A DNA stretch of 64,000 bases from the NCBI GenBank assembly GCA_016700315.1, contig CP065013.1, positions 193,449 through 257,448 on the forward strand, given 5' to 3'. Within the stretch, counting starts at the first letter, position 1, and every line of letters begins with the position of its first letter. Below, piece by piece: positions 1 through 64,000 of this stretch. The position numbers and the translations under genes are program-made. Origin of the DNA: Candidatus Saccharimonadota bacterium. GTDB taxonomy: Bacteria > Patescibacteriota > Saccharimonadia > Saccharimonadales > SZUA-47. Under the pieces are notes generated by a model. That model made no database searches. It had not been told where the DNA came from and worked only from the letters and a program-made list of their open reading frames with translations.

Positions 1-67
1 TTACTCTTAAGCACGCTCCTCGGGCAAGAATTATACCCAGAGAATATCCAAATTAGTAAGAATTGCT

Positions 68-1816
68 TTAGGCAAGTAGCTTAAACAGTAGATATAATGC
101 CATAATCACTACTGCGGTTATCGTACCACTCAGTATGGCTTGTTTCTGCTGTTTGGTTTTTCGAATACGATCTGACTCCTCGTTTAGCATCCACTTGGTC
201 GCCTCTAGTACAGAAGAATGCTCCATGCTCTGATCGTCAGCCACAGATAAATCATTTAGTGCGCTAGAAGTGGGCTGCATACCTTGGTAGGAGCTGCCTT
301 CGGATGAGAGGATCGAACCTATAGACGAGGCGCTGCTGTCTTTAATCTCGCGCTTTAGATCATAATCTTTTTCTCTGAAATTTTCGTTAATCTGACCATA
401 CTTAAGAAGTTCTTGCTCGTCTATCTGTGCAGACTCTCTTTCTTCGTATTTAAGGCCGGTTCTATCTAGCTCGATAGCTTCTATGGTATCTTCTTGGAGT
501 AACTCGGGTTTACGTTCATTGGACGCTACGGCTGATTTCTCTGGGGTCGAGTATTCCGAGCCATGGTTTTCGTTTTGGTAGACTTCGGCATTACCTACCC
601 TTTCGATTGTCTGTTCGTTGTTAGACAAACTAATCTGTTCTGCCTCGCTGGCCTTTCGCTCGAGATTTTCATTAACCTCTTGTTTGTTTGCCTCTTCTAG
701 GATGATAGTCTTTACATCTTCCGCCGTTACTACTTGCGGTCTGATTTCTGGCCTGCCAGTCTTGGCACTGTTATCACTCTTAGTTTCAAGCCGTACTAGC
801 CGCTCGTTAGTCTGAGTTTTGCTGTCCAACATCTCTTGCTTAACCTCAGAAAGAACTTTTTCTTCAACGCCTGCAGACCTACGCAAATCCTCGATCTCTT
901 TGGCTTGTTTTTTGACCTTGTTGTGTACTCGATGTATAGCATACCACTCGAGTAGATCCACGGGCCCAACGCCTCGTCTTTCTATTACTCGCTCAGTTTC
1001 AACAATTTTTTCGCTAGTCGAAGAGGGGGCAGCGGTCTCAGCATAGCCCGACTCAGGGGGTGGCACTTCACTTGTAGACAATTCTATCTCAGGCTCAGGC
1101 TCCTCAGGGGGTACTTCTGGAGGCTCTTCTGGTGGCTCTTCTCCACCGCCAGAACCGTCAAACTCGCTAGCAGGACTAATGTCTTCATCAACTTCTACAT
1201 GCTCAACACTCTCAGTGAAAATTTCTGTCTCAGGGGCGACAGCTTCTGGTTTAATCTTTGGCGGTCGCTCCGCGGGTGTCGGCACAATTGTCTTAGTAGG
1301 CGTAGTATCTTCAATTACTGTTTCTGCTTTATAGTCCGTTTCTTCCGGTACTGCTTCGTAATCAAAAATATCCTCGGCTTCTTCAATGTCATTGTCGGGG
1401 ACCACAGAGCTCTCAGCCGTTTCCTCTTCGACAATAGTTGCTTCTGGGTTAGACTCTTGAATATCTTCATCTGACTGCTCAACATCGTCTATTGGTTTTT
1501 CTTCGGTCTTAAAAATCGCACCAAGCGAAAATTCTTTTTTGTCTTCAGATTCACTCTTGTCCCCTGTTAGAGCACCAAAAAATGAGCCTAGTTTCTTAGA
1601 CTTTTTGTCGTCTTTTTTATCGTCTTTTTCTTCTTTTTTGTCGCTGTCTTTTTCTTCGTCATCGTCATCATCATCTTCGTGACTTTCTTTGCTGAAGAGT
1701 CCGCCTTCGCGACTGTTTTTCTTGGCAAGCTTATCTAAAATCTCGGCCCGTTTAGCATCCGCGTCGTCGCTAGAGCTGTTTTCGTGAGAATCGTGGGAGC
1801 TCGGATACCTGTCCAT
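68..1816 (-). CDS. hypothetical acidic low-complexity protein with C-terminal membrane anchor
   Basis: 582-aa ORF directly downstream of infB. D/E/K-rich N-terminal half and a single hydrophobic segment (ILSGTITAVVIMALYLLFKLLA) at the extreme C-terminus. No family recognised. Confidence 0.5.
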   Translation of the reverse strand: MDRYPSSHDSHENSSSDDADAKRAEILDKLAKKNSREGGLFSKESHEDDDDDDEEKDSDKKEEKDDKKDDKKSKKLGSFFGALTGDKSESEDKKEFSLGAIFKTEEKPIDDVEQSDEDIQESNPEATIVEEETAESSVVPDNDIEEAEDIFDYEAVPEETDYKAETVIEDTTPTKTIVPTPAERPPKIKPEAVAPETEIFTESVEHVEVDEDISPASEFDGSGGGEEPPEEPPEVPPEEPEPEIELSTSEVPPPESGYAETAAPSSTSEKIVETERVIERRGVGPVDLLEWYAIHRVHNKVKKQAKEIEDLRRSAGVEEKVLSEVKQEMLDSKTQTNERLVRLETKSDNSAKTGRPEIRPQVVTAEDVKTIILEEANKQEVNENLERKASEAEQISLSNNEQTIERVGNAEVYQNENHGSEYSTPEKSAVASNERKPELLQEDTIEAIELDRTGLKYEERESAQIDEQELLKYGQINENFREKDYDLKREIKDSSASSIGSILSSEGSSYQGMQPTSSALNDLSVADDQSMEHSSVLEATKWMLNEESDRIRKTKQQKQAILSGTITAVVIMALYLLFKLLA

Positions 1817-1822
1817 TTTAGT

Positions 1823-3580
1823 TTATAGAGTACGCTCTTTTACCTCGCGCGTAAAGAACTGTAGCTCGTCACCTTCCTCAATAATTAGCTTGCCGCTAGT
1901 CTTCAGCGATATCCCACAAAGTTCACCCTCGATGACTTCACTGGCCTCTTGAGGACCACGCTTAAGTAGGGTGAGCTGGGCTTCGGCGATCTCATCGCCT
2001 TTGCGGCTAACTCGAACTGTGGCTGGCATCGACAATTTGCCGCTTATGACTTCACCGCCGCAGATAACTTCTGTTTTGGTGGTTTTGAAAACTGCCTTAA
2101 CTACTAGGCGGCCCTTTACGGTTTCGACTACTTCGGGAGCTAGCAAGCTAGATAGTTCGGCTTTGACATCATCAATTAGTTCGTAAATTACGCGGTAAAG
2201 ACGCACATTAACTTTGTCACGAGCAGCCAATTGCTTGACACCACTAGGAAGGCCTACTTGAAAACCATAGATAATGGCATCGGAACTGTGCGCCATCAAA
2301 ACGTCGTTTTCATTGACATTGCCAACACCAGAACCGATTACTCTAACGGCTACTTCTTCGGTATCTAGGGCCTTTAGGCTGTCGATGACACTCGTCAAAG
2401 AGCCTTGGACATCTGCTTTTACGATAATGTTGCGCTCGCTTAGGTTGGTGCTGCGATTCATCATGCGCAAAAGTTCACCACTGGATAGGTTGTTGTAAAC
2501 ATTGGAAGATTCCTTGGCGGTATGGGCTGCCGAAAGCTCACGAGCCTCGCGCTCACTGCTAACTGCGCGGAATTCGTCGCCAAACTGTGGCAGAGTTTTG
2601 AACCCAACGATAACCGCTGGGGTTGAAGGGCCAGCCGACTTTAGTGCTTTACCGAGCGTACTTTCAAGATTGCGAACTTTGGCGTAAGAGCCACCGGCCA
2701 CAATAAATTGGCCGACTTTGAGTGTGCCCTCCTCCACTAGAACTTCGGCGATAGAACCGCGGCCTTTTTCCATATGTGATTCTATGACCAGGCCTCTGGC
2801 TGGGACATCTGATCGCGCCTTTAACTCTTCGATGTCGGTAACAAGCAGGACCATTTCGATAAGCTTGTCGATACCTTCGCCTGTTTTAGCTGAGACCGGC
2901 ACAACGACCGTGTCACCGCCCCATTCTTCTATCAGAAGGTTTTGTTCGGCAAGCTGCTGCTTTAGCCTGTCGGGGTTAGCGCCCTCTTTATCCATTTTGT
3001 TCATGGCAACGATCATGCGCACTCCAGCCTTGCGTGCAAAACGTATGGCCTCTAAAGTCTGCGGCTTGATACCGTCATCGGCAGCTACCACGATTATTAC
3101 AAGGTCTGTCAGATGCGCGCCATGTTCACGAAGGGCTGCAAAAGCTTCGTGCCCTGGAGTATCTAAAAATGTGATACCACGACCCTTATGCTCAATCTGA
3201 TACGCACTGATGTGTTGAGTGATGCCACCGGCCTCGCCTTTGGCGACACTGCTGCCGCGGATTTGGTCGAGTAGGCTAGTTTTGCCGTGATCGACATGTC
3301 CCATCACAGCAATAATTGGTGGTCGCTGTTCGCCACCGCTACTGCGGCGCTCGGAGCGATCCTTGGGCGCATCTTTTTCGGCTTTTTTGCGCACTAGTTC
3401 AACTTCTATGCCTAACTCCCCGACAATGATCTGCGCGGTTTCGTAGTCAATTTTTTCGTTGACGGTAGCAAAAACGCCGTTTTTCATTAGTTCACCAATC
3501 AACTTGGTGACTGGTAACATCAGTAGATCGGCCAGAGCGCCAACCGTAATGAGCTGATCGATTTCGATAGTCCGTTGCAT
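1823..3580 (-). CDS. infB: translation initiation factor IF-2
   Basis: 585 aa with GTPase motifs GHVDHGKTSLLD, DTPGH and NKMD, and IF-2 C-terminal domains. Confidence 0.95.
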   Translation of the reverse strand: MQRTIEIDQLITVGALADLLMLPVTKLIGELMKNGVFATVNEKIDYETAQIIVGELGIEVELVRKKAEKDAPKDRSERRSSGGEQRPPIIAVMGHVDHGKTSLLDQIRGSSVAKGEAGGITQHISAYQIEHKGRGITFLDTPGHEAFAALREHGAHLTDLVIIVVAADDGIKPQTLEAIRFARKAGVRMIVAMNKMDKEGANPDRLKQQLAEQNLLIEEWGGDTVVVPVSAKTGEGIDKLIEMVLLVTDIEELKARSDVPARGLVIESHMEKGRGSIAEVLVEEGTLKVGQFIVAGGSYAKVRNLESTLGKALKSAGPSTPAVIVGFKTLPQFGDEFRAVSSEREARELSAAHTAKESSNVYNNLSSGELLRMMNRSTNLSERNIIVKADVQGSLTSVIDSLKALDTEEVAVRVIGSGVGNVNENDVLMAHSSDAIIYGFQVGLPSGVKQLAARDKVNVRLYRVIYELIDDVKAELSSLLAPEVVETVKGRLVVKAVFKTTKTEVICGGEVISGKLSMPATVRVSRKGDEIAEAQLTLLKRGPQEASEVIEGELCGISLKTSGKLIIEEGDELQFFTREVKERTL

Positions 3581-3634
3581 CTGAGTGGCGCTCCTTTCTT
3601 TTTGCCTAAGCTAAATTTACATGGGGGCTATTGG

Positions 3635-4756
3635 TTATTTATCGGCTTCGGCCTCTTTGCTGGAATCAGCTTTTTTGGCTGATTTTTTGGCTGGCTTGTC
3701 GGCCTTGCCTTTGAGGCTTAGTGCAATTTTACGAGATTCTTCATCGATATCGATGACAGTAAAGTTCTTGGTTTCGTTAACTTTGAACACCTTCTCTGGG
3801 TCGTTGCCTTCGCCGTCGCCTAGCTCAGAAACGTGAACAAGTGCTTCGACGCTTGGGCTAAGCTGAACAAATGCACCGAAAGGCGTGATGCGGGTAACAC
3901 GGCCCTCAACTTGGTCGCCTTTTTTGAACTGCTTAACTTCACCTAGCCATGGGTCTTCTTGCATCTGCTTAAGGCTAAGACTGAGGCGCTCTTTGTCGAT
4001 AGCGATGATTTTGGCTTTTACTTTTTCACCGGTTTTGACGTATTTACGAGGGTCTTCGACTCTTTCCCAGCTGATTTCACTGATATGGATTAAGCCTTCG
4101 ATACCGTCTACGTTAACAAAGGCACCAAAATCAATCACACCGGTGACAATGCCTTCTACTTCATCGCCGACTTTGAGCGATTCAAAACGAGCTTGCATGC
4201 GATCTTTGATAGCTTCTTTTTCACTGAAAATCAGTTTATTTTCTTTTTTGCTAACATCGAGAACACGTACGCTCAGCGGTATCTTGACCAAGGAATTTAA
4301 CTTCTGCAGAATTTCGTCTTTGTCGGCACCAGAAACACGTGGATAATGATCGGGTGAAAGCTGGCTAACAGGTAAGAACCCACGAATTCCTTCTAGCTCG
4401 ATCAGTAAGCCGCCTCTGTTAGCATCATAGGCTTGTACTTCGATAGTTTCGCCGGCTTGTTGAACCCTGGTAAGCTCATCCCAACCGCGATCTTTGGCGG
4501 CGCGACGCATACTAAGCAGTGCATAGCCTTCGTCCATCTCAGGATCAACGACGCTTACTACCAAACTTTGGCCTGGTTCTAGGGTCTGATTACCCAACTC
4601 ACGTCGAACGACCATACCTGAGCCGTAAGAACCAAGATCGATCCACACCTCATGCTTTAGTACGCTAGAGACTGTCCCTTCGACAACGTCTCCAGACTTT
4701 AGTTGTTTTATATCGGATGAAGCTAAAAGATCATCCATAGTTACTGCTTTAGACAT
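3635..4756 (-). CDS. rpsA: 30S ribosomal protein S1
   Basis: 373 aa with repeated S1 domains (for example DFGAFVNVDGIEGLIHISE and PFGAFVQLSPSVEALVHVSE) and a basic C-terminal tail. Confidence 0.9.
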   Translation of the reverse strand: MSKAVTMDDLLASSDIKQLKSGDVVEGTVSSVLKHEVWIDLGSYGSGMVVRRELGNQTLEPGQSLVVSVVDPEMDEGYALLSMRRAAKDRGWDELTRVQQAGETIEVQAYDANRGGLLIELEGIRGFLPVSQLSPDHYPRVSGADKDEILQKLNSLVKIPLSVRVLDVSKKENKLIFSEKEAIKDRMQARFESLKVGDEVEGIVTGVIDFGAFVNVDGIEGLIHISEISWERVEDPRKYVKTGEKVKAKIIAIDKERLSLSLKQMQEDPWLGEVKQFKKGDQVEGRVTRITPFGAFVQLSPSVEALVHVSELGDGEGNDPEKVFKVNETKNFTVIDIDEESRKIALSLKGKADKPAKKSAKKADSSKEAEADK

Positions 4757-4910
4757 TTTATAAAATGCCTCCTTATTGCTTACGGCACCCCGTAGAGTGT
4801 TGTTCCGCCAAACTTTAAGTTAATTATACTCTGTTTTATATCTGTAAGCAAGAGAAGTGTTCTAGCAAATCCCAATTTTCATAATTTTCAATTTTCAAAA
4901 AATTGCCGAG

Positions 4911-4952
4911 CTGCTACTCAGTACTCGGTACTTGCTACTTGCTACTTGCTAC
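4911..4952. repeat. six in-phase heptamers (CTGCTAC TCAGTAC TCGGTAC TTGCTAC x3)
   Basis: TAC recurs every 7 nt by hand count, directly upstream of the ROK kinase start. Confidence 0.8.
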
Positions 4953-4967
4953 TTCATAATTGTGCTT

Positions 4968-5777
4968 ATGGTTTTAGCAATTGATGTAGGTGGCACAAAA
5001 ACGCTTTTGGCAGTGTTCACGCAGGATGGCGAGTTAAAACAGTCTGTTAAGTTCCCTACACCTCCGGACTACAATGATTTTCTACTTGAATTGGCAAAGA
5101 ATGTAGACAGTCTCACAACGAACAAATTTATGATATGTGTCACAGCGTTGCCAGGCAGAATTAATCGCAGCAGAGGCATAGCTATCTCTTTTGGCAACTT
5201 GACTTGGTCTAATCTGCCGATCGTTGATAATCTTGAAAAAGTCGTTGGTTGCAAGGTTTTAATCGAGAACGACGCTAACCTTGCTGGTCTTTCGGAGGCA
5301 AATGAAGCTCAGGCAAAGAAATATAATAAGGTTATATACATCACCGTTAGTACTGGGATCGGCTGTGGCATAGTTGTAGGGGGAAAATTAGACCCTGAAG
5401 AGTTGGATGCAGAAGTTGGACATATGCTGCTTGAGTACGGCGACAAACTACAACGCTGGGAAGAATTTGCCAGCGGCAAAGCCATAGTTGCTCGTACCGG
5501 CAAACGAGCCGCTGACATACCCGCTGGTGATCCACTGTGGTATTCAATCGCACGTAATATTGCTATCGGGCTAATCAATGTAGTGGCAACACAAACCCCT
5601 GATTGCATAGTGATTGGCGGCGGGGTTGGCTCGCACTTTGCAAAGTTCGAGGAACACCTAAAAGAAGAAATGAGACTATACGAAGACAAAATGCTACGCG
5701 TACCACCGATTCTGCCAGCCGTAAGAGCTGAAGAGGCAGTAATTTACGGAGCTTACTTAATGGCAAAACAAAACTGA
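4968..5777 (+). CDS. ROK-family sugar kinase (glucokinase-like)
   Basis: N-terminus MVLAIDVGGTKT is the typical ROK/ASKHA phosphate-1 motif, with a glycine-rich GIGCGIV segment. I prefer the ATG at 4968, because the track start at 4932 is a TTG inside the heptamer run. Confidence 0.8.
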   Translation: MVLAIDVGGTKTLLAVFTQDGELKQSVKFPTPPDYNDFLLELAKNVDSLTTNKFMICVTALPGRINRSRGIAISFGNLTWSNLPIVDNLEKVVGCKVLIENDANLAGLSEANEAQAKKYNKVIYITVSTGIGCGIVVGGKLDPEELDAEVGHMLLEYGDKLQRWEEFASGKAIVARTGKRAADIPAGDPLWYSIARNIAIGLINVVATQTPDCIVIGGGVGSHFAKFEEHLKEEMRLYEDKMLRVPPILPAVRAEEAVIYGAYLMAKQN

Positions 5778-5800
5778 TCTAACTGAAGCCTAAACGCAAG

Positions 5801-6286
5801 GTGTGCCAGCCATTAAACTTCAGATATACTGTTGTTATGGATCTGCTGAGTAAACTTAAGAATGACTACCCTAACCTAAACTTTGAGGAAGGAATAAGCT
5901 ACTACTGGTCACCAGAAAGAGGTACGGTATATTTTGTAGGTGACGATATGCAAATTAGCGGTCAATGGTCTCTGTTGCACGAAGTTGGGCATGCCCTGCT
6001 TACACACCAAAAATATAGCTCTGACTTTGAACTGTTGCAGCTGGAAATGGAAGCCTGGGAAGAAGCAGTTAAACTTAGCAAAGCCTATAGAGTAAAAATC
6101 CCGAACAATCATGTCCAAGATTGCTTAGACACCTACCGTGATTGGCTCCATGCTAGAGGTCGTTGTCCTAAATGCGAGGCTCAGGGCCTACAGACCACAT
6201 CAAAGCAGTACAGCTGTCTGCGCTGTGGCAGTAAGTGGCAAGTTAGCTCAGCCAAGTTCTGTCGGCCGTATCGACGAAAAGTCTAG
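5801..6286 (+). CDS. putative zinc metallopeptidase-like protein with C-terminal zinc ribbon
   Basis: HEVGH (HExxH) motif plus CPKC...CLRC cysteine pairs. The start is uncertain (GTG 5801 or ATG 5837). Confidence 0.5.
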   Translation: MCQPLNFRYTVVMDLLSKLKNDYPNLNFEEGISYYWSPERGTVYFVGDDMQISGQWSLLHEVGHALLTHQKYSSDFELLQLEMEAWEEAVKLSKAYRVKIPNNHVQDCLDTYRDWLHARGRCPKCEAQGLQTTSKQYSCLRCGSKWQVSSAKFCRPYRRKV

Positions 6287-7167
6287 GCAACCAGCTGTTT
6301 AGAATCTGGATTTGGCAGATACCCACCGGCATAACCACGCTTTGGTACGCCATAGATAAACTTTAGTCCTTGCGAGGGCGCCCAATTATCGATAAAATAC
6401 TGCGCCGATTCCTCACTGACATGCCCGGTTAATACAACTTTTGTTGAATTAGGATCGCCATTGTTGGTTGTAAGCAGAGCCACTGAATTTTTTACCACTA
6501 CTGCAACTTGGGCTGAAAGATACTCTAAGGAATAACCATCTCCTAGTTGTTCTTTTCGCAAATCGCTTACGGGCTGTCCGATAAAATCCAATTTTGTAGA
6601 GTTATTGAGCGCTTCGCTGTAAGCTTGGACTAACCGTTTCACAGTAGAACGGTCTACGCTGTGAGATTTAGCAATTTCGTCGATCGTAAGCTTCAGCACT
6701 TCTTCAGGACTAACATTTGGCACTTCACCACGATAGGCTGCTGCAAAATTATGATCGCTTGCAGCTAGAATCTCATCTTCGTGAGTGGGCTTAAGACCTA
6801 AATACAACAAAACTTGTCCCAATGAGGATGCTCTTAAGGCTTCTGAGGCTGGCAAATCATAGCCTGGATCACCAGGGCGATGATGATCGATACGAACAAA
6901 TTCTTGTACCCCTTGAGGCTGACATTCTACAAAAACCGCTTTGTGCCCTAGTGGGATTTCAGTTGTTCTAGCTTGGTATGCAGTTTGGCCGTTAACAGGA
7001 CCGCCGTTTGGAGATAATGCTTCGACGTAGGATAGACCTTGGCCGTCCAAAATATCGCGTATGCGGCGCATCTCAGGATCATCTGCGCCAAGGACAAAGT
7101 AAGGTATGAGTGCTTCTGGACTGGTTGCCATATTATTTAGCTTAACATTTTTAAGCATATTTTGCAA
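6283..7167 (-). CDS. hypothetical protein (possible DHH-like phosphoesterase)
   Basis: 294-aa ORF with an IDHHRPGDPG segment reminiscent of the DHH motif. The start is uncertain (7167 TTG, 7158 or 7131 ATG). Confidence 0.45.
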   Translation of the reverse strand: MQNMLKNVKLNNMATSPEALIPYFVLGADDPEMRRIRDILDGQGLSYVEALSPNGGPVNGQTAYQARTTEIPLGHKAVFVECQPQGVQEFVRIDHHRPGDPGYDLPASEALRASSLGQVLLYLGLKPTHEDEILAASDHNFAAAYRGEVPNVSPEEVLKLTIDEIAKSHSVDRSTVKRLVQAYSEALNNSTKLDFIGQPVSDLRKEQLGDGYSLEYLSAQVAVVVKNSVALLTTNNGDPNSTKVVLTGHVSEESAQYFIDNWAPSQGLKFIYGVPKRGYAGGYLPNPDSKQLVA

Positions 7168-7236
7168 AATGACAAATTTAACTCCTCTACAGGTCTAGAG
7201 GAGTTAAATTAAAGAGTCGCTAGTTTATTGGATAAC

Positions 7237-7431
7237 TTAGGCTTTTTTGCTGCGGCGACTGATGCGGCCACCTTTGGCGCCAGCAATACGAGCTAGTTCA
7301 CGGTTAGCGAAAAAGCCACCGGTTTTGCCTTTTTTACCACCGGCTGCACCGATTTTTGCGTAAAAATCACTACCGTACTTTGCTTTGTTTGTAGCGGCTG
7401 CTGCGCGGCCACCTGCTTTTGTTCCTGCCAT
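7237..7431 (-). CDS. KGG-repeat general stress protein (YciG-like)
   Basis: Small basic Gly/Lys/Ala-rich protein (GGKKGKTGGF, GAKGGRISRR). SD GAAGGAG lies 8 nt upstream of the ATG at 7431. A terminator-like hairpin sits at 7181-7206. Confidence 0.7.
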   Translation of the reverse strand: MAGTKAGGRAAAATNKAKYGSDFYAKIGAAGGKKGKTGGFFANRELARIAGAKGGRISRRSKKA

Positions 7432-7815
7432 TTGATATTCTCCTTCGTGCGCGCTCCTTTGGTGCTGCACATCTTGGATGCATGCTCCGCTTCGTAGGAC
7501 TCAGCGTACTTCATAGTACGCTTACGCCTCCGATGCTCGTCTGCATCAAACCTGCACTAGCACAAAGAACCACTTAACAGTGGAAATGGTAAGCTTTTTA
7601 GCTTCCAAATCCAGGCTGCTAGTTAATAATTTTGACTCCACGCTTCTAGTTGGATGCCAAACAAAAAAGAGGCTTTAACAGCTAACTCTTTCTTGCTCTC
7701 GCAAGTTAAGTATTGTTAACTATTTACCCTCTTTTTGTTTGGCTTCTTTCGAAGTTACTTTAACTTTAGCACAATGAATTGCTTATGTCAAATTTTTTTG
7801 ATATTATATAATCTA

Positions 7816-8280
7816 ATGAGCAAGTTTGTTATCAAAGAAGTCAGAGAAATTGATTATGCACTGGTAAGCGCAGCCAGAGACTTATCTTCATTACTTACTT
7901 CTAGTAACCAGGTTACTCTTACGAAGAGCTACCTGGAGCTTATGGTTGCTAATCCCTGTAACTACTGGCTTGTGGCCCAGGAAACTACTACCCGAAAGTA
8001 CCTTGGTATGGCTTCTTTGGTCATTATGCACATGCCGACTAATGTAAGGGCAAGCTTGGAAAATGTTGCCGTTTTACCTAGTGAAGCAGGAAAAGGCATA
8101 GGCACTGCGCTGTGTTTTGAAGCCAAAAGGATAGCCGATGAAAATGAAGTTAACACCCTGCGCGCAGCGGCATTAAAAAATAATACAGCATCCCTAAGAA
8201 TGCTAGAAAAAGCAGGCTTTGTAGTAGAATATTCTATGGATTATTTGGAGTGTAGCATTTCAAGGGGCCCTAGATTTTAA
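7816..8280 (+). CDS. GNAT-family N-acetyltransferase
   Basis: Acetyl-CoA binding-like motif (VLPSEAGKGIGTAL) and a GNAT-size protein. The ATG at 7816 is preceded by TTGCTT-17-TATTAT with no SD. Confidence 0.7.
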   Translation: MSKFVIKEVREIDYALVSAARDLSSLLTSSNQVTLTKSYLELMVANPCNYWLVAQETTTRKYLGMASLVIMHMPTNVRASLENVAVLPSEAGKGIGTALCFEAKRIADENEVNTLRAAALKNNTASLRMLEKAGFVVEYSMDYLECSISRGPRF

Positions 8281-8328
8281 GAGTATGACTAATAATAAGT
8301 GTTATTTTTACTGCTATAATTAGCTGAC

Positions 8329-8817
8329 ATGGCAGAGCATGATATTTTTCATCAGATTTTAGATGTGCTAAAAACAGACAACTGCTGGCATGAGACTTTT
8401 GAGCACGGCCAAACAGTACGCACTAGCGAGGAAGCCGCTGCCCTGCGCCCCAATTACACGCTTAGCGAAGGTGCCAAAGCCTTGATTGTTCGACTGAAAA
8501 TTCCTAACCAAGGCAAGAGATTTGCTATGGCAGTGCTGCCAGGTGACAAGAAATTTGACAGCAAAAAGCTCAAAATCGCTAGCGGCGCTAATGATCTGAG
8601 GTTTGCCACTGAAGAGGAGGTCTCGGAACTAACTAAGGGCATAAAACCAGGTGGAGTGCCGCCTTTTGGCAACCTGTTTGGTATCGCAGTCTATGCAGAC
8701 AGTGGTGTTTTTGACAACGTAAAGATAATTTTTAATGCTGGCCGCGACGTGTCAATAGCGATGTATAGTGAGGATTACAGAAAACTTGTTGAACCGATCG
8801 TTGGTAGTATCGTTTAG
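8329..8817 (+). CDS. YbaK/ProX-type aminoacyl-tRNA editing domain protein
   Basis: 162 aa with a GGVPPFG motif and the overall YbaK/EbsC pattern. Confidence 0.7.
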   Translation: MAEHDIFHQILDVLKTDNCWHETFEHGQTVRTSEEAAALRPNYTLSEGAKALIVRLKIPNQGKRFAMAVLPGDKKFDSKKLKIASGANDLRFATEEEVSELTKGIKPGGVPPFGNLFGIAVYADSGVFDNVKIIFNAGRDVSIAMYSEDYRKLVEPIVGSIV

Positions 8818-9351
8818 ATGGACGCGGCACAAGAGCTTCTAGAAGCTGGCGCGGTAGGAGTTCTACCAACTGACACTATCTATGGGCTTGCTGCTCGTGC
8901 TCTTGACCAAAAAGCAGTAGCCAGACTCTATGCGTTAAAAAACCGTCGTAATAAGCCTGGAACTGTAATTGCTAGTGGGCTGGACCAGCTGATCGGGCTA
9001 GGTTTAAACGCTCGGCAACTCAAGGAAGCTGAACGGTTCTGGCCCGGCCCAGTTAGCGTTATTATCGACTGCCCTTCTAAAAACTTAGAATACCTACGCA
9101 TGGGCTCAAAAAGTCTTGCCGTTAGGATTCCTAAAGATGAAAAACTACGTCATGTACTAGAGAAGACCGGGCCACTTCTAACAACCAGCGCCAATACACC
9201 CGACGACCCTCCTTCAAACACTATCGAAGAAGCTAAAAGCTATTTCGGTGACAAGGTCGACTTCTACATCGACGGTGGCAATCTAAGCAGCCGAAAGCCT
9301 TCGAAAATCATTACCATCAACGATCTAGGCCAAGTAACAGTGCTACGGTAG
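8818..9351 (+). CDS. tsaC: L-threonylcarbamoyladenylate synthase (YrdC/TsaC family)
   Basis: 177 aa with the LPTDTIYGLAA motif and the TTSAN segment typical of YrdC/Sua5. Confidence 0.8.
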   Translation: MDAAQELLEAGAVGVLPTDTIYGLAARALDQKAVARLYALKNRRNKPGTVIASGLDQLIGLGLNARQLKEAERFWPGPVSVIIDCPSKNLEYLRMGSKSLAVRIPKDEKLRHVLEKTGPLLTTSANTPDDPPSNTIEEAKSYFGDKVDFYIDGGNLSSRKPSKIITINDLGQVTVLR

Positions 9352-9478
9352 AACAACATCTCACGATAGATGCAGGCGCTTTCTCTTCTATGACGTTTAT
9401 AATTGACAGATTGGTAATCAAGCTATAAAATATAGCGATTATGGTGATTTGCATAGATTCTAAGAAGTGCAAGCTTAT

Positions 9479-9547
9479 GCCCTTTTGGGGATAGTTTGCT
9501 AATTCCTTAATCAATAAGCAAACTACCGCCCCAAAAGGGCGGTTTTT
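9479..9547 (+). terminator. long hairpin plus T-tract terminator after tsaC
   Basis: GCCCTTTTGGGGATAGTTTGCT (9479-9500) pairs with AGCAAACTACCGCCCCAAAAGGGC (9517-9540). An inner CCGCCC/GGGCGG stem is followed by TTTTT. Confidence 0.6.
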
Positions 9548-9574
9548 ATTTGCAAAATTAAGTTAAGGAGTTTT

Positions 9575-10522
9575 ATGGGTGCGATTGTTACAAGTGCTGG
9601 GCAAGTTGGTGTGCAGCGAAGATCTTATGAGCGACTTTATGTTACTGGTCGTGAGCCAGTTACCGAAGTCTGTGCGGTTATAGATACATTATCGAGGTTA
9701 GAAGGCATTGTCACTCAGCGCTCACGAGTGCCGAGGGCTGTTTTTAGGCTAATAACCAACCAAACGACCCTGGAGACGCTAGCAGCCGAAGGCCTTAGGT
9801 CTGAAGTAGCTGCACCACTGGACCACGTAGACGAAGCTGGTTCTGTCTTTGCGATGTTTGCAGTTGCTAACGCCAAGCGTTCGGAACCTCTAGTAAAAAG
9901 AGCGGACATAATCCGCCAAACTACGCCCGAAACGCTTGCGAAAACCGCTACAGCGCCAGAAGTTGATTTGAACGCATGGGGCTACCAACTGTGTAGCCAG
10001 CTTGAGACCAGCCAATTCGATAGCCTGCAAGAGCTTTGGGGTCCAACGTTTGACTGGTCAGATGAAAATATTAGTGTCCTACAGCGCCGTCTAAACGACG
10101 CAGTTAACAGTGGGCTGTGGTTTGCCGGTGTCTACCACCAAAGCGACTCGACGCAATTAGTGAGTGCCGCAATGGCAGAAATGGTCACTTTAAGAGGCAT
10201 CAGTAGAGATATACCTTTTGTAGAAAATAGCGAGTGGCGGACCCTACGCCGACACCCGGACCAAGTAAGCGGCTTGATCGTACCAGTGATCAGGCAGCTC
10301 AATCATGCTATTGTAAATGAGGTCGACCGTCCATTCATCTTTGCCGAATGTAACTACACAACTCGTGCCGATCGCCGTGGGCATCAAGCTGGAATGGTGA
10401 TCCCAAACAGGACCTATGCCGACCAAATTTTGGTACAAAACGTAGCCGTTCACGACGGCGCAGATTCTCATCTACTACGAGATTTTATATTTATGACATT
10501 AGCTGAAAACGGAAGGAGCTAA
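9575..10522 (+). CDS. hypothetical protein
   Basis: 315-aa ORF with SD AAGGAG upstream. It abuts the deacetylase gene with a 2-nt gap. No family recognised. Confidence 0.6.
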   Translation: MGAIVTSAGQVGVQRRSYERLYVTGREPVTEVCAVIDTLSRLEGIVTQRSRVPRAVFRLITNQTTLETLAAEGLRSEVAAPLDHVDEAGSVFAMFAVANAKRSEPLVKRADIIRQTTPETLAKTATAPEVDLNAWGYQLCSQLETSQFDSLQELWGPTFDWSDENISVLQRRLNDAVNSGLWFAGVYHQSDSTQLVSAAMAEMVTLRGISRDIPFVENSEWRTLRRHPDQVSGLIVPVIRQLNHAIVNEVDRPFIFAECNYTTRADRRGHQAGMVIPNRTYADQILVQNVAVHDGADSHLLRDFIFMTLAENGRS

Positions 10523-10524
10523 AC

Positions 10525-11487
10525 ATGATAGCCATATATGATAACTCACATCTTTTACATGATCCTGAATATGAAATTTATGATGGGGCAAAAATAAACT
10601 ACCCCGAAGTACCCGACAGAATCGAGACAATCAAAAATAGCCTTACTCAAGTTGATGGAGTGGAGTTTATCAGTCCCAAATCTTTCGACGACAAACTTGT
10701 GTTCGAGCTACACAGCAAACAATATGTGTCGTACCTAAAAGATACGACTAAGCAAATAGCTCCAAACCGCGACCTATACCCTTCAAACTTCATCCACGAT
10801 ACCTACGCACCGCTAACGCAGGGTACATTCACGGCTGCTCGAAAAGCTGTCGATACCGCTCTAAGAGGAGCCGAGCTAGTGGCACAAGGTGATAGCCTTG
10901 TGTACTCACTATGTCGACCACCAGGGCATCATGCTGGCGGAAACTATATGGGAGGTTACTGTTACTTCAACAACGCGGCGGCGGCGGCAAATTTCCTCAG
11001 TAAACACGGTAAAGTAGCTATATTGGACATCGATTATCATCATGGCAATGGAACGCAGGAGTTATTCTATGATCGAGACGATGTGCTTTATGTTTCTGTA
11101 CACGCCGACCCGTCGCTGAATTATCCATACAGTCACGGCTTTGAGCATGAGCGCGGCCGCGGAAAGGGGCTAGGTTACAATCAGAACTTTATTGTAGACA
11201 AAAACTGCGGTACAAAACCTTACATGGCTACTTTCCACCAAGCATTGAGTAAAATTAATGAATTTAACGCCGATTTTTTGGTTGTATCACTCGGATTTGA
11301 CGGATATCGAGACGATCCGATCGCAGGCTTCAATCTATCCTCAGAAGACTACGCATCGATCGCAAAATACATTGCCTATGTAGACTCACCCACTTTGCTC
11401 GTGCAAGAAGGTGGATACTGCGTCGAAGCACTTGGCGAACTAGCACGGGTGTTCACAAAGAATATGATGCAACACAAAAACTCATAG
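10525..11487 (+). CDS. histone deacetylase-family amidohydrolase (acetylpolyamine/acetoin-utilisation type)
   Basis: PPGHHAG and DIDYHHGNGTQ motifs are diagnostic of the arginase/deacetylase fold. Confidence 0.85.
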   Translation: MIAIYDNSHLLHDPEYEIYDGAKINYPEVPDRIETIKNSLTQVDGVEFISPKSFDDKLVFELHSKQYVSYLKDTTKQIAPNRDLYPSNFIHDTYAPLTQGTFTAARKAVDTALRGAELVAQGDSLVYSLCRPPGHHAGGNYMGGYCYFNNAAAAANFLSKHGKVAILDIDYHHGNGTQELFYDRDDVLYVSVHADPSLNYPYSHGFEHERGRGKGLGYNQNFIVDKNCGTKPYMATFHQALSKINEFNADFLVVSLGFDGYRDDPIAGFNLSSEDYASIAKYIAYVDSPTLLVQEGGYCVEALGELARVFTKNMMQHKNS

Positions 11488-11647
11488 TGAACCCCAAAAA
11501 TTTAGTTAAGCTTGGTACCACGTCGTTCAGGAGATTTCCAGGCGTGGTTAGATTTTGGCTTTACTAGCTGTAACTGAATAAGCTGGGCCTCTTCTGTGGT
11601 TCATTCGTTGATTGTAGGCTTTTTTCTCAGAAGTCTGCGATAGGAGT

Positions 11648-11842
11648 TTAGACTGCCAAGCGTTTTAGAACTTCGTAAATCACATAGGCTGGCCAGACAG
11701 CGGCTTGGAGTAATGCTAGAATAAATCCCCAAAAGCCTTCGTTGCGCTCAATAAAGTACACGAGCGCTCCGATATAGGCCACAAACAGAGCCCAACTCCA
11801 TGGGTTGTCTACTTTAACTTTCATTTTTTCTTTTGCCATCAT
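11648..11842 (-). CDS. small two-TM membrane protein
   Basis: 64 aa with two hydrophobic helices and a strong SD (AAGGAGG) upstream of ATGATG. Confidence 0.55.
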   Translation of the reverse strand: MMAKEKMKVKVDNPWSWALFVAYIGALVYFIERNEGFWGFILALLQAAVWPAYVIYEVLKRLAV

Positions 11843-11936
11843 GCCTCCTTATATACTTATTGTACTTCAAATGCTTTAGGGATATGTGCTTAAGAAATTT
11901 TATTTTTTTTCATGAATAATTTATAATCCAATCATT

Positions 11937-12314
11937 ATGCCCACAGGTAGTAGTGAAGAATGGTTTGCAGAAGAAGAATCTTTGAGGGCCTGGGCTGCAG
12001 AAATGGGTACTGACTATGAGATTGGTACTCAAGGCACTGTTGGTGGCCAACCGATATCTGAAATGGGCAACAGCAGGATAGAAGGCTTTCTAGGAAGAGC
12101 GGCGTCAAGGCTACGAGAACTTGGTGATTTACCGGCTATAGTCAACGATGATGAACGCCGATTGCATATAACCCCCGATCAACTGCATACTATGACAGAT
12201 GATGAAAAAGATAAGTGGCTACTTGATGCACTAAACTGGCTAATCGAAAATCCGAGCGCAATAATAAACAATCTGTTTGACGTCTTACAGGACCCGAGAG
12301 ATGAGGCAGTTTAA
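11937..12314 (+). CDS. hypothetical protein
   Basis: 125-aa acidic ORF. No family recognised. Confidence 0.45.
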   Translation: MPTGSSEEWFAEEESLRAWAAEMGTDYEIGTQGTVGGQPISEMGNSRIEGFLGRAASRLRELGDLPAIVNDDERRLHITPDQLHTMTDDEKDKWLLDALNWLIENPSAIINNLFDVLQDPRDEAV

Positions 12315-12659
12315 TACAGAACTTTCAGCTAAGAAAACCATTATTAGATCGCATAATGATTACCCCTACAAAGACGGGTTTACTTTGGGGCTCTTATAGG
12401 CCAATATTGCAGGAAGAGCAGCCAACACGAGCCTACTGTTTGAATTTTCTCGTGATATTATCTTCGAGGAATTTTAGGGATGAGATCCGCAACGCTTATC
12501 GTTTCGACAACTCTAAGCTCTGGAGCTTCCTCAGGAGTAACAATAGGACGCAGGATACCATCAAACATATACCTGATTCTAGCTACGTCTGTTTCACGTA
12601 AGCCACGCGCCCTAATACCCTCACTTGCTGTTGAATAATCTAGCCTAAACTTAAATCTG

Positions 12660-13709
12660 AAGTGCAACACCTACTTCTTTTGCTAGTATTCTTGGTTATG
12701 AAGAAGTATGAACATATAACAAGGTATGAGCGTTTAGAAATTGGTATCTTGTTTCGAAAAAAATATTCAGTTCGTGAAATTGCAGTGGAACTAGGCAGAA
12801 GCCCAAGTAGCATATCCAGGGAGATACGCATCAACTCAGTGCGTGGAGTTTATTCAGGTAAGAAAGCTCATCACAAATCTTATGTGCGTCGTAAGTACGC
12901 AAAGTACCAAGCAATGCGTATAATTCAGGATATGAAACTTCGGGAATATATCGACACACACTTACGTCTTGCTTGGTCACCAGAACAGATAGCCGGAAGA
13001 CTAGCCTACGAAGCTGGGTTCGAGCCCGTATCTGCACCTACTATCTACAAATACATTCGCAGTCCTCATGGTAGACAGCTAGAATACGAGCTAAGCCTAG
13101 CCAAAAATAAGCGCACCAGGAAGAGTCAACGTAAAATAACTACCCTAGGAGACCGTATCTTCATAGATAAGCGTCCGCAGGCAGCTAACGTGAGAGCTCA
13201 GTATGGTCACTGGGAAGGAGATTTCATAGTTGGAGGCAAGAAGTATCCAAAGACATCACTCCTGGTACTTCACGAAAGGGTTAGTAGATATACCTACATC
13301 CGAAAGATCAGTGCCAGAACAGCAAAACAAGTTGAAGATACGTTAGCGGAAGCCGTGAGTAAACTAGGACCGTTCAAGAGCCTGACACTAGACAACGACA
13401 TAGCGTTCAGAAGACACTTGGACCTAAGTAAATCATTGAACGCGCCAATATATTTCTGCCAACCCTACCACTCATGGGAGAAAGGTGGTGTTGAGAACGC
13501 TAATAGGCTTATTCGAAGATTTGTACCAAAAGGTTGTAACATAGCGAGGTTTACGTACAAAGATATAGCTTACATTGAAAACTGGATTAATACGGTTCCG
13601 AGGCAAATACTAGGATTTAAAACAGCAACTGAAGTAATGAATGACTACAAAAAGGAGGCAATGAATGAGCTACTACAAACCTGAATTAAAAAACCCAAGT
13701 GTTGCACTT
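12660..13709 (+). mobile_element. IS30-family insertion sequence (boundaries approximate)
   Basis: Single transposase ORF flanked by an 11-bp inverted match, AAGTGCAACAC (12660-12670) versus GTGTTGCACTT (13699-13709). Longer IRs and a target duplication could not be resolved by eye. Confidence 0.6.
12698..13684 (+). CDS. IS30-family DDE transposase
   Basis: N-terminal HTH (ITRYERLEIG...SVREIA), WEGDFIVG, LTLDNDIAF and HSWEKGGVENANRLIRRFVPKG are typical of IS30. The frame is intact. Confidence 0.9.
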   Translation: MKKYEHITRYERLEIGILFRKKYSVREIAVELGRSPSSISREIRINSVRGVYSGKKAHHKSYVRRKYAKYQAMRIIQDMKLREYIDTHLRLAWSPEQIAGRLAYEAGFEPVSAPTIYKYIRSPHGRQLEYELSLAKNKRTRKSQRKITTLGDRIFIDKRPQAANVRAQYGHWEGDFIVGGKKYPKTSLLVLHERVSRYTYIRKISARTAKQVEDTLAEAVSKLGPFKSLTLDNDIAFRRHLDLSKSLNAPIYFCQPYHSWEKGGVENANRLIRRFVPKGCNIARFTYKDIAYIENWINTVPRQILGFKTATEVMNDYKKEAMNELLQT

Positions 13710-13831
13710 GGGGGTTTCGGGCAGGTAGACTCATAATAATCTATTATATCATACTCGTCAAGTATTTGCATCCAGGTCTCGCTTCAGGGGAGAACAGCCC
13801 GACAAAAGTCACGTCTTTTTGCCGGCGCGTT

Positions 13832-13880
13832 AGGTGGGGACGTTCCCCACCTAAAAGCAAAAAGCCAGCTTTCGCTGGCT
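13832..13880 (-). terminator. tandem hairpins ending the 23S-5S unit
   Basis: On the minus strand, AGCCAGC-GAAA-GCTGGCT is followed by TTTTT (13859-13880). A second hairpin, AGGTGGGGA-ACG-TCCCCACCT, lies at 13832-13852. Confidence 0.65.
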
Positions 13881-13892
13881 TTTGTGCAAAAA

Positions 13893-14001
13893 TCGGCACC
13901 GTGCTATTTTCCCAGGAAAATCCTAGTATAGTAACCGCTACGAGGCTTAACTGCTGTGTTCGGTATGGGAACAGGTGTTTCCCTCGCGCCATGGGCACCG
14001 A
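13893..14001 (-). rRNA. rrf: 5S rRNA
   Basis: The reverse complement contains CCCATACCGAACACAGCAGTTAAGC and CCTGGGAA. The termini pair (TCGGTGCC/GGTGCCGA, with G-U pairs). Confidence 0.85.
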
Positions 14002-14024
14002 CTTCTTGCCACTGGCAAGAAGTA

Positions 14025-14094
14025 GAATGAGGAATGAGGAATGAGGAATGAGGAAATTAATCCATCGTTCTTCGTTCTCCGTTCTTCGTTCCAC
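14025..14094. repeat. heptamer runs in the 23S-5S spacer
   Basis: GAATGAG x4 followed by GTTCTTC/GTTCTCC/GTTCTTC-type 7-mers. Confidence 0.8.
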
Positions 14095-14555
14095 TTTTCG
14101 CCTAGCGAAAAGTATCGATGTCCATTTCTGGACGGTGAGTGTCAATTTGTTAAATAACAACGGTTCGGATCGCTTGATACGAACCAATAACTAGTCGAAT
14201 GATGCACCTTCACTATCAAAGAGCCAAACCCAAGCAAATGGATTTATCTCCTTGATCTTAGAAAGTCAATGGCCCTATTAGTACGCTTCGGCTGAAAACA
14301 TTACTGCTCTTACACCTTGCGCCTATCAACCTGATCGTCTTTCAGGGGGCTCCATGGGGAAAACTAATCTTGAGGTCAGTTTCGCGCTTAATATGCTTTC
14401 AGCGCTTATCTGCTCCGCACGTAGCTACCCAACAATGCAAGTTGATCTCACAATTGGTACACCAGCGGTGCGTCCATCTCGGTCCTCTCGTACTAGAGAC
14501 AGATCCTCTCAATTTTCCTAGCGTCCACAGCGGATATAAACCGAACTGTCTCACG

Positions 14556-15336
14556 CGTGTCATCAAAAGGGCGTTCTATTCCTTTCAAATCATCCGCCAT
14601 TACTGGCGGCACGGACTATATCTTCATCCTTAACCTGTTTAGTATTAGTTAAGGCGCTGACGTTTTATGGCCGCTCGTTAAAGCAACCATCCTAGATGAA
14701 GTGGTCTAACATTCATCTAAAGTCTCTACGGGGAAAAGTCTATTGTCGTTCAAGTAGCGTTTCAGGGTTTCAGACGTATTGGTTCGCTTCTTTGAATAAT
14801 TAAATTCTGCGGTTTTATCAACCAGTGAAGCGAGCCGAAGCAACTTCTTAGCTGTCATCTTCTTAGGATGAAGACTAATTAGTCGCAAGACTTCTGAAGC
14901 TAAACGTTTCTTTAGACGAAGTTTTGGATAAAGTAGCTTTAATACTTTTTCTACTTCATTCAAGCCCACGATGGTGTATTCGACCATGCCGTCATTACGG
15001 CTGCGAATGTAACCGAACTGGAGCTGCTCTTTTAACCAAAAGAGTATTTCTTGGTGGCTGTGCTTTTGATAAAACACAATACTAACTCGAATCTGATAAC
15101 CAAGCCTATAGTCCTTACGGGCTACCAGTTGGGCCATGATCGAGCCGTCACCATCTAGAAATCCGGCAATATATGCCGCTACTTCGTCAGACATTTTCCT
15201 AATCTTCCCTCGGTATTGCCCTTCTCATCGTTCGGAATGAGATTCGGGTTTCACCGATTTCAGTCAGATTTAGTATCATTAGTGCGATGTACACTGATAC
15301 TTTACTACTTTACAGTAGTAGAACGCAATGTAATTT
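14556..15336 (-). mobile_element. group I-like intron in 23S rRNA encoding a homing endonuclease
   Basis: It interrupts GGGTTCAGAACGT | CGTGAGACAGTTCGG. The 5' exon ends in U and the insert ends in G (...GATGACACG). Confidence 0.75.
14706..15194 (-). CDS. LAGLIDADG homing endonuclease (single-motif type)
   Basis: 162 aa with the motif YIAGFLDGDGSI, located entirely inside the 23S insertion. Confidence 0.85.
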   Translation of the reverse strand: MSDEVAAYIAGFLDGDGSIMAQLVARKDYRLGYQIRVSIVFYQKHSHQEILFWLKEQLQFGYIRSRNDGMVEYTIVGLNEVEKVLKLLYPKLRLKKRLASEVLRLISLHPKKMTAKKLLRLASLVDKTAEFNYSKKRTNTSETLKRYLNDNRLFPVETLDEC

Positions 15337-15405
15337 ACGTTCTGAACCCAGCTCACGTACCACTTTAACCGGCGAACAGCCGGACCCTTGGAAGGTGCTC
15401 CCCCT

Positions 15406-15441
<36 letters not shown>

Positions 15442-18400
15442 GCATCGTCTATGTGAACTATTGGATGCGATAAGCCTGTTATCCCTAGGGTAACTTTTAT
15501 CCGTTTGCGCTGTCGATACCACAATCATAAACCATGAATGGTTAATACAGCGGGTCACTTACTCCCACTTTCGTGTCTGATCGGCTTGTTGGCCTCACAG
15601 TCAAGCTAGCTTCTGCGTATGCACTATCAGTACGATTTCCATCCGTACTTAGCTAACCTTTGAACGCCTCCGGTACTCTTTAGGAGGCAACCGCCCCAGT
15701 TAAACTACCCACCAGACACTGTCTGCATCCCTGCACCTTTGTCCAACGAAATCCTTACTCTCTTTCCCGCGAAGGGAAAAGAGCAGCCCACAAAACGGAT
15801 TTACTCCGTTTTCCGGCGCGATGAGAAAAACCGCAAGGTTTGTCTCATAAGGCGTTAGCCAAAAATGAAGGGACACGTAAGAATAAAACTACAATAAGGC
15901 TGGTATTTCACATTGCGACTCCACCTAGACTAGCGTCTAAGCTTCAAAGTCTCCCAGCTATGCTACACATATTGCAGCTCGATTCAATGTCAAGCTGTAG
16001 TAAAGCTCCATAGGGTCTTCTCGTCCTGCTGCGGACAGACGGCATCTTTACCGTCAATGCACGTTCACCGAGCTCTTCGTTGAGACAGTACCCATATCAT
16101 TACTCCATTCGTGCGGGTCAGAACTTACCTGACAAGGAATTTCGCTACCTTAGGACGGTTATAGTTACCGCCGCCGTTCACTGGGGCTTCAGTTCAGACC
16201 GTGAAGTCATCCCCTTAACCTTCCAGCACCGGGCAGGAGTCAGCCCCTATACATCCACTTTCGTGTTAGCAGAGACCTGTGTTTTTGGTAAACAGTTGCA
16301 TGGGTTCTTTAGCTGCGGCCCCATCACAATACTCATAAAAGCATGTGAAAGGCGCTCTAAAGCTTTCTTTCTCATTTCCGCTATTCGCCGGCTGGCGAAG
16401 GCGGAGCTCGCTCCTTGCATAGAAGCCGTTACTAAAAGCTTCGTTGCAAGTTTTTGTTAAAAGAAAACTCATAAAGGCAAGTCACAACGTTTACAAACAT
16501 TGTGATGGGGCAGACCTTATCCCGAAGTTACGGTCGCTGTATTGCCGAGTTCCTTAACGAAGAATCACTCGTACACCTTGGTCTTCTCGACCTGAGCACC
16601 TGTGTCGGTTTGCGGTACGGACGGCGTTACCCACGCGTTTATAGACTTTTCTGGTCAGCACCTTTACAAGAATTCGTTTTATACAAACGTTTCATTCGTA
16701 CGCATTGCTCGTACTTAGACGGATATATCAATAGTCCGCTCTTGCTAATATGCCGCGCTCTATAAACAAAGTAACACCGGTACAGGAATATTAACCTGTT
16801 GTCCATCGCCTACGCTACGCGCCTCGGCTTAGGACCGACTAACCCTGGGACGATTACCGTGGCCCAGGAAACCTTGCTCTTTCGGTGGGCAGGATTCTCA
16901 CCTGCCTTATGGTTACTAATTCCAGCATTCTCACTTCCTAACGCTCCACCGAACCTCGCGGTTCGACTTCACAGCAAGATAGGAACGCTCCTCTACCGCT
17001 CACGTATAAATACGCAAGCCCATATCGTCGGTCATATGCTTAAGCCCCGTTACATTTTCCGCGCAAGATCTCTTGATGAGTGAGCTGTTACGCACTCTTT
17101 AAATGAATGGCTGCTTCTAAGCCAACATCCTCATTGTTTAAGAAATCTCACCTCGTTTCCCACTGAGCATATAGTTAGGGACCTTAGATGATGGTCTGGG
17201 CTGTTTCCCTTTTGAGCGACGAGCTTAGCCCCGCCGTTCTGACTGCCGTAGTTCCACACTTAGTATTCGTAGTTTGTCAAGGGTGGGTAGTCTTGCGACC
17301 CCCAGTCCGAAACAGAGCTCTACCCCTAAGTGCTACCGTACGACGCTAGCCCTAAAGCTATTTCGAGGAGAACCAGCTATCTCCGAGTTCGATTGGCATT
17401 TCACCTCTAACCACAAGTCATCCGGGCGTGTTGCAACTCGCTACGGTTCGGCCCTCCACGTCGTTTTACCGACGCTTCAGCCTGCTCATGGTTAGGTCAC
17501 CCGGTTTCGGGTCTAATCGTTACAATTAATGTCGCCCTATTCAGGCTCGCTTTCACTGCGCCTCCGTCAAATGACTTAGGCTCACTGCAACGATTAACTC
17601 GCTGGATCGTTCTACAAAAAGCACGCAGTCACCCCGTACTAGACTTTTGATTGCTTTGTCAGGCAAAGCCTATCGTCTACCAAAAGCAGACGTATCAAAA
17701 GCTCAGTACGGGGCTCCTACTCCTTGTACGCATATAATTTCAGGTTCTATTTCACTCCCCTTCCGGGGTTCTTTTCGCCTTTCCCTCGCGGTACTAGTTC
17801 TCTATCGATCACAAATTATATTTAGCCTTGGGACGTGGACGTCCCAGATTCAACCAAGGTTTCCCGTGTCTCGGCCTACTCGACAACATAAATGATAAGG
17901 GTGCGACCCTTGGTATACCGGACTATCACCGTCTTTGGTACAGCTTTCCAGCTGTTTCTACTCGGTCCGCACTTTGTAACCTTACGCTAACTCGTGACAG
18001 CGTTAGCTGGACCAAGCCTAAGTCCCGTCAAAGACGGAGCCTAAACTTGGTTAATTTATGTGTCACAACCCCATTTCAAATCTTCGTCTGTCAACTTATC
18101 CGTCTGAATTAACAGACGGAAACTTGAAAGGTTTGGGCTGATCCCCGTTCGCTCGCCACTACTAGGAGAATCGTTGTTTACTTTCTATTCCTCGCCCTAC
18201 TTAGATGTTTCAGTTCAGGCGGTTACCTCTTATCAGCCTATGAATTCAGCTGAAAAGTAACTAGACATGACTCTAGCTGGGTTTCCCCATTCGGAAATCT
18301 TCGGTTCAAAGTTTGTGAGGCAACTCCCCGAAGCTTATCGCAGCCTTCTACGTCCTTTATCGGTAATTTGTGTCAAGGCATTCGTTATATGCGCTTTAGT

Positions 18401-18844
18401 AACTTTCTAAAATATGAGACGCCCGCAAGCGGGTTTCTAATCGCGCCAAGCTTGAAATAAATTCGAGCTTGGGCTGCTCTTCCCGAAGAAAAAGCAAGCG
18501 ACAAGAAGTCTCACATGTAAATTTCTGTGCATCTCTTGTATCGTCTGACGACCTCGAAGGCTGGCAAACGACCAAGAATTCGACTAGTTATTGGTTAATA
18601 CCATTATTACTCAATAACTTGTCATTATTTAACTGCGTAACTCACGCCACGGCTCTATCAATGTGGCAGTTGAGTTACAAATTGACGTTCCGAATTTTTA
18701 AGTTGCGAAACTCGAGCTAGCCCGACAAGCCTTTTTGGGGCCTATCCTACTTGCAGGTTGAGTTTACGATAAAAAGTTCGATATCGGCTTAAGGAGCTGA
18801 TTTTAATCGATTGCTTTTCGACCTAAACTCAAAAGTGCTCTATC

Positions 18845-18873
18845 ATCTTAGCAATTTTTATAGAGGTAGTCAA
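18845..18873 (-). promoter_or_regulatory. candidate sigma-70-type promoter for the 23S-5S unit
   Basis: The minus strand reads TTGACT-17 nt-TAAGAT, about 435 nt upstream of the 23S 5' end. Confidence 0.35.
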
Positions 18874-19005
18874 GCACCAACTGTAGTAATTCTTGCAACG
18901 CTATTTTATCTAGAGCCCGCCTGCTGGCAGTACGTTATACGGCAGCGTTTTTATCTAAGTTATCCAAAAAATATATAATACTTTCTTGTACTAGGCCTTT
19001 TCGGT

Positions 19006-19034
19006 TTGTAAAAAAGGTATTTTTTAGTTAAAAT
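19006..19034 (+). promoter_or_regulatory. candidate promoter for tRNA-Ala/tRNA-Ile
   Basis: TTGTAA-17 nt-TAAAAT, with the -10 ending 16 nt before tRNA-Ala. Confidence 0.4.
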
Positions 19035-19050
19035 ACATCGGTAGTATTTA

Positions 19051-19127
19051 GGGGCGATAGCTCAGTTGGCTAGAGCACCTGCTTTGCAAGCAGGGGGTCC
19101 GGGGTTCGAATCCCCGTCGCTCCACCA
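19051..19127 (+). tRNA. tRNA-Ala(TGC)
   Basis: Cloverleaf folded by hand: GGGGCGA acceptor, anticodon loop CTTTGCAAG, T-loop GGTTCGAATCC, encoded CCA. Confidence 0.9.
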
Positions 19128-19205
19128 AATACTCAAGCTACTAGCTTTAGCAGTTATAATTAATCACTGCAAACGTAGGTTAATAATCAATAAAACTTGG
19201 TGGAT

Positions 19206-19282
19206 GGGCGATTAGCTCAGCTGGTTAGAGCGCGTCACTGATAATGACGAGGTCGGTGGTTCAAGTCCTCCATCGCCCACCA
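19206..19282 (+). tRNA. tRNA-Ile(GAT)
   Basis: GGGCGAT acceptor, anticodon loop CTGATAA, T-loop GGTTCAAGTCC, encoded CCA. Confidence 0.9.
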
Positions 19283-19436
19283 GCCAAGTTTTATTAACTC
19301 GTTTTTATGACTAGCGGAAACAATGAGATCAGTGTTATTGCTAAATGATTAAGGAATTTTACTAAGCCCACCGGGCACAGTTTGATAGTCTACAGAGCAA
19401 AAAGTGAAAACCCACCAAATAATCGGCTTTTTTGCC

Positions 19437-19625
19437 TCAACAATCGTGTTTGTCAGGTCGTACAATCATAAAATAATAGCCGAGCCAACCAAAAGGCCCC
19501 AGCAGTAGTGACATTACAAACCAAGACGAAGCAGCCTTGAGTCTTCGTTTCCACGCGCTTTTCAGTACCAAGAAAGCGATAATAATATTTACTATAGGAA
19601 CATAGGTATAAATACTGTCATTCAT
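19437..19625 (-). CDS. small two-TM membrane protein (hypothetical)
   Basis: 62-aa ORF with two hydrophobic segments, between the 16S terminator and the tRNAs. No family recognised. Confidence 0.35.
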   Translation of the reverse strand: MNDSIYTYVPIVNIIIAFLVLKSAWKRRLKAASSWFVMSLLLGPFGWLGYYFMIVRPDKHDC

Positions 19626-19672
19626 AAGAACAGAATAGCACTATTTCTCCAGAAGAATGAATAACAAAACGT

Positions 19673-19699
19673 AAAAAACGCCGCTCAAAAAGAGCGGCA
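19673..19699 (-). terminator. rho-independent terminator just after 16S
   Basis: The minus strand reads GCCGCTC-TTTTT-GAGCGGC followed by GTTTTTT, about 150 nt past the 16S 3' end. Confidence 0.65.
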
Positions 19700-19978
19700 C
19701 TGAGTTTAAAAATTGAGTTGTGAACGTCAACGATTACTCATGGTTCCTCATAGATTCTTGGCCGAGTTATTGCCAAAAATCGAGGATCGCCTGGCTACCA
19801 TCAATGTTCAATTGAGACACTGATAGCGCCTGATTTCTCCCTAGAAAGGAGGTAATCCATCCGCACCTTCCGGTACGGATACCTTGTTACGACTTAACCC
19901 CAATCATCCCCCCTACCTTAGGCCGAAGCAAAGTTCAGACGTCAGGTATTGGTGACTTTCATGGCTTGACGGGCGGTG

Positions 19979-20788
19979 ATTGCAATCTGGTAATTACAGT
20001 TGCTCCCCACGTAGCATGCGCGTCTAACGCACTACGCGAGTCTTCATGTTTTTTATTGCTCAAATCTGTTCTACTCCTTCAACAGTCAAGTGCTTTTTGG
20101 TTCTTACTAGTTCTGCCGCTAAGCAAAATTTTTCAAAACTATAAAGCTTCTTGGCTCTCGGAGGATACTTTTTAAAGAATGGAATTATCTTACCATCAAT
20201 ATCTTGGAAGTTACTGACCTTGTACTTAACATGAGGCCGCCATTTGGCGTAACGCTCATAATCAAGGCGGTAAATATTACCGCAGTTCAATACTTCTTTG
20301 ATTTGATGCAAAATTTCTTCATCATCCTCGCGAAGTTCGATTTCAAAAATCAATCTCACTTCAGGTAATCTTGGTCCGTTTCGATTGATAGTAATGCTAA
20401 AGCATCCCTCTCCATCAACAAAACCAACGATGTAATTTGGATCCAACATGAAGTTCGTCCCTTTCCTCTATTATATCACAATAACAGAGGTACTACGGAC
20501 TCAGCTGACTTCCTTATGCTATCCGCCAACTGGCGGAAAAATCACAATTTCACATAAGGATCTCCTTGGGTTACGCTGGAAAACTGTTTCAAACATTCCT
20601 TGCTAGGCTTTTCTAATCGGCCTCTTCTCTTGTGTACACATTGCAAGATCGAAGCGCCTTTTGTATTGCAAAGACTGCTTTTTGTATATAGAGCCCTTCA
20701 GACATTCTGTTACCAGAGATGTCCTGCTCGCAACTACTAGAGTGGATTTACACCACTTAGCTTTCCGCGCTGCCAAGCGCATTTATTT
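19979..20788 (-). mobile_element. intervening sequence in 16S rRNA encoding a homing endonuclease
   Basis: It splits the universal block GTACA | CACCGCCCGTCA. Boundaries are within about 3 nt. Confidence 0.7.
20060..20449 (-). CDS. LAGLIDADG homing endonuclease (single-motif type)
   Basis: 129 aa with the motif IVGFVDGEGCFSI, located inside the 16S insertion. Confidence 0.85.
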   Translation of the reverse strand: MLDPNYIVGFVDGEGCFSITINRNGPRLPEVRLIFEIELREDDEEILHQIKEVLNCGNIYRLDYERYAKWRPHVKYKVSNFQDIDGKIIPFFKKYPPRAKKLYSFEKFCLAAELVRTKKHLTVEGVEQI

Positions 20789-21072
20789 TGTACAAGACCC
20801 GGGAACGTATTCACGGTAATGTGCTGACTTACCGTTACTAGCGATTCCAGCTTCAAGCAGGCGAGTTTCAGCCTGCTATCCGAACTGAGACCGGCTTTGA
20901 TGGGATTAGCTCCCCCTCGCGGGTTGGCTGCCCTTTGTACCGGCCATTGTAGCGTGTTTGTAGCCCCAGACGTAAGGGTAATACTGACCTGACATCATCC
21001 CCTCCTTCCTCCCCGTTACCGGGGCAGTCTAGCTAGAAAAATCCAACTAACTATAAGGGTTGCGCTCGTTGA

Positions 21073-21119
<47 letters not shown>

Positions 21120-21222
21120 ACACCTGTCACCGAGTTCCTTGCGGCACAGTATCCTTTCGGATGCCTTCTCGGGATTTCAAGCCTGGGTAAGGTTCTTCGC
21201 TTACCATCGAATTAAACAACAC

Positions 21223-21258
<36 letters not shown>

Positions 21259-21365
21259 ATGTTTTAAGCTTGCGCTCGTACTCCACAGGCGGGGTGCTTA
21301 ACGCGTTAGCTTCGCTACAAAGAGGGTCGATACTCCTTACAGCTAGCACCCATCGTTTAGGGCGT

Positions 21366-21399
<34 letters not shown>

Positions 21400-22119
21400 A
21401 CGCTTTCGTGCCTTAGTGTCAGTATTGGTCCAGTTATCTGCCTACGCCATCGGTGTTCCTCCAAATATCTACGGATTTCACTCCTACACTTGGAATTCCA
21501 ATAACCTCTACCAAACTCTAGTCTGCCAGTTCAAATAATAGCCTTGAGGTTAAGCCCCAAGATTTCACTATTTGCTTAACAAACCACCTACGCAACTCTT
21601 TACGCCCAGTGATTCCGGATAACGCTCGGATCCTACGTATGACCGCGGCTGCTGGCACGTAGTTAGCCGATCCTTATTCATTTGCTACTGTCATAATCGT
21701 CACAAATAAAAGCAGTTTACGACCCGAAAGCCTTCATCCTGCACGCGGCGTTGCTCCATCAGGGTTGCCCCCATTGTGGAAAATTCCCTACTGCTGCCTC
21801 CCGTAGGAGTCTGGGCCGTTCTCAGTCCCAGTCTGGCTGATCATCCTCTCAGACCAGCTAAAGATCGTCGCCTTGGTGAGCCATTACCTCACCAACTAGC
21901 TAATCTTACGCAGGCCGTTCCCAAAGCGCCCGAAGGCTTTAATCCGAAGACCATATGCGGTATTAGACACCATTTCTGGTGCTTATCCCTCACTTTGGGG
22001 TACGTTCCTACGCGTTACTCAGCCGTCCGCCACTCGACATCATTCTCACAAAAGCCCTGAAAAACTTTACAGTAATTCCGAACCTTAGTGAGAACATGTT
22101 TCCGTTCGACTTGCATGTA

Positions 22120-22166
<47 letters not shown>

Positions 22167-22194
22167 AAAAAATTGATTAAAAATCAATTTTTGG

Positions 22195-22272
22195 AACGAT
22201 GAATTTTGAATGGCGAACGAGGGAAATTTCATTGAAACTCCTTCATCGTTCATCGTTCGTCGTTCATCACTC
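22195..22272. repeat. heptamer runs in the 16S leader
   Basis: GAACGAT GAATTTT GAATGGC GAACGAG, then TTCATCG TTCATCG TTCGTCG TTCATCA. Confidence 0.75.
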
Positions 22273-22383
22273 CTTAGCTCTGTTTTCTTAAAAACAAATT
22301 AAATTAACGTTGACGTTTCACGACTCAATTTTTAACGATCTGTCTTGGGGCTAAAAAAGCCTCTGATTTTCAGAGGTACTTAA

Positions 22384-22411
22384 ATTATAAGCTCCAAAAG
22401 ACTCCATTCAA
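22384..22411 (-). promoter_or_regulatory. candidate promoter for 16S
   Basis: The minus strand reads TTGAAT-16 nt-TATAAT, about 215 nt upstream of the 16S 5' end. Confidence 0.4.
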
Positions 22412-22477
22412 TATAGCTCATTTTATCCCTTAAATCAAGCCGCAAATGTTGTAGCCTAGTCAACATTCAAAACACCA

Positions 22478-22502
22478 CTAAGCTAGCTCGGCATCCAAAA
22501 TC
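22478..22502. repeat. 25-bp copy of the surE 3' end (direct repeat partner of 23094-23118)
   Basis: CTAAGCTAGCTCGGCATCCAAAATC versus CTAAGCTAACTCGGCATCCAAAATC, with one mismatch. Confidence 0.85.
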
Positions 22503-22587
22503 TTAATATGATTCATTATATAGAGCCCAGCGTGATATCTCTTCTCCTGCGCTATACATACCGTAAAAACATTAAAACTAATTTACC

Positions 22588-23010
22588 CTATCCCACATTT
22601 CTTGAGACTATAATCGGTCTTTTAGTTAAATTACTCCGAGTGACGACAACTGGTCTTGTAACATTTACTAGATCTTCCTGAACGAGCTTAGGATCAACAC
22701 CGTTTAGTTCTGTCGCAGTTAACCCAATTATGCAATTAGCACAACGATCGACTAAATCAGCCGGGCATTTTTTGACTACTTCTAGAATACTTCCGACTGC
22801 TGGTGCATTTTCACCAACTGCAGCAGTAAGCACAACGTGTTTCGTCACTCTAATATGTGTTTGCATCAGTATATCCCACGAAGTTCTGTCTTCTCCAACT
22901 GTAGCTATGTTACTGCCCCTGAGGCAGTCTATAGCACCAATAGGCTTACATAACTCATCATAATTTCCAGATAATTCTTTAACTCTTGGCCCAAGGTGTT
23001 CTCTAGTCAC
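22588..23010 (-). CDS. hypothetical protein on a small inserted cassette
   Basis: 140-aa ORF with a GTG start, SD GGGAGAG and its own TTGCAA-16-TATAGT promoter (23034-23061). No family recognised. Confidence 0.5.
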   Translation of the reverse strand: MTREHLGPRVKELSGNYDELCKPIGAIDCLRGSNIATVGEDRTSWDILMQTHIRVTKHVVLTAAVGENAPAVGSILEVVKKCPADLVDRCANCIIGLTATELNGVDPKLVQEDLVNVTRPVVVTRSNLTKRPIIVSRNVG

Positions 23011-23093
23011 TTTTATTCTCTCCCTATTAAACTGACTATACAGAATATCTTAGTTCTTGCAAGCACTAGCAATAATTCCGCAAGCAATGTCGG

Positions 23094-23900
23094 CTAAGCT
23101 AACTCGGCATCCAAAATCCGCGCCAGTTCGGCCCTTTTCTCACGAGAGGTAATCTCGATAAAAATCGGGATGATCGAGACATGCCCGCGCGCAAGCGCCG
23201 CTAGATCACTATCTAGCTCTACCGAATCTTTCAGTTCGTGATAACCTTTGTTTCTAAAAACACCTTGCTCACTCAAAAATAGCTTGCCGTACACCTCGCT
23301 GTGAGGCCTAGTAACCACCCACTTGGCATCGGGTCTAACATCGTGCGGTAAGTTAATCGAGATCACCTGAATCCCTTCGGGGAAACCTTTGGCAATCACC
23401 TTTTCAATTATCGCTTGCGTAATACTCGCCGCTGTCTCAAAAAGCCGCACCGATTCCACGCCATTAAAATCTACTCCGCGATTTGCATGTTTGACATTCC
23501 ACACAGAGCTTGCGAATGCAGGAACACCCTGAATCGCAGCCTCCAAAGCCGCACCTACCGTGCCAGAGCTCAGTATATGACCAACCCCGACATTAGCCCC
23601 ATGATTTATCCCAGACACTACAAAATCAGGCAAATTACCATCGAAGAGCTCATACATACCTATCTGGGCGCTGTCGGCCGGAGTACCGTCGACAGTATGA
23701 CCTTTGAACTCATAATGTTCTGCCGGCTCAAATACCAAATCTCGATGACCCGAGATTGATTTTCCCATCCAGCTTTGCTCATGTGCTGGCGCCACAGCCG
23801 TCACATCAAATGTGGTCGATAACTGCTTAATCAGCGCCCGAATCCCGGCCGCCTTATAACCATCATCATTCACCACCAAAACTCTTTTCATCTCTTTCAT
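23094..23900 (-). CDS. surE: 5'/3'-nucleotidase SurE
   Basis: N-terminal VNDDGY and SGINHGANVG motifs. Confidence 0.85.
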   Translation of the reverse strand: MKEMKRVLVVNDDGYKAAGIRALIKQLSTTFDVTAVAPAHEQSWMGKSISGHRDLVFEPAEHYEFKGHTVDGTPADSAQIGMYELFDGNLPDFVVSGINHGANVGVGHILSSGTVGAALEAAIQGVPAFASSVWNVKHANRGVDFNGVESVRLFETAASITQAIIEKVIAKGFPEGIQVISINLPHDVRPDAKWVVTRPHSEVYGKLFLSEQGVFRNKGYHELKDSVELDSDLAALARGHVSIIPIFIEITSREKRAELARILDAELA

Positions 23901-24104
23901 TATACCAATCTTCCTCCCTCCCCCTCATCCCTCCATATAAGGTCCGTCCTTATACAGGGGAAGAAAATGTGAATATCTGTTTTTAACAGGGGTGGTCAAA
24001 TAGCCAGTTTAATGTGAATTTTCGCAGCCCAGACACAGATGTAAGCAATCGTTACTAGCTAAGATTCTTATTCATATGTGTTGTTATGTCGAACTAGGGC
24101 TAAA

Positions 24105-26627
24105 CTAAGCGTCCGTCGGAGTCGCTTCCGGCTCACCGTCACTATCGTTGTCACCCTCAAAGTTTGTGTCGAGTAGCGTTAGCGATACGACTTTGTCGCC
24201 TTCGTTCAGGCGCATTACCCGCACGCCCTGTGTAGCACGACTTAGCTCCGGCACATCCTTTAGCCCTAAGCGAATTGTCTGACCGGCCTGACTGATGATA
24301 ATCATCTCGCTCTTCTCCTCGGTCAGAGTAGCTACATTAGTCAATGCACCGGTTTTGCTGTTAACCACCGCCGAACGTATACCCACGCCACCTCGAGCAT
24401 GTGGAGTAAACTGCGCCACCTTAGTGCGCTTACCATAGCCATACTCACTTATCACAAAGATGTTGCTCTCAGCCTTAACCGTATCCATACCAATCACACG
24501 ATCTCCGCTGCGCAGTCGTATTCCCCTCACGCCACGGCTTACACGCCCCATTGGTCGCACATTTTTCTCATCAAATCTAATTGCTTGTCCCTGGGAAGTT
24601 GAGATGATAATTTCATCAGTGCCACTAGTTCTAACTATCCACCTCAACTCATCTCCATCATCAAGATTAATAGCAATCAGTCCAGACGCCCTCACATTCT
24701 GATAAGCCTCAAAGGCTGTTTTCTTAACAGTTCCCTTGACCGTGCACATAAACAAGTAGCCACTTGTCTCTTTTGCTAGAGTCGGAATCATAGCCGTGAT
24801 AACTTCATCTGGTTGCAGCTGGAGCAAGTTCACCACCGCCACGCCCTTAGCACTTAAACCAGCCGCTGGAATTTCGTAAGCCTTCAAACGGAAGACGCGC
24901 CCGCGATCAGTAAAGAACAATATATAATCGTGTGTGCTAGCCTGAACCAAAAATTCAGTATTATCTTCGTCACGAGTGACTATTCCGCGTTTACCTTTGC
25001 CGCCACGATTCTGCCTTCTATAATCAGCCGCCAGATTGCGCTTGATATAATTAGCGCTCGTCATCGTAATCACCACTTGCTCTTCTGGTATTAGCTCTTC
25101 CTCACTAAATTTACCAAGCTCGTGCGGTATCACCTTGGTGCGACGCTCATCACCAAAGCGTTCTTTCATTTCGTTTAGCTCATCTTTAATAATTTTAAGG
25201 ATTTTCTTTTCGTCAGCCAAAATCGCTTCTAGCTTAGCAATTACTTTCAGCAGTTCAGCCAGCTCGTCCTCGATCTTCTGGCGCTCCAGCCCAGCAAGCG
25301 TACGTAGTTGCATAGCCAAAATCGCTTTAGCTTGGATCTCTGTAAGCTTGAACCTCTTGATCAAGTTCTCTTGGGCTTCTTCTGTCGTTTGGCTGGCACG
25401 AATTGTCGCGATTACTTCATCGATATGGTCAAGAGCAATCTTGAGACCTTCCAAGATATGAGCTCGTTCTTTTGCCTTGCGCAACTCATATTCCGTTCGT
25501 TTACGGACGACATTCTGACGATGCTTTATGTACTCAGCAATAATATCCTGCAACCCCAAAATCCGCGGCTGAATGCCGTCTACCAGCGCTAGCATGTTGT
25601 AGTGAAAGGTCGTCTGCAGCGGTGTGAGCTTATAGAGCTGATTGAGTAGTTTCTTTGGATAAGCATCTTTTTTAAGATCAATCACCACCCGCACTGTTCC
25701 ACGTGAGCTCTCGTCGCGAATATCACTTATTCCGCTCAACTTTTTCTCATGCACTAGGTCGGCGATCTTCTCGACTAGCCCGGCTTTGTTAACAGCATAA
25801 GGAATCTCAGTAATAATAATTCGGCTTCTTTTGCCTTCTTCGACAACTTCGGCCACACCTCGCACCACCACACCGCCTTTACCGGTGGCAAAGGCTGTTC
25901 TGATCGATTCCTTACCATAAATAATGCCGCCCGTTGGGAAGTCTGGCCCCTTAATGTGCTCCATCAGATCGTCCAAGGTTGCTTCAGGATTATCAATTTG
26001 CGTAATCGTCGCATCAACAAGCTCGTTTAAATTGTGCGGTGGGATATTGGTCGCCATACCAACAGCGATTCCCATCTGACCGTTTAGCAGTAAGTTAGGC
26101 AATTTAGCCGGTAAGACTTCGGGCTCCTGCTGACTACCGTCAAAGTTATCGCGGAATGGTACGGTTTCTTTATCGATATCTTCGAGCAGAGCCTCGCTAG
26201 CCCTTGTCATTCTCGCCTCAGTGTATCGATAAGCAGCGGCTGGGTCGCCGTCCATCGAACCGAAGTTACCTTGACCATCCACTAGTAAATAACGAGTGTT
26301 AAAAGGCTGCGCCAGACGCACCATCGAGTCATAGATCGCCGTGTCACCGTGCGGGTGATACTTACCCATTACTTCACCAACAATCTGAGCGCTCTTGGTA
26401 TGCTTGCCAGTTGAGCGCAGACCGCTCTTATCCATAACATACAAGATTCGGCGATGCACCGGCTTCATACCGTCACGTACATCAGGCAAAGCTCGAGCCA
26501 CAATCACACTCATCGAGTATTGTAAGTAACTCGTCTCCATTTCATTTTCAACTGAGCGGTAAATCACCGACTTTGAGTTTGGGTCAATCATAGCTTGCTG
26601 TTCGTTTATAGTCTTTTCTTCGTCCAT
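24105..26627 (-). CDS. gyrA: DNA gyrase subunit A
   Basis: [17 protein letters not shown], the catalytic-Tyr region [10 protein letters not shown] and C-terminal beta-pinwheel repeats. I prefer the ATG at 26627 (SD AAGGAG 6 nt upstream), because the track start at 26669 lies in a heptamer run. Confidence 0.93.
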
Positions 26628-26648
26628 CACAAGCTCCTTTCTTTCAGC

Positions 26649-26683
26649 GAGTCTTGAGTCATGAGCCATGAGTCAAGAGTAAA
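26649..26683. repeat. five in-phase heptamers GAGTCTT GAGTCAT GAGCCAT GAGTCAA GAGTAAA
   Basis: Hand count. Located between the gyrB stop and the gyrA start. Confidence 0.8.
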
Positions 26684-26736
26684 ATTCATTATCGATGAGC
26701 CTAGGCCAGTTAATTGTTTTAGTGCATTTAGGCGGC

Positions 26737-28728
<1,992 letters not shown>

Positions 28729-28844
28729 CTAGCCCACCGCTAAAACTACACTTACCCTCTCTTTAGTTAATCTAATTATAGGATACAACCCTCAAGCTGG
28801 CAATAGACGAGAGACTTTAAGTGCGTACGACTATAGTCGGTATC

Positions 28845-29160
28845 AAGTATTGTGTATCATGTATGAATTAGACCTTAGACCCTAGACCCTAGACCCTAGA
28901 CCCTAGACCCTAATCACTCTAACCTCTAACCTATAACCTAATCTTGACTCTTGACTCTTGTCTCTCGGCTCTACCGAAATAGTACGAGGTGCGAGGTAGT
29001 TAGTAAGTATCTAGTATTATGTATAAAGTATGAATTTCCCCTCAGTAAACAGTCATCGGTATTTCTCTATCAACCATAAACTATCAACTATAAACTTGCT
29101 CCTAGACCCTAGACCCTAGACCCTAATCACTCTAACCTCTAACCTATAACCTCCCCCTAA
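28845..29160. repeat. mosaic heptamer array (largest copy)
   Basis: Abutting runs of different 7-mers, including TAGACCC x5, TCTAACC, GACTCTT, RGTNNNN, ATNNNGT, AACTATC and CCCTAGA x3. See findings. Confidence 0.9.
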
Positions 29161-29273
29161 CCCCGCCCCCTACTTATCCACAGTCAAGAACCCCATATAG
29201 CTATTGATTGAACACATAATTTAGTGATTTAATACCATTAGCGCTATATTAAAAAATTAAAAACAAAACATAT

Positions 29274-31187
29274 ATGTTCAAAAAACTAGTTACAAATCTC
29301 CCATTTAACCCTAGCCTATTCGGGCAAGTGGCCTTTTACGCCGGCCGCATGAAAAAAGAAGCCAGTGTGCGAAGGCTAGGCTTTCTGTTTATCGCTCTAG
29401 CGATGTTTATTCAACTCTTCGCTGTTATGTCGCCGCCAGAGAAATCTCTAGCTTATTCCGACGACTATATTATTAATGGTCTCACTACTCGCGATACCAT
29501 CTTAAAAGAATGGGACCGCGCCGGCAGCGATGTCAGCAAGATCTACGGCAAATTCGGTGTTACACGTGCCGACATTGCCAAGCTGCCGCAGTACACCAAC
29601 ACGACAATTCGCAGTAATGATGGTACAGACTACTGGACGATTGGTCGTAATTCGCTTTCTGGCTATAGCAACGTTGCCAAACAATACAAAAATACAGAGG
29701 TCACGATTAACGCCGGCGGTAGTACTGTCTACATGCGCCAACTCCGCGCCTGGGACATCCGCAACCCCTACAACACCTACGCAGCGTGGCGTGGCGTCAA
29801 GGCTAGCGACGGTTCTACATTCTGGATACTCAAAGATTGCGGTAATTATACACAAGGCAAGCCGACTGCCAAGCCAACCCCTAAAATAGAGATCAAAAAG
29901 AGTATAAAAGGTGCACCCGCTTCACTCAAACCCGGCGAAACAATGACTTTCCGCTTCGAGTGGCGCAACCCCGTGCCGGACTCGTTAGCCGAGAATGTCC
30001 AGCTTCGAGACGAGCTAGACCTCAAAAACTTTGATGTTCTCAGCCCAACTGGTCTGGATATCAACAAATCCAGCGGCTTACTAACATACAAGATTGGCAA
30101 CGTCCCATTCTCCGCCAACTATCATGTTTTAGAAATCACCGCTAGACTCAAAAATCCTTTAGCTAACGGCGTGAAGATCTGTAATGTTGCTCGAGCCACA
30201 GGTACCGGCATAGACGTCTGGAGCAACACTGTTTGTACAAGCGTCCTCAACCCTTGTGTATTTAATCCCAGTCTCCCCAGCAATTCACCGGAGTGTATTA
30301 CGCCAGAGCTAGTTTGCAAGCTAACCACTGGCGTCATCAAGAAAGGCACACGTGACGTTTCGCTTACTACAGTTGCCACATCCAGCAATCAAGCACTGAC
30401 TAAAATCGTTAACTACTCTTACGACTTTGGCGACGGCAGCAAGAAGCAGACTGTTGCATCAAATGCCTATTCCAACACCGTCAACCACACCTACGGAACT
30501 GGCGACTTTACGGCCACGGTGACGGTTAATTACACCATTACTGAAGGCGCAAAAACTACAGCCAAATCCTCTAACTGTAGTTCTCCGATTGACTTCGAGG
30601 CCGAAAAACCAGTTGGCCAAACCAAGACCGTCAAAAACGTTACCCAGAACCTAGAAGGTCAAAAAGCTCTAGAAAGCAAAGTAAACGCTGGTGACGTCCT
30701 CGATTACACCCTAACCACAATCAACTCCAGTGCTTACAACAAAACCGATTACATTGTTTCTGATTACATTGGTGACATCCTGGACTACGCCGATCTAGAC
30801 CAAGAAGTAATGGCCAAAGAGAAAGCCGTTTACAACAAAGATAACAAGACCATACAATGGCCAAAGGAAGTTTTAGCAGCTCATAGTGAAGTTGTTCATA
30901 GCTTCCGAGTCAAAATAAAGAACCCGATTCCGGCCACCAACTCGCCTTCGGCGCTAACTACGAGTTTTGACTGTAAAATCAGTAACAAATACGGTAACGA
31001 ACTGACTATGAACGTCTCTTGCCCGCTCGTTAAGTCTTTAGAGACACTACCAAATACAGGCCCAGGCGCCAGTCTGATCGCCGGCTTCACCATTATGAGT
31101 GTCGTCGGCTACTTCTTTGCCCGCAGCCGCCTACTAGCCAAAGAGTTAGATATTATTAAGCACGACCATGTCGCCATGGGTTACTAA
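29274..31187 (+). CDS. LPXTG-anchored surface protein with PKD-like domain
   Basis: N-terminal signal/TM segment, a YSYDFGDGS PKD-type motif, and C-terminal LPNTGPG followed by a hydrophobic segment and RSR (sortase signal). Confidence 0.75.
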   Translation: MFKKLVTNLPFNPSLFGQVAFYAGRMKKEASVRRLGFLFIALAMFIQLFAVMSPPEKSLAYSDDYIINGLTTRDTILKEWDRAGSDVSKIYGKFGVTRADIAKLPQYTNTTIRSNDGTDYWTIGRNSLSGYSNVAKQYKNTEVTINAGGSTVYMRQLRAWDIRNPYNTYAAWRGVKASDGSTFWILKDCGNYTQGKPTAKPTPKIEIKKSIKGAPASLKPGETMTFRFEWRNPVPDSLAENVQLRDELDLKNFDVLSPTGLDINKSSGLLTYKIGNVPFSANYHVLEITARLKNPLANGVKICNVARATGTGIDVWSNTVCTSVLNPCVFNPSLPSNSPECITPELVCKLTTGVIKKGTRDVSLTTVATSSNQALTKIVNYSYDFGDGSKKQTVASNAYSNTVNHTYGTGDFTATVTVNYTITEGAKTTAKSSNCSSPIDFEAEKPVGQTKTVKNVTQNLEGQKALESKVNAGDVLDYTLTTINSSAYNKTDYIVSDYIGDILDYADLDQEVMAKEKAVYNKDNKTIQWPKEVLAAHSEVVHSFRVKIKNPIPATNSPSALTTSFDCKISNKYGNELTMNVSCPLVKSLETLPNTGPGASLIAGFTIMSVVGYFFARSRLLAKELDIIKHDHVAMGY

Positions 31188-31200
31188 GAAAGGAGAAACC

Positions 31201-31755
31201 ATGTCAGAAAAATTTGTAAGCCACGAACGCCGTGAAATCCACCCTTCTCCCGAACGCCATGAATCGGCAGACAAGAAGTTTGAGAGCTCCCACAATAAGC
31301 ATGAGGTGAGCCACCAAAAACAACATGAGATGGCCGACACAGCCAAACACGAAGCTCTTCGTGGACAAGAAACACTCAGCAAAATAGCTGAGAAAAAAGC
31401 TAACCAGCCTAGCCACGACGTCGCTAGCCGGCAAGTCAAGAAGCTCACATACCAACGGACACTCAAGCGTACCCAAAACCGTTTGCGCTTGCCAGACCGC
31501 ACCCTCAGCCGTATTATTCACCAGCCAGCAATCGAAAAGGTAAGCGAAATCGCCGCCAAAACCATCGCCCGCCCGTCGGGCATTCTCGGCGGTAGCATAC
31601 TGGCTTTCGTTGGCACACTCACCGTACTCATGCTAACCAAAAAGTACGGCTATGAATTCAACTATCTCGTCTTCTTCATGATGTTCGTCGGTGGCTTCGC
31701 CATCGGCGCCCTTGCCGAAATCACCGCCAAAACTTTCTCTAAAAAAGCCGACTAG
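31201..31755 (+). CDS. hypothetical membrane protein with His/Lys-rich N-terminus
   Basis: SD AAGGAG 6 nt upstream of the ATG at 31201. Two C-terminal TM helices. No family recognised. Confidence 0.55.
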   Translation: MSEKFVSHERREIHPSPERHESADKKFESSHNKHEVSHQKQHEMADTAKHEALRGQETLSKIAEKKANQPSHDVASRQVKKLTYQRTLKRTQNRLRLPDRTLSRIIHQPAIEKVSEIAAKTIARPSGILGGSILAFVGTLTVLMLTKKYGYEFNYLVFFMMFVGGFAIGALAEITAKTFSKKAD

Positions 31756-31772
31756 TTTCTTCAAATTACATC

Positions 31773-32062
31773 TCGGCGCTCGGCCCCCTTGGGGCCTAGC
31801 TTTACCGCCCTACTTTCTTGTGCTGACAAGAAAGTAGGCAAAGAAGCAGCCCCTGGCTTCAGGCTCTTTATTGTCTCGTAGTCAAAAACGACAATGCTCT
31901 GACAACTCAGAAGATTAGTGAATTACACTAATCTTCTTCAAACACGTCACTCACTCTAATTGTCGTTTTGACACTCGTCAATCAGGAGCCTGAAGAAGGG
32001 GGTTAGCTTCTAGATACGATTACTATGGCGGCTATACGCTGGTAGTTACATATTAATTACAG
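31773..32062 (-). repeat. structured repeat element, copy A (reverse orientation)
   Basis: Positions 31773-31998 are the reverse complement of 53803-54027 with 3 substitutions and 1 indel by eye. The vestigial 5' module overlaps the stop codon of the 32046 gene. Confidence 0.85.
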
Positions 32063-33347
32063 TAATGCCCGAGTCGGCCTTTTCGACGCCTACAGCTTCA
32101 ATTTTTGCTTGAAGCCTGCCGACCATATCCTTATATTCAGCTATTTTATCTTCTTTTTCAAATACTCCTGTTACCCCCAACATAGCCCCTATACCCATAC
32201 CGAATATACTATTTTGCAATAGACTTTTTAGGTCAATTCTATTATTTACATCCAAGTGTTCAAAGAATGACCTAACAGCAACCGCAACTTCGTCTGAATA
32301 GCCTGAATCTCGTTTGGCGGCATCTAGAGAGCTATTAACAAGCGTTCTAAAACTTGTTGCATCGTACGCATACCTATTTTCATAATGTTTTGGTTGTGAA
32401 ATTCTGTTTTCATCTCCATCACTAAAACTCGTTGATTTTCCTCCAATAATTGGAACTTCGACCGTATTACGCATCACAATAGTGTAAGCCATATGCCAAT
32501 ACTTATAGGCAAAGGATTTGACATCTATATCACGCTTACCGTCAACTTGTGTTACGGCGGGCTCGATACTAATTCCGGCTGCCTCCATAGCAAACCGAAA
32601 GGCCTTACCATGCGGCTCCCGTTCCCATCCATTAGCTGACTCATCTTCACCTTGGGTGGGTACAAACATATAATCGTGCAGGTCTTCACTTTTTCGGAAA
32701 TAATGCCGCATACCATTTAGTAGTCTAACTGCACTATCGATGGATATTGTTGGCCTATCTCCAAGTAGTTCAACCTCAAGCATTCCCATCTCGTCCAGCT
32801 CGATAGGATGCATAGTACGATCAGTCAGTAAATCAGGCTGCCACGAAGGTAAGGATCCTTCTGGCATTAATGAAAAGTGATGCTCAACTCCTTCGAGATC
32901 TTTCACTGCTTGCTCAGTTGCTGTGTGGCCTTGAAAAAGAAAGGAATTATAGCTTGCATCGTCGAAAGGATGCCTAGTAACTACCTGAACCCGATCAGCC
33001 CTCAAAGTGTAATCTTTATAACTACCACCTGCTACCCTATCCACATTTGGTCTTATTCCCCCCTGAACAGTCGTTGTCGCACCCCAAGAATCATTACCAC
33101 CATTAACTTTTTCAACAACTTCATATTGCCCTGCAAGAGCATTATCTAGTTTATGGTTTAGCTCGAATTGCAAGCTAGACACCCACCTGTCGCCATTTGT
33201 TAACTCGACTCCCCAAGCCCTTACCTGATCACCATACTTATCGTCTACATATCCCTGAGCAATATCAGCATACCTACCTGCCCTAATTGCCATATCAACA
33301 CCTGACTCACCTACTGGAACATTTAATCTCTCTCTCAGTTCTCGCAT
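32046..33347 (-). CDS. hypothetical protein (orphan, 434 aa from the preferred start)
   Basis: Long ORF. The ATG at 33347 has SD AAGGAG 8 nt upstream. No recognisable family or motif. Confidence 0.6.
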   Translation of the reverse strand: MRELRERLNVPVGESGVDMAIRAGRYADIAQGYVDDKYGDQVRAWGVELTNGDRWVSSLQFELNHKLDNALAGQYEVVEKVNGGNDSWGATTTVQGGIRPNVDRVAGGSYKDYTLRADRVQVVTRHPFDDASYNSFLFQGHTATEQAVKDLEGVEHHFSLMPEGSLPSWQPDLLTDRTMHPIELDEMGMLEVELLGDRPTISIDSAVRLLNGMRHYFRKSEDLHDYMFVPTQGEDESANGWEREPHGKAFRFAMEAAGISIEPAVTQVDGKRDIDVKSFAYKYWHMAYTIVMRNTVEVPIIGGKSTSFSDGDENRISQPKHYENRYAYDATSFRTLVNSSLDAAKRDSGYSDEVAVAVRSFFEHLDVNNRIDLKSLLQNSIFGMGIGAMLGVTGVFEKEDKIAEYKDMVGRLQAKIEAVGVEKADSGITVINM

Positions 33348-33478
33348 ATTTTTTCTCCTTTGACAGACAATATACACCATTCCATAAGGATAAACAAAAG
33401 CACTATTCTACATCTTCACATCAACTAACTATCACCCAGCATGAGCATTTTTAACTCACTGACCCCTACAAAAAATGT

Positions 33479-33500
33479 CGACATTTTTTGCACACGTATT
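33479..33500. promoter_or_regulatory. perfect 22-bp palindrome (operator-like)
   Basis: CAAAAAATGTC|GACATTTTTTG, about 130 nt upstream of the 32046-33347 gene. Confidence 0.4.
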
Positions 33501-33545
33501 CAATTTATGTTGCATTTACCTGCAAAAAATATAATTGGTTTAAAC

Positions 33546-33826
33546 CGTTAACATGCTGAAAAAGCATATTAACCACTATGAGAAGCTATTACCCCTTCTG
33601 AGAACTCATGAGGAATTGAATGCCAAAAACACAATTAGAGCGAGTGACGTGTTTGAAGCCAATGTATTCATTGGCAAGTTGTCAGAGCATTGTGTCTTTT
33701 GGCAATGAAAGCTTCAAGAGTTCGAAGCTGGGGCTGCTTCTTTGCCTACTTTCTTGTCAGTACAAGAAAGTAGGGCGGTAAAGCTAGGCCCCAAGAGGGC
33801 CGAGCGCCGAAACAGGGAGTTAGATA
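33546..33826 (+). repeat. structured repeat element, copy B
   Basis: Shares the 5' hairpin module, the conserved loop sequences and the 3' module CTTCTTTGCCTACTTTCTTGTCAGTACAAGAAAGTAGGGCGGTAAAGCTAGGCCCCAAGAGGGCCGAGCGCCGAAA. Confidence 0.8.
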
Positions 33827-33870
33827 CTAGAAGTTTTTCTTTGCTCCTGGCTCATAACTCTTGGCTCTAC

Positions 33871-36717
33871 TTATCGTTCAATTCGGAGCGTTGTTGGGTC
33901 TTCATTCTGCGCTTGTGGTTGTTCGGCAACGATCTTCTCAACCGGCTCTTCGACCTTCTCTAGCTGCTCCAAAACAGACGGCTGATGGCTGTTAGCCGAT
34001 GGCTGAGGACTGCTGGCTGTTAGCTGCTGGCCAGTGGCCGTCAGCTGCTGGCTGTTTTGGCTGGTGGCCGGTGCCTGTTGGCCGTTAGCTAGCGGCTGTT
34101 GGTTGTTGGCCGTTGGCTGTGCTGGCTTCTTACCGAACCCAGTCTGCGGAGGCGTAAAGGGTTGCTGCCGTTTAGCCAACCAATCATCAAGGAAAGAACC
34201 TCCCGGTTTTGGCGCTGCTGGTCTAGCAGGCGCTGGCCCAGCCGCCCCCAAAGGTCCGCCTACCGGCTTTTCAGGGGCCTTAAGACGCTCAAATATCTCT
34301 TCCTCTACAATTCCGCGTGGACGGCCATATTTAGCGTAGGAGAGCTGTTTAAGCGCGTCACCGAGTTTCTTGTTTGGCGTTCCGAGCTGTGGCAGCGCTG
34401 CCATACTAAACGGCATACTAGGCACACCCCTTATCAGCATTCTAACAATGGCATTGTAGTTTGGCGTCCGCTGTAAGTCGTTAATATCAAAGACTGGCGC
34501 AAAATACTTAGCCAAAAACTCCGCATCGTTTGTACCGACACGGAAAGAAGTTATAGTACCAATGTTACCAAACACGGCGTCTCGGATTTCTTCGCTTAGC
34601 TGTGTGGTAAACTGGTTAGCCACAATTAGGCTCAAGCGGTACTTCCTAGCTTCACTCAAGATAGTCGCAAATGAATCTGTCGAGAAGTTTTGGAACTCAT
34701 CAACGTAAAGACTGAAATCAATACGATCACTCTCGTCAATATTGGCCCTGCTCATAGCTGCTGCCTGGAACTTCATCACAAAAATCATTCCCAAAAGCTT
34801 ACTGTTAAGGTCCCCCGTCCTACCCTTACTCAGATTTACCAGCAAAATCTTTTTACTGTCCATCACCTCTCTTAAGTCAAATGAGCTCTTCACCTGACCG
34901 ATAATATTACGCATCATCTCGTTACTTAAGAAGGCTCCAAACTTACTCACAACCCAGCTTGTAACCTCGCCGGATTCATTAGATCTCTGGGCATTTGGCC
35001 ATTCCTTAGTCCAAAAGTCGAGTACTGTCTGATCTTTTGTATATTGAAGCTTTTCGCGCATAAAATCAGAATCGACCAGAAGCTTGGGAATATCGATAAA
35101 TGTCCCTCCCTTAGGATCGCTCATCAGTAGCAGTGAACACATCCTAAATATATGCTCAAATCTAGGCCCCATGAAACCCTGTCGGTTCGGATCGTACAGC
35201 TTATACAAAATATTGATTGCTTCTTGGATCAAAAAGTCCTTTTGATCTGAGCTAGTGTATTCGAACAAATTCAACCCTAAAGGGAAATCCATCTCCGCCG
35301 GACTAAAGTAAATCACATCTTCAGTTCTCTCTTTTGGTACCATGGCTAGTAGCCGTTCGGCCGTATCACCATGTGGATCAATAAAGGCAAATCCGTCGCC
35401 GTTGAGCATATCTTGAAGAGCCAAGTTTTCCAGAAAAGTCGACTTACCTGTACCAGTTTGTCCAACAGCATAAAGGTGACGGCGACGATCCTCTGGGTCT
35501 AAAACGATTCTCTTCTTTGCACCTCGGAATATGTTATAGCCTAATACCAATCCTTGATCACTCATAGTACGCGGGCCGTCGACCTGCTTACTATCTTGGC
35601 GCTGAAGCTGTGTAGTCGGCATATTATTCTGATCTGGGAAATGGAACAGTGTAGCCAATTCAACTGAGTTCAGGATATTCTTGTTATTCTCTGGCGGGAA
35701 AAACCTCATGATATAGGCCGTCACAAAACTATCAATATCTTTAGCTGGTGAATACTTAAAACCGTTCTTACCCTGAGCGTTAAACAGAGCAAAAGAAGCC
35801 ACTATGCTATTGATGATTGAATGAGCCTTAGAAGAAATATTTGAAGACGCCACTACCCGCACCAACACCTCATAGCCTGGATGTTTGGCTTTTTCTTCCA
35901 TCGACTCTGCCAACCCAACATCAACTGCCGAGCCCTCTTCTTTTTTGCCTCCTCCATCGCCGCTCTTGTCCTCAGGTGGCTTCCAGGCAGCAGAGAACAG
36001 CTGCTTGACCCACCAAAAGGCTAGTTCCCCACCTGTCTTTTTCTTATTCCCTTTACGTTTCTTACCGGCCTCTGCAACTGTCGTTTTGCGCCAACCCTCG
36101 TGTGCTGGCCTAATCAGAATCTGTATGCCAGCACCGTCCTCCTTATCAAGGCTAGATAAGGAGTTTAGTATCGAACCCATCGCATCGCGCTTGATCTCGT
36201 TGTAGGTAGCGATAGGGTATGCAAACTGTTCTTTTAAGGTCAGCTCTCCCCCCATCGTGCCGGTAATCTTACCTACTGGGCTAAAGATATTGTGCTCTTC
36301 GACTTCTTCGATCCTAGCAGAAGGATAGGCACTAACAATTGCCTGGTGAACTGTATCTGCCAAAACAACAGGAACAGCAGTATAAAAATGCACGAAACCT
36401 TTAATGCCGACTATCTCAAATGAAAAATGACGTTGTCCATATATTTTACTCTTAAACCCTTTAGTGGCAGTAGCTGAGATAATCTCATAAAGTATCTCGG
36501 CCTTACTTATCGCTTCATTAGTTACGTCCCTTATATCTCTTGAGCCGACTTCCGTGTCTTCACTTAGAGGTGGTAAATGAATTATGAAAGTTACCATCTT
36601 GAGCCCACGCTCAAAATTTTTACTTTCTCTGGCAGTCTTGCGCATTCTAAAGGCTATAGCCAAGCCAACACCGCAAAGTGCTACCAAAAGTCCAAAAACA
36701 ATAATTGCCCAGCTCAC
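33871..36717 (-). CDS. membrane-anchored VirD4/TraD/TraG-superfamily (type IV coupling protein-like) ATPase
   Basis: 948 aa with an N-terminal TM, Walker A GQTGTGKST, Walker B LYVDEFQNF followed by RKYRLSLIVANQ, and a Q/P/A-rich disordered C-terminus. Confidence 0.6.
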   Translation of the reverse strand: MSWAIIVFGLLVALCGVGLAIAFRMRKTARESKNFERGLKMVTFIIHLPPLSEDTEVGSRDIRDVTNEAISKAEILYEIISATATKGFKSKIYGQRHFSFEIVGIKGFVHFYTAVPVVLADTVHQAIVSAYPSARIEEVEEHNIFSPVGKITGTMGGELTLKEQFAYPIATYNEIKRDAMGSILNSLSSLDKEDGAGIQILIRPAHEGWRKTTVAEAGKKRKGNKKKTGGELAFWWVKQLFSAAWKPPEDKSGDGGGKKEEGSAVDVGLAESMEEKAKHPGYEVLVRVVASSNISSKAHSIINSIVASFALFNAQGKNGFKYSPAKDIDSFVTAYIMRFFPPENNKNILNSVELATLFHFPDQNNMPTTQLQRQDSKQVDGPRTMSDQGLVLGYNIFRGAKKRIVLDPEDRRRHLYAVGQTGTGKSTFLENLALQDMLNGDGFAFIDPHGDTAERLLAMVPKERTEDVIYFSPAEMDFPLGLNLFEYTSSDQKDFLIQEAINILYKLYDPNRQGFMGPRFEHIFRMCSLLLMSDPKGGTFIDIPKLLVDSDFMREKLQYTKDQTVLDFWTKEWPNAQRSNESGEVTSWVVSKFGAFLSNEMMRNIIGQVKSSFDLREVMDSKKILLVNLSKGRTGDLNSKLLGMIFVMKFQAAAMSRANIDESDRIDFSLYVDEFQNFSTDSFATILSEARKYRLSLIVANQFTTQLSEEIRDAVFGNIGTITSFRVGTNDAEFLAKYFAPVFDINDLQRTPNYNAIVRMLIRGVPSMPFSMAALPQLGTPNKKLGDALKQLSYAKYGRPRGIVEEEIFERLKAPEKPVGGPLGAAGPAPARPAAPKPGGSFLDDWLAKRQQPFTPPQTGFGKKPAQPTANNQQPLANGQQAPATSQNSQQLTATGQQLTASSPQPSANSHQPSVLEQLEKVEEPVEKIVAEQPQAQNEDPTTLRIER

Positions 36718-36748
36718 TTCTTATTTATTCCTTTGACTCTTGTCCTAT

Positions 36749-37138
36749 TCAGGAAGTAGCCTTCGATTTTATAGTCCTATTATAGCGTTTTTTAATGTAA
36801 TCCGCTCGTACTTTATTGAGCTCATTAGTCTGAGCGTGTGGGTTGCCTATGGTCTGAGCTACTACCTTTTTAGCTCGAGCAACCCATTCGTGCTCAATCA
36901 GGTCAACGTCTTCCGCTGCTAAATCATCATCGCTAGGTGCCGCTACTGTTGAGGAGGCCATGGTTACGACATCATCAACCGCGCTACTGCCAGGTATCAA
37001 GACTGGACTTGCAGCTGAAGTTGTTGGACCAACGGGTGTAAGTTCGGGCACTCTTAAATCGCTCTCACCTCTGATCTCAGCACCAGTTACTTCTGGGCTA
37101 GATTCAAGTATTTCTGGCAGTATTTCTTTATTATCCAT
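36749..37138 (-). CDS. hypothetical protein
   Basis: 129-aa ORF in the same operon-like string as the ATPase. Confidence 0.45.
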   Translation of the reverse strand: MDNKEILPEILESSPEVTGAEIRGESDLRVPELTPVGPTTSAASPVLIPGSSAVDDVVTMASSTVAAPSDDDLAAEDVDLIEHEWVARAKKVVAQTIGNPHAQTNELNKVRADYIKKRYNRTIKSKATS

Positions 37139-37186
37139 ACAAACTTTATTCTATCACTTAACTGATTGAAATGACACCGTTTCGAA

Positions 37187-37525
37187 CTATTTTTTTAACC
37201 TTCTAAAGTAGAAGACTAGTACCGATACGAATATTACCAACAAGAAGCCTGTGCCAAAATTAAGCTGCCCTAGAGATGACATCACGACTAGTAGACTCAT
37301 CGAAAGCCCTGACGTAAAAGCAAAGAAAATGTGTATTTCGGGTCCAAACTTTCCATATGCCAACTTAAAAGATAAGATATAAGCAACCAAGCCGACGATA
37401 ATGCCTATCAATATCACCGGTACTGTAAGCAGGATTATTGGCGAGTTCTCTGGGCTGGTATTCAGTACTAAACCAGTTAAGAGCGCCACCAAGACCAACA
37501 GCAATAAGCCTATTTTTTTATGCAT
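37187..37525 (-). CDS. hypothetical polytopic membrane protein
   Basis: 112 aa with 3-4 hydrophobic helices. Confidence 0.5.
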   Translation of the reverse strand: MHKKIGLLLLVLVALLTGLVLNTSPENSPIILLTVPVILIGIIVGLVAYILSFKLAYGKFGPEIHIFFAFTSGLSMSLLVVMSSLGQLNFGTGFLLVIFVSVLVFYFRRLKK

Positions 37526-38156
37526 ATAGCTTAGTTTATATTAAATAACCGCCTTTAGTGAAGGCGGTTATTTAATTAGTTTTTTAAAAGGAGACCTGAG
37601 TAGCCGTGGAAGTAAATGCACTGGACTAAATTGTTAAAACTATTGCAGCGCTTACTTCCCTCGGCTTTGACTGACCGCTTCATAAACTTTGAGAGTTTAC
37701 GAGGCGTTATATTCAGCTAATTTTGCTTGTTTTTGTTTTAGCTGAATAACTGTATATTATAGGATCGTGTTAATAATGTCAATAGCTAGTGTCATTTAAT
37801 TATAGTAGTTATTATAACAACATTACAGATTATAAATAACGACGCGTATATATTTTTACCTGTTAATATTGTTGTTATAATTATTACGTTAATTGTAGGT
37901 GATTCCGGGTGTACTATCGGGCTTTAGCAGACTAATCAGGAGCACTTTCATAAACATTAAAATACTAAAATACTACAATTTTTTTGTATAAATTTTTGTG
38001 CTTTTGCTAAGATTTTTAATACCATAAGCCAACATTTTTAGTATCAAAACGTAGAAAAAACCAGCACTTATTAATTGGTACTTGGTGGTAATTTAAAATG
38101 ATTTTCAAACTTAATTAGCGTATTCGAACAAACAAAATATCATCTACCCACCTTGA

Positions 38157-38912
38157 CTAATTTTGGTAAAATCTTCGGCTAGCCGCCCAGCCCTCTGCTC
38201 TGACACGGCCCTGTTTAACAAGAACTTGGATATAATGTGACACCAACCCCGGACTTAAGTTTAGCTTTCTAGCAATCCGTGGCACTTGGCTTCCAGAGTT
38301 TGACTTAATATACTCCTCGATTTTAGTTAAATTATTGATCATGCGTTTTTTTCTTGCCTGTACACCTAATTGAGATAGCTCGACTGACCGTAGGCTTGTA
38401 TAGTACCTAGCTGCTATTGCTAACTCCTCTTCGGTAAGCGCGGCCACAGCGGAAGGTAAGCCATTAGTGTCATCAGATGGGCTCTGTACAGCTTGGGGTT
38501 GTTTTGGCTCCTCCCGTATCTCAGGGGTTTGGTTGGCCATAGTCGGTGAATTTTCTTCTATTTTTTGTGGCAGTGGTGATGGGGGCAACACTGAGCTAGG
38601 GTTTTCTACTACATCGTTAGGATCGAACTGTTCACCAATCGGCTGCTGTATACTGACATCAGGGTTCGGTACAGGAAGCGTTTCTACCAACGTCTCAGTT
38701 GTTATGCTTGGTTTGGGCATATCGACAGGCTGATCCACAACTATTGGGGCATCGCTTTTGGCTTGGTCTGGGATAGTCGGTTCTGACAACTGCGGTTCAA
38801 TTTGCTCAACATCGCTACCTACTATTCCAGTGGCGGCAGCTTCAGGTTGCAGCGGATCTGCTCCGCCAGCACCATCATCATTACTGCCAGCATCATTATT
38901 TTCATTATTCAT
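38157..38912 (-). CDS. putative winged-helix DNA-binding protein with acidic/proline-rich N-terminus
   Basis: C-terminal segment IEEYIKSNSGSQVPRIARKLNLSPGLVSHYIQVLVKQGRV resembles a MarR/ArsR-type wHTH. TACAAT lies 8 nt upstream of the ATG and there is no SD. Confidence 0.5.
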   Translation of the reverse strand: MNNENNDAGSNDDGAGGADPLQPEAAATGIVGSDVEQIEPQLSEPTIPDQAKSDAPIVVDQPVDMPKPSITTETLVETLPVPNPDVSIQQPIGEQFDPNDVVENPSSVLPPSPLPQKIEENSPTMANQTPEIREEPKQPQAVQSPSDDTNGLPSAVAALTEEELAIAARYYTSLRSVELSQLGVQARKKRMINNLTKIEEYIKSNSGSQVPRIARKLNLSPGLVSHYIQVLVKQGRVRAEGWAASRRFYQN

Positions 38913-39064
38913 TTGGTTAAATTGTACTACCCTTTACCATTTTTGTATGCTATTTATACGGTTTATAAACACAAATACTGTTGTTATTTTTTGGCTATCT
39001 CTAGCCTAAGAACAGTTTAATAATAAAGGCTGTTATTTTTACACAGCTATTTATAAAAAACTTG

Positions 39065-39093
39065 TTGACAATAGTGTTTAAGCTTACTAATAT
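39065..39093 (+). promoter_or_regulatory. near-consensus promoter TTGACA-17-TAATAT
   Basis: Read directly. No ORF follows for about 550 nt. Confidence 0.55.
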
Positions 39094-39099
39094 AAGGTT

Positions 39100-39245
39100 A
39101 GCACTTGAATAAAAAAAGTGCTCAAAAACAAAAACGACCCCCTATAACAACCGTTTCTCGCAAGCGGTTGTTCCATAAGAAAACAAGACAAAAACTACAA
39201 TCAAAATAAGGATCCGGCTACCACGAATACGCCGGATCCTTTAAA
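39100..39245 (+). ncRNA. candidate small RNA or 5' leader
   Basis: Downstream of the promoter are three hairpins: AGCACT/AGTGCT, ACAACCG/CGGTTGT and GGATCCGGC/GCCGGATCC. The last is followed by TTTAAATTT. Confidence 0.3.
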
Positions 39246-39292
39246 TTTACGGACACCCAACTTGCCCGCCAATCAGCGCGCTACAAGCATCG

Positions 39293-39570
39293 AGTATCAA
39301 GTATGAATACACAGATAGTAGTAAGTAGTTAGTAGTAAGTAGCAAGCGTAAAATTCTAAATTCTAAACTCTAAACGAAGTAAGTATCACGTATTACGTAT
39401 CATGTATAAAGTATGAATTTCCCCTCAGTAAACAGTCATCAGTAAACAGTTATCAGTATTCTTCCGTAAACCATAAACTATCAACTATCAACTATCAACT
39501 CGTCCCTAGTCCCTAGTCCCTAGTCCCTAGCCCGTAGCCCTAATCACTCTAACCTCTAACCTAACCGCTG
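39293..39570. repeat. mosaic heptamer array
   Basis: Runs GTAGTAA/GTAGTTA, ATTCTAA x2, NNGTATN x5, NNNCAGT x5, TATCAAC x3, TAGTCCC x3 and TCTAACC x2. Confidence 0.9.
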
Positions 39571-39645
39571 CTCATCTCCTTGCTCCCATCAATCCCCTGT
39601 GATATTATTCAACCAAAATAAGGGGTGGCTAAGGAGTAAATCATC

Positions 39646-41160
39646 TTGCCTGCCACCAAAATTCTCTCTGTTCAAGACAACGGCCTTACCGGGGCACTTA
39701 TTGAAATAGAGTGTCAGCTAAGTAACAGCTTGCCCAACGTAGTTATAGTAGGGCTAGCAGGTAAAAGCTTAGACGAGGCTAAAGAGAGGCTTAGAAGCGC
39801 CTGCACCTCTAGTGGCACGCCCCTACCAAAGAAAAGGATTATCCTAAACCTCGCTCCGGCAGACCTTCCAAAAGAAGGCAGTAGCTTTGACCTTAGTCTT
39901 GCTGCCAGTATTTACGTCTCGAGTGGCCAAGCAAGACTACCAGAAGAAGCTGCTGTTTACATCGGTGAACTAGGCTTAGATGGTACTATACGGCCAGTCC
40001 GTGGAATACTAGGTAAACTCCTTGCCGCTCACGAAAAAGGCATTGAAAAAGCCTACATTCCAGCCGGCAACCTGCCCCAAGCCAGACTTATCAAAGGCCT
40101 TAGGGTCATCCCGTTACAAAAACTCAAAGACCTCTATGACATTCTCAACAATCCTGATAGCGAACCGCTAGTTGTAACTGACGGTAAGTTGCCTGCGCCT
40201 ACTGATTCGAACTCCTCTCTGTTAGACGACATTGTCGGCCAAGAGCGAGCCAAACGCGCCATGCTAATCGCCGCCGCCGGCCACCATAATATCTTGCTCA
40301 ACGGTCCACCGGGGGTTGGCAAAAGCATGTTGGCCAAAGCCATGGCTACTCTGCTGCCACCATTGTCAAACGAAGAAAGCATTGTTGTTACACACCTTCA
40401 CTCTCTCGCAGAAAATAATTATGATTCAATAGTCGTTAACCGCCCGGTTCGCGCCCCCCACCATACAGCCAGCGCTACAGCTGTCGTAGGTGGTGGTCAA
40501 AACCCGCGCCCCGGAGAAATAAGCTTATCTCACGGCGGCATACTGTTTTTGGACGAGCTGCCCGAATTCCACCGCGATATTATCGAGTCGCTTCGCCAGC
40601 CGTTAGAGGACAAAACTATTCGCGTTTCTAGGGCCAAAACCAGTGTTCTATACCCAGCTAATTTTATTCTTGTTGCTACGCGCAATCCCTGCCCCTGCGG
40701 CTACTTGAACAGCAGCAAACCTTGCACTTGTACCCCTTATCAGATCATTCAATATGAAAAGAAATTGAGTGGCCCAATCCTTGACCGTATCGACCTGCAT
40801 GTTCAGGTAGACTCAATCGACAACTCCAAGCTGCTAGAAGGTGCTCCCAAAACATCAAATTCCAAGAACTTTGCTGCTAGCGTTGCGGTATGCGCTCAAG
40901 TTCAGGCTGAACGCTTTGGCAAGCTAGGCGTCTTCAACAGCGACATGAGTAACGCCCAGGTCAAAAAACACGTCAACCTAGAGCCAGCCGCCAAAGAATT
41001 GCTCGACGCCGCCGCTGACAGACTAAACATCTCAGCTCGCGTCTATATGCGCACGCTCAAGGTCGCCCGGACCATCGCCGATCTTGACGGCTCAGACACA
41101 ACCTTACCCGCCCACATCAGCGAAGCCCTCCAATACCGCCCCATCACCACAAACTTCTAA
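39646..41160 (+). CDS. comM: Mg-chelatase-like ATPase YifB/ComM family
   Basis: Lon-like N-terminal domain, Walker A GPPGVGKS, LFLDELPEF, and a zinc-ribbon-like CPCG...CTC segment. TTG start with SD AAGGAG. Confidence 0.85.
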   Translation: MPATKILSVQDNGLTGALIEIECQLSNSLPNVVIVGLAGKSLDEAKERLRSACTSSGTPLPKKRIILNLAPADLPKEGSSFDLSLAASIYVSSGQARLPEEAAVYIGELGLDGTIRPVRGILGKLLAAHEKGIEKAYIPAGNLPQARLIKGLRVIPLQKLKDLYDILNNPDSEPLVVTDGKLPAPTDSNSSLLDDIVGQERAKRAMLIAAAGHHNILLNGPPGVGKSMLAKAMATLLPPLSNEESIVVTHLHSLAENNYDSIVVNRPVRAPHHTASATAVVGGGQNPRPGEISLSHGGILFLDELPEFHRDIIESLRQPLEDKTIRVSRAKTSVLYPANFILVATRNPCPCGYLNSSKPCTCTPYQIIQYEKKLSGPILDRIDLHVQVDSIDNSKLLEGAPKTSNSKNFAASVAVCAQVQAERFGKLGVFNSDMSNAQVKKHVNLEPAAKELLDAAADRLNISARVYMRTLKVARTIADLDGSDTTLPAHISEALQYRPITTNF

Positions 41161-41333
41161 CCTCAGACTGCCCGGGTTGTGCAATGAAATCCTTAGCGTT
41201 AGACGTATAAGGTACGGCAAGTATAGGCTATGTGTTATCGGCTAAGGGTTATAAGGGTAAAGATAAGAAAGGGTGTGTCTAGTACGCAGTACAGAGTTTT
41301 GCTAGTGGCCGGCCTCTAGCAGTCTATATACCT

Positions 41334-41553
41334 ATTAATATGCCCGTTGGCATATTAACTACCATGAGAAGCTGAGTCCCGCTTTCCTTCCTTGCTGACT
41401 AGATGTTGTAGGTAATGACGATGATTTGTCATTGCTACAATTCAGATAGGTCAAGAAGGAACGAGTACGGGTCGTTTCTTTGCCTACTTTCTTATTGACA
41501 TAAGAAAGTAGGGCGGCAAAGCTAGGGCTGATAGGCCAAGCGCCGAAATGGAA
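41334..41553 (+). repeat. structured repeat element, copy C (short variant)
   Basis: Perfect 5' hairpin TTAATATGC/GCATATTAA, then CTGAGTCCCGCTTTCCTTC, a different central hairpin, and a 3' module whose stem carries a compensatory change. Confidence 0.75.
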
Positions 41554-41657
41554 TTAGAGAAGCTAATAAACCTTAAGAAATTTGCCCCCAAACTGTTGCA
41601 CCCCAAATCCATCTCTGTTATAATAACTATCAATAAATATGACGCGAGGACAGAACA

Positions 41658-42200
41658 ATTAACAAATACACCCGCATAAACGAGGCGATTCGCGCGCCAC
41701 TTTTGCGTGTCATAAGTGAAGACGGAAGTCAGCTTGGCGTTCTTAGTCGCCGCGAGGCGATAGATGCCGCAAAAGCTGCCGAGCTGGATCTTGTAGAGGT
41801 TTCGCCAAATGCCAACCCCCCTGTTTGTAAAATTGTCGATTGGGGCAAATACAACTACCAGCAAACCAAACAAGCTCAAAAAAACAAGCGCACTGCCAAA
41901 ACAAGCGAGATCAAGCAGATGCGTTTTGGCCTGAAGATTAGCGACCACGACCTAGGTGTCAAAGCTCGCAAAATCCAGGAGTTCCTTGACGAAGGTAACA
42001 AGGTCAAGATCATGGTCGTTTACCGTGGTCGGGAGCTAGCGCATCGAGACATAGGCTTCAAGCTAGCCGACAAAATAGTTGCTCTGTTCGGAGAAAAAAT
42101 CAGCGTTGATCAAACTCCACAGTTCGCAGGAAAACAGCTAAGCTTCCAGATTCGACCCAGCCAAAACTACAAACCAAAACCACAAGACACAGAATCTTAA
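41658..42200 (+). CDS. infC: translation initiation factor IF-3, probable AUU start
   Basis: The conserved N-terminus INEAIRAPLLRVISEDG lies upstream of the first canonical start (TTG 41703). An in-frame ATT at 41658 has GAGGA 7 nt upstream, and a TGA stop closes the frame 5 codons (15 nt) upstream of that ATT. Confidence 0.8.
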   Translation: MNKYTRINEAIRAPLLRVISEDGSQLGVLSRREAIDAAKAAELDLVEVSPNANPPVCKIVDWGKYNYQQTKQAQKNKRTAKTSEIKQMRFGLKISDHDLGVKARKIQEFLDEGNKVKIMVVYRGRELAHRDIGFKLADKIVALFGEKISVDQTPQFAGKQLSFQIRPSQNYKPKPQDTES

Positions 42201-42231
42201 TAAATTTCATATCATTTCAGAAAGGATATAT

Positions 42232-42426
42232 ATGCCCAAACTAAAGACCCACAGCGGAACCAAAGACCGTGTTCGAATTACCAAGAACGGTAAGGTCTTG
42301 CGCCGCAAAGCGAGCGGCAATCACTTGCTGAGCAAGAAAAGTGAACGACGTAAGCGAACATTTGCCGGAGTAACTGAAGTTACAGGTAAAACTGCACGCA
42401 ACATGAAAAGAAAACTAGGAGTTTAA
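42232..42426 (+). CDS. rpmI: 50S ribosomal protein L35
   Basis: 64 aa starting MPKLKTHSGTKDR. Confidence 0.9.
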   Translation: MPKLKTHSGTKDRVRITKNGKVLRRKASGNHLLSKKSERRKRTFAGVTEVTGKTARNMKRKLGV

Positions 42427-42429
42427 TAA

Positions 42430-42774
42430 ATGAGAGTAAAAAGAGGCGTTACGGCCAGAGCCCGCCACAATAAGATCAGAAAAGCTACCAAGGGCTTTAC
42501 CAAGTCAAACCGCTCAAGCGTCAGACGTGGTAAGCAAGCCATCGTCAAAGCCCTAGAGAACGCACATCGCGACCGCCGAGAACGCAAACGAACGTTCAGA
42601 CAATTATGGAATGCTCGTATTAATGCTGCTGCCCGTCTAAACGGCACCACTTACAGCGTACTGATGAACGGCATCAAGAAAAATCAACTTGGCCTAGACC
42701 GCAAAGTCTTGGCAGAGCTTGCAGTTAATGAGCCAAAGGCTTTTGCCGAAGTTGTTAAAGCTGCCAGCAAATAA
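42430..42774 (+). CDS. rplT: 50S ribosomal protein L20
   Basis: Starts MRVKRGVTARARHNKI, the typical L20 N-terminus. Confidence 0.9.
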   Translation: MRVKRGVTARARHNKIRKATKGFTKSNRSSVRRGKQAIVKALENAHRDRRERKRTFRQLWNARINAAARLNGTTYSVLMNGIKKNQLGLDRKVLAELAVNEPKAFAEVVKAASK

Positions 42775-42795
42775 GTTCACTTTTTTAGGAACACT

Positions 42796-42826
42796 AAAAA
42801 CCACCGATAAACTTCGGTGGTTTTTT
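42796..42826 (+). terminator. rho-independent terminator after rplT
   Basis: CCACCGA-TAAAC-TTCGGTGG followed by TTTTTT. Confidence 0.75.
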
Positions 42827-42840
42827 GCTATAATACAGAG

Positions 42841-43194
42841 GTGAGCTATTCGGCTGACCGCCCATACGGGAGGAAAGTCCGGGCAGCGCAGAGAACGACA
42901 GTTGTTAACGGCAACCAAGAGTAATCTTAGGGAAAGTGCCACAGAAACGACACAGCCTAACGCCCTAAAGGCGCGGCAATGGTGAAACGAGTGGGGTAAG
43001 AGCCCACAGTCTCTCGTGGTGACACGGGAGAGAGGTAAACCCTGTCGGCTGCAAGGTAGTATCATCTAGCAGGCTTCTCGCCATGATGGTACGTTCAATA
43101 ATCCGCGACGAGCCGCATGGCAACATGCGGACAAGATAGATGGCCAGCCCCGCCTAACGGCGGGACAGAACCCGGCTTATAGAATAGCTCACAC
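42841..43194 (+). ncRNA. rnpB: RNase P RNA (bacterial type A-like)
   Basis: GGAGGAAAGTCCGGGC, AGGGAAAGTGCCACAGAAA, GGTAAGAGCCCAC and ACAGAACCCGGCTTA blocks. P1 pairs GTGAGCTATTC with GAATAGCTCAC. TATAAT lies at 42829-42834. Confidence 0.85.
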
Positions 43195-43242
43195 CTTTTA
43201 CTATTTGCCCTAAACAATTAAGGCACTTTGCCAAAATTCGCA

Positions 43243-44058
43243 CTAGCTTTCTTCTGCGTCTAAAGCCTTATTTACCTCAGCATCGGCCTCTTTGTTCAAC
43301 TCCCTAGGTACATGAGAAAATGAAATTTTTTGGAACTGTTCTGTTAACTGCTTGATTGATTCGTGTATCGGCCACAGATCACGATTTCGAACCTTGAAGA
43401 TACCCTTCATTTGGTTAACCACGAGTAGCGAATCCATCCGCACATCGACTTCCCTGACGTGGTTACTTAAGCACCACTCCAAACCAATCTTCAGAGCCTG
43501 GTACTCCGCCTGGTTGTTGGTGGTAATCCCAAGATACTTAGAACCGCTGGCAATAGGCTTTTTTGCTTCATCAAATACCGCCCAGCCCGACGCCGAAGGA
43601 CCAGGGTTTCCCCTAGAACCGCCATCGGCGTAAAGCATAACTTTGCCTGGCACCTTGCTGGTTTTGTCGCCGGCAGGTTCGTTATAAACAACCTCATAGT
43701 AAGGCTCGGGGCTTTCATACGGCGTATAGTCAAAAGTAACTAACTTCACTGGCAAGTCAACTTGCTGGTCGTCGTTATAACTTTGTCGGTACACCGCCAA
43801 CAGATCAGCAGCATCCTCAAAGTCGCCATTCGGTACCTCGCCACGCTTCAGCTGACCAAGGCTATATATATCCGTCGCAGTGATCTGCCCTTGTCCTAAA
43901 ATCAGCCACTGCGCTGGGTTGGTAGCACTTGTTTTGTCTACCACCCGAAATTCATCTCCCGCTCTTAGATCTTTGTCGTCGATTAAGCGTAAAGTGTAAT
44001 TATTCGGGCCTGCCACCAGCCTAAGAGCCCTACCGTGATCAAATTTTAGTTGTTTCAT
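43243..44058 (-). CDS. RNase HI domain protein with extra N-terminal domain
   Basis: The C-terminal half has ADGGSRGNPGPSA, NNQAEYQAL and DS..V motifs. The ~130-aa N-terminal domain is unassigned. The ATG at 44058 avoids overlap with the upstream gene. Confidence 0.7.
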   Translation of the reverse strand: MKQLKFDHGRALRLVAGPNNYTLRLIDDKDLRAGDEFRVVDKTSATNPAQWLILGQGQITATDIYSLGQLKRGEVPNGDFEDAADLLAVYRQSYNDDQQVDLPVKLVTFDYTPYESPEPYYEVVYNEPAGDKTSKVPGKVMLYADGGSRGNPGPSASGWAVFDEAKKPIASGSKYLGITTNNQAEYQALKIGLEWCLSNHVREVDVRMDSLLVVNQMKGIFKVRNRDLWPIHESIKQLTEQFQKISFSHVPRELNKEADAEVNKALDAEES

Positions 44059-44092
44059 TATTATATATTGTAGCGACAAACTCGCCTTAAAA

Positions 44093-44635
44093 CTATCGTA
44101 TAAATGGCAGGTGTCTAAAGTTGGCGTAGACAATGGCCGCTATATGACCATTGACTGGCAGCCGCACAACTCGAGCGCCAGGTACTAGCATATCAGCAAG
44201 CGGTACCACGTCATCACTTTTTGGTTGATAGCAAGTTACTTTGCTGCCCCTAAGGTCATTCACAGCCTGCTCAGATGCCCTAACAGACTCAATTAGCGCT
44301 ACGTACCTTTTGAAGTATCGTGGGCCAACTGAGTCCGCTCCCTGCACTTTTCCAGCAACCAAATGCAGGCTAGTCGACCTGTACTTACTGCCAAGGCAGA
44401 CTGCCAAACTAGCGCCGGCGCTAATACCATAAATTATTGAAGGCAATCCCGATTCTTCATAAACTTTTAGTAGACGTGCAAATTTATCAGCATAACTTTC
44501 ACCACTCCCCCACAACGCCTCAAAGTAAACTATTTTTCGGCGACGGAACAGATTCAGTAGCCCAATGTAACGGCGCTGAAGCCCACCATTCTCGCGGTCC
44601 CCAACCCCGGGGATATATAAAACCGAATAACTCAC
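44093..44635 (-). CDS. hypothetical alpha/beta-hydrolase-like protein
   Basis: 180 aa with GISAG, which resembles a GxSxG nucleophile elbow. Confidence 0.4.
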   Translation of the reverse strand: MSYSVLYIPGVGDRENGGLQRRYIGLLNLFRRRKIVYFEALWGSGESYADKFARLLKVYEESGLPSIIYGISAGASLAVCLGSKYRSTSLHLVAGKVQGADSVGPRYFKRYVALIESVRASEQAVNDLRGSKVTCYQPKSDDVVPLADMLVPGARVVRLPVNGHIAAIVYANFRHLPFIR

Positions 44636-44848
44636 TACTGAACCTCCAAACTTAAAGCAATAAGGCCACGTCCGATTATGCCGATTTGGCTACCTTTAAT
44701 CAATAACATATGGTCGGGTCGAACATACCCTACACGAACTGCTTAAAAGCTTGATGGAAGACTATTCCAGCACTGTTATCGTACTCGAAAAACTTAGAAA
44801 CGCTTGCAACACTAAGGCTAGTACCAGATTAGTAAAAAACTTAGTGTA

Positions 44849-45973
44849 TTAAGCCACTTCAGCTAATACACGCACAGGTGTTAATTGTTTTGCAGCTTTT
44901 TGAATACGTTGGCGATTACGAATTGCTTCTATACTACGAACGGCAATGACTTCCTGTTTCTGCGTAACTGATCCATCACAGTTTTGTTGTAGAGTCGATA
45001 AGTAGTTCACACCGATTTCTTCGGGTCGGTCGTGCCAACTAACGTGTGTATGTAAATCACTCTTTCCGGTTGCGTCTGCACCTTCACCGCACATCACAGC
45101 AAAATAGGTTTGTGCGTTATGCTTCTTCATTAAGCGTTGAGCCAATCGCATAGTACCACCACCAATTACCCAGTCATCTACGAATAGAACACGAAGCTGT
45201 TCGCCATCTGCAAGTTCATTGCCACGCTGCATGCCGAACCGCTTACTAGCTTCCACAATTTCATCAACCTTTTCCTGAAGCACATCAGGGTCTTCTAACT
45301 TACTGACCCTTGCAAAGTGTAAATTACCATCTAGGGTTGGGAATGGCTGACCATCTCTCGTCTGCTGCCAAGCAGCGTGCATAGCCAAACCGAACAACCG
45401 TCCACCTCTATCACAACCAATAACAATGTGTGGCTGTACATCTTCCATAAACTCAAGCACTGGTAATGCCATCTCAGGAAGGTCTTCTGGTTTTGTTGCT
45501 CCTAAGTCAAGATAACCACCAAATGGCTGTTGTACATTTCCGCCATTTAGCAATGAAGCGGGAAGCTGACTGATGAGCTGATTCTGCCTGCTTTGAGGCA
45601 TTTGTATAAAGTTCTGAATGGCAAGCTGTCCTAGAGTACGACCTAGCAATTCAGACTTTGGCTTAATAATTTCGTATTGAGAGAGCTTGGATTCACTTAT
45701 ACAACTCAACTCAGGATAGTATTCTAACTCAGGATAGTATTCTTTTTGTATTAAGTTCTCTTTGGGTAGCTGGATACTGTTGAGGTTTAACTTTTCTTCG
45801 TACCGTTCTGGTCTAATTGAGTAAGGATCGTCATAGTACTTAATTATGTAATTATTTTTGTCTTCCAGTGTATGTGGAATGAGGAGTTCATGTTTTGGCA
45901 GTTCTTTAATACGCCTTTCACTGAACGGGTCATATTCACCAAGCAAGGCTTCTAACCTAAACTCTTCTTCCAT
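44849..45973 (-). CDS. phosphoribosyltransferase-domain protein with unknown N-terminal region
   Basis: The C-terminal half has the type-I PRT motif VLFVDDWVIGGGT. The N-terminal ~180 aa are unassigned and include an 18-bp tandem duplication (EYYPEL x2). Confidence 0.55.
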   Translation of the reverse strand: MEEEFRLEALLGEYDPFSERRIKELPKHELLIPHTLEDKNNYIIKYYDDPYSIRPERYEEKLNLNSIQLPKENLIQKEYYPELEYYPELSCISESKLSQYEIIKPKSELLGRTLGQLAIQNFIQMPQSRQNQLISQLPASLLNGGNVQQPFGGYLDLGATKPEDLPEMALPVLEFMEDVQPHIVIGCDRGGRLFGLAMHAAWQQTRDGQPFPTLDGNLHFARVSKLEDPDVLQEKVDEIVEASKRFGMQRGNELADGEQLRVLFVDDWVIGGGTMRLAQRLMKKHNAQTYFAVMCGEGADATGKSDLHTHVSWHDRPEEIGVNYLSTLQQNCDGSVTQKQEVIAVRSIEAIRNRQRIQKAAKQLTPVRVLAEVA

Positions 45974-46116
45974 AATCTGTTGATTGTAACATAATTCAAC
46001 ACTTTATGCAAGAGCATAATTAAACGTACTGGAACTGGCAAACAACAGAGGTACGAGATAACTCACAAATTAAATGAACCCTGGGACGGGTTCATAAAAT
46101 CTGGAAATATCGATCG

Positions 46117-46192
46117 TGGTCGGGGATGCGAGACTTGAACTCACGACCTCACGACCCCCAGCCGTGCGCGCTACCAACTGCGCCAATCCCCG
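46117..46192 (-). tRNA. tRNA-Pro(GGG)
   Basis: The reverse complement folds as a cloverleaf: CGGGGAT acceptor, anticodon loop CTGGGGG, T-loop GTTCAAGTC, encoded CCA. Confidence 0.85.
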
Positions 46193-46377
46193 AATCTTAC
46201 CAAAAGTTAGCTCCAAGCGGCCGCAGATTTATCCGCTGTTACCTAAATTGGAAGCTTCTCACTCATAAACCACGGTTTACTTGCGTCTGCTTCCTATATG
46301 ATTTTGTTCAGAAAATCATAAAGGCCGCCCGAGCTAACGTACTAATTTTAACTCATGCACACTACACCATACAATTT

Positions 46378-46405
46378 AAAAACCTCCGAAATTACGGAGG
46401 TTTTT
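46378..46405 (-). terminator. bidirectional hairpin terminator after rpmB
   Basis: AAAACCTCCG-AAATTA-CGGAGGTTTT. Confidence 0.7.
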
Positions 46406-46437
46406 AAGTCATAGTGACGTTGACTATAGCCTATAGT

Positions 46438-46626
46438 CTAGAGCGTACCCTTTTTCTTCAAAGTACGAATAGCATCGGTACTCAATTTTAGACGAACCTT
46501 GCGGCCGTCAATTACCAAAGTCTTAGTTTGTAGGTTGGGCTTCCAGACTTTCTTGGTGTGGCGCTGCGAAAAACTGACATTACTGCCGTACTGCTTGCCC
46601 TTGCCCGTTAAATCACATTTTTGCAT
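46438..46626 (-). CDS. rpmB: 50S ribosomal protein L28
   Basis: 62 aa starting MQKCDLTGKGKQYGSNVSFSQRHTKKVWKPN. Confidence 0.9.
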   Translation of the reverse strand: MQKCDLTGKGKQYGSNVSFSQRHTKKVWKPNLQTKTLVIDGRKVRLKLSTDAIRTLKKKGTL

Positions 46627-46696
46627 AAGTCTTATTATAACCCAAAAACACCTTACAGGTCAACCATTTGAGCAACATTCAATAGACATGGGCAGC

Positions 46697-46806
46697 GATT
46701 AGGTTAGAGTGATTAGGGTCTAAGGTCTAGGGTCTAAGGTCTAATTCATACATGATACATAATACTACCCAGTGTTTAGATTTTCTCCTCCTCGTTCATA
46801 GTTCCG
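46697..46806. repeat. mosaic heptamer array, reverse orientation, with promoter-proximal module
   Basis: The reverse complement reads GGAACTATGAACGAGGAGGAGAAAATCTAAACACTGGGTAGTATT...GTATGAATTAGACCTTAGACCCTAGACCTTAGACCCTAATCACTCTAACC. Confidence 0.85.
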
Positions 46807-46857
46807 GGTAAGCTCCTTCCTTCGCGAAAACACTCATGGCAAGCTATAATGTAGCAA

Positions 46858-47481
46858 ATGGATAACCTACTACAGATCAAAGATGCCGTACCCATCGTCT
46901 TAGCCCTAATAATCTCTGCTGCGCCCCATGAAATGATGCATGCTTTCACCGCCTACAAGCTGGGCGACGATCTAGCTCATTCTCATGGCCGTATCTCTCT
47001 TAACCCCATGCGCCACATTGACCCGATATTAACCATAGCTCTGCCCTTTTTTAGTCTAGTGTTAGGTGGTGGCATTATTATGGCGGCTAAGCCAGTCCCC
47101 ATTAATACCTCACGTATCCGTGGCGGCGAAAATGGCCTTGCCTTAACTGCTCTGGCTGGTCCCCTAACCAATTTAGTCTTTGCTGGTTTGCTTTCTCTGC
47201 CACTAAACATGATGAGCCACGGCGGCCCAATTTTTGAGTTCACTAAGATTCTCTTCCTGGTTAACATCGGACTTTTTGTATTCAACATGTTGCCTATCCC
47301 ACCGCTAGACGGCTCACGGCTCGTCTACGCTATTGCTCCTCGCCCCGTTCAAAGAGTATTTGAGATTATAGAATCTCAGGGAATATTCTTTTTCCTAATT
47401 CTAATCATGATATTCGGGACTGCTATCTACCCAGTCATCGACAAAGCTCAAGCCCTACTAATTAACTTCTTTATCCGCTAA
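46858..47481 (+). CDS. site-2 protease (peptidase M50) family membrane metalloprotease
   Basis: HEMMH (HExxH) in TM1 and NMLPIPPLDGSRL as the second motif. TATAAT lies 7 nt upstream of the ATG and there is no SD. Confidence 0.8.
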   Translation: MDNLLQIKDAVPIVLALIISAAPHEMMHAFTAYKLGDDLAHSHGRISLNPMRHIDPILTIALPFFSLVLGGGIIMAAKPVPINTSRIRGGENGLALTALAGPLTNLVFAGLLSLPLNMMSHGGPIFEFTKILFLVNIGLFVFNMLPIPPLDGSRLVYAIAPRPVQRVFEIIESQGIFFFLILIMIFGTAIYPVIDKAQALLINFFIR

Positions 47482-48116
47482 ACTTTAGGCTCTAGGACCA
47501 CCAGTTTTGCCTGTTCCGCGCCTAGTTCTAGATTTTTTAGTTTGGCAGCGTTGCTTCTTGGAGATTCATCGACAGTCATACCTAGAGTATTCAAAGCTTC
47601 CTCTAAAGTCGGAGTTGGCATTTCGGTCTTAATGCCGCTGACAGTAAAGTATGTAGGAATCACAACACTTGGCTCCAATTTCTTGATTACTTTTAGCGCT
47701 CCCTCTGCATCTAACGTGAAGCCGCTGCCTCCAACAGGCACCATCAAAACATCAACATCCCCGATTTCTTCCACCTGTTGATCGGTGATATCTGGGTGGA
47801 TATGCCCCGCCATAACCACGTTTCCATCAAGGGCCGTAAACTTAAATACTGTGGCAGTTTTTTTACCTTCTTCATCACGATGACCTCTTACACCAACTGC
47901 TTTTACAGAAATGTCGCCGACTTCATATTCACCCGGCACAGAGAGTAGCAGTCTACCGCCATCGGCAACCGGAATCGCAACATCGGTCTGTACGCTTACA
48001 TCATCAGCTTTAGTTATAGACTTCTTACCCTGCACGGCCAAAGTATCATCAACTATTATCCGAGTTTTCTTAGTCTCGAGTCTAATAGCATTAGCGCCGT
48101 AGTATTCAATATCCAT
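47478..48116 (-). CDS. MBL-fold hydrolase-like protein (degenerate)
   Basis: 212 aa. The N-terminus MDIEYYGANAIRLE...IIVDD resembles the UlaG/UPF0173-type beta-lactamase fold, but no clear HxHxDH is seen. Confidence 0.4.
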   Translation of the reverse strand: MDIEYYGANAIRLETKKTRIIVDDTLAVQGKKSITKADDVSVQTDVAIPVADGGRLLLSVPGEYEVGDISVKAVGVRGHRDEEGKKTATVFKFTALDGNVVMAGHIHPDITDQQVEEIGDVDVLMVPVGGSGFTLDAEGALKVIKKLEPSVVIPTYFTVSGIKTEMPTPTLEEALNTLGMTVDESPRSNAAKLKNLELGAEQAKLVVLEPKV

Positions 48117-48127
48117 TTTTTGCCTTT

Positions 48128-48763
48128 CTATTTAGAAAAAATTTTATTTTTATCCATTACGATCTGTTTTTTGGATTCTTCTAGCTGGCTCCAAAAGCGG
48201 TCTCGCACTTGTGATCGATAAAGTGCTTCATCGGCGGTAAAACTGGCATATCTTAGCTCAACTCCCTCCGACTTTTCCATTTCTGCGACCAAGTTGGCTA
48301 GTTTAGTTGGGTTTACATCACCAACCACCAAAACATCTATCGGCGCCGTCTCATCCCTAGTTAAGTGTCCCGAGTAAACTACCGCGTCAACGTTGCCAAC
48401 AGATCGCCACTTACGAGCATCGTTACTAGTGGTGGTGACTGCCGCCAACTCCTCACCTAACTCTTTTGTGGCTTCACTGGTCTCAGCCTCGCTATCTGGC
48501 ACAGATACGGCGCTGCCAAAAATCGCATTCAGTGATTTATAGAATTCGTAATCTTTATTGACCTGATAATACAGCCTGTTCTCAGCCGTATCCGAACTTA
48601 TCAAACCAACGCTTAGCAAATTAGATAATTCGCGACGAACAGAGTTAATTTGTTCATCTATCTTACGAGTTATTTCTCGGACATAAAAAGATCGCTCAGG
48701 ATTACCATAAAACAGGTACAAAAGCTTCACTCTTGTTTTCGAACCAAACAACTGTTCAATCAT
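48128..48763 (-). CDS. winged-helix transcriptional regulator-like protein
   Basis: The N-terminal segment FGSKTRVKLLYLFYGNPERSFYVREITRKIDEQINSVRRELSNLLSVGLI is typical of an ArsR-like wHTH. Confidence 0.5.
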   Translation of the reverse strand: MIEQLFGSKTRVKLLYLFYGNPERSFYVREITRKIDEQINSVRRELSNLLSVGLISSDTAENRLYYQVNKDYEFYKSLNAIFGSAVSVPDSEAETSEATKELGEELAAVTTTSNDARKWRSVGNVDAVVYSGHLTRDETAPIDVLVVGDVNPTKLANLVAEMEKSEGVELRYASFTADEALYRSQVRDRFWSQLEESKKQIVMDKNKIFSK

Positions 48764-48984
48764 TATCTTGCCCTCCTCATAATCCTATTGTATCAAAAAA
48801 AGGTTCACCATACATGCTGTTTAGTCATAACGAACACACAAATTACATCATCTGCCTTAATAAACAGACCAAAAGGCCCACCAGCCATCAACCAGCTTGC
48901 CTACCCAATTCTCTCATACCCCCCTATTGCGGCCTACAAAACCGTGTTCCTATGATCTGCTATAGCAGATCATAGGAACACGGA

Positions 48985-49764
48985 TCAAATAAGGTAGGAG
49001 AGGGCAGATTCGGCTGAGTCGAACCAGCGAATGTTGGGGTTTCGCTTGAACCAAGTCATCTGGCGCTTAGCTAGCTGATAGTCCCGAGTCGCAAAGGCCG
49101 CTTTTGCTTGATTCAGGTCAATCTCACCTCTTAGGTAATCAGAAAAAGCGCGATACCCCGGTGCGTCTAGCGCTTTAGCGCTTGGGTATTTTTTGTGAAG
49201 CATCGCTACCTCCTCAACAAACCCATTTTCGACCATCTTGTCTACTCGCACAGTCAATTTTTGTTTCAGCATTTCCCTCCCCGGATTCAGGCCAATAATA
49301 AATGTCCCTTCTCTGAGCGGAGATTTTGCATGTTCTGCCTCCGGCGCGCGGTGACGAGGATTAACCGAATCTCTGCCACCGCTTGCACCAGCGAAGTCGT
49401 AATCAAATATGACAGAGTCAACATACAGACCACTGCCGCCTATCATGATAGGCAACTTCCCGCGTTTGTTGATGTCTTCGATTGCTTGTAGTGCTAACTT
49501 CTTAAAATCCGCAACCGTAAAGGGCTCGTCTGGCTTAATCACGTCTATCAAGTGGTGTCGGACAGCGGCCTGCTCTTGCCGGCTGGGTTTAGCCGTGCCT
49601 ATGTCCATGTACTTATAGACTGTACGACTATCGGCACAAATGATCTCGCCATTTAATTTTCTGGCTAGCTCTATAGCTAGCGCTGTCTTGCCGCTGGCCG
49701 TAGGCCCAACGATGACTAGTAGATGGTATTTGGGAGTTGGCATTTGGAGGTTTCCGTGTAGCAT
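48985..49764 (-). CDS. miaA: tRNA dimethylallyltransferase
   Basis: GPTASGKT P-loop, DSRTVYKYMDIGTAKP and GGSGLY motifs. An alternative start is at 49743. Confidence 0.85.
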   Translation of the reverse strand: MLHGNLQMPTPKYHLLVIVGPTASGKTALAIELARKLNGEIICADSRTVYKYMDIGTAKPSRQEQAAVRHHLIDVIKPDEPFTVADFKKLALQAIEDINKRGKLPIMIGGSGLYVDSVIFDYDFAGASGGRDSVNPRHRAPEAEHAKSPLREGTFIIGLNPGREMLKQKLTVRVDKMVENGFVEEVAMLHKKYPSAKALDAPGYRAFSDYLRGEIDLNQAKAAFATRDYQLAKRQMTWFKRNPNIRWFDSAESALSYLI

Positions 49765-50121
49765 CTACTGCCTTCCATCTACCAAGGTTGGTTGCCAAAT
49801 TAGCTTATCAATATCAATTTGGTATGATTCAGCTTCGCCAAACACTTCAACCCCTTCGGCTTCAAGCATCAACTTTTGGGCTTCGCGCCCGCCGTGATAG
49901 CCGCTCGCTAGGCCACCTTTTTTATTAACCACTCGGTGCCAAGGTAGATCTTGCGGCCCAAAATGGGCTATCCCGCCAACTATTCTCGATGCTCTAGCGT
50001 TTCCGCACAACGCCGCTATTTGTCCATAAGTCATCACTCTGCCTGCCGGAATTTGCGCAACCAAAGCGTAGACTTTTCTTGCAAATTCTCCTCCCGGATG
50101 ATCAGCTCCATTAAACTTCAT
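49765..50121 (-). CDS. alkyltransferase-like (ATL) protein, MGMT family without the acceptor cysteine
   Basis: The MGMT DNA-binding domain carries PWHRVVN where active methyltransferases have PCHRV. Confidence 0.65.
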   Translation of the reverse strand: MKFNGADHPGGEFARKVYALVAQIPAGRVMTYGQIAALCGNARASRIVGGIAHFGPQDLPWHRVVNKKGGLASGYHGGREAQKLMLEAEGVEVFGEAESYQIDIDKLIWQPTLVDGRQ

Positions 50122-50124
50122 ATT

Positions 50125-50763
50125 CTAATTATTATGTCGCATCGAACCTAGCGTTAAGCTTGATAGTAAATGTGGCACTTCAGTCAGATTAGATGCTACC
50201 ACAGCTTCCCGGGATAGGTTATGTCCATTGTGATTATGTGATGGATACTGAATCGAAATCCCAACCAATCCGGCTCCAATCGCCGCATTTACATTATGAT
50301 CAGCGTCATCTATGGCGGCAAAAGCTCCAATTTTTCTATACGTCGAGACTTTGGATGTCATTTTGTGATCGCCATTATACTCGGCTGTGTGTACATCGCT
50401 AAAGATTCCCGGAAAATGTAATTTTACAGACTCTATAGTTATAGCTTTATGCGTAGGAGGCCTAGCAGTAACTATTTGGAGATCATAGCGCTCAACTAGA
50501 AGGGTTAAACCTTCAGTTGCAGCTTCGTAAGCAGGCGTTTCTATACTTTTTGTAAGTGTATACTGGTTTAGCAGTTCAGTAAATTCTTTGGCGGTCAACC
50601 CACTATCGGGGTAGGCCTCATCATAATGAAATTTACCTTCAATCGCTTTAACGGATAGCAGGTCAATGCCGTGTTCGTCATGCATCCAATTTCTAAATGG
50701 AATATCAAATGGCACAACACAATCATCGTAGTCTACAGCTATAATCTCTTTATTTTTTGCCAA
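50125..50763 (-). CDS. HAD-superfamily hydrolase (5'(3')-deoxyribonucleotidase-like)
   Basis: N-terminal IAVDYDDCV fits HAD motif I (DxD). Confidence 0.5.
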   Translation of the reverse strand: MAKNKEIIAVDYDDCVVPFDIPFRNWMHDEHGIDLLSVKAIEGKFHYDEAYPDSGLTAKEFTELLNQYTLTKSIETPAYEAATEGLTLLVERYDLQIVTARPPTHKAITIESVKLHFPGIFSDVHTAEYNGDHKMTSKVSTYRKIGAFAAIDDADHNVNAAIGAGLVGISIQYPSHNHNGHNLSREAVVASNLTEVPHLLSSLTLGSMRHNN

Positions 50764-50827
50764 TTAAATCCTCAACAACTATTAGATTATACATATATTA
50801 ACAGATTGCAGAATCATAAAGATATAT

Positions 50828-52690
50828 TTAGAGCGAAGCATGTGACACTCGAGACTTAGCCTCATTTTTGACACTTCTAATGAAATTCTCTGCTGGATAC
50901 GCCAATTCCTGGCGGCCCTCCAAGGCCAAATCGGCTCTCACTCTAGGCGTCACCTCGCCCGATTCAACCTCTTTTTCGCCAATTACGATAGAGTACGGCA
51001 CTTTCCAAACTTCGGCGGCGCGAATCTTCTTGCCGACGGACTCACTAGAATTGTCCAGATAAGCACGCACGCCCCTCTCTTTGGCCAGACTGACTAGCTT
51101 TTCTGCAAACTCTACTATCCCATCGGTCTGGTTTACCGTAATGACCCTTAGCTGTTCTGGAGCACACCAAAGCGGGAACTTGCCAGCTGTATGCTCAATG
51201 TAAACGCTCAAAAAGCGCTCGATACTACCCAGTGTTGCACTGTGGATCATGACTGGCCTAGCGGCTTGCCCTTCTTCATTCGTGTACTCAAGCTCAAATC
51301 TTTCAGGCTGAACAAAATCAAGCTGTACTGTTGCCAATTGGTGCTCTCTACCAATTGCATCGGTCACCATAAAGTCTATTTTTGGCCCATAAAACGCCGC
51401 CTCGCCCTCTTGCTCGAAGTACTCCAGCTTATTGGCAATTACAGCGTTTTTAAGTTGGGCCTGTGCTGACTCCCAGAGTTTCTTGTCGCCCAAATAAGCA
51501 TCACTTTCGTCTCGGTAGCTTAGCCTTACTCGCAAGTTCATTCCCACTATTGAATATAATTCATCGGCACACTCAAGTAGACTGTTTATCTCGGTTTCTA
51601 TCTGATCAGGTCGGCAAAAAACATGGCTATCATCTTGGGTTAGCGCCCTAACTCGGCTCAAACCGCCGAGCTCACCCGTTTTTTCATCGCGGTAATCAGT
51701 CGTTGTCTCCAGGTAGCGTACGGGCATTTCGCGGTAACTGCGCTGCTGTGACGCATAAATCCTGGTGTGATGCGGGCAGTTCATCGGCTTCATCACTAGC
51801 TCATCGCTTGTTTCTTGGCTCTTTACCAAAAACAGCTCATCGCCAAACTTGGCCCAGTGGCCGCTTTTTTCGTATAAGTCCTTTTTAGTTATGTGAGGCG
51901 TCCACACTTTTTGGAAGCCTCTTTTTTCACGCAGCTCATTCGAAAGCTTAGAAAGCTCCTCCCGTAAGACGGTTCCACGTGGCGTAAACATCGGCAGCCC
52001 AGAACCAACTAAATCCGAAGTTACGAACAAGTCATATTCCACACCCAAACGGCGGTGATCCCGCTTCTTGGCTTCCTCGAGCATATTTAGATACTGTCGA
52101 AGCTCCTTGTCTGACGCAAAAGCCACTCCATAGAGCCGCTGCATTTGAGGATTTTTCTCATTGCCACGCCAGTAAGCGCCAGCCACACGCATCAACTTAA
52201 ACGCCCCGACCTTATCTGTCGATTCTACATGAGGCCCGCGGCACAAATCAGTAAAATCACCATTGCGGTAAAAACTAACCTCGGTAATTGTCTTTGTCGA
52301 TGCAGCCCCTGAAATCCCAGCAGGTAGCCCCATCATTGCCAAGTCCAAATCTTTGGCTAGAGTTGTACCTTCTCTTTTTAGGTCGTTCAAAAGCTCAATC
52401 TTGTATGGCTGCCCTGCCTTGTCTGCCCAGGCCAAAGCTTCATCAACAGGCATCATAAACTTTTCAAATGCTTGCTTTTCGGCGATAACTTTTCGCATTT
52501 CCGCCTCAATTTTGTCGAAATCGTCCTCACTTATCGTCACGCCAGGCACGTCAATATCATAGTAAAAACCGTTTTCCACCACCGGTCCTACCCCAAGCCT
52601 GGCCTCTGGCCAAAGCTTAGTTACAGCAGTAGCCATTATGTGCGCTAGGCTATGTCTCATAGGGTATAGTTCGTCTTCTGGATTGCTCAT
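50828..52690 (-). CDS. thrS: threonyl-tRNA synthetase
   Basis: 620 aa with the second additional domain HSLAHIMA, class II motifs and a C-terminal anticodon-binding domain. SD AGGAGG. Confidence 0.95.
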   Translation of the reverse strand: MSNPEDELYPMRHSLAHIMATAVTKLWPEARLGVGPVVENGFYYDIDVPGVTISEDDFDKIEAEMRKVIAEKQAFEKFMMPVDEALAWADKAGQPYKIELLNDLKREGTTLAKDLDLAMMGLPAGISGAASTKTITEVSFYRNGDFTDLCRGPHVESTDKVGAFKLMRVAGAYWRGNEKNPQMQRLYGVAFASDKELRQYLNMLEEAKKRDHRRLGVEYDLFVTSDLVGSGLPMFTPRGTVLREELSKLSNELREKRGFQKVWTPHITKKDLYEKSGHWAKFGDELFLVKSQETSDELVMKPMNCPHHTRIYASQQRSYREMPVRYLETTTDYRDEKTGELGGLSRVRALTQDDSHVFCRPDQIETEINSLLECADELYSIVGMNLRVRLSYRDESDAYLGDKKLWESAQAQLKNAVIANKLEYFEQEGEAAFYGPKIDFMVTDAIGREHQLATVQLDFVQPERFELEYTNEEGQAARPVMIHSATLGSIERFLSVYIEHTAGKFPLWCAPEQLRVITVNQTDGIVEFAEKLVSLAKERGVRAYLDNSSESVGKKIRAAEVWKVPYSIVIGEKEVESGEVTPRVRADLALEGRQELAYPAENFIRSVKNEAKSRVSHASL

Positions 52691-52698
52691 TTTTCCTC

Positions 52699-53169
52699 CT
52701 AGTTATAACTCTGTACTCGTCTTGGTTCAGGCCTGTTTTCAGTTTCAATGAAGCCGCTTTTTATCATCTTAAAAGCTTGCGTCAGCATATCTGTTTCCTC
52801 ATCGTCCTTACCAATCGTTGCTATTTCACTCTCTTCAATCCAGCGTGATTCATTGTGATCTTCCGGGTTTAACTTTGGCTCAACACCTTCATCTAGGTAA
52901 CAGAAGTAGCCGACTTCTATACAGAATTCGCCATTCATATAGCAAGTAAAACTGTCTACTGGGCTACCAACTCTGACATCTATACCAAACTCTTCTCGCA
53001 TTTCCCTCTTTAAAGCTGCCTGAGGTGTTTCACCTGGCTCAACATGACCCCCAGGTACTTCGTAGCGGTTTGGAAAAATCTTTTTTGTAGATGCACGTCT
53101 CGCCAAAAAGATTCGTCTATCTCTGACAATTAGCCCTACAATCATTATATTACTGTTGTGGTCGCTCAT
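52699..53169 (-). CDS. NUDIX hydrolase
   Basis: Nudix box GGHVEPGETPQAALKREMREEFGI. Confidence 0.85.
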   Translation of the reverse strand: MSDHNSNIMIVGLIVRDRRIFLARRASTKKIFPNRYEVPGGHVEPGETPQAALKREMREEFGIDVRVGSPVDSFTCYMNGEFCIEVGYFCYLDEGVEPKLNPEDHNESRWIEESEIATIGKDDEETDMLTQAFKMIKSGFIETENRPEPRRVQSYN

Positions 53170-53474
53170 AGCCCCTCCTTAACTAACTCACCACCGACTC
53201 GCTTATATTCTCTACCTTCGTTTATTGTCAGCTTTGCCATAATAGCTTTTTCCAAATCCCCGCCTAAAATTGCCGCTAAACCTAGAGTTTCTATGACTAC
53301 GTCGGCGGCTTCTTCTAATACCTCGGGGAGCAACTTCCCGCCCTCCCATGCTTCGGTTAGTTCATTTAGCTCACCACGAATCCTACCTAGTTTTTTCCTC
53401 GGGTCAGTGGTGTCAAAGCCTTGATTAACCATGTTATCCCAGACTCGTCGCTGCATATCTGCTACTTCGCCCAT
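53166..53474 (-). CDS. MazG-like nucleotide pyrophosphohydrolase
   Basis: 102-aa all-alpha protein with an ELNELTEAW...EEAADVVIE pattern. Confidence 0.6.
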   Translation of the reverse strand: MGEVADMQRRVWDNMVNQGFDTTDPRKKLGRIRGELNELTEAWEGGKLLPEVLEEAADVVIETLGLAAILGGDLEKAIMAKLTINEGREYKRVGGELVKEGL

Positions 53475-53705
53475 ACAAAACTCCTTCTAAAAATAAATAA
53501 ACACGCTGTTATTAGCGTGTTTCGGGTCAGCCAGTTAGCTGACGGTTCCACCGAAAACTTTTCACTCATCAAGCGCGCGTTCCCTAGCTCGCTATCTATC
53601 AGGTTAAGCTCCGCGGTTAGTGATTCCGCCTCAATGCTTAAGATTATTGTACCACAGTAATTAATAGTAGCAGAAAATAGTGAGCGAAAGTTGGCCAATA
53701 ATCCC

Positions 53706-54027
53706 GTTAATCTGACTGAGCATATCAACTACTCTGAGAAACTGAGTCCCGCTTTCCTTCATTCCTAACTAGTTTCTCTAGAGGCTAGATGCTGGCTCCC
53801 ATTCTTCAGGCTCCTGATTGACGAGTGTCAAAACGACAATTAGAGTGAGTGACGTGTTTGAAGAAGATTAGTGTAATTCACTAATCTTCTGAGTTGTCAG
53901 AGCATTGTCGTTTTTGACTACGAGACAATAACGAGTCTGAAGCCAGGGCTACTTCTTTGCCTACTTTCTTGTCAGCACAAGAAAGTAGGGCGGTAAAGCT
54001 AGGCCCCAAGGGGGCCGAGCGCCGAAA
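53706..54027 (+). repeat. structured repeat element, copy D (best-preserved long form)
   Basis: 5' module, a ~140-nt long hairpin (53804-53942), a 12-bp perfect hairpin CTACTTTCTTGT-CAGC-ACAAGAAAGTAG, and a GGCCCC-AAG-GGGGCC hairpin. Confidence 0.85.
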
Positions 54028-54456
54028 TGGGAGCTAGAAAAATTTTATCATGCAAATAAAAAAGCGTCCGACTCTCTCGCAAATAAGTCCGACGCTTTCT
54101 TTTAGGAGAAACCTCTCCCAAAACACAACCTAAATAAGACTATACATGCTATAGCCCGATAATGCTAGTACTTTTTTACCCACTTTTCCACAACGTCCAA
54201 TTTTACCCCCAAGTTTTCCACGTGCCTTATAATGCTAGCGCTTATAATTTTATATCACAGACTGAATAATAATAAATCAACTCTTGTCATAACAATAAAT
54301 ATCCCCTATACTTACCCCTGTTGGTTGTTGCCGTTAAATCCAAATCGCAGTTCAGACTGCGTTTTCAAGAAGAGTCGGCTTGGCGAGGTCGCAAGAAGTG
54401 GTGAGTAAACTTGTTTTGTCATCAGTTCTTGCGAAAACGCCATCACACGCCGACAA

Positions 54457-54533
54457 GGGCGATTAGCTCACTTGGCTAGAGCGCTTCCTTGACGTGGAAG
54501 AGGTAAAAGGTTCAAATCCTTTATCGCCCACCA
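54457..54533 (+). tRNA. tRNA-Val(GAC)
   Basis: GGGCGAT acceptor, anticodon loop TTGACGT, T-loop GGTTCAAATCC, encoded CCA. Confidence 0.88.
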
Positions 54534-54538
54534 AAACT

Positions 54539-54564
54539 TATCGGCTTTATAGCCGATTTTTTTA
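54539..54564. terminator. bidirectional terminator hairpin
   Basis: ATCGGCT-TTAT-AGCCGAT followed by TTTTTTT. It serves tRNA-Val (+) and overlaps the end of the NlpC/P60 gene (-). Confidence 0.7.
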
Positions 54565-55077
54565 GTTTTGAGCAAGCTTGATCAATACAGATAGCGGCAC
54601 AACTCGTAATATCGAACCTGGCTCTACAACAGTTTCTAAGTCTTCAATTTCAACTTTTTGTGTTTTTCCGCTGGCATGTGCAATTGTTCCGGTCTTGATA
54701 AGAATTCCCATGTGGTTTCTTGGAGGCCTTGGCCCGGTTACTCTACGCATTATTAGGGCATCACCAGCTTCAGGTTCAGTATCGACAGACAGCCCCATTA
54801 GTTGTGGTACGTGTCTATACTCGTCATCCCACTCCCTGACATCGACATGTGCGGCAGTACAAACACTTGCAATAACCAGGCCACTACAATCAAAACCTCG
54901 GCCGTCCATACCAACCTCCATGCATTCTTGTCGGGTAAATACACCACCACATAAGTTCACTGGCTTATAGTGATGTCTGAATGGCAAACCTTGCTTAGAT
55001 AAAGCAGTTCTAACAACACGCTGGCGCAAGTCTCTTAGTTGCGGGCCCAGCTCTGTCATCTTCGAAGTTCTTCGCAA
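54562..55077 (-). CDS. NlpC/P60 (C40) family peptidase
   Basis: Catalytic-Cys motif GFDCSGLV and a downstream His (NHMGI). Confidence 0.7.
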   Translation of the reverse strand: MRRTSKMTELGPQLRDLRQRVVRTALSKQGLPFRHHYKPVNLCGGVFTRQECMEVGMDGRGFDCSGLVIASVCTAAHVDVREWDDEYRHVPQLMGLSVDTEPEAGDALIMRRVTGPRPPRNHMGILIKTGTIAHASGKTQKVEIEDLETVVEPGSILRVVPLSVLIKLAQN

Positions 55078-56309
55078 ATTTTAGTTAAGTACCTAAGGTT
55101 GTGAACACTAGCCAAACTACCGGCTAACGGCTCACGCACCTTAAACTGGTGGCGGAAGAAGCCTTTGCTATAGCCGCTGGCACATGTGTAACAATCACAA
55201 CCCGGATCAATCACGCTCGCGTCTTGTGTGTACTGCTCATTGGTCAGGTGAATCTTTTTATCGCCAGAGACCCATACCGTTGCATGTCTGGCGTTTCGAG
55301 TCGGGAGCACGCAATCCGCCATATCAATCCCATGTTCGTAAGCAAACCTTAGGTCTGCCGGCGCGCCAACACCAAGTAAAAACCTAGGCCTGTCTGCGTC
55401 ATACTGTGGGGCTAAGTGCTCTAATACTTTAAACATCTCGGCCTGTGGCTCTCCAACGCTCAAGCCACCGATTGCAATACCATCTACATCACTATCCTGA
55501 ACCATTTTGAGGCTTTGAGAGCGTAGTTCTAGGTCTAGGCCACCTTGTACCACACCAAACAGCAGAGGCCTTCGCAACCCATTAGCCTGCTCGTCAGCAG
55601 AGCTGAGGACTATGCTAATTGGTTGTGGCGCATTAGCAGATTTTCCGCTGCGACTACTCGCATCAGCGTACACTTCGGTACGCTTCTCTCCGTTGCTCGC
55701 GGCAAAATCAGCTACTGCATCCCCATGCGAAGGCCTCTGGAGCTTTTCTTTTTTCTCTTGTTCTTTTGTGAGTTTCTTGAATTCGACAACGCAGCGCTCA
55801 AGCCAACGATGGGTCCGATCAAATGCTTCCTTTACTTCTGCAGGCGTAGCGTCGTCTAGCCCAATCAAATGATCGAATGCCACAAACATATCACTGCCTA
55901 GCGCAAACTGAATCTGCATAGAGCTTTCTGGGGTTATCAAATGCTTACTGCCAGTTACAGGGTCTTTAAAAGTTACACCTTCTTCGGTAACTTTGGTGTG
56001 CTTGCCCAAAGAAAAGACCTGAAAACCACCGCTATCCGTCAAAATTGGCCCGCGCCACTTACCGAATTCATGTAAACCACCAAGACTAGCAACTACCGCT
56101 TCACCTGGCTGCAGATGCAGATGATAGGTGTTGGCTAACACGACTTGCACACCTGTTCCGGCAACTTGCTCTGCCGTCAAGGTTTTTACTACCCCCCGTG
56201 TACCATCAGGCATAAATGTCGGAGTTAGCACTCTACCAGCACGAGTGTCAAAGTAACCGCAACGACCGTGCTGTCCAAAGGTTTTTGTTGTAATAAATTG
56301 TTTGCTCAC
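55056..56309 (-). CDS. tgt: queuine tRNA-ribosyltransferase
   Basis: TDSGGFQV, GLSVGEP and the zinc site CDCYTC...H. GTG start. It contains a low-complexity insert of about 45 aa (EQEKKEKLQRP...) relative to my memory of E. coli Tgt. Confidence 0.9.
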   Translation of the reverse strand: MSKQFITTKTFGQHGRCGYFDTRAGRVLTPTFMPDGTRGVVKTLTAEQVAGTGVQVVLANTYHLHLQPGEAVVASLGGLHEFGKWRGPILTDSGGFQVFSLGKHTKVTEEGVTFKDPVTGSKHLITPESSMQIQFALGSDMFVAFDHLIGLDDATPAEVKEAFDRTHRWLERCVVEFKKLTKEQEKKEKLQRPSHGDAVADFAASNGEKRTEVYADASSRSGKSANAPQPISIVLSSADEQANGLRRPLLFGVVQGGLDLELRSQSLKMVQDSDVDGIAIGGLSVGEPQAEMFKVLEHLAPQYDADRPRFLLGVGAPADLRFAYEHGIDMADCVLPTRNARHATVWVSGDKKIHLTNEQYTQDASVIDPGCDCYTCASGYSKGFFRHQFKVREPLAGSLASVHNLRYLTKICEELRR

Positions 56310-56500
56310 TCTGTTAATAATAGCACAGCTATTGACTTTTACACCCTACTATGTTACCATAAGCATGTTAATGTGAGGTAAGCGTATCAGCAATACCAGC
56401 TCGCTTGACGTCTTCAAACTCTTTTACGAAGAGATTGGAAGCGCTAAGCCGGCCGCCGTTCGTTCAATCAGACGCGGCCGTTAACAGGGTGAGGAAATTT

Positions 56501-56535
56501 AAAAAGCGTTTCTCCTTTAAGAGAAACGCTTTTTT
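56501..56535. terminator. bidirectional hairpin terminator
   Basis: AAAAAGCGTTTCTC-CTTTAA-GAGAAACGCTTTTT. Confidence 0.75.
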
Positions 56536-56712
56536 AGTAGCAAGTAGTTAGTAGTTAGTAGTTGGCATAGAACCCTAAATCCTAAGCACTAAATTCTAAA
56601 CGAAGATAGTATCAAGTATTATGTATAAAGTATGAGTTTCCCCTCGGTAAACAGTTCTCAGTCTTCAGAATTTTTCTATCATCCATAAACCATAAACTCG
56701 CACCGAGTCCCT
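56536..56712. repeat. mosaic heptamer array in the 3' region of the GT2 gene
   Basis: Blocks of GTAGTTA x3, CCTAAAT/CCTAAGC/ACTAAAT/TCTAAAC, NNGTATN, CAGT and CATAAAC. Confidence 0.85.
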
Positions 56713-56717
56713 GCTAC

Positions 56718-58367
56718 CTAGCTCTGCTTGCCGTCTTTCAAAGAAGTTGCCATACCCTTATCGGTCACAACTGCCTTCTCCGTTACGTCAAAACCACCGA
56801 TGTATTTGCCAAAAATCAGTCTAGTCTGCGAGTAGATAGCAGCTGATGCGCTATATCCAATTGTAGTGAGTGGAAGCAAAACCCACTGCAAAAGCATGGC
56901 AAGCGATCGACGTCGCTTGTAGCGCGCAGGTTTCGGCGGTAGTATCTTAAAACTTAAGTACAGAGTCACGAATATGCCGAGCATGGCCAAAGTTTGGATA
57001 CGGCTAGCCAGTTGGGGTAACTGATTGGCCAAGTAATCCGTGTTGTGAAACAAAAAAGGTATAAACGCACCAAAAGCCAATATGAGAGGCGAACTAGACC
57101 AGCTAACATGCCCCTCAAGCAGTCGGAAGAATTTAGCCAGTCGATCCCAAAGAGGAATTGAGTTAGGCTTAAAGAAGGCATTCTCGGCCACATAAGCCAC
57201 ATCGCTAGCGCCCCAAGCCCAGCGTCTAATCTGAATAAACTGTTGCTTCAGTGTTTTCACATAGCCACTTGCCAGCACTGCGTCTTGATAAATTGGCAAG
57301 AATATAGGTATCACCTCGTGCTTACCGTCAAAAGCAAAATAGCTTCTCCAGAACTGATGCCCATCTTCCACAATCGTTCGGACACTCCAAAAGTTTGTTT
57401 CAATAAGTGCATCTAGGGGCTGACTATGCGCCGAAAAGTTTCTAAGCATATGATGTCGCAGCGCCTGAACCATCATCCAGTAAGAGTTGCCTGTCGCGAT
57501 CACACGCATCGGCGCTGGTGCGTCCCAAATATTGTTTGTAAACATTGGTATAGGCTGAAAAGACAGATTTTTTGGCGCATAACAAACACTGTAGATGTAA
57601 TCAAGGCAGGGTAAGTACTGTTTGTCTGGGCGGTTATCCGCATCAAGCGTCGTTACCAGCACTTGTTTTGGCTCTAAGCCCTTAGACTGCACCCACTGCG
57701 CCGCCCTGAATCCTGCAAAGGTGATGTTGCCACCTTTACCGCGCACTTCGTTAGGCATGTGGCTTGGATGTTTAACTGCCTCAGAGTGCATAAACTTACC
57801 CTTGTAGTCGTTCATCAGCTTGATAGCCTGAGCCTCAACTTCTGCCCCACCTCGCTCCTCATAGGCCAGAAATACTGCTACCCTGCTCATGTCTACATCG
57901 TTGTCTAGTACAGCTTGTAGGGTTGGCTCAATCACCTCTCGCGTTTCGTTGTAAGTAGCAATGATGATAACGTGAACAATCTTTTCAGGATCAATGCCGT
58001 TCGGATCCTCTAGAATACGCGAGATATTACTTAGGTGCCACTTAGGAACTCGACGTTGTATAGTATCACCTTTCTGTGCTGCAATCACCTCAGCATGTAG
58101 CTCGCGCCAAGGCAATTTCTTGTGCTGATCAAGCCGACGAAAACTTTGAATTCCTCGAACGTTCAGTGCAGCGGCGCGTACAAACCACAGCATAAGATAC
58201 AAAAGCATTAATAGAGCCGCTAGACTAACGTTCAAAAACCCCAGCCAGAACGGGCTTGTTAAGACTGTCCAAGACAATATGCCAGGCAGCGCCTCAAAAA
58301 ATCTATACCTAAACTTGCGCTCCTGCGGCATCGGTATCTCAAAATCTTGAGAGGCTAGCTTGCTCAT
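56718..58367 (-). CDS. processive family-2 glycosyltransferase (cellulose/chitin synthase-like)
   Basis: Multiple TMs, the ATYNE and TLDADN (D,D,D) motifs, and QIRRW (QxxRW). Confidence 0.75.
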   Translation of the reverse strand: MSKLASQDFEIPMPQERKFRYRFFEALPGILSWTVLTSPFWLGFLNVSLAALLMLLYLMLWFVRAAALNVRGIQSFRRLDQHKKLPWRELHAEVIAAQKGDTIQRRVPKWHLSNISRILEDPNGIDPEKIVHVIIIATYNETREVIEPTLQAVLDNDVDMSRVAVFLAYEERGGAEVEAQAIKLMNDYKGKFMHSEAVKHPSHMPNEVRGKGGNITFAGFRAAQWVQSKGLEPKQVLVTTLDADNRPDKQYLPCLDYIYSVCYAPKNLSFQPIPMFTNNIWDAPAPMRVIATGNSYWMMVQALRHHMLRNFSAHSQPLDALIETNFWSVRTIVEDGHQFWRSYFAFDGKHEVIPIFLPIYQDAVLASGYVKTLKQQFIQIRRWAWGASDVAYVAENAFFKPNSIPLWDRLAKFFRLLEGHVSWSSSPLILAFGAFIPFLFHNTDYLANQLPQLASRIQTLAMLGIFVTLYLSFKILPPKPARYKRRRSLAMLLQWVLLPLTTIGYSASAAIYSQTRLIFGKYIGGFDVTEKAVVTDKGMATSLKDGKQS

Positions 58368-58372
58368 AAACC

Positions 58373-58729
58373 TCAGGAGCTTACTATCAATCGGTCGCTA
58401 ATTACTATCACCATCATCAAGAGGAAAGGTGTTACTCCTAGCACGGCGGTGGCAACATGGCGGCGGTGCCCGTAAGCTCGCACACTAATCAACCAGCTGG
58501 CTAGCACAACCAATACGGCAAACAGCGCAAAAAGCCTTATCTCGCTCAGTGGCCCGCTTTTTATGGCTAAGGCCTTAAGATTTGAACGGTACTGTACTAC
58601 AAAGGTCTCCCCCGAGGCAGAAGTAGCCCTCAGTAGAACAGATAAACAAGCAACTACGAGCATGGTAATATTCAGCGCCAAAAGGGTCAAAATGGTTTTG
58701 TCGTGGAAATAGTTTTTGTGGATATGCAT
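58373..58729 (-). CDS. hypothetical membrane protein
   Basis: 118 aa with 3-4 TM helices, 5 nt upstream of the GT2 gene. Confidence 0.5.
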   Translation of the reverse strand: MHIHKNYFHDKTILTLLALNITMLVVACLSVLLRATSASGETFVVQYRSNLKALAIKSGPLSEIRLFALFAVLVVLASWLISVRAYGHRRHVATAVLGVTPFLLMMVIVISDRLIVSS

Positions 58730-58824
58730 GGTGTTTTGGATATAGATTACAGTACTAATATTAATAACTTCTTCAACTAAACTTCTTCGGTCATTATAGC
58801 AGAAATGTTAAAATGAATCTCAGC

Positions 58825-58900
58825 GCCACCTTAGCTCAGTTGGTAGAGCATTTCATTCGTAACGAAAAGGTCACCAGTTCGATCCTGGTAGGTGGCTCCA
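58825..58900 (+). tRNA. tRNA-Thr(CGT)
   Basis: GCCACCT acceptor, anticodon loop TTCGTAA, T-loop AGTTCGATCCT, encoded CCA. One A31-C39 mismatch. Confidence 0.8.
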
Positions 58901-58994
58901 AGTTAAGATACGCCACTTGCCACCCGTCGTGTTTGCGAACAGATGATCTAGCACTAGGCGGCTCGTGCGTAATTCCTCCTTTAAAAACTGAGCT

Positions 58995-59068
58995 GCGAGA
59001 TTAGTATAATGTTAGTACGCGTGCTTCCCAAGCATGTGGCGCGGGTTAGATTCCCGCATCTCGCACCA
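58995..59068 (+). tRNA. tRNA-Gly(CCC) with non-canonical D- and T-loops
   Basis: Perfect 7-bp acceptor GCGAGAT/ATCTCGC and anticodon loop TTCCCAA. The D-loop AATGTTA lacks GG, and the T-loop is TTAGATT instead of TTCRANY. Confidence 0.7.
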
Positions 59069-59070
59069 CG

Positions 59071-59097
59071 TCCGAACTAAGATCAACCCCGTCTATT
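59071..59097. repeat. 27-bp perfect direct repeat (partner at 59196-59222)
   Basis: TCCGAACTAAGATCAACCCCGTCTATT occurs twice, the first copy starting 3 nt after tRNA-Gly. Confidence 0.85.
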
Positions 59098-59319
59098 TTT
59101 ATGCAATCAAGTGGCATAAAAATGACGGGGTCTTGTCTTGTTCCTCCTTTACCCCAAACAATCGGAATTGTTTGGGGGCCCTGATTCAATCTAGTTCCGA
59201 ACTAAGATCAACCCCGTCTATTCTTAAGGCAAAGGCGTTTGCATCTTTACCTCTGTTTTGTTAAAATTAGCTCAACGTAGTGACAGGCGTATCAAGCTTG
59301 GAACTACCAAGCAAGATAC

Positions 59320-59396
59320 GGGCTCGTGGTGTAGAGGCCTAACATGCCTCCCTGTCACGGAGGAGATCGCCGGTTCGAATCCGGTCGAGCCCGCCA
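59320..59396 (+). tRNA. tRNA-Asp(GTC)
   Basis: GGGCTCG acceptor, anticodon loop CTGTCAC, T-loop GGTTCGAATCC, encoded CCA. Confidence 0.88.
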
Positions 59397-59397
59397 T

Positions 59398-59431
59398 AGA
59401 AAAACCGTTACCTTTTAGGTAGCGGTTTTTC
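59398..59431 (+). terminator. terminator after tRNA-Asp
   Basis: GAAAAACCGTTACC-TTTT-AGGTAGCGGTTTTTC. Confidence 0.7.
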
Positions 59432-59705
59432 TATTGACGAGACTTGTCTCGTGAAGCGAATCGGCGAAGCCGGGACGAATCTTGTCAAATATAATCATTT
59501 GCACAAAATATAGCGGATGACGGAATAGCCACTGCTAGTCTGTCATCCAAGCGTTCATCCGGTCTCTTACTAATTAAATAAGATGGGCTTGGCAGGGATT
59601 CTCACCTTAGCGCTAATCAACCAGAAAAGTTTTTACAGCCTATTCGTATCTACAAATCAGATAAGTTAATCCAGCGTGAACTCGAAAGCCCACTGGGCTT
59701 TCTCG

Positions 59706-59776
59706 GGTTCGAATCCGGTCGAGCCCGCAATAGAAAAACCGTTACCTTTTTAGGTAGCGGTTTTTCTATTGACGAG
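59706..59776 (+). repeat. duplicate of the tRNA-Asp 3' part plus its terminator
   Basis: GGTTCGAATCCGGTCGAGCCCGCAATAGAAAAACCGTTACC...CTATTGACGAG matches 59372-59441 with 1 substitution and 1 indel. Confidence 0.85.
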
Positions 59777-59947
59777 GCTTGGCGATCTTGATGGTCTTGT
59801 AAACGCCTGAGATAAACAAAGCACTTTGATTGTTGCATAGCGTATGTGTATCATTCAGAAAGTAACCTTTACCTTTTTATCATAACTCCTGGGGCTTTGC
59901 TCCTCAATTGTCGCTCCTTGACGATTACGGTATTACACACCACATAA

Positions 59948-60055
59948 GGCAGTTTTAGTATCGATATAATCGGAGATTACAGGGCCATTTATAAGTTAAT
60001 TAACGATCAAACGGCAATTTTTACGCATATTGGTACCCATAGCCAACTGCACTAA
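59948..60055 (+). pseudogene. C-terminal fragment of a RelE/ParE-family toxin
   Basis: The frame reads GSFSIDIIGDYRAIYKLINDQTAIFTHIGTHSQLH*, a GDYRxIY...IGxH pattern. The upstream frame is closed by TAA at 59945. Confidence 0.35.
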
Positions 60056-60067
60056 TTTCGGTCCGTC

Positions 60068-60514
60068 CTAGCGTTTCGTGGCCTTTCTGTGCGCCTCCAC
60101 CATTGCATCCATGCCGTTTCTGACGCCGGGACCAGGCAAGTCCTCGGCAATAACAGGGTAGATATGAGCGTGTACTTGGGCTTGGGTTTGGCCGGCTAAA
60201 TCGCCGTTGTTGAAGGCGGGGCCCGTGAAGTGACCAGTAAAGGTTACATTCGCCTTATCGCATAGTTTTTGCGGAGCTGTTTTCATAATCTCTGCTAAGT
60301 CTGCCCATTCTTCGTTTTTTAGATCAGTTACCAAAATAACTTCTCGTTTTGCAATTAATAATCCGGCGGCGGCACCTCGCTTTTGCCTATATTTCTCTGG
60401 CTGTAGCACAAGGTGCCATTGATCGTACTCATAGACATAATTTTCGTCTAGTGGATCGCCAGGTTTTATATACAAAGCAGATGTTCCGGGCTTCAAACGA
60501 AACTCAAATTTCAT
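60068..60514 (-). CDS. HIT-like protein with a degenerate histidine triad
   Basis: NNGDLAGQTQAQVHAHIYPV resembles the HIT motif N.G..AGQ.V.H.H.H..P but reads H-A-H-I-Y. The start is uncertain (60571 or 60514). Confidence 0.45.
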   Translation of the reverse strand: MKFEFRLKPGTSALYIKPGDPLDENYVYEYDQWHLVLQPEKYRQKRGAAAGLLIAKREVILVTDLKNEEWADLAEIMKTAPQKLCDKANVTFTGHFTGPAFNNGDLAGQTQAQVHAHIYPVIAEDLPGPGVRNGMDAMVEAHRKATKR

Positions 60515-60597
60515 AAAAACATTGTAACAAAGTTTTTTCCAAGATTTTCTATAAGCGGGCGTACCTGCCATTTAAAACAATCAATCAACTAATCAAA

Positions 60598-61977
60598 CTA
60601 GACCACAAACGAAGCCATAAGCACCAAAACTGCCAAGGTCATTACTACAAACGCCAATCTGATTAAGAGGTTAGACAGCCAGCTGTTTTTGTAGTTGCCC
60701 ATGACTCGCTTGTTGCTGCCGACCCTAACAATGATGTAAAGTAACGGGATAGCAGCTATACCGTTAAATACTGCCGAGAAAACCAAAGCCTTTACCGGGT
60801 CTAATCCGATAAAATTCATCGCCAGACCCGCTAGCGTAGCCAAGATAATCACAATATAAAAGCCACTTGCACGCTTGAATTTACGATACAAACCTTCCTT
60901 CCAACCAAGCGCCTCACTGATTGCATAAGATGATGATCCGGCAAGAACCGGAACTGCCAGTAGTCCCAAACCAATTATGCCAACTGAGAAAATCAGCTTA
61001 GCAATCAGCCCAGCATTCGGAAAGCCTTGCACCAGCGGCTCCAAAGCCCGCGCAGCATCTGCCGCCGTTGCTATGTTAGTAATCCCGCTCCTGTTAAGCG
61101 TCGACGCACAAGCTATCACAATAAACCAAGCGGTTACACTAGCTAGCGCCATACCAACAAAATTATCTACCCTCAGATTATGAATGAATCTTTTTGTGGC
61201 TTTAGTATCAGTACCAATCTTGGCAACATTGTGCTTTTGTATCTCTTCCTCCACCACTTCAGAAGTATCCCAAAAGAACAAATAAGGTGAAATCGTCGTA
61301 CCAAGCATTCCCACGAACACATAAAGTGCTTCTTTGCTAATACTTGGCACTACGAATGTATCGCGTAGCACCTGCCCCCAATCTTGACCAACCATAAAGG
61401 CGGTCAACGGGTATGCAAGCAGGGTAATCGCTAGCCATTTCAAAAATCTAGCATACGATCGATAGCTGACAAAAACGACCAAAAGCGTTGTTAACACAGC
61501 AAATAAAACTGCCAGAAGCTCAAACGGCAAGTCGACAAAAAGCCTGGTCGTAGCTGCCATCGCGCCGAGGTCTGCGCCAATGTTGACCACATTGGCCGTC
61601 ACTACCAAAAAAACTGCCGCATAAAGTAGTCTTCGGTTATAGTTTTCTTTGATAACTGCTGCCAAGCCCTTGCCGCTGATTGCGCCGATGCGGGCACAAG
61701 ACTCTTGCACCGCCAACAGTAGTGGGAACATGAGAGGAAAAGCCCAGAGTAAACTAGTGCCAAAACCCGCTCCAGCCTGAGAATAGGTAGCTATTCCAGA
61801 AGGATCGTCATCGGCAGCTCCAGTTACAAGGCCGGGCCCCAGCACTCGCAAGAATCTGTTGAAGCGTTTTCTGCTTAGAGCTCCCCTAACAACGCCGATA
61901 GTTTTGCGTTCAGCCCTACCGACCTTTCTCTCGACATCTCTTTCGGTTTTTTTGTATTGCCTAAGTATTTCGCCCAT
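60598..61977 (-). CDS. NRAMP-family divalent metal transporter
   Basis: About 11 TMs with an N-terminal motif LGPGLVTGAADDDPSGIATYSQAGAGFG. Confidence 0.8.
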   Translation of the reverse strand: MGEILRQYKKTERDVERKVGRAERKTIGVVRGALSRKRFNRFLRVLGPGLVTGAADDDPSGIATYSQAGAGFGTSLLWAFPLMFPLLLAVQESCARIGAISGKGLAAVIKENYNRRLLYAAVFLVVTANVVNIGADLGAMAATTRLFVDLPFELLAVLFAVLTTLLVVFVSYRSYARFLKWLAITLLAYPLTAFMVGQDWGQVLRDTFVVPSISKEALYVFVGMLGTTISPYLFFWDTSEVVEEEIQKHNVAKIGTDTKATKRFIHNLRVDNFVGMALASVTAWFIVIACASTLNRSGITNIATAADAARALEPLVQGFPNAGLIAKLIFSVGIIGLGLLAVPVLAGSSSYAISEALGWKEGLYRKFKRASGFYIVIILATLAGLAMNFIGLDPVKALVFSAVFNGIAAIPLLYIIVRVGSNKRVMGNYKNSWLSNLLIRLAFVVMTLAVLVLMASFVV

Positions 61978-62045
61978 CTTACCACCATTTATACTAGCTT
62001 AAGTATCGACCAAAAATCACTAATTAGCAAACATTATTTACAGCT

Positions 62046-63134
62046 TTAACGTGGGGCGGTCGGTATACGAATATACTGCCTAACTGGGTGGTTAGCTTTG
62101 TAGTCATTTAAAAACTCATTAAAGTCCCTGATCGGAATAATTATATGTGCTGCCTTGATTTTGTCACCCTGAATCTCAATATTCTTGACAATTTCATAAG
62201 CAAACCCACCCCTATAAGATACTAGTATAGGCTCCGACACACCGCCCGCTGCTAGTTTATAAAGTGCTTCAATACTCTGAGGGCTCATGTCGCGGTCTGA
62301 TTTTGCCACCAAACCTAATTCGCCACCACTTTGCTTAGTTGCCTCATCCGATGAAGAAGAAAGAACTAAGGCCTTAAAGTCTATGCCTGATCTCAGTTGA
62401 GCAGAAAGATCAGCTGCTCGTTTGGCCGAGTCTTCATCTACTTTAGCGGCTACCCTCTGCTCCAGTAATTCGCCCCTCAAAGAACGCTTATAGTCATCCA
62501 CAGTCCAGCCCCAATAATCCCGAAGTACATCTTCGAACACTTTTTCGCTACCGCCCAAACGATTTTGACTTCGCGCCAGTTCAATCTGATTATTCACGTC
62601 TTGGTCGCTTACCGACACACCTTTATCGGCAGCGACCTGCTTGGTTATCATATCTGCCACCACCTTATCCAAAGCCCTCTGTTTGTAACTTTGTAGTTGC
62701 TGTTTACCCGACTCACTGTCAAAGCTAAGTTTCTGCTGATTTTCATAGTAATGCATATAATGACGCAGCTCAAAAAGATAGTTCTCGTAACTAACAAAGT
62801 TCTTGCTCTGCCTAGCAACGGGAAACGGCAGGACCTGAGTAATCCGATAGACAAAGGTATTGGTCGATTGAAGCTTATAAAGAGAAACTACACAAAAAAT
62901 TATAAACGACAATATCGAACCAATAAAAATAGCCGATGAAACTAATACGATTCTGTGCTTGGAATGCTGAAGGGGGTATATATACTTCCTGGCCCCAGAG
63001 AGCACCTGCTCACGCTGTTCAGCGATTGTCTCACTTGTGATTTTAGGAAAAGCGACTGGCTCCTTCGGAGTACGCTTAACAAGAGCTGTTGCTCTTGCCT
63101 TACTACGACTGACTAAATGTTTAATTTTCTTCAT
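62046..63134 (-). CDS. membrane-anchored parvulin-type peptidyl-prolyl isomerase (SurA/PrsA-like)
   Basis: N-terminal TM, a SurA-N-like region, and a C-terminal PpiC-like segment (SGGELGLV...GFAYEIVK). Confidence 0.55.
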   Translation of the reverse strand: MKKIKHLVSRSKARATALVKRTPKEPVAFPKITSETIAEQREQVLSGARKYIYPLQHSKHRIVLVSSAIFIGSILSFIIFCVVSLYKLQSTNTFVYRITQVLPFPVARQSKNFVSYENYLFELRHYMHYYENQQKLSFDSESGKQQLQSYKQRALDKVVADMITKQVAADKGVSVSDQDVNNQIELARSQNRLGGSEKVFEDVLRDYWGWTVDDYKRSLRGELLEQRVAAKVDEDSAKRAADLSAQLRSGIDFKALVLSSSSDEATKQSGGELGLVAKSDRDMSPQSIEALYKLAAGGVSEPILVSYRGGFAYEIVKNIEIQGDKIKAAHIIIPIRDFNEFLNDYKANHPVRQYIRIPTAPR

Positions 63135-63663
63135 TTGGTTTTTCGCTCTGCACATAAGACGGCTTTTCGTCTAGTTCACCGTACTGTCGCAAAATTTGCG
63201 ATAATTCTCCAACTGTTTTTTCTGGATGATGAACCTCATGGACAACAATATCGCCTAAATAACTCTGCATAACTATTGTACCAAAACCCAGTGCTGTTTG
63301 CTCTATGCCTGCAATTCTGTAATTAAGTGACTGTATTTGCTTAAGGGCAATATCTGAGACGCTACGATTAAAGAGTCCCTTTTGCTTCATCTGTATGAAA
63401 CGCTGATTTGTTACCAAAAACATACTGTAGTACCAGCTCATCCAATAAGGAAACATGATGAGAGCAGCCAGAACCACCCCGCCAATCAGGCCCAGCCAAA
63501 GCAGCGTCATCGTCGGCTTGATTAGAGAGGGCACAGTCCCAGCCAATAACCCGAGCGAACCATAAATCAGCCCCCGACGCATAACAATTGGATGTTTGCG
63601 AAACATCATAAGTAGCTCTTCCCCCTCGAGTTGTCCCCGAAAACTGTTTTGGTTTTTAGCCAT
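63121..63663 (-). CDS. membrane protein with bacterial PH (YdbT/DUF304-like) domain
   Basis: Two TMs followed by a PH-like region. I prefer the ATG at 63663, which has TATAAT 6 nt upstream and no SD. The track extension to 63759 runs into the heptamer array. Confidence 0.5.
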   Translation of the reverse strand: MAKNQNSFRGQLEGEELLMMFRKHPIVMRRGLIYGSLGLLAGTVPSLIKPTMTLLWLGLIGGVVLAALIMFPYWMSWYYSMFLVTNQRFIQMKQKGLFNRSVSDIALKQIQSLNYRIAGIEQTALGFGTIVMQSYLGDIVVHEVHHPEKTVGELSQILRQYGELDEKPSYVQSEKPNEEN

Positions 63664-63689
63664 AAGGGTATTATATACGATAAGGACGA

Positions 63690-64000
63690 GCAGCGAGTAG
63701 TAAGTCCGCCGAAGGTGGACTTGGTGGAACGATGAACGAGGAGGAGAAAACCTAAACACTAGGTAGTATTAAGTATTGTGTATCATGTATGAGTCCACAG
63801 ATAGTAGCAAGTAGTTAGTAGTAAGTAGCAAGCATGAAATTCTAAACTCTAAATCCTAAACAAAGATAGTACCAAGTATTATGTATCATGTATGAATTAG
63901 ACCTTAGACCCTAGACCCTAGACCCTAGACCCTAGACCCTAATCACTCTAACCTCTAACCTCTAACCTAATCTTGGCTCTTGGCTCTTCCATCAACTATA
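63690..64000. repeat. mosaic heptamer array (runs to the window end)
   Basis: Two NNGTATN blocks, GTAGCAA/GTAGTTA/GTAGTAA, TTCTAAA-type runs, TAGACCC x5, TCTAACC x3 and GGCTCTT x2. Confidence 0.9.

Follow-up and report, generated by a model that had tools for sequence, protein, structure and literature searches.

Introns of the rns-1396 family are built on a IIC backbone, lack EBS2, carry a single-motif endonuclease gene within domain IV, and have a 5' linker without exception (PMC13190283). For the S1396 intron of Thiomargarita namibiensis and other Thiotrichaceae, later papers cite Salman et al. (2012, PNAS). In CPR bacteria, the site goes by the name 16IS9 ("position 1400"); of the 53 group II-like inserts recorded there, 39 carry LAGLIDADG genes (Tsurumaki et al. 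2024, PMC11270868). A 5' linker, with splicing upstream of the GUGYG motif, is documented in the rns-1396 family and in group II introns that interrupt mitochondrial rRNA genes (PMC13190283, PMC4424553, PMC4024640). The fungal IIB1 introns go back to Toor and Zimmerly (2002), Li et al. (2011), and Mullineux et al. (2010), whose findings are reviewed in PMC4424553 and PMC4024640.

Here, we analyze an insert in a 16S rRNA gene within a 64-kb stretch of CPR bacterial DNA, the whole of which we refer to as the window. A preliminary description of this DNA had noted an insertion with a LAGLIDADG reading frame at 16S position 1396/1397 whose junctions did not resemble those of a canonical group I intron, and had suggested either an atypical mechanism or misplaced boundaries. 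We conclude that the insert is very probably a group II intron of the S1396 / rns-1396 family, with a IIC-type ribozyme and a single-motif LAGLIDADG gene in the loop of domain IV. The insert is ordinary, and its intron type has already been described at exactly 1396/1397; because this is a known group II type at the same site, the odd-looking ends are normal for the class.

The insert and its 16S rRNA exons

The gene lies on the minus strand and comprises three parts:

20789..22170, minus strand: 16S rRNA 5' exon, ending ...CUUGUACA at A1396 (Rfam RF00177)
19979..20788, minus strand: complete insert of 810 nt, read as a group II intron from the SSU model split, the junction letters, and covariation
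19846..19978, minus strand: 16S rRNA 3' exon, starting CACCGCCCGUCA with C1397 as IBS3; its 3' end is approximate

The exons match the bacterial SSU model (RF00177) with 1350.8 bits, and the alignment is broken in two: the stretch covering model positions 1276-1387 stops at window position 20789 (...CUUGUACA), and the one covering 1388-1520 occupies 19978..19858 and opens with CACCGCCCGUCA. Because the SSU model breaks at 1387|1388, the insert is exactly 19979-20788, the boundaries given in the preliminary description. The 3' exon sequence runs on through the anti-Shine-Dalgarno CCUCCUUUCU. By E. coli numbering, which we take from the landmarks C1400, G1401, and A1408, the insert sits between A1396 and C1397. 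The numbered junction is consistent with the published site name S1396 / rns-1396, and this name and the model split together bear out the position 1396/1397 reported earlier.

The insert starts with AAAUAAAUGCGC and ends with GCAAU. Only one join restores the universal block (U precedes CACC, and A comes after GUACA), and the ends are those already recorded, with the exon finishing in A and the insert in ...GCAAU. A homologous insert occupies the same junction in at least 28 public loci, so it is no chance feature.

A six-domain group II structure

An Rfam scan against group I and group II models, the check named in the preliminary description, returned a match of the window to RF01998 (group-II-D1D4-1) at 20539..20458 with 41.3 bits, above the gathering cut-off of 35, and no RF00028. 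Of 20 related loci that were scanned, 11 likewise exceeded the RF01998 cut-off. The parts of the RNA upstream of domain IV are as follows:

20565..20777, minus strand: domain I, 213 nt, with basal stem CUUGG/CCAAG, from the RNAalifold consensus and pair counts
20507..20564, minus strand: domain II hairpin, with a core at 20511-20560 and two outer GA/UC pairs, forming part of the RF01998 match
20501..20506, minus strand: J2/3 linker AGCUGA, with gamma as the A at 20506; invariant in the subfamily
20457..20500, minus strand: domain III, helices 13-14, reached by the RF01998 match 20539..20458

Covariation was measured over 25 homologous introns from the same site, with the pairing partners slid along the alignment as the control, and it is seen in every helix. 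For domains I-III together with the EBS1-IBS1 pairing, 94.9% of cells are paired, versus 32-48% when slid, and 56 of the 81 pairs show compensatory changes; none of 500 shuffles matched the observed values. The window copy itself keeps 78 of the 81 consensus pairs. Within domain I, pairing reaches 82-100% in helices 2-11 apart from helix 9, which consists of one pair and stands at 70.8%; compensatory changes occur in most of the pairs. Helix 12 of domain II is 96% paired with five compensatory pairs, and helices 13-14 of domain III are 94-98% paired, with compensatory changes in seven of nine pairs.

The 3' part of the insert holds domains V and VI and the intron terminus:

20006..20040, minus strand: domain V, with an MFE fold of a 10-bp lower helix, a 2-nt bulge, a 4-bp upper helix, and a 5-nt loop
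[quoted passage not shown]
19979..19981, minus strand: 3' terminus AAU (corresponding to AY), the last U being gamma'

Across domains V and VI, 97.8% of cells are paired, versus 31-49% when slid, and 12 of 21 pairs are compensatory. Domain V accounts for five of these compensatory pairs and is 99.1% paired across the 25 sequences, and all seven pairs of domain VI show compensatory changes. With the covarying domain IV stem described below, the six-domain (I-VI) group II secondary structure is borne out by covariation, and that the RNA folds into domains I-VI is established from sequence and covariation together.

Domain V contains a CGC triad at 20038-20036 (C-G, G-U, C-G) and an AU bulge at 20017-20016. 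Such a CGC triad is typical of IIC introns. The IIC assignment follows PMC13190283, and the triad and the small domain I (213 nt) are partial local signs that point the same way. Two features of the window's domain V are variants: the apical loop reads GUUAGAC and is not of GNRA type, and the bulge is AU versus AC in most relatives. The variant loop is common to 14 of the 25 relatives, which makes it a lineage trait rather than damage.

The model for domains V-VI (RF00029) gave no match to these domains of the window, either in the Rfam scan or in a separate search with 101 nt. In five related loci (L004, L007, L008, L009, and L011) it matched with 32.7-36.4 bits, below the cut-off of 40, and each match finishes on the last intron base. 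The L011 segment is the column-for-column homologue of the window's domain V and reaches 36.4 bits, so we attribute the missed match in the window to its variant apical loop.

In domain VI, 25 of the 28 family members carry an A at -8, and the count rises to 26 when -9 is allowed as well. The MFE folds give a clean single-nucleotide A bulge in 14 of the 28, the window included; the other folds are ambiguous (adjacent As, weak A-U pairs), and for this reason we report the base at -8 rather than a count of bulges. The intron ends in AU in the window, and likewise in 25 of 25 aligned relatives. Its last base agrees with the gamma nucleotide of J2/3 at 24 of 24 loci from five lineages: GUC-A-GC accompanies a final U, and GUC-U-GC or GUC-U-GA accompanies a final A. 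Sequence and covariation thus place the 3' splice site after AU, 8 nt past the bulged A and tied to J2/3 through gamma-gamma'.

Intervening sequences that fragment the transcript do exist in bacterial rRNA genes, and many CPR rRNA inserts are still unclassified (PMC11270868). The insert could accordingly be one that RNase III or another nuclease cuts out without religation, leaving a fragmented 16S rRNA, or, in a variant of this idea, one that is removed by archaeal bulge-helix-bulge excision. We consider this highly improbable. The site lies in the single-stranded strand of the decoding centre rather than at a helix tip, the ends of the insert form no long stem of the kind that such elements use, and the conserved ribozyme architecture would be purposeless. 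As to the bulge-helix-bulge variant, the covarying group II structure extends over the entire non-coding part of the insert.

The 5' splice site and its linker

The preferred group II reading has to accommodate a 5' end that departs from the norm. Four features define it:

20789..20793, minus strand: IBS1 GUACA (16S 1392-1396), formed by the final five bases of the 5' exon and pairing with the EBS1 loop
20783..20788, minus strand: 5' terminal linker AAAUAA, which separates the 5' splice site from the GUGYG-like motif
20778..20782, minus strand: 5' motif AUGCG, the GUGYG counterpart, with its G, C, and G invariant in alignment A2
20628..20648, minus strand: EBS1 hairpin, with loop UGUAC at 20634-20638 complementary to IBS1 and a covarying stem

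A canonical GUGYG start is absent. The intron opens with AAAUAA-AUGCG, so that the motif is displaced by 6 nt and has A rather than G as its first base, and AUGCG directly adjoins the basal stem of domain I. All 25 aligned homologues have a linker of 6 nt, with A1, U4, and A6 invariant; the comparison of sequences and their covariation identifies AAAUAA as a conserved 5' terminal linker that is part of the intron. A mutual-information scan of the linker against all columns of alignments A2 and A1 found no Watson-Crick partner for it, only phylogeny-like correlations.

The pairing of UGUAC with GUACA holds in 100% of cells (25 of 25 sequences) and includes one compensatory pair, U-A to C-G in L010 and L096. 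EBS1 follows the exon across lineages, in the combinations GUACA/UGUAC, GCACA/UGUGU, ACACA/UGUGU, and ACUCA with UGAG or UGGGU, and lineages inserted 2 nt downstream have an EBS1 re-matched to their shifted exon. Because this 5-bp EBS1-IBS1 pairing sets the 5' splice site, the scissile bond falls after A1396, six nucleotides upstream of AUGCG. EBS3 has no unambiguous placement just 3' of the EBS1 hairpin, where Liu's "AGA" is present at several offsets.

These results bear directly on the idea of a group I intron with its true splice sites displaced by a few bases, so that a U would precede the 5' site and a G would come last. LAGLIDADG genes are found most often in group I introns, and related loci do have group I introns at other places in their 16S genes (L013, for one, with an RF00028 match of 57.4 bits). 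In the present insert, however, the exon ends in A and the intron in U, and no Intron_gpI (RF00028) match appears in 19800-20900 even at E <= 10, which upholds the earlier view that the junctions are not those of group I. The SSU model gives the junction no room to move, the covarying group II domains account for the whole insert, and both ends are fixed by EBS1-IBS1 and gamma-gamma'. We regard a group I intron as effectively refuted, with a probability close to nil. The same three lines of evidence (the model split, the EBS1-IBS1 pairing, and the gamma-gamma' covariation) dispose of the suspicion that the boundaries had been shifted. The suggestion of an atypical splicing or excision mechanism holds only in part: the 5' end is indeed non-canonical, with a 6-nt linker before AUGCG, but the mechanism class is a known one (group II, the second of the two classical self-splicing classes), and the 3' AY and the bulged A are canonical.

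Domain IV and the LAGLIDADG reading frame

The reading frame that drew attention to the insert is enclosed by domain IV:

20042..20453, minus strand: domain IV, with basal stem CUUCAUGU (20453-20446) / ACAUGAAG (20049-20042), enclosing the ORF
20060..20449, minus strand: LAGLIDADG homing endonuclease ORF, 129 aa, single motif (Pfam LAGLIDADG_1, E = 1.8e-23)

All eight positions of the domain IV stem pair in the window. Among the 25 sequences, the first three positions pair in all and pairing declines further along, while positions 0-3 change pair type (C-G/U-A, U-A/C-G). The AUG start of the ORF sits within the 5' strand of this stem.

The Pfam match confirms the ORF as a LAGLIDADG gene, as first noted, and no reverse transcriptase is present in the intron. 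There are 640 homologues of the ORF, and the best 120 of the 640 are all at least 70% identical to it. Among solved structures, its best matches are to halves of I-OnuI-family enzymes (E-values down to 2e-37); this agrees with the grouping of the rns-1396 endonuclease with fungal group II-associated ones (Liu 2026, PMC13190283). The stop codon TGA at 20062-20060 reads CGA in the nearest relative, and the window's ORF is shorter by 12 codons, so endonuclease activity in this strain is not assured.

The shortened ORF could also be taken, along with the non-canonical 5' end, the variant domain V loop and AU bulge, and the missed RF00029 match to domains V-VI, as a sign that the insert is a group II relic in decay, no longer capable of self-splicing and either removed with the aid of host factors or resident in a non-functional gene copy. 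This is improbable given what the copy retains, namely 78 of 81 consensus pairs, all pairs of domains V and VI, the CGC triad, the bulged A, EBS1, and gamma, with a loop variant that is a lineage trait. The 1350.8-bit SSU score of the exons also speaks against it. In a comparison with an independent assembly, the 1382-nt 5' exon is 100% identical and the 3' exon has one difference, whereas the intron differs at eight sites. Furthermore, this is the only 16S gene within the 64-kb window.

Predicted splicing and spread

For the group II intron that we favor, the course of splicing can be sketched from known group II introns. Domain V, with its CGC triad and 2-nt bulge, would form the metal-ion active site, and two phosphotransfer steps would excise the intron and join GUACA|CACCGCC. 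Ligation would restore the decoding-centre strand of the 16S rRNA.

The first step may proceed either by branching, with the conserved domain VI adenosine attacking at the first linker A, or by hydrolysis. The indirect evidence conflicts; on it, we lean slightly toward branching, and hydrolysis would have a nearly even chance. [quoted passage not shown] The conserved 6-nt linker and the domain VI bulged adenosine are both retained, however, so a lariat at the first linker A is possible. We tentatively suggest that this bacterial family is a natural exception to the association of a 5' extension with the loss of branching that mitochondrial rRNA introns and C.te.I1 display, that it may form its lariat on the first linker A rather than on the canonical G, and that the linker may have a structural role of its own; we hold this to be possible rather than probable.

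At the DNA level, the intron would spread through a homodimeric endonuclease that cuts intron-less 16S rDNA near 1396, after which repair would copy the intron in. The same reverse-transcriptase-less intron occurs at three adjacent sites (after 1396, 1397, and 1398), and at each of them EBS1 and gamma have been adjusted anew. This pattern hints at RNA-level retargeting by reverse splicing alongside endonuclease homing.

Consequences for surveys and annotation

The intron interrupts the "universal" 16S primer site at about 1391-1406 and lengthens the gene by 0.8 kb. Since the primer site is split and the gene lengthened, carriers will be missed or under-counted in amplicon surveys, a consequence that the papers cited here have already pointed out, both for giant sulfur bacteria and for those of the CPR. 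For genome annotation, a LAGLIDADG ORF inside an rRNA gene should not be taken for a group I intron; the 2002 abstract of Toor and Zimmerly is said to carry the same warning. Likewise, a missing GUGYG at the 5' end does not exclude a group II intron.

Comparison with known systems

Among endonucleases, the I-OnuI family (I-PanMI, I-OnuI, and I-SmaMI) is similar in that the 129-aa protein can be aligned, over its entire length, with either half of such an enzyme (E-values between 2e-37 and 1e-25). It differs in that its members are two-motif monomers of about 300 aa, whereas the window's protein has a single motif and is therefore expected to act as a homodimer.

Of the other introns with relocated 5' splice sites, C.te.I1 of Clostridium tetani (McNeil and Zimmerly 2014, PMC4024640) is likewise bacterial, with a 5' splice site 8 nt upstream of GUGYG, an altered EBS1-IBS1 pairing, and loss of EBS2. 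Unlike the present intron, it derives from class B, interrupts a protein-coding gene, lacks an endonuclease gene, and has a disrupted domain VI branch site; in vitro its splicing proceeds by hydrolysis, and it serves in alternative splicing. The fungal mitochondrial rRNA group IIB1 introns (PMC4424553, PMC4024640) are closer in setting: they too are rRNA group II ribozymes in which, for many members, a LAGLIDADG gene replaces the reverse transcriptase, with a 5' splice site 1-33 nt upstream of GUGYG, a relocated IBS1-EBS1 pairing, and no EBS2. They differ in their IIB1 backbone, their organellar location, the lack of a domain VI branch adenosine, and the placement of many ORFs in domain III. 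The one such intron that was tested reacts by hydrolysis only, whereas 26 of 28 members of the window's family have retained an A at -8 or -9.

The inserts at 16IS9 (PMC11270868) lie in the same gene region, were found with the Rfam group II models, and share a LAGLIDADG_1 ORF and the lack of a reverse transcriptase, so the earlier statement that endonuclease-bearing 16S insertions occur in CPR bacteria holds. In that survey, Saccharibacteria are nearly intron-free, and 64 of their 66 inserts are short and without an intron or endonuclease gene, which puts the host of the window's intron in a minority. The exact junction, the linker, EBS1, and gamma, which are described above for the window, were not resolved there.

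Finally, the S1396 / rns-1396 intron of Thiomargarita namibiensis and other Thiotrichaceae (PMC13190283) matches the window's intron in its position after A1396, its IBS1 GUACA, the UGUAC in EBS1, the single-motif gene in domain IV, and the 5' linker. When the EBS1 strings alone are compared, the Thiomargarita type member has UGUGUGUACC and the window AAUGUGUACA, with UGUGUAC in common. Table S4 of PMC13190283 lists "Candidatus Saccharimonadota bacterium" CP065013 with 5' exon, EBS1 (AAUGUGUACA), and 3' exon strings that equal those of the window. The difference lies in the host, which is a CPR bacterium (Saccharimonadia-like) rather than a giant sulfur bacterium. The main text of PMC13190283 limits the rns-1396 family to Thiotrichaceae, whereas in our searches it is common in CPR assemblies.

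Boundaries of the 16S insert

The insert is real and sits within a minus-strand 16S rRNA gene (1350.8 bits with the Rfam bacterial SSU model). In an Rfam scan of this region only, SSU model positions 1276-1387 end at 20789 (...CCCGGGUCUUGUACA) and positions 1388-1520 restart at 19978 (CACCGCCCGUCAAGCC...). Because the model splits cleanly at these two bases, the insert is exactly 19979-20788 (810 nt). It begins with AAAUAAAUGCGC, ends in GCAAU, and separates E. coli position A1396 from C1397; given the bases on either side, no other exon join is possible. Its ORF (20449..20060, minus strand) encodes 129 aa with a Pfam LAGLIDADG_1 match (E = 1.8e-23). The SSU split, flanking bases and Pfam match thus bear out the coordinates, ends and LAGLIDADG ORF reported in the preliminary description.

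For comparison, loci were fetched via the endonuclease protein from species-representative genomes and metagenomes. The protein collection contains 640 homologues of this protein, the best 120 of which are all at least 70% identical. In at least 28 loci a homologous insert interrupts the same junction; all of these inserts start with 6 A/U-rich nt, then (A)UGCG or (A)GGCG, and finish in AAU or GAU before CACCGCC. The same intron occurs at the same site in L004, L007, L009, L011, L010 and L017, whose records are titled “uncultured Gammaproteobacteria,” “uncultured archaeon,” and “Elusimicrobia,” labels that may be binning or naming artefacts. The 16S genes of the window and of L001, a Saccharimonadales MAG, share 89% identity.

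A group II ribozyme

The insert has a group II fold, splice-site pairings of that class and an ORF placed in domain IV. The initial doubt that it is a group I intron was justified, as the Rfam scan returned no Intron_gpI match in 19800-20900, even at E <= 10. The suggested Infernal-type check, run with Rfam models, found a group II family instead: group-II-D1D4-1 (RF01998; 20539..20458, rRNA strand), the sole intron family detected, scores 41.3 bits in the window against a curated cut-off of 35 and exceeds its cut-off in 11 of 20 related loci scanned.

The final 62 nt of the intron are predicted to fold into two hairpins:

20040-20006, minus strand: domain V hairpin; 10-bp lower helix with C-G, G-U, C-G (CGC triad), then 2 bulged nt in the 3' strand, short upper helix and apical loop
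20003-19982, minus strand: second hairpin (domain VI), following a short linker after domain V; one bulged A (19986), 8 nt before the intron end

The terminus AU corresponds to the group II AY, and the intron's 3' end is canonical for group II. Pairing in domains V and VI reaches 97.8% over 25 distinct sequences, compared with 31-49% when the 3' partners are slid 1-3 columns, and 12 of 21 pairs show both-sided changes. The domain V-VI model RF00029 does not pick up the window's own domains, either in the scan of the region or in a separate search of domains V-VI. It scores 32.7-36.4 bits (cut-off 40) in L004, L007, L008, L009 and L011, each match finishing on the last intron base, and a local search of L011 gives E = 2.5e-6 across the full model. 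Domains V-VI of the window can be aligned with these homologues column by column; the window's apical loop is GUUAGAC, a type common to 14 of 25 relatives, and its bulge is AU.

Two apical loop types occur in the family (20020-20032; columns 34-46 of A1, the domain V-VI alignment): a GGGAAAUCC-like loop recognised by RF00029, and G(Y)UAGA(Y)(R)C, the window's type, which the model misses. Loop type correlates with differences in domain I (columns ~205-210 and 313-315 of A2, the alignment of the intron's 5' part), which could be a matching change of the loop receptor.

The RNAalifold prediction for the 5' part comprises domain I (multi-branched), domain II (a hairpin), the J2/3 linker and domain III; 55 of its 76 pairs show compensatory changes. 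Once EBS1-IBS1 is included, paired cells make up 94.9% of 2011 (32-48% when slid), 56 of 81 pairs are compensatory, and none of 500 shuffles reached any of five measures; of the 81 consensus pairs, 78 are retained in the window copy. A covarying stem, CUUCAUGU (20453-20446) with ACAUGAAG (20049-20042), closes domain IV and encloses the ORF, including its AUG.

Splice sites and the 5' linker

A covarying domain I hairpin (20648-20628) presents the loop UGUAC (20638-20634), complementary to the final five exon bases, GUACA. In L010 and L096 the exon is GCACA and the loop UGUGU. Relatives with homologous endonucleases also sit 2 nt downstream, after A1398, pairing exon ACACA with loop UGUGU (L105, L139) or ACUCA with UGAG or UGGGU (L019, L023, L101, L102). 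The EBS1-IBS1 match therefore puts the 5' splice site where exon and linker meet, and AAAUAA belongs to the intron. At the other end, J2/3 gamma is A (GUC-A-GC) in all lineages whose intron ends in U, and U (GUC-U-GC or GUC-U-GA) in all lineages whose intron ends in A, a relationship that holds in 24/24 loci. Given this covariation, both splice sites are set by group II-specific tertiary pairings. Together with the SSU split, EBS1-IBS1 and gamma fix both ends, and the earlier suspicion of shifted boundaries can be set aside.

Insertions follow C1397 in L015, L016, L020 and L104, and A1398 in L018, L019, L023, L101, L102, L105 and L139, with L017 listed alongside. These introns 1-2 nt downstream share a homologous endonuclease and ribozyme, with the EBS1 loop and gamma re-tuned to the new junction. 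Published surveys group copies after 1396/1397/1398 together as “position 1400.” L013 also harbors a second intron, of group I, further 3' in the same 16S gene (L013:2103-2341; RF00028, 57.4 bits); weaker RF00028 matches, below cut-off, lie at L002:904-1193, L007:2110-2346, L015:1093-1824 and L019:1839-2116. No second group I intron of the L013 kind is present in the window.

The linker is 6 nt long in 25/25 aligned members, with positions 1, 4 and 6 invariant. In a sister lineage at the window's site its length is 5-8 nt, and a lineage inserted after C1397 lacks it. Scanning its columns against A1 and A2 found no pairing partner.

By established group II biochemistry, domain V would catalyze splicing, and two steps would restore GUACA|CACCGCC. 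We lean slightly toward branching for the first step. Hydrolysis is the only route taken by tested introns with shifted 5' sites (PMC4024640), and IIC introns usually yield no branched product in vitro (PMC4748821). However, the branch adenosine was missing from those shifted-site precedents, whereas in the present family an A lies at -8 in 25/28 members, and at -8 or -9 in 26/28, with covarying domain VI helices around it.

Endonuclease and rRNA neighbourhood

The ORF protein aligns over its whole length to each half of I-OnuI family two-motif enzymes (E down to 2e-37), which fits a homodimeric single-motif enzyme. Such an endonuclease would spread the intron by DNA-level homing. In L161, from an independent assembly (GCA_029781765.1), the 16S 5' exon (1382 nt) is 100% identical to the window's, and the 2321-nt precursor differs at nine positions, eight in the intron and one in the 3' exon. 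One is CGA in L161 but TGA in the window (20062-20060), and this stop makes the window's ORF 12 codons shorter; the missing tail falls past the Pfam domain and overlaps the RNA of domains IV and V.

The neighbouring rRNA gene is as follows:

15293-18408, minus strand: 23S rRNA, 3116 nt (model 2925 nt)

Segments of ~40-75 nt are inserted near its 5' end (about 18040-18120 and 17975-18055), and the displayed model alignment contains no intron-sized insert. Because 16S and 23S are ~1.4 kb apart, their spacer is not a classical co-transcribed one. Between them, on the opposite strand, lie tRNA-Ala and tRNA-Ile genes (19051-19124 and 19206-19279, plus strand), adjoined by a 62-aa ORF (19437-19625, minus strand). 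The same inverted tRNAs occur downstream of the 16S gene in L001.

Comparison with known introns

Tsurumaki et al. 2024 (PMC11270868) classed 53 CPR 16S inserts as group II-like, all at site 16IS9 (“position 1400”); 39 of the 53 carry a LAGLIDADG gene and none a reverse transcriptase. Salman et al. 2012 reportedly described the type member in Thiomargarita. As defined by Liu et al. 2026 (PMC13190283), introns of the rns-1396 family have a IIC backbone and a 5' linker, hold a single-motif endonuclease gene in domain IV, use IBS1 + IBS3 and lack EBS2. Table S4 of that paper includes CP065013 (“Candidatus Saccharimonadota bacterium”), with 5' exon ACGUUCCCGGGUCUUGUACA, EBS1 AAUGUGUACA and 3' exon CACCGC. 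The window has the same string in all three places; the insert is therefore an instance of an already published family, may itself be that Table S4 entry, and has the known explanation. The atypical splicing or excision suggested in the preliminary description is not a new mechanism, the covarying domains being those of a group II intron.

The non-canonical 5' end is likewise a trait already described, Liu et al. 2026 (PMC13190283) reporting a “5' terminal linker” in all rns-1396 members. What remains of interest is that linker and branch adenosine are conserved together, and that re-tuned copies occupy three adjacent nucleotides. Among known systems, the group II introns of fungal mitochondrial rRNA are spliced 1-33 nt upstream of GUGYG (PMC4424553, PMC4024640) and C.te.I1 8 nt upstream of it (PMC4024640); in both, an altered EBS1-IBS1 sets the site and EBS2 is absent.

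Follow-up and report, generated by a model that had tools for sequence, protein, structure and literature searches.

Heptanucleotide mosaic arrays in a Candidatus Saccharibacteria genome: a probable lineage-specific family of hypermutable microsatellites

How does the spacer between gyrB and a divergently oriented surface-protein gene come to consist almost entirely of 7-nt units in a CPR bacterium, and are such units confined to that one site? We addressed these questions for array A, the repeat in this spacer, within a contiguous stretch of 64,000 nt analyzed in full and called the window here. On the evidence below, array A probably belongs to a family of heptanucleotide microsatellite mosaics that is hypermutable and lineage-specific, found in one Candidatus Saccharibacteria species.

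Array A and its period-7 structure

The genes and promoters next to the arrays discussed first are as follows.

26737-28707, minus strand: gyrB, left neighbor of array A
28803-28775, minus strand: gyrB core promoter, TTGCCA-17-TATAAT, matching 11 of 12 consensus positions
28841-29160, plus strand: array A, heptad mosaic in the spacer between gyrB and the surface-protein gene
29274-31187, plus strand: right neighbor of array A, DUF7927/DUF11/PKD surface protein
46663-46634, minus strand: rpmB promoter, with array E ending 27-34 nt upstream of its -35 element

The neighbors are those named in the preliminary description of the locus, gyrB and a protein with a sortase signal (a C-terminal LPNTG followed by a hydrophobic segment and a basic tail), and the spacer between them contains no ORF of at least 50 aa. 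That description also had the array filling the divergent promoter region, which is accurate as to the spacer between both genes, but the gyrB core promoter lies outside the array, with 38 nt between its -35 element and the array's start. Conserved sequence gives way to strain-variable sequence just upstream of this -35 element. A perfect DnaA box (TTATCCACA, 29174-29182) adjoins array A, but a replication origin at this position was rejected, as the box is not part of a cluster and GC skew remains below zero throughout 12-64 kb.

Array A can be divided into modules, for which we introduce the labels K, P, T, U, S, S', L, Q, and R (naming of the present analysis).

28841-28868: module K (xxGTATx units)
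28869-28910: module P (TAGACCT and five TAGACCC)
28911-28938: module T (TAATCAC, TCTAACC twice, TATAACC)
28939-28973: module U (TAATCTT, GACTCTT, and others)
28974-28980: spacer
28981-29008: module S'
29009-29036: second K module
29037-29071: module Q
29072-29099: module R
29100-29123: second P module
29124-29151: second T module, followed by a C-rich end

Nearly all of 28841-29160 is heptad-periodic, with a lag-7 identity of ~0.61-0.62 compared to 0.21-0.26 at other lags, and a local peak of 0.78 (vs. 0.22). Tandem Repeats Finder reports period 7 for 28869-28912 (TAGACCC x6.3), and again for 28917-28939, 28942-28965, 29067-29096, 29101-29125, and 29130-29153. A frame set at 28841 reproduces exactly the 7-mers listed in the preliminary description. 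Its statement that the runs abut with no non-periodic spacer is slightly overstated: periodicity does extend nearly throughout, but the list omits CCGAAAT (28974), TCCCCTC (29037), and CTCTATC (29065), which do not match the surrounding heptads. Likewise, one fixed frame without indels is literally correct but largely trivial, and a single register is not supported. Phase coherence weakens past ~60-70 nt, neighboring heptads at several module boundaries have just 0-1 of 7 bases in common, and alleles from other strains differ by 13 nt and by 102+6 nt. As these are not multiples of 7, they further indicate that processes besides unit slippage are also at work.

Helical phasing of every third unit, proposed because three heptamers equal 21 bp, is not supported by the lag profile. 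Identity declines smoothly from 0.61 to 0.51, 0.42, and 0.37 at lags 7, 14, 21, and 28, with no enhancement at lag 21 and only background levels at lags 10-11; the sole higher-order period in array A is 14.

Period 7 also predominates in the Tandem Repeats Finder output for the window as a whole. Among unit lengths from 4 to 15, perfect tandem repeats of at least three copies occur for k = 7 only, and these nine arrays (254 nt) compare to 0.0 across 50 shuffles, which excludes chance. Intergenic DNA of the window has identities of 0.298, 0.287, and 0.278 at lags 7, 14, and 21 against a background of ~0.26, genic DNA of the window carries no lag-7 signal, and ~10% of the window's intergenic nucleotides fall within heptad arrays.

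Two established classes of intergenic element were considered and rejected. The arrays fold less than shuffled controls, with z-scores of +0.3 to +2.3 as DNA or RNA (one array A fold, three array B folds), and there was no Rfam 15 covariance-model match at gathering or permissive thresholds, which together rule out a structured RNA or hairpin element. A MITE or REP/BIME is excluded in that no terminal inverted repeats were found, internal ones were trivial (10-15 nt), and the units are not hairpin-forming palindromes.

Family copies and strain alleles

The block vocabulary was said to recur at 39.3, 46.7, 56.6, and 63.8 kb, and self-BLAST returned matches at 39250-39620, 46673-46805 (reverse strand), 56500-56721, and 63690-64000. 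Together with array A, these make five family copies with a common module order, roughly S-L-K-(Q-R)-P-T-(U), each array being a string of short runs of 2-6 units from ~8 unit types. Further heptad arrays lie elsewhere in the window.

39292-39566, plus strand: array B, modules K-S-L-K-Q-R-P'(TAGTCCC)-T
46697-46805, minus strand: array E, a short allele, head-K-P-T
56535-56699, plus strand: array D, modules S-L-K-Q-R
63726-64000, plus strand: array C, head(GAACGAT..)-K-S-L-K-P-T-U, running past the window end
4873-4954, plus strand: CAATTTT and TACTTGC x3.7 heptamer arrays in an intergenic spacer, with a vocabulary unlike that of the mosaic family
14025-14091, plus strand: GAATGAG x4.4 and TCGTTCT x3.9 arrays adjoining the 5S rRNA gene
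22242-22268, minus strand: GAACGAT-type heptads upstream of the 16S rRNA gene
26649-26680, minus strand: small heptad array (ACTCTTG ACTCATG GCTCATG ACTCAAG ACTCGCT) within the gyrB-gyrA spacer
33980-34120, minus strand: degenerate heptad array within the C-terminal coding part of a DUF8128/HerA-like ATPase gene

Array B is found downstream of a terminator hairpin and ~80 nt upstream of a comM-like gene, while array D extends from a terminator hairpin (56503-56535) to the stop codon of a 549-aa gene. In L036, array C reaches ~480 bp and its end adjoins tRNA-Arg(CCT). The array at 33980-34120 is translated into a linker rich in Q, P, A, T, and S. One further array was seen just outside the window, adjoined by a tyrosine recombinase gene.

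Arrays A and C of the window have an exact match of 80 nt that takes in a shared variant unit, TAGACCT, at equal copy number; window array A matches locus E of L011 exactly over 111 nt, and locus A of L008 matches that same locus over 127 nt. Exact stretches of 80-127 nt at non-orthologous loci indicate that these arrays were copied from one another rather than arising independently, which bears out the earlier view of a dispersed family and not local slippage alone. Array ends recur as well, with a head (GGAAC-ATGAACGAGGAGGAG...) at copies C and E and a tail (...CCTAACCGCTGC) at B, E, and L011. Paralogous neighbor genes were rejected as the cause of the common head, as the proteins flanking C and E are unrelated; the head is thus part of the repeat. 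It is itself heptadic, and its unit is the one found at 22242-22268.

Recurrent ends and exact stretches that include degenerate and non-periodic parts would be expected if the mosaic were a non-autonomous mobile element, that is, a composite cassette of ~150-450 bp copied into intergenic sites by transposase, recombinase, or reverse-transcriptase activity encoded elsewhere, with slippage as secondary decay. A lineage-restricted distribution resembling recent invasion, and the tyrosine recombinase gene beside the array past the window, could be taken the same way. We consider such an element quite unlikely. The arrays have neither terminal inverted repeats nor hairpins, no duplicated flank (target-site duplication) was found at array boundaries, and no strain offers an empty site at loci B, C, or D (~10 contigs sampled per locus), where every sampled strain has some array. 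The heptadic nature of the head also argues against a cassette end, as does the existence of unrelated heptamer arrays with other vocabularies, which points to a genome-wide 7-nt mutational bias rather than to a single element. Phage and plasmid collections yielded no BLAST match to the arrays.

Strain comparisons show how the arrays vary. Strains whose flanking proteins are identical can be told apart by simple allele differences measuring exactly 7 nt, of which there are at least nine; copy-number variation between strains was among the checks proposed in the preliminary description. Alleles of locus D are separated by single 7-nt units. Whole modules also differ: some strains carry K-P(TAGACCC x2)-T at locus B instead of K-Q-R-P'(TAGTCCC x4)-T, locus E is ~110 bp in the window vs. 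~440 bp in L011, and locus C alleles measure anywhere between ~130 and ~480 bp and are made up of differing modules. An exact-protein look-up of the 369-aa gene at 62046-63155 gave no record, and the neighboring gene was used in its place. A 428-aa M16 peptidase gene at an array edge is present in some strains and absent from others, with one breakpoint inside a Q module and flanking genes 99.6-99.7% identical between the two forms; it was not found relocated elsewhere within the window.

Numerous short-read contigs terminate within arrays, and one (L037) fuses array C to array A, which might suggest that the arrays are artefacts of assembly or sequencing. We give this next to no probability, since independent samples and assemblers (NCBI, ENA, JGI, and Logan assemblies) yielded the same array sequences, including JGI contig L006, identical to window locus A at 566/566 positions, and four assemblies with identical locus B sequence, and since alleles differ in orderly 7-nt steps. 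The L037 junction itself could be a chimeric short-read assembly and not a real recombinant.

Module P has a further property. Its opposite strand reads (GGGTCTA)n or (GGGACTA)n, i.e., G3 tracts with 4-nt loops, and at least four such tracts with short loops are present at 28869-28910 (6 units), 39502-39542, and 63898-63941. By analogy with GGGNATC heptamers, G-quadruplex formation by P modules, with effects on transcription or replication, might be the key feature of the arrays. The G3-N4 x4 motif is satisfied in arrays A (6 and 3 P units), B (4-6), and C (6), and G-rich repeats with comparable heptamers in Xanthomonas and Nostoc adopt G4 structures in vitro (PMC4692102). That quadruplexes are central here nonetheless seems very improbable: P modules account for only ~10-20% of each array, the L017, L021, and L011 alleles have two P copies, below the G4 minimum, and the module is missing from array D and from the L035 allele of locus C.

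Host, relatives, and known heptamer repeats

Both lines of evidence on the host agree with its earlier placement in Saccharibacteria. A diagnostic 21-mer was found in one of 185,579 species-representative genomes, a MAG named "uncultured Candidatus Saccharibacteria," and GyrB homologs carry the names Saccharimonadales or Saccharibacteria. We compared syntenic regions sampled from relatives with 81-94% GyrB identity; in these regions they have the same gene order with short spacers, and are essentially array-free. Exact 7-mer tandem dimers number 3.9-7.0 per 10 kb here vs. 0-0.46 in the relatives' syntenic loci, and gyrB and gyrA, which abut in the relatives, are separated here by a heptad-bearing spacer. 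A degenerate-pattern scan of a metagenome collection gave no match, although JGI contig L006 holds an exact instance, and the exact 21-mer was found at only three loci in the same collection; absence from it says little, as it evidently covers this organism poorly. A phage or plasmid origin was considered and rejected, viral TAGACCC arrays (10 contigs) being simple, unrelated, and embedded in DNA whose GC content differs. In viral contig L012 (= L054), a single 28-nt T-like stretch occurs with no array.

Among long microsatellites, those with 7-nt units are the most over-represented in many bacteria; in cyanobacteria they have been recognized since 1990. The strain-variable mosaic family with a copy in the gyrB spacer, missing from sister species in the regions sampled, indicates that this well-known bacterial phenomenon extends to an ultra-small CPR bacterium, a new host lineage with a composite variant of a known repeat type. 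A full-text literature search gave no link between CPR or Saccharibacteria and heptamer or simple sequence repeats, in line with the preliminary description.

The STRR of Calothrix, Anabaena, and Nostoc are the closest parallel named previously, and the likeness holds for behavior only. In both cases there are tandem 7-nt units of several types per genome, recurring at many intergenic loci, with function not established in either. The hosts differ (a heterocystous cyanobacterium vs. a ~1-Mb CPR bacterium), and unlike STRR, the runs described here follow a recurring higher-order sequence in which blocks are copied between loci. The unit sequences are not shared: neither the STRR1-3 units, which we take to be CCCCAGT, TTGGTCA, and CAACAGT and which form no tandem dimers on either strand of the window, nor TAACTGA, GGGAATC, GGGGAYT, or ATCTTTC of other taxa were found.

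Arrays in Microcystis, Beggiatoaceae (TAACTGA, a unit absent here), Gramella, and Aequorivita are similar in that they form intergenic heptamer runs, often with mixed types in one spacer, and in that close relatives have shorter, repeat-free spacers between the same neighbor genes (PMC4679880). Those of the Microcystis/Beggiatoaceae type are often immediately 5' of start codons (PMC4679880), whereas ours lie upstream of promoters or behind terminators. More generally, Mrazek et al. (2007), as cited in PMC4692102 and PMC4679880, found heptanucleotide SSRs to be over-represented in bacterial genomes; polymerase slippage in a 7-nt register is the suggested cause. The exclusive preference for unit length 7 among long SSRs is common to that excess and to the present case, which goes further in having a dispersed family of modular build and in differing sharply from one species to the next. 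The GGGNATC and GGGGA(T/C)T repeats of Xanthomonas and Nostoc have the same G3-loop-4 motif as P modules and are also intergenic with lengths that vary among relatives (PMC4692102); the G-rich module here, by contrast, is one of ~8 module types and dispensable in some alleles.

The (ATCTTTC)n tracts of hmw1A/hmw2A resemble array A as heptamer SSRs upstream of a surface-protein gene with strain-variable copy number, and resemble the arrays in general in that paralogous tracts recombine and short-read assemblies break within them (PMC12721329). An hmw tract is a single long homogeneous run of 11-63 units inside a 5' UTR hairpin (PMC12721329), unlike the short, mixed, and unstructured runs reported here. 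BIMEs (REP mosaics) and pneumococcal BOX elements are likewise dispersed intergenic mosaics of a small module set in variable number. Their modules are palindromic or hairpin-forming and ~35-60 nt long, in contrast to direct 7-nt repeats.

Origin and possible roles of the arrays

Slippage and gene conversion are the processes to which the allele patterns point. Replication or repair slippage in a strong 7-nt register would lead to gain and loss of units, and point mutation followed by re-amplification would create new neighboring "dialects," which may be why adjacent runs are related and 14-nt alternations occur. Module blocks would spread across loci when arrays undergo ectopic homologous recombination or gene conversion with one another, and this exchange would homogenize arrays within the genome, with occasional deletions or rearrangements at their edges. 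Arrays would be retained where they are harmless, namely in an operon spacer, in 3' UTRs, and in spacers at a distance from promoters. Most likely they have no dedicated cellular function, and any influence on expression or genome plasticity would be a side effect only.

Three points sit less easily with this explanation. Slippage alone explains neither the 7-nt preference nor the array-free sister species, and to our knowledge no cause for that preference, nor any general function of heptamer repeats, has been established. The recurring module order at many loci could alternatively have been selected as a composite binding platform, or be due to a copying enzyme. Finally, a streamlined ~1-Mb genome that invests ~10% of the window's scarce intergenic DNA in arrays is an uneasy fit with pure neutrality.

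The first of these alternatives, a serious but minority possibility in our estimation, is that the arrays are functional cis-elements, either a multi-site platform for a DNA-, ssDNA-, or RNA-binding protein or "volume-control" tracts that tune promoters or UTRs. The binder could, for example, be a nucleoid-associated or cold-shock-type OB-fold protein covering ~7 nt per monomer, and strain variation would be adaptive, for example for the LPXTG surface protein. Module order is kept across loci, four of the five family copies lie between divergent genes and adjoin core promoters, array A is upstream of the sortase-anchored protein gene, and unit number is polymorphic among strains, all of which fit this idea. 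There are also precedents: heptamer number sets the expression level of the hmw adhesin genes in Haemophilus influenzae (PMC12721329), deletion of heptamer repeats alters promoter activity of Nostoc recO and recF (bioRxiv 10.1101/2022.06.06.494920), and one CspB protein is bound per heptamer (reviewed in PMC4679880). Yet relatives with the same gene order do without arrays, alleles at one locus can lose or swap modules while flanking proteins stay identical, and arrays A and E stay clear of the -35/-10 interval in both well-defined promoters (gyrB and rpmB), ending 27-38 nt upstream of the -35 elements. Arrays are also found in a 3' UTR, an operon spacer, and a coding tail, and no candidate binding protein was found.

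The second alternative is bolder, and we think it unlikely: the arrays would be products of active copying by a lineage-specific process, a recent invader of one Saccharibacteria species, and would not be passive microsatellites at all. It would amount to a new repeat-propagating system that works without inverted repeats, hairpins, or target duplications, or to a heptad-reading protein that binds and amplifies its own sites. If so, it would be rewriting promoter-upstream spacers, including that of the sortase-anchored surface protein, and diversifying regulation and structure from strain to strain in an otherwise extremely streamlined genome.

Under the slippage and gene-conversion reading that we prefer, the natural alleles display slippage of units, exchange of modules from locus to locus, and genes gained or lost where arrays end, and comparing the replication, repair, and RNase gene content of array-rich and array-free species could point to the cause. 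There are practical consequences as well. The arrays fragment short-read assemblies of the host species and may yield chimeric joins, which is an issue for MAG quality, and their hypervariability would suit strain-typing markers.

Heptad periodicity and register in array A

Array A lies between gyrB and a surface-protein gene:

26737-28707, minus strand: gyrB, left neighbour of array A
28841-29160: array A, between gyrB and a 637-aa gene
29174-29182: perfect DnaA box (TTATCCACA), just past the array A tail
29274-31187, plus strand: the 637-aa surface-protein gene, right neighbour of array A

Within 28841-29160, Tandem Repeats Finder picks out six arrays of period 7, the best being TAGACCC x6.3 at 28869-28912. 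Identity at lag 7 has a local peak of 0.78 (vs. 0.22 at other lags) and is 0.62 across the full array (vs. 0.21-0.26). Framed from 28841, the array reproduces exactly the heptads listed in a preliminary description, which had read it as abutting runs of related 7-mers; the listed heptads hold, but three that it omitted (CCGAAAT, TCCCCTC and CTCTATC) resemble neither neighbour. A comparison with shuffled controls gave nine perfect arrays (254 nt) in the 64-kb window vs. none in 50 shuffles, and when unit lengths 4-15 were scanned there, only 7 produced perfect tandem runs three or more units long. Intergenic DNA of the window has elevated identity at a shift of 7, 14, or 21 nt, no rise at lag 7 is seen in genes, and heptad arrays take up ~10% of intergenic nucleotides. 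The heptad signal is far beyond chance.

Identity within arrays declines steadily (0.61, 0.51, 0.42, and 0.37 at lags 7, 14, 21, and 28), and the sole higher-order period seen, 14, is due to alternating unit variants. The suggestion that every third unit is held to one face of the helix (21 bp) is unsupported, as there is no excess at lag 21 and lags 10-11 are at background. A single register along the whole of array A is unsupported as well: the bias toward multiples of 7 is gone past ~60-70 nt, and certain alleles differ by lengths not divisible by 7. Together with the smooth lag decay, this indicates that it is adjacent runs that are related and in phase.

A common module vocabulary

Self-BLAST of the window revealed four more family copies, at ~39.3 kb (array B), 46.7 kb (E, reverse strand), 56.6 kb (D), and 63.8 kb (C, which extends past the window end). 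Every copy is a chain of short runs drawn from one common vocabulary, with the recurring order S-L-K-(Q-R)-P-T-(U); array A reads K-P-T-U, then S'-K-Q-R-P-T.

Modules of the family (our labels), each a run of related 7-mers
S: TAGTAGT / AAGTAGT
L: AAATTCT / AAACTCT
K: xxGTATx
Q: TTTCCCCTC, then CAGTAAA / CAGTCAT
R: AACCATA / AACTATC
P: TAGACCC; P' is TAGTCCC
T: TAATCAC + TCTAACC
U: TAATCTT + GACTCTT

Long exact stretches are common to different loci: 80 nt between window arrays A and C, including the variant first unit TAGACCT and equal copy number; 111 nt between window array A and locus E of L011, a contig from another genome; and 127 nt between locus A of another contig (L008) and locus E of L011. 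Because these stretches span degenerate, non-periodic parts, the arrays are mutual copies rather than independent slippage products, which bears out the earlier view of a dispersed family and not merely local slippage. The genes beside copies C and E are unrelated to each other, so their shared "head," GGAAC-ATGAACGAGGAGGAG, is part of the repeat; it is also heptadic (GAACGAT GAACGAG GAGGAGA). Both heads contain a mini-ORF preceded by a purine-rich stretch (63733-63756, and 46774-46797 on the reverse strand; ATG AAC GAG GAG GAG AAA A(C/T)C TAA, MNEEEKT or MNEEEKI), probably incidental to the GAACGAT/GAGGAGA heptads.

Another family array lies ~2-2.5 kb past the window end, between PilX-like and tyrosine-recombinase genes (contig L035, 5886-6092), and combines K, S, and L modules with new ACTCACA / ACTCATG units. 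In a contig from another metagenome (L013, CXWK01073718.1, 342-655), the S module flanks P-type units in both orientations (TAGTAGT..., ...TAACTAC), so that long inverted repeats are possible there, unlike in the window copies. A rival reading is that the arrays are an unusual mobile element; they contain no terminal inverted repeats and no ORF of at least 50 aa, and phage and plasmid records gave no match to them. TAGACCC arrays of viral contigs are simple arrays and unrelated. A structured element was rejected, with minimum free energies equal to or worse than those of shuffled controls (z +0.3 to +2.3), and an Rfam search of the arrays matched no family.

Allele variation and lineage distribution

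The exact GyrB protein is present in many assemblies (NCBI, ENA, JGI, Logan), and its homologues are annotated as Saccharimonadales or Saccharibacteria. A search of 185,579 species representatives for the diagnostic 21-mer TAATCACTCTAACCTCTAACC hit just one genome, in a single stretch; it is a MAG labelled "uncultured Candidatus Saccharibacteria." The window matches a JGI contig at 566/566 positions of locus A. Array alleles differ among contigs whose flanking proteins are identical. Locus D alleles are set apart by one-unit (7-nt) differences within the S, K, and R modules, inter-strain copy-number variation of the kind that had been proposed as a check. One locus B allele is off by -7, -7, +7, and +13 nt, and another has K-P(TAGACCC x2)-T in place of K-Q-R-P'(TAGTCCC x4)-T. 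Locus E spans ~110 bp in the window vs. ~440 bp in L011. Locus C, between a bPH-domain gene and tRNA-Arg(CCT), ranges from ~130 to ~480 bp with differing module sets. The tRNA gene adjoins the array C tail just past the window end (contig L036, 7679-7753), and beyond it lie strain-dependent genes (a 366-aa ORF, a 226-aa hydrolase-like ORF, or none).

In five assemblies (L002-L005, L007), a 428-aa M16 peptidase gene sits between gyrB and the surface-protein gene at locus A. These retain only a Q-R-P-T half-array, with one breakpoint inside the Q module, and their flanking genes are 99.6-99.7% identical to those of the peptidase-less form; further assemblies show yet another module set at this junction. 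The peptidase gene was found neither at 28708-28840 nor elsewhere in the window, nor in relatives of 81-84% GyrB identity. The DnaA box is kept in the M16-carrying strains. As it stands alone, with neither a DnaA box cluster nor a GC-skew switch nearby, array A is not a replication origin. Many short-read contigs break off within arrays. In one JGI contig (L037, 3300045333, 2137-2902), the K-P-T block common to both arrays links left array C, on the bPH-gene side, with right array A plus the surface-protein gene; the join is either genuine (a recombinant or a circular junction) or a chimera of short-read assembly.

In relatives of 94%, 84%, and 81% GyrB identity, the surface-protein gene is still followed by gyrB-gyrA, and gyrB and gyrA abut in the 84-94% relatives. 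The 81-84% relatives have 150-380 bp of array-free spacer ahead of gyrB. Every 10 kb of the window holds 3.9-7.0 exact tandem 7-mer dimers vs. 0-0.46 at the relatives' loci, which makes the heptamer burst specific to this lineage.

Judged from allele patterns, the variation fits a process in which slippage by 7-nt steps would change unit number, mutated units would be re-amplified, blocks would be copied from array to array by ectopic recombination or gene conversion, and array edges would now and then undergo deletion or rearrangement.

Gene context, possible roles, and precedents

Divergent genes flank four of the five copies, and the remaining one is bounded by a terminator hairpin and a stop codon. 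Promoters and candidate small RNA genes beside the arrays are:

28803-28775: strong gyrB promoter, TTGCCA-17-TATAAT
46663-46634: strong rpmB promoter, TTGACC-18-TATAAT
39065-39241, plus strand: candidate small RNA gene 1; promoter TTGACA-17-TAATAT (39065-39093), perfect hairpin 39208-39241
56332-56535, plus strand: candidate small RNA gene 2; promoter TTGACT-17-TACCAT (56332-56360), terminator hairpin 56503-56535

The gyrB and rpmB promoters are just outside the arrays, which stop 27-38 nt upstream of the -35 elements and thus occupy promoter-distal space, not core promoters; at gyrB, the boundary between strain-conserved and variable sequence is just upstream of the -35 element. Array A had been said to fill the divergent gyrB/LPXTG promoter region: it does lie in the divergent spacer, but the gyrB core promoter is outside it. 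The LPXTG assignment is confirmed, as the product, a DUF7927/DUF11/PKD protein, ends in LPNTG, a hydrophobic segment, and a basic tail. Each candidate small RNA gene is followed by a heptad array; both are kept across strains and had no convincing Rfam match.

The H. influenzae hmw (ATCTTTC)n tract (PMC12721329) and Nostoc heptamer repeats that affect promoters (bioRxiv 10.1101/2022.06.06.494920) offer analogies for a role in which the arrays would be read by a heptad-binding protein or would tune expression. A dedicated function is nonetheless unlikely, given relatives without arrays, wide allele variation at single loci, and arrays tolerated in a 3' UTR, an operon spacer, and a coding tail. 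A G-quadruplex role of the P modules (PMC4692102) is weakened by alleles with just two P units or none.

Among long SSRs, those with heptanucleotide units show the strongest over-representation in many bacteria, and intergenic mixed heptamer arrays are known from cyanobacteria, Beggiatoaceae, and some Bacteroidetes (PMC4679880, PMC4692102). The label "STRR-like" holds for behaviour only, in which the present arrays resemble cyanobacterial STRRs; unit sequences and host differ. The heptamer units known from cyanobacteria, Beggiatoaceae, Xanthomonas, and Haemophilus are all absent from the arrays. Full-text literature searches found no paper on heptamer or simple sequence repeats in Saccharibacteria or CPR bacteria, in line with the preliminary description, which knew of no such precedent. 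Three features appear to be new: the lineage of the host, a composite structure of ordered modules copied among loci, and the sharp presence/absence contrast between sister species.

Heptamer arrays with other vocabularies are also present:

Adjoining the 5S rRNA gene
Upstream of the 16S rRNA gene
At 4.9 kb
Within the gyrB-gyrA spacer
33980-34120, minus strand: degenerate array in the coding C-terminal region of a 948-aa DUF8128/HerA-like ATPase gene

The last encodes a Q-, P-, A-, T-, and S-rich linker (...QPTANNQQPLANGQQAPATSQNSQQLTATGQQLTASS...); homologues in relatives have 967-1046 aa. The minus strand carries every rRNA gene (16S, 20741-22170; 23S, 15293-18408, its match exceeding the model length by ~190 nt; 5S, 13891-14002), with tRNA-Ala and tRNA-Ile genes on the plus strand between 16S and 23S. 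Directly downstream of the 16S gene are a LAGLIDADG ORF (20060-20449, minus strand) and a group-II-intron D1-D4 match (20458-20539). In a relative of 84% GyrB identity (contig L048, 15914-16044), a ~130-nt insertion close to the 5' end of the 16S rRNA gene consists of heptad-like ATCATTT / AAATGAA arms, which might form a hairpin by pairing.

Follow-up and report, generated by a model that had tools for sequence, protein, structure and literature searches.

Inverted repeats around a 22-kb block in a Saccharibacteria genome: members of a folding repeat family that probably exchange sequence by gene conversion

Introduction

Genome inversions occur between inverted rRNA operons or copies of insertion sequences, and dispersed repeats are known to evolve in concert. 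Both processes bear on a locus in a 988-kb metagenome-assembled genome of Candidatus Saccharibacteria (CPR), of which we analysed one 64-kb stretch (the window). Two near-identical repeats in inverted orientation, here named A and B, bracket a block of housekeeping genes. The initial annotation of this DNA saw in the pair an obvious substrate for homologous inversion of the block, and regarded the repeats as either recently duplicated or homogenised by gene conversion. We asked whether the block inverts and what keeps the two repeats alike.

Results

The repeat pair and its family

Positions 31769-32001 are the reverse complement of 53798-54029 with five substitutions and one 1-nt indel (pairwise alignment, 233 columns, 97.4% identity); the longest exact runs are 130 and 74 nt. 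A repeat search returns the same pair as two blocks, 31769-31852 with 53946-54029 and 31851-32001 with 53798-53948, at 98% complementarity and offset by the one 1-nt indel. The near-identity first reported is therefore borne out by both approaches, with a small correction: over the slightly shorter span in which three substitutions and one indel had been counted, the indel stands and the substitutions number four. A match of this kind within 64 kb cannot be attributed to chance. Nor is the pair an assembly artefact, because independent assemblies, namely a 224-kb contig (L003 and L039) and short-read contigs of other samples, carry both copies at these sites too.

A and B belong to a family with four copies in the window, all modular repeats of 200-310 nt (Table 1), and a covariance model run with its filters off found no further copies there. 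The other two members had been described as much more diverged, which is only partly true and fails for copy C. This copy lies 1.9 kb from A in inverted orientation and matches it at 98% identity over the outer 81 nt; its interior is a diverged version of the A foldback (72-88%) in which compensatory changes are present. In copy D, a short and different interior is set within the 5′ hairpin, closing helices and 3′ module common to the family. The comM-infC spacer that holds it measures 543 nt here, compared with 155-182 nt in distant relatives.

Table 1. Positions of the repeat copies, their parts and associated features in the window (R1, covariance model)
Feature	Position	Strand	Description
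Cassette A-ORF444-C	31761..33838		About 2.08 kb, between the 3′ ends of two convergent host genes
Copy A	31761..32060	-	Sense strand is minus; R1 114.6 bits, repeat search, fold
Copy A, 3′ part	31761-31855		3′ double-hairpin module
Copy A, interior	31856-31998		Foldback interior common to B
Copy A, 5′ motif			Degenerate, overlaps the stop codon of the 444-aa ORF
ORF444	32046..33380	-	Orphan ORF of 444 aa enclosed by A and C, hypervariable between strains
Upstream region	33381..33546		Conserved region upstream of the cassette ORF; contains palindrome AAAAATGTCGACATTTTT
Copy C	33547..33838	+	Inverted relative to A; R1 111.8 bits, repeat search, fold
Block between A and B	32002..53797		21.8 kb; orientation fixed and ancestral
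Copy D	41335..41565	+	Shortest member, between comM and infC; R1 97.4 bits, repeat search, fold
Copy B	53705..54045	+	Solo hybrid; R1 110.8 bits, repeat search
Copy B, 5′ part	53720-53781		5′ segment of D/L027 type
Copy B, remainder	53782-54037		A type (foldback and 3′ module), 97-98% identity to A

Every copy has the same order of modules, a 5′ hairpin, a variable foldback and a conserved 3′ double hairpin. The 5′ hairpin is palindromic (GTTAATATGCC..GGCATATTAAC), a closing helix pairs GAGAAGC with GCUUCUU, a second helix pairs CCCC.. with ..GGGG, and 3′ of the foldback come two hairpins, the first of 13 bp and the second composite and terminated by GCGCCGA. When A, C, D and L027_1, a copy from a second cassette described below, are folded independently by minimum energy, the helices are arranged identically, with z-scores of -7 to -11. 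Within the 3′ module, 98.5% of the cells are paired and 10 of 25 pairs have changed on both sides, values matched by none of 500 shuffles and to be read with the caveat that there are few independent sequences, that a single diverged copy (L027_2) supplies much of the covariation and that the alignment was fitted to the model. Slid controls were only 38-52% paired. The mismatches comprise seven G-U cells and no A-C cells, and the tolerated mismatches therefore fit one strand only. Judged by sequence comparison, pairs in the 3′ module are retained by compensatory changes, as is asked of a structured RNA. The two ends of a copy, 5′ CCGTTAATATGCC... and 3′ ...GAGCGCCGAAAT, are not complementary, so a single copy has no terminal inverted repeats; inverted ends are present only in the two-copy cassette. 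As to a target-site duplication, no direct repeat was found on the outer sides of the A-C cassette; a GAGAAGCT-like motif does occur near both ends of D and of L027_1, and the one at the 5′ end forms the closing helix.

In the collections searched, the family was found only in one Saccharibacteria species. An 18-base core motif gave four matches in 185,579 species-representative genomes, all of them chance matches in unrelated phyla, and three true family contigs in a metagenome collection. Viral contigs scanned with two motifs contained no family member, copy B had no BLASTN match in the phage and plasmid collections, and Rfam 15 gave nothing at the gathering threshold and only noise at E up to 10 for all four copies. 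Copies are absent from the sister species and from relatives at 73-76% ThrS identity. The family is undescribed so far, and its fold is well supported.

Orientation of the block

The gene content listed for the block is correct (comM/YifB, infC-rpmI-rplT, rnpB, thrS and miaA), and RNase H, tRNA-Pro, ogt and NUDIX genes can be added to it. In a formal sense the pair is also a substrate for homologous recombination, given its exact runs. Inversion itself finds no support, as GC skew, synteny with relatives and junction-spanning contigs all speak against it. The skew is -0.186 in the left flank, -0.127 in the block and -0.103 in the right flank, with no change of sign across either copy. A second strain (98.9% identity, about 1.1% difference genome-wide) is represented by the 224-kb contig, which is collinear through both junctions, with 21.3 kb in one alignment. 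There are five independent sources that cross junction A and four that cross junction B, all with the parental form. The sister species and a more distant species have the same junction orientation: at junction A, the sister species (L048) has the ATPase adjoining the 861-aa gene and gyrB-gyrA in the same relative orientation, and at junction B, thrS of L044 is preceded on its own strand by a homologue of the 549-aa flank gene. A pattern for recombinant junctions had no matches in metagenome contigs, a negative of low power because that collection holds almost none of the organism (three true family contigs). Pfam searches of most ORFs of at least 80 aa in 29-58 kb, and of larger ORFs elsewhere in the window, revealed no invertase or recombinase gene. 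From these comparisons, the present orientation is the ancestral one, and no inversion is seen in any assembly or related genome examined. We rejected contig L038 as evidence for rearrangement; it leaves the window after 32133 into AT-rich, foreign-looking DNA and is probably a chimera.

Exchange between the copies

Comparison of the two strains supports homogenisation by gene conversion, in that A and B share substitutions within a strain and not between strains. The second strain has GCACC in both A and B, and the window strain has GCGCC in both. The B orthologues of the two strains differ at nine sites, more than the five that separate A from B within either genome, because the B copy of the second strain carries A-type states; four such sites, at which the B copy of the window differs, are clustered. 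Other copies show related patterns. At column 52, copy C shares the state of A and B in the window strain alone, and the original hairpin loop of copy D has given way, in contig L038, to one of the A/B/C type. We conclude that A and B probably undergo concerted evolution by gene conversion, a conclusion supported by about a dozen sites in two strains, and the conversion signatures imply that A and B do pair.

The cassette formed by A and C

Copies of the family occur either singly in intergenic DNA (B and D) or as outward-facing inverted pairs that enclose an orphan ORF. A and C form such a pair around ORF444. In the sister species the site consists of only 139 nt, that is, the cassette is absent. 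Between strains, 41 differences fall in 32500-33000 of ORF444, whereas 34-41 kb has about 0 per 500 nt. It has no Pfam match and only three to four homologue clusters in collections of 5.8e9 and 1.84e9 proteins (three homologues in a word-indexed search, four clusters in a profile search), and its AlphaFold model is unusable (pLDDT 34.6). The second cassette, in L027, has an inverted pair of copies around a different orphan ORF of 268 aa, likewise between convergent genes. The two ORFs have no similarity, yet the region upstream of ORF444 is patchily homologous to that upstream of the 268-aa ORF.

The only transposase found in the window is the DDE enzyme of an IS30-type element (12660-13709), 18 kb away. 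We rejected this enzyme (12662-13684) as the mobilising activity, as the inverted ends of its element (AAGTGCAACAC) are unrelated to the family. The layout of an ORF followed by a structured RNA led us to consider TnpB/omega-RNA, IS110 bridge RNA, retron and DGR systems; these too were rejected, since no RuvC/OrfB, DEDD or RT domain is present and the variable sites are not adenine-specific.

Discussion

We consider it probable that A and B are members of a lineage-specific family of non-coding, strongly folding dispersed repeats, that they are nearly identical because they belong to the same interior subfamily and exchange tracts by gene conversion, and that the block between them has kept one orientation in the genomes sampled. 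The family would behave like a non-autonomous mobile or dispersed element, as the insertion-like absence of the cassette from the sister species and the second inverted pair in L027 suggest. Short tracts would pass between A and B across 22 kb by non-reciprocal homologous recombination; a reciprocal exchange would invert the block, and such an event is fixed in no sampled genome. We infer that the family is mobile and that its fold serves either RNA or single-stranded DNA. Since the copies lie at identical sites in all sampled strains, recent movement is not demonstrated, and among the window ORFs scanned and the copy flanks no transposase, recombinase or target-site duplication could be linked to it.

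Active inversion of the 22-kb block by recombination between A and B, with both orientations coexisting in the population, has in its favour that the exact runs of A and B exceed the roughly 25-50 nt that RecA requires in E. coli, and that the conversion signatures show the two copies pairing. However, a skew whose sign is the same and whose magnitude is similar within the block and beyond it, the uniformly parental junctions, a second strain with both junctions collinear on one contig, an orientation common to the sister and more distant species and the lack of an invertase gene among the window ORFs scanned make it most improbable. We regard as very unlikely the related proposal that the invertible unit is the small A-ORF444-C cassette, whose 81-nt, 98% identical inverted ends are only 1.9 kb apart. 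The repeats are close together and almost identical, and contig L002 (JGI 3300045333) leads from the 3′ end of ORF444 across a module of A type and closes with 7 nt of the C outer flank (AAACAGG). Signals like this one, 7 nt long and located in a repeat where a contig stops, typically arise as artefacts of the assembly graph; moreover, L002 carries the reference linkage on its other side, and L001/L010, L003, L012 and L024 each show the reference order. A recent duplication or transposition whose products have not yet diverged, with no gene conversion, would account for an A/B identity of 97-98%, near the 98.9% between strains. We think this unlikely, as A and B occupy the same two loci in both strains, about 1.1% apart genome-wide, and the duplication therefore predates the strain split; the strain-specific substitution that A and B share and the larger distance between B orthologues than within a genome also count against it.

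A functional structured RNA (a 3′-UTR or leader element, or an sRNA) selected at each site, with A and B alike through RNA constraint and the copies not mobile DNA, is possible but doubtful. The compensatory changes, the mismatches that are G-U only on one strand, the retention of the architecture despite differing interiors and the agreement of the sense strand with the upstream gene for A, D and L027_1 all favour such a role. Against it, orientation to the neighbouring genes is inconsistent, B and C having no upstream gene on the same strand, and the orthologous sites in sister and distant species have no copies. The subfamilies have unrelated interiors, B combines two types, and promoter and terminator scans around all copies gave nothing convincing, with no signal above shuffled expectation. 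Constraint alone also leaves unexplained the strain-specific states common to A and B, which the probable reading of a dispersed family with gene conversion attributes to tract exchange.

The family can be compared with several known systems. BOX of Streptococcus pneumoniae and ERIC/IRU are modular intergenic repeats. Like them, the present repeats are short, non-coding, intergenic, lineage-specific and found in either orientation, with conserved end modules around a variable middle and very stable predicted folds; they differ in having no sequence similarity, only four copies in a 64-kb window, inverted pairs that enclose orphan ORFs and a host in a CPR phylum. MITEs are non-autonomous derivatives of insertion sequences, such as Correia in Neisseria and Nezha in cyanobacteria. 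They share with our family the small dispersed foldback form, presence or absence between related species and solo copies beside longer units, but here a single copy does not end in inverted repeats, and neither a target-site duplication nor a cognate transposase was found in the window. Hairpin-ended single-strand transposons and their derivatives include IS200/IS605 with PATEs, and REP/RAYT. The resemblance lies in the lack of terminal inverted repeats and of a detected duplication, in subterminal hairpins and in a strand-asymmetric conservation of the fold. Unlike in those systems, the 5′ and 3′ hairpins are dissimilar, and the window ORFs scanned against Pfam include no gene for a Y1 transposase, TnpB or RAYT. 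As in inversion between rRNA operons or insertion sequences, the repeats are inverted, homologous, longer than the minimal pairing length and marked by clear non-reciprocal exchange; they are only 233 nt long, however, and the inverted arrangement is seen in no genome or contig.

Inverted dispersed repeats are common and the arrangement here is stable, so that as an inversion substrate the pair is unremarkable. It offers instead a clean, small example of what appears to be concerted evolution between repeats 22 kb apart, with no crossover product, in the very reduced (about 1 Mb) genome of an episymbiont. The family also encloses hypervariable orphan genes, and it does so in Saccharibacteria, where little is known about mobile elements and non-coding RNAs. 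We tentatively raise, as a speculative extension that is on balance unlikely, that a CPR mobile gene cassette of a kind not described before has these repeats as its structured ends. Two outward-facing, hairpin-rich ends of 250-300 nt and a common upstream control region would then carry interchangeable, fast-evolving orphan genes, an enzyme encoded elsewhere would recognise the ends in the form of single-stranded DNA or RNA, and the solo copies B and D would be footprints or independently moving ends. If so, such cassettes would be a route by which these genomes gain and swap lineage-specific genes.

The inverted pair

A repeat search of the window found 31769-32001 to be the reverse complement of 53798-54029, the match falling into two neighbouring blocks (84 and 151 nt, both at 98% complementarity) that are offset by one base. 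Our own alignment of these two copies, A and B, spans 233 columns at 97.4% identity, the differences being five substitutions and a 1-nt indel, and contains exact runs of 130 and 74 nt. The coordinates and difference counts of the initial annotation are correct within a few bases. The pair is not an assembly artefact, since both copies occupy the same two sites on an independent 224-kb contig of a second strain (GCA_029781765.1; loci L003 and L039) and are also present in short-read contigs from other samples. The source genome is a 988,272-bp Candidatus Saccharibacteria (TM7, CPR) MAG, and the window proteins are QQS65123-QQS65149. The block between A and B contains a 444-aa orphan ORF, a DUF8128/VirD4-like ATPase conserved across many Saccharibacteria, comM/YifB, infC-rpmI-rplT, RNase P RNA, RNase H, tRNA-Pro, miaA, ogt, thrS and a NUDIX gene.

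Features of the window and their positions
Feature	Position	Strand	Remark
Copy A	32060 to 31761	minus	sense orientation
Copy B	53705-54045		sense orientation
Copy C	33547-33838		sense orientation
Copy D	41335-41565		sense orientation
444-aa ORF	32046-33380	minus	between copies A and C
Heptamer family	28829-29172, 39285-39542, 46694-46805, 56504-56663, 63726-63988		both orientations
637-aa (PKD/DUF11-like) and 195-aa ORFs	29274-31755	plus	20-nt overlap, different frames
IS30-family IS	12660-13709		about 180 nt from 5S rRNA gene
IS30-type transposase	12662-13684		340 aa, HTH_38 + rve
rRNA genes (5S, 23S, 16S)	within 13891-22170	minus
tRNA-Ala	19051-19127	plus	16S-23S spacer
tRNA-Ile	19206-19282	plus	16S-23S spacer
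LAGLIDADG endonuclease ORF	14706-15194		within sub-threshold group I intron match (14593-15346)
LAGLIDADG endonuclease ORF	20060-20449		adjoins group-II-D1D4-1 match (20458-20539)
tRNA-Asp 3' part and next hairpin	59367-59446		duplicated at 59701-59781

Orientation of the block and origin of the A/B identity

The pair had been proposed as a substrate for inversion of the block. By the refuting conditions set out with that proposal, the idea of an inversion fails in the assemblies and related genomes examined. The plus-strand GC skew is strongly negative throughout (-0.186 in the left flank, -0.127 in the block and -0.103 in the right flank), with no change of sign at A or B. The second strain gives a single collinear alignment to window 22046-43337, and its contig runs onward through thrS, NUDIX, copy B, tRNA-Val, NlpC/P60 and TGT in the order of the window. 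Every contig that spans a junction has parental inner and outer flanks (junction A: L001/L010, L003, L012, L024 and the window; junction B: L019, L025, L039 and the window). Synteny at the junctions also keeps the window orientation beyond the strain: in the sister species the ATPase adjoins an 861-aa gene (637 + 195 aa in the window) and gyrB-gyrA have the same relative orientation, and in a more distant species thrS is preceded on its own strand by a homologue of the right-flank 549-aa gene. The recombinant-junction pattern had no match in the metagenome collection, a weak negative given how little of this organism is present there. Taken together, the skew, the collinear second strain, the parental junctions and the related species indicate that the present orientation is ancestral. 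As a finding on genome rearrangement, the A/B pair is ordinary.

The close identity of A and B had been attributed either to recent duplication or to gene conversion. Both copies are at the same loci in the second strain, whose overall divergence from the window is 1.1%, so the duplication predates the strain split. Across the 232 nt shared by the copies in the two strains, the A orthologues differ at three positions and the B orthologues at nine; A and B differ at five within the window strain and at five within the second strain, and the window's A differs from the second strain's B at only four. The B orthologues are thus less alike than the paralogues. Moreover, paralogues share strain-specific states: GCGCC is found in both A and B of the window strain and GCACC in both of the second strain, while the second strain's B has the A-type state at four sites within 21 nt at which the window's B differs. 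These observations support exchange between A and B by gene conversion, the second of the readings offered at the outset. The replacement of the copy D hairpin loop by the A/B/C version in one metagenome contig (L038) also points to conversion, as does a T/C state at one paired column of copy C, which tracks A and B in the window strain only.

A family of structured repeats

A and B belong to a repeat family with four copies in the window; its covariance model, run with filters off, found no fifth there. All copies have a 5' palindromic hairpin, GTTAATATGCC-N3-GGCATATTAAC (degenerate in A and B), the motif GAGAAGCU, and a 3' module in which UUCUUUG is followed by a 13-bp hairpin (CCUACUUUCUUGU/ACAAGAAAGUAGG), GCGGYAAAGCUAGG, a small hairpin and GAGCGCCGA. 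The interiors vary: A and B contain a 135-nt foldback, C a diverged version of it, and D and the copy on metagenome contig L027 are of other types. Copy B is a hybrid that starts with 62 nt matching D/L027-type 5' sequence and continues as A type. Minimum-energy folds computed independently for A, C, D and L027_1 have the same layout (5' hairpin, GAGAAGC/GCUUCUU pair, CCCC../..GGGG pair, foldback, hairpin 1, hairpin 2), with z-scores of -7 to -11. When 11 distinct 3'-module sequences are compared, 98.5% of cells are paired and both sides have changed in 10 of 25 pairs, much of this covariation coming from one diverged copy (L027 2396-2484, 50.6 bits) in an alignment fitted to the model. These pairing values were reached by none of 500 shuffles, and slid controls pair at only 38-52%. 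The non-Watson-Crick cells comprise seven G-U and no A-C, which argues that the fold has been preserved for one strand, presumably as RNA or single-stranded DNA. No Rfam family matches the copies; the family is a new sequence of a known kind, that of dispersed, modular, structured intergenic repeats.

Phage and plasmid sequences contain nothing similar to the repeat. Scanning 185,579 species-representative genomes for the 18-base core motif produced just four hits, all by chance, and viral contigs produced none; the metagenome collection yielded four, three of them genuine (L027 and the orthologues of A and B). Gene order in the block is maintained in relatives whose ThrS is 73-76% identical, but these have no family copy, and their comM-infC spacer is 155-182 nt as against 543 nt in the window. 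The sister species (L048, GCA_964476795.1; ATPase 75-79% identical) has no copy either. In these searches the family is restricted to one species-level clade.

The A-C cassette

A and C are mutually inverted (outer 81 nt 98% identical) and enclose the 444-aa ORF with about 165 nt upstream of it, and this cassette fills the space where two convergent host genes meet at their 3' ends. At the same site the sister species has a 139-nt gap and lacks the ORF. On L027, two outward-facing copies enclose an unrelated 268-aa orphan ORF, also between convergent genes (HtrA-like and PrmC-like), and the regions upstream of the two ORFs have patchy homology. Homologues of the 444-aa ORF form just three or four clusters across billions of proteins (4 among 1.84 billion representatives), and the ORF is a true orphan; one homologue (L005, 40% identity) has no flanking repeats. 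The ORF is also the hot spot of between-strain mismatches (41 differences/500 nt), while 34-41 kb is almost identical. Its AlphaFold model is unusable (pLDDT 34.6). The features of the cassette and the hybrid copy B together suggest a dispersed, probably mobile, non-autonomous element, present either singly or as a pair of copies at the ends of a small gene cassette. No enzyme linked to the family was found; the sole transposase in the window, of IS30 type, was rejected because its ends are unrelated to the repeat.

One contig (L002, JGI 3300045333; 9005-9051) ends 7 nt past an A-type 3' module, those 7 nt being copy C outer flank, as could arise if the cassette flips. We consider an assembly artefact more likely, since the contig ends inside the repeat and four other sources have the reference arrangement. 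The link between the repeat and orphan-gene cassettes, in a CPR bacterium, is the sole part that might repay more work.

Other repeats and gene content

A second dispersed family centres on tandem heptamers (TAGACCC, AACTATC, GTCCCTA and others), and many more period-7 arrays occur in intergenic DNA of the window. Since 46694-46766 is inverted relative to 28846-28918 and 63875-63947 (88-89%), A/B is not the only inverted repeat pair in the window. The 139-nt gap of the sister species (L048 4875-5013, where the ATPase and 861-aa genes converge) is itself a long heptamer-built hairpin (GTGATTA, GTGGCTA, GTGACGA...). The 637- and 195-aa ORFs jointly match the one 861-aa gene (L048 5014-7599), and the gene is thus frameshifted or split in the window. 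L038 (JGI 3300045392) lacks a 1.4-kb segment (window 44718-46117) holding a 374-aa phosphoribosyltransferase-like gene; it departs from the window at 32133, about 90 nt before the end of the 444-aa ORF, into unrelated AT-rich DNA with a tRNA, probably a chimeric join.

The IS30-family element has inverted ends AAGTGCAACAC. The two spacer tRNA genes lie opposite to the rRNA genes, and the 23S match is 3116 nt against a 2925-position model. The duplicated 3' part of tRNA-Asp, 334 nt downstream and 85-94% identical, looks like the footprint of integration at a tRNA gene.

Follow-up and report, generated by a model that had tools for sequence, protein, structure and literature searches.

Paired structured elements around a strain-variable gene slot in a Saccharibacteria chromosome

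Among the closest described counterparts of the locus reported here are the dif modules of Acinetobacter plasmids, in which accessory genes lie between inversely oriented pdif XerC/XerD sites (PMC6449649, PMC13141974). In both cases, one or a few unrelated accessory genes (in dif modules, those for resistance, toxin-antitoxin systems or unknown functions) are placed between inversely oriented repeats and shuffled between replicons or strains, with the recombinase not encoded inside the module. The repeats themselves differ: pdif sites are 28-bp protein-binding sites, whereas the elements found here are covarying multi-helix structures of ~290 nt with conserved loops, and, moreover, the present cassette is chromosomal rather than plasmid-borne, resides in a CPR bacterium, and is bounded by an element which also occurs solo. 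A dif-like pattern with 3 mismatches allowed, which may not be the dif consensus of Saccharibacteria, yielded no match at 31.6-34.0 kb.

A second parallel is provided by integron cassettes, composed of an ORF and a structured attC and expressed from the platform promoter Pc beside attI. Here, too, a short leader, a gene and a downstream structured element are exchanged together, the element varies in sequence while keeping its fold, and a constant platform appears to supply the promoter. In contrast to integrons, the slots hold single cassettes and no arrays, a second, inverted copy of the element is present, and the element is branched and 2-5 times longer than attC. No integron integrase or tyrosine recombinase was found among the Pfam-scanned ORFs (>=110 aa) of the window, by which we mean the entire 64-kb stretch of DNA that was analysed, or among the gene calls of two conspecific contigs, L001 and L102. 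The R''/R' core sites (RYYYAAC / GTTRRRY), read by eye at the element ends, were not consistent: the tail of copy B reads GTTAGAT, but those of copies A, C and D and of other lineages misfit GTTRRRY, and the 5′ ends are devoid of RYYYAAC.

Two inverted copies of one repeat also bracket passenger genes in composite transposons, such as Tn10 with its inverted IS10 copies, and in MITE composites, such as the Tn3-derived TIME composites; as in these, the outer ends are the best conserved parts of the copies described below. Unlike them, the locus revealed neither a transposase nor terminal binding repeats, a target-site duplication could not be defined, and a second insertion site was not found; its two ends may differ in subtype, and its internal helices evolve by compensation. 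BOX, REP/BIME and ERIC sequences, too, are modular, occur in many intergenic copies, are predicted to fold stably and often sit at the ends of genes. The element shares these properties but is much longer, contains unpaired motifs that are conserved, points in a fixed direction with respect to its cargo, and accompanies strain-variable genes instead of being dispersed among core genes. Domains of TnpB, IscB (omega RNA) or IS110 (bridge RNA) were absent from the cargo proteins, which are mutually unrelated, and no described equivalent was found in the literature on Saccharibacteria and Patescibacteria. The genomes of CPR/Patescibacteria are about 1 Mb in size and contain few recognisable mobile elements, and it is poorly understood how they gain and trade strain-specific genes, the presumed determinants of their epibiotic lifestyle.

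An insertion between two convergent conserved genes

The gene order infC, comM, Z, X, W, gyrB, gyrA is kept in about 70 species representatives, none of which has gene Y, found between Z and X in the window. The features of this region and the additional element copies in the window are as follows.

31168-31755, plus strand: gene X, conserved 195-aa membrane-type protein, right-hand flank
~31752-32057, RNA-sense minus: element copy A (core 31805-32003; R1 covariance model 172.5 bits)
32046-33347, minus strand: gene Y, 433-aa ORFan cargo with RBS and ATG
33348-33437, minus strand: 5′ leader of Y, allele-specific (RBS and possibly part of the leader)
33438-33546, no strand assigned: constant control region, common to the Y and 491-aa alleles
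~33547-33830, RNA-sense plus: element copy B, divergent from Y (R1 175.2 bits)
33871-36717, minus strand: gene Z, conserved 948-aa HerA/TraG-like ATPase (DUF8128), left-hand flank
41334-41565, plus strand: element copy D, solo, in the comM-infC spacer (R1 33.8 bits)
53703-54037, plus strand: element copy C, solo, the most complete in the window (R1 171 bits)

Gene Z matches the Pfam families DUF87, TraG-D_C, AAA_22 and DUF8128, and X is syntenic in about 70 Saccharibacteria species. Relatives of Z were found in 588 candidate genomic stretches, the best 80 of which were analysed. In 71 other Saccharibacteria species, the stop codons of Z and X are separated by 19 nt in the median (IQR 4-47), as opposed to 2115 nt here. 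Gene Y and copies A and B constitute a 2.1-kb insertion between Z and X, and, since this junction normally measures ~19 nt, the elements and their cargo came to a site otherwise holding nothing. A presence/absence comparison with related genomes had been proposed in the initial annotation of this DNA, and the insertion is indeed absent from the syntenic site in the 71 species; in no relative was Y seen to be retained in synteny without the elements, and its composition is mildly deviant.

The same annotation had described an orphan 434-aa gene, directly followed by copy A on its own strand, preceded by copy B in the opposite orientation about 200 nt upstream, and terminating inside a vestigial 5′ module of copy A. 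This layout is accurate. Y extends from an ATG at 33347, preceded by AGGAG, to a stop codon at 32046-32048, its 433 amino acids and stop adding up to 434 codons (the program listing of ORFs gives 444 aa, starting from an upstream ATG). Copies A (minus) and B (plus) are inverted relative to each other, with 33547, 200 nt upstream of the ATG, marking the start of the 5′ hairpin in B. The 3′ tail of copy A abuts the stop codon of X, while its vestigial 5′ module, in which the 5′ hairpin of B and D is absent, overlaps the last codons and stop of Y: the TAA is found within ATATGTAACTACCA, which matches ATAT-TAACTACCA of copy D save for one extra base. Copy B comprises a 5′ hairpin (33547-33573), a core (33590-33778), the P6 and P7 hairpins, and a tail ending in CTAG ~40 nt from the Z stop codon.

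The description of Y as an orphan without a recognisable motif likewise stands, as sequence and profile searches of Pfam, PADLOC, PHROGs, NCBIfam and PDB sequences gave no matches. It has a full-length homologue with 40% identity (P0003) and only four relatives among 1.84e9 representative proteins. Neither a family nor a structure match was obtained, and an AlphaFold model built from the four-sequence alignment reached a pLDDT of 38.5, too low for comparison with known folds. A hydrophobic Gly-rich stretch at residues 375-397 was considered as a membrane segment and rejected, because its mean hydropathy is only 1.2. By eye, Y had been judged AT-richer than its neighbours, and calculation confirms a mild deviation: its GC content is 42.5%, where the genes average 46.0% (z = -1.2), and its GC3 of 32.7%, compared with 43.9% (z = -1.8), is the third lowest among 46 genes.

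Fold and identity of the element

The element spans ~290 nt, with sharp boundaries of conservation. An A/T box and a 5′ hairpin are followed by a covarying multi-helix core, a pair of 3′ hairpins and a tail reading GAAAUGGnUUU. Four copies are present in the 64-kb window, where none is expected by chance. Copies A and C are 98% identical across ~235 nt, and the predicted fold of copy C has an energy of -147 kcal/mol (z = -7.8); in copy D, the central domain is swapped for a different hairpin. Downstream of copy C lies a hairpin (54066-54100) resembling a bidirectional terminator.

RNAalifold detected compensatory changes in 15 of 38 pairs in an alignment of seven copies. When 16 copies were compared, 91.1% of cells were paired, as opposed to 38-46% in slid controls, and both-side changes were seen in 18 of the 38 pairs and in 62 cells, values which none of 500 shuffles reached. 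As to which strand is folded, G-U pairs outnumber A-C mismatches 27 to 14, a strand preference of only about 2:1, and in 10 of 12 copies the strand so indicated also gives the better fold. The compensatory changes in internal helices, together with the conserved loops, point to selection on the folded strand extending beyond terminal binding sites. The most likely identity of the element is a small RNA gene, whose transcription we infer.

None of the element copies matched Rfam at the gathering threshold; only chance-level miRNA, snoRNA and sRNA matches were obtained for 31500-34100 at E-values up to 10, and none for three divergent copies at E-values up to 5. Hammerheads and other ribozymes were likewise not matched. 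The exact 22-nt motif of the 3′ module was absent from species-representative genomes and viral contigs, the core pattern had no match in the viral collection, and BLASTN of copy B gave none in phage and plasmid collections. We also considered an element-encoded peptide, as in some copies the ATG of CCATGG opens a 12-codon frame; it was rejected because this frame is shifted or extended in L088, L089b and L087 and entirely different in the window copies.

Paired copies and replacement of their cargo

The initial annotation had also suggested looking for other genes flanked by element pairs. A survey covering ~20 kb per genome around one conserved gene revealed seven such pairs beyond that of the window (L102, L021, three in L083, L089 and L084). 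Together, the eight pairs originate from three scattered lineages and metagenome contigs. The copies have their 5′ ends inward in all eight pairs, three of which rest on partial or weak element matches (E-values 7e-4 to 0.03 in L083), and the window and L102 pairs are not independent, because copy B is common to both. In each pair the 5′ ends face one or two unrelated, AT-rich cargo genes, so that 5′-inward pairing around unrelated cargo is a recurrent arrangement. Besides several ORFans, the cargo features kinases of the APH(6), amino-acid and P-loop types; common ancestry of the cargo proteins receives no support from all-against-all BLASTP, in which only the expected pairs match. At loci with Z present, cargo GC3 is well under that of Z, which we read as a sign of foreign or young cargo. 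Where the contigs cover the entire gap (Z-X in the window and in L102, L021 and L083; rnc to the cargo in L089), the pairs enclose exactly the non-conserved genes. Solo copies are represented by C and D in the window and by L021 5221-5441, with the counts of solo and paired copies being biased, because many contigs end inside an element.

Comparison of conspecific strains revealed that, while the flanks are ~98% identical, the slot holds either an unrelated 491-aa ORFan or tRNA genes. The 491-aa ORFan is found on contigs with a 99% identical X (e.g. L092-L099 and L102-L105, including GCA_041909835.1), and contig L090 carries tRNA-Tyr and tRNA-Phe. Contigs L102 and L001 are collinear, with 98.3% identity, except for L102 7965-9754, which is present in place of L001 9911-11593: the leader, Y and copy A are replaced together, and copy B is unchanged in the 491-aa allele, with the bounding copies in L102 belonging to different subtypes (B-type and a variant). 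The right breakpoint coincides with the X stop TAG (31753-31755), the identity between the window and conspecific alleles ending exactly at GCCGACTAG, and the left junction, in the L001 and L102 comparison, is at 33437/33438, ~9 nt past the TTAAAAAT A/T box beside the palindrome. The slot has undergone allelic replacement with defined breakpoints, and recombination presumably served as the route of exchange between strains. All Y- and 491-aa contigs which extend into the flanks have their cassette in the Z-X slot, with none at a second locus; homologues of the 491-aa protein (P0063, 31%) and of Y (P0003) are located elsewhere, with no elements nearby. Within Y, a mosaic, fast-diverging block at ~32400-32800 holds 48 of the 62 differences from L001.

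The control region is nearly identical in L092 and L102, whose cargo differs. It contains the TTAAAAAT box on the cargo strand (33447-33454), a TATAAT at 33530-33535 facing copy B, and the perfect 22-bp palindrome upstream of Y which had been pointed out initially, CAAAAAATGTCGACATTTTTTG at 33469-33490, unique in the window and with no matches in shuffles. As the start codon of the 491-aa ORF is only 36 nt from the junction, its promoter would have to sit in the control region, which probably plays a promoter role for whichever cargo is adjacent. A scan for consensus sigma-70 promoters and terminators over 31.6-34.0 kb stayed at background level.

Possible routes of formation and exchange of the cassette

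On balance, we favour the view that the Y locus is a modular cassette for accessory genes, which is delimited by structured-RNA elements facing outward and is swapped between strains by recombination. The cassette fills the normally near-zero gap between the convergent Z and X genes, with copies A and B bounding it, their 5′ ends toward the cargo and their 3′ ends outward. Copy B and the adjacent control region with its palindrome would form a constant platform driving the neighbouring cargo, and the leader, the gene and the downstream element make up the unit that varies between strains. Alleles would be swapped in the population by homologous recombination, plausibly following DNA uptake, with homology provided by the conserved flanks and by the element and control region, and, given the inverted arrangement, the cargo cannot be lost when the two copies recombine with each other. 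It is also possible that the elements bound the expression of Y. Homologous recombination accounts for the allele swaps, but not for the first formation of a cassette with two inverted copies, and it leaves the exclusive 5′-inward configuration unaccounted for. Campbell-type integration at an element copy was rejected as a source of the pair, because direct, not inverted, repeats would result.

A more speculative extension, which we put forward tentatively, is that the locus represents an undescribed cassette system of Saccharibacteria, and perhaps of CPR more widely, in which ~290-nt structured RNAs, or the folded DNA encoding them, would define accessory-gene slots and actively help to capture, insulate or exchange their contents, with one copy and the operator-like palindrome acting as a fixed expression platform and the gene plus element as the mobile unit. 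If true, integrons and dif modules would have a counterpart that is based on RNA elements. The Z-X locus offers a testable handle, being a defined chromosomal slot which adjoins a conserved HerA/TraG-like ATPase, has at least three alternative contents within one species, and is bounded by an element without an Rfam match that brackets unrelated cargo in distant lineages; its layout may show how bacteria with tiny genomes keep and swap accessory genes. To our knowledge, almost no non-coding RNAs have been characterised in this phylum, and the element, if a functional RNA, would be a new multi-copy RNA class for it, while, if a substrate for recombination or transposition, it would define a new cassette system. 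Either way, slots for accessory genes can be located in genomes of Saccharibacteria with its covariance model.

The outermost 81 nt of copies A and B (31773-31853 and 33730-33810) are 98% complementary, as opposed to 72-88% for their inner parts, as might be expected of a non-autonomous composite or foldback DNA transposon, in which the inverted copies would be long structured terminal repeats, the transposase or recombinase would be encoded elsewhere, and the whole unit would have inserted at Z-X. The fixed polarity of the inverted ends in all eight pairs is consistent with such an origin, as is the patchy distribution of elements: in a GyrB+Z tree the element-bearing lineages are scattered, and their nearest relatives are without the element. 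Distant lineages have elements at the same two tight intergenic sites, Z-X and comM-infC, in line with a target preference, and many contigs break inside copies, as expected for a multi-copy mobile repeat. However, no target-site duplication could be defined, since the CTAG at both outer borders is the element's own tail consensus, the ends are not fixed to the base, and close relatives offer no empty site for comparison. Both the confinement of the two cassettes to the Z-X slot and the mixed subtypes in L102 speak against a transposon. So do the compensatory changes in internal helices, the conserved loop sequences, and the lack of matches in the viral, phage and plasmid collections. In the 64 kb examined, the sole transposase is IS30-like (HTH_38 + rve, 12662-13684); mobilisation by it was rejected, as its inverted repeats, AAGTGCAACAC..., bear no resemblance to the element ends. 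A transposon origin is thus possible but unlikely. Of the "foldback or composite cassette" envisaged in the initial annotation, the cassette part is upheld by the insertion, the strain-variable cargo and the recurring pairs, while the transposon mechanism is not, there being no definable target-site duplication, no matching transposase ends in the window, no second locus found, and ends of mixed subtype.

The existence of solo copies, the modular build of the elements, with interchangeable domains as in BOX, and the occurrence of cargo homologues without any elements could also mean that these are intergenic repeats of the ordinary multi-copy kind, like REP/BIME or BOX, which gathered independently at gene ends, with Y acquired separately and no functional unit formed. 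We regard such a coincidence as improbable: if orientations were random, the probability of all eight pairs falling into one of four orientation classes would be roughly 1e-4 to 1e-5, and, moreover, the fully covered gaps contain exactly the non-conserved genes, replacement within the species takes one element copy along with the gene, and the Z-X junction otherwise measures ~19 nt.

The cassette could conceivably move via an RNA intermediate, whereby the exchanged unit would be a single transcript reaching from the transcription start to the 3′ end of the downstream element, which would serve as a handle for reverse transcriptase, with the cDNA being integrated. The left junction, ~9 nt downstream of the TTAAAAAT box, is roughly where transcription would be expected to start, the right junction is at the 3′ tail of the co-directional element, and A/T boxes of a similar kind are found upstream of most element copies. 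Nevertheless, this route is inferred from two junctions in one allele pair and appears highly doubtful: the upstream copy, being divergent, would be outside the proposed transcript, a convergent two-gene cargo (L083 5910-8024) misfits a single transcript, and no reverse transcriptase was found in the window or neighbouring loci, the only related match being an RNase H/RVT_3 protein at 43243-44133.

Finally, an invertible phase-variable segment, in which recombination between the inverted copies would flip Y relative to fixed outside promoters, can be given very little credence, for although the 81-nt arms could support inversion and the L021 cargo is in the opposite orientation relative to Z, there is no invertase gene within ~10 kb, the cargo has its own leader and a control region shared with the divergent copy, and each allele was present in one orientation in all ~30 conspecific contigs and genomes examined.

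Insertion of gene Y between two conserved genes

Gene Y, a 433-aa ORFan, is of more interest than a lone orphan would be: its locus exemplifies a type of cassette that recurs in Saccharibacteria, varies between strains and has a structured element at its borders. The element has no Rfam match, even at permissive thresholds. The window comes from a bacterial chromosome and carries genes for rRNA, RNase P and tRNAs, and all relatives of its proteins come from Candidatus Saccharibacteria/Saccharimonadales genomes. The locus is arranged as follows.

Features of the Y locus
31168-31755, plus strand: X, conserved gene for a 195-aa membrane-type protein
about 31752-32057: element copy A, directly 3' of Y
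32046-33347, minus strand: Y, 433 aa; ATG at 33347 with AGGAG ahead, TAA at 32046-32048
33469-33490: perfect 22-bp palindrome
about 33547-33830: element copy B, oriented opposite to A, starting 200 nt upstream of the Y ATG
33871-36717, minus strand: Z, conserved gene for a 948-aa HerA/TraG-like ATPase

This layout agrees with the initial annotation, which had placed the orphan gene between two oppositely oriented element copies, with B about 200 nt upstream and a palindrome ahead of the gene. In our search the palindrome occurred only once in the window. Likewise, the Y stop codon does fall inside ATATGTAACTACCA, the remnant in A of a 5' module that is intact in B and in the two other window copies, C and D. 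The outer 81 nt of A and B are 98% complementary and the inner parts 72-88%, the inner differences being hairpins swapped for other hairpins. The AT-richness of Y, previously judged by eye, is real but mild (GC 42.5% vs. a mean of 46.0%; GC3 32.7% vs. 43.9%, third lowest among 46 genes), and the reported lack of a recognisable motif held in single-sequence and profile searches of Pfam, PADLOC, PHROGs, NCBIfam and PDB sequences, all of which were blank.

When 5.8 billion proteins were searched by word index, three relatives of Y emerged; a profile run exhaustively against 1.84 billion representatives recovered four, two of them fragments. Y is a real gene: its homologue P0003 (432 aa) is 40% identical to it over the full length, with many invariant positions. 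An AlphaFold model on the shallow alignment failed (pLDDT 38.5). L001 (GCA_029781765.1) is a genome nearly identical to the window: the flanks match at about 99% identity, Y at just 95.2%. Of the 62 differences in Y, 48 are packed into 32400-32800, a mosaic or fast-evolving block. At the 3' end of the element-free Y homologue (L003, 11285-11300), ATTAATGCCCGTTAA is similar to ATTAATATGCCCGTTGGCATATTAAC, which forms the 5' hairpin in copy D, and may be either a relic of an element formerly joined to the Y family or a chance similarity.

We compared the 80 best loci encoding Z relatives, one per species-representative genome. The order infC, comM, Z, X, W (a conserved gene between X and gyrB), gyrB, gyrA is conserved across them. 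After extension of Z and X to their stops, the Z-stop-to-X-stop distance had a median of 19 nt (IQR 4-47; 71 species), with the stops overlapping in many species, vs. 2115 nt in the window. By this comparison, Y and both element copies constitute an insertion. The initial annotation had allowed that Y might be syntenic in relatives without the elements and of ordinary composition; this is not what we found, because none of the 80 loci contains a Y homologue, the distance is so different, and P0003 lies in another context, with spacers of 139 and 43 nt and no element.

The structured element and its inverted pairs

The four window copies compare with none expected by chance. Beyond the window, nhmmer followed by a covariance model (R1) built from seven copies detected full copies in just two of the 80 species representatives (L021 and L083), and a metagenome pattern scan added six more contigs. 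Viral, phage and plasmid collections gave zero matches, and we found no description of the element in the literature. Its conservation starts with an A/T box, a 5' hairpin and CCAUGGUCUU, and stops past two 3' hairpins at GCGYCGAAAYnGGnUUU. RNAalifold gave 38 pairs, and compensatory double changes affect 15 of these; in 16 copies, 91.1% of cells were paired vs. 38-46% with slid partners, both-side changes occurred in 18 pairs (62 cells), and values as high as these did not arise in any of 500 shuffles. Covariation of this kind shows a fold maintained under selection. G-U pairs outnumber A-C mismatches (27 vs. 14) and folding energy is lower on the same strand in 10 of 12 copies, which points moderately towards an RNA read in the orientation initially assumed.

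Polarity towards the cargo is fixed: neighbouring copies are always inverted, with 5' ends inward and one or two genes enclosed (8/8 pairs, all in one of four orientation classes, although two pairs share copy B and three include weak partial matches).

Element pairs and their cargo
Window: Y
L102 (conspecific): 491-aa ORFan
L021: 471-aa ORFan with HEMLH, also in the Z-X gap
L083, first pair: 359-aa ORFan and APH(6)-type kinase
L083, second pair: P-loop kinase, in the Z-X gap
L083, third pair: 183-aa ORFan
L089: 121-aa protein and amino-acid kinase
L084: 231-aa ORFan

In every pair, 100-250 nt separate an element 5' end from the start of the first cargo gene, which diverges from that element. 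The cargo proteins show no mutual relationship, and cargo GC3 is 0.32-0.40 vs. 0.47-0.61 for Z at the loci that include Z. The three lineages with the element fall in scattered places on a GyrB+Z tree, next to relatives that lack it. Solo copies also occur (C, D and L021 5221-5441), and the comM-infC spacer holds the element in both the window and L021.

Two small ORFans, L083 16915-17466 (183 aa) and L085 187-702 (171 aa), are weakly related (21% identity, E = 3e-6); an element copy follows in both genomes, making them the sole cargo family seen with the element in two contexts. In L021, a 32-nt inverted repeat, TAGAGTATAGAAGCTAGAGATTAGAGTATAGA (12920-12951 and 16276-16307), lies right after the Z stop and right before the X stop. 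The repeat surrounds all of the 3.4-kb insert, in which a VapBC (AbrB/PIN) pair stands outside the element pair, and could be a native hairpin that was split.

Allelic replacement and its possible origin

The content of the slot varies within the species. X is found at 99% identity on at least 24 contigs. The arrangement seen in the window recurs in L097, L086 and L002, while an unrelated 491-aa ORFan occupies the same slot in the same orientation in many others (L092-L099 and L102-L105, including GCA_041909835.1); in L090 the slot contains tRNA-Tyr and tRNA-Phe. L102 and L001 are collinear at 98.3% identity, save that L102 7965-9754 replaces L001 9911-11593. The right breakpoint is exactly the X stop codon and the left one corresponds to window 33437/33438, at a distance of 28 nt from the palindrome and 9 nt past a TTAAAAAT box; therefore copy B stays constant together with the palindrome region, and leader, gene and downstream element copy were exchanged jointly. 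Just 36 nt separate the left junction from the start codon of the 491-aa gene, from which we infer that the constant region must contain the promoter of that gene. The downstream element of this allele is of a different subtype, retaining the outer helices, P6 hairpin and tail around another central domain.

The simplest account of the replacement would be homologous recombination between strains, for which the conserved flanks and the common B/control region would supply homology; the inverted layout would guard the cargo from deletion through repeat recombination. Such recombination leaves unexplained how the cassette first formed and why the 5'-inward configuration is exclusive, and a transposon-like origin therefore stays a serious rival. 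The initial suggestion of a foldback or composite cassette stands as regards a strain-variable cassette, but for its transposon part no target-site duplication could be defined and no second insertion site was found, and the sole transposase in the window (IS30-like, 12662-13684) has unrelated ends. RNA-mediated cassette exchange is allowed by the coincidence of the exchanged unit with a putative transcript, but just one junction pair underlies this reading. Tests for three other systems came out negative: the element ends showed no consistent integron core sites and the window ORFs scanned with Pfam (110 aa or longer) no tyrosine recombinase, a dif-like pattern with 3 mismatches had no match between 31.6 and 34.0 kb, and each allele kept a single orientation in all conspecific contigs examined.

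Elsewhere in conspecific strains, a 428-aa Peptidase_M16 gene lies between W and gyrB (L102 12462-14108 vs. window about 28707-29274); it is absent from the window and L001, and no element copy adjoins it. In congeneric L100 (X 81% identical), an element 5' module at 3015-3073, where the contig ends, follows X at a distance of about 200 nt and on X's strand, vs. the opposite strand in the window.

Other features of the window

A second, unrelated repeat family occupies intergenic positions 28829-29172, 39285-39542, 46694-46805, 56504-56663 and 63726-63988, and in each copy arrays of 7-nt units (TAGACCC / TAGTCCC / CTATCAA) come after a GTATCATGTATGAATT-type block; several copies precede genes (in the gyrB/W divergent region, and ahead of comM and of the gene at 46858). 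An IS30-family insertion sequence (12660-13709; 340-aa transposase with HTH_38 and rve), bounded by inverted repeats AAGTGCAACAC..., lies just upstream of the 5S rRNA gene. The rRNA region (13891-22170) is unusual, with LAGLIDADG endonuclease ORFs at 14706-15194 and 20060-20449, a group II intron D1-D4-like match at 20458-20539, a 23S match of 3116 nt vs. a 2925-position model, and tRNA-Ala and tRNA-Ile between the 16S and 23S genes on the opposite strand. Finally, the tRNA-Asp 3' end and its downstream terminator hairpin (59367-59446) are duplicated 334 nt on, at 59701-59781 (94% and 85% identity), where no second tRNA was called; the duplication could be what remains of an att site, or a tRNA copy that has decayed.
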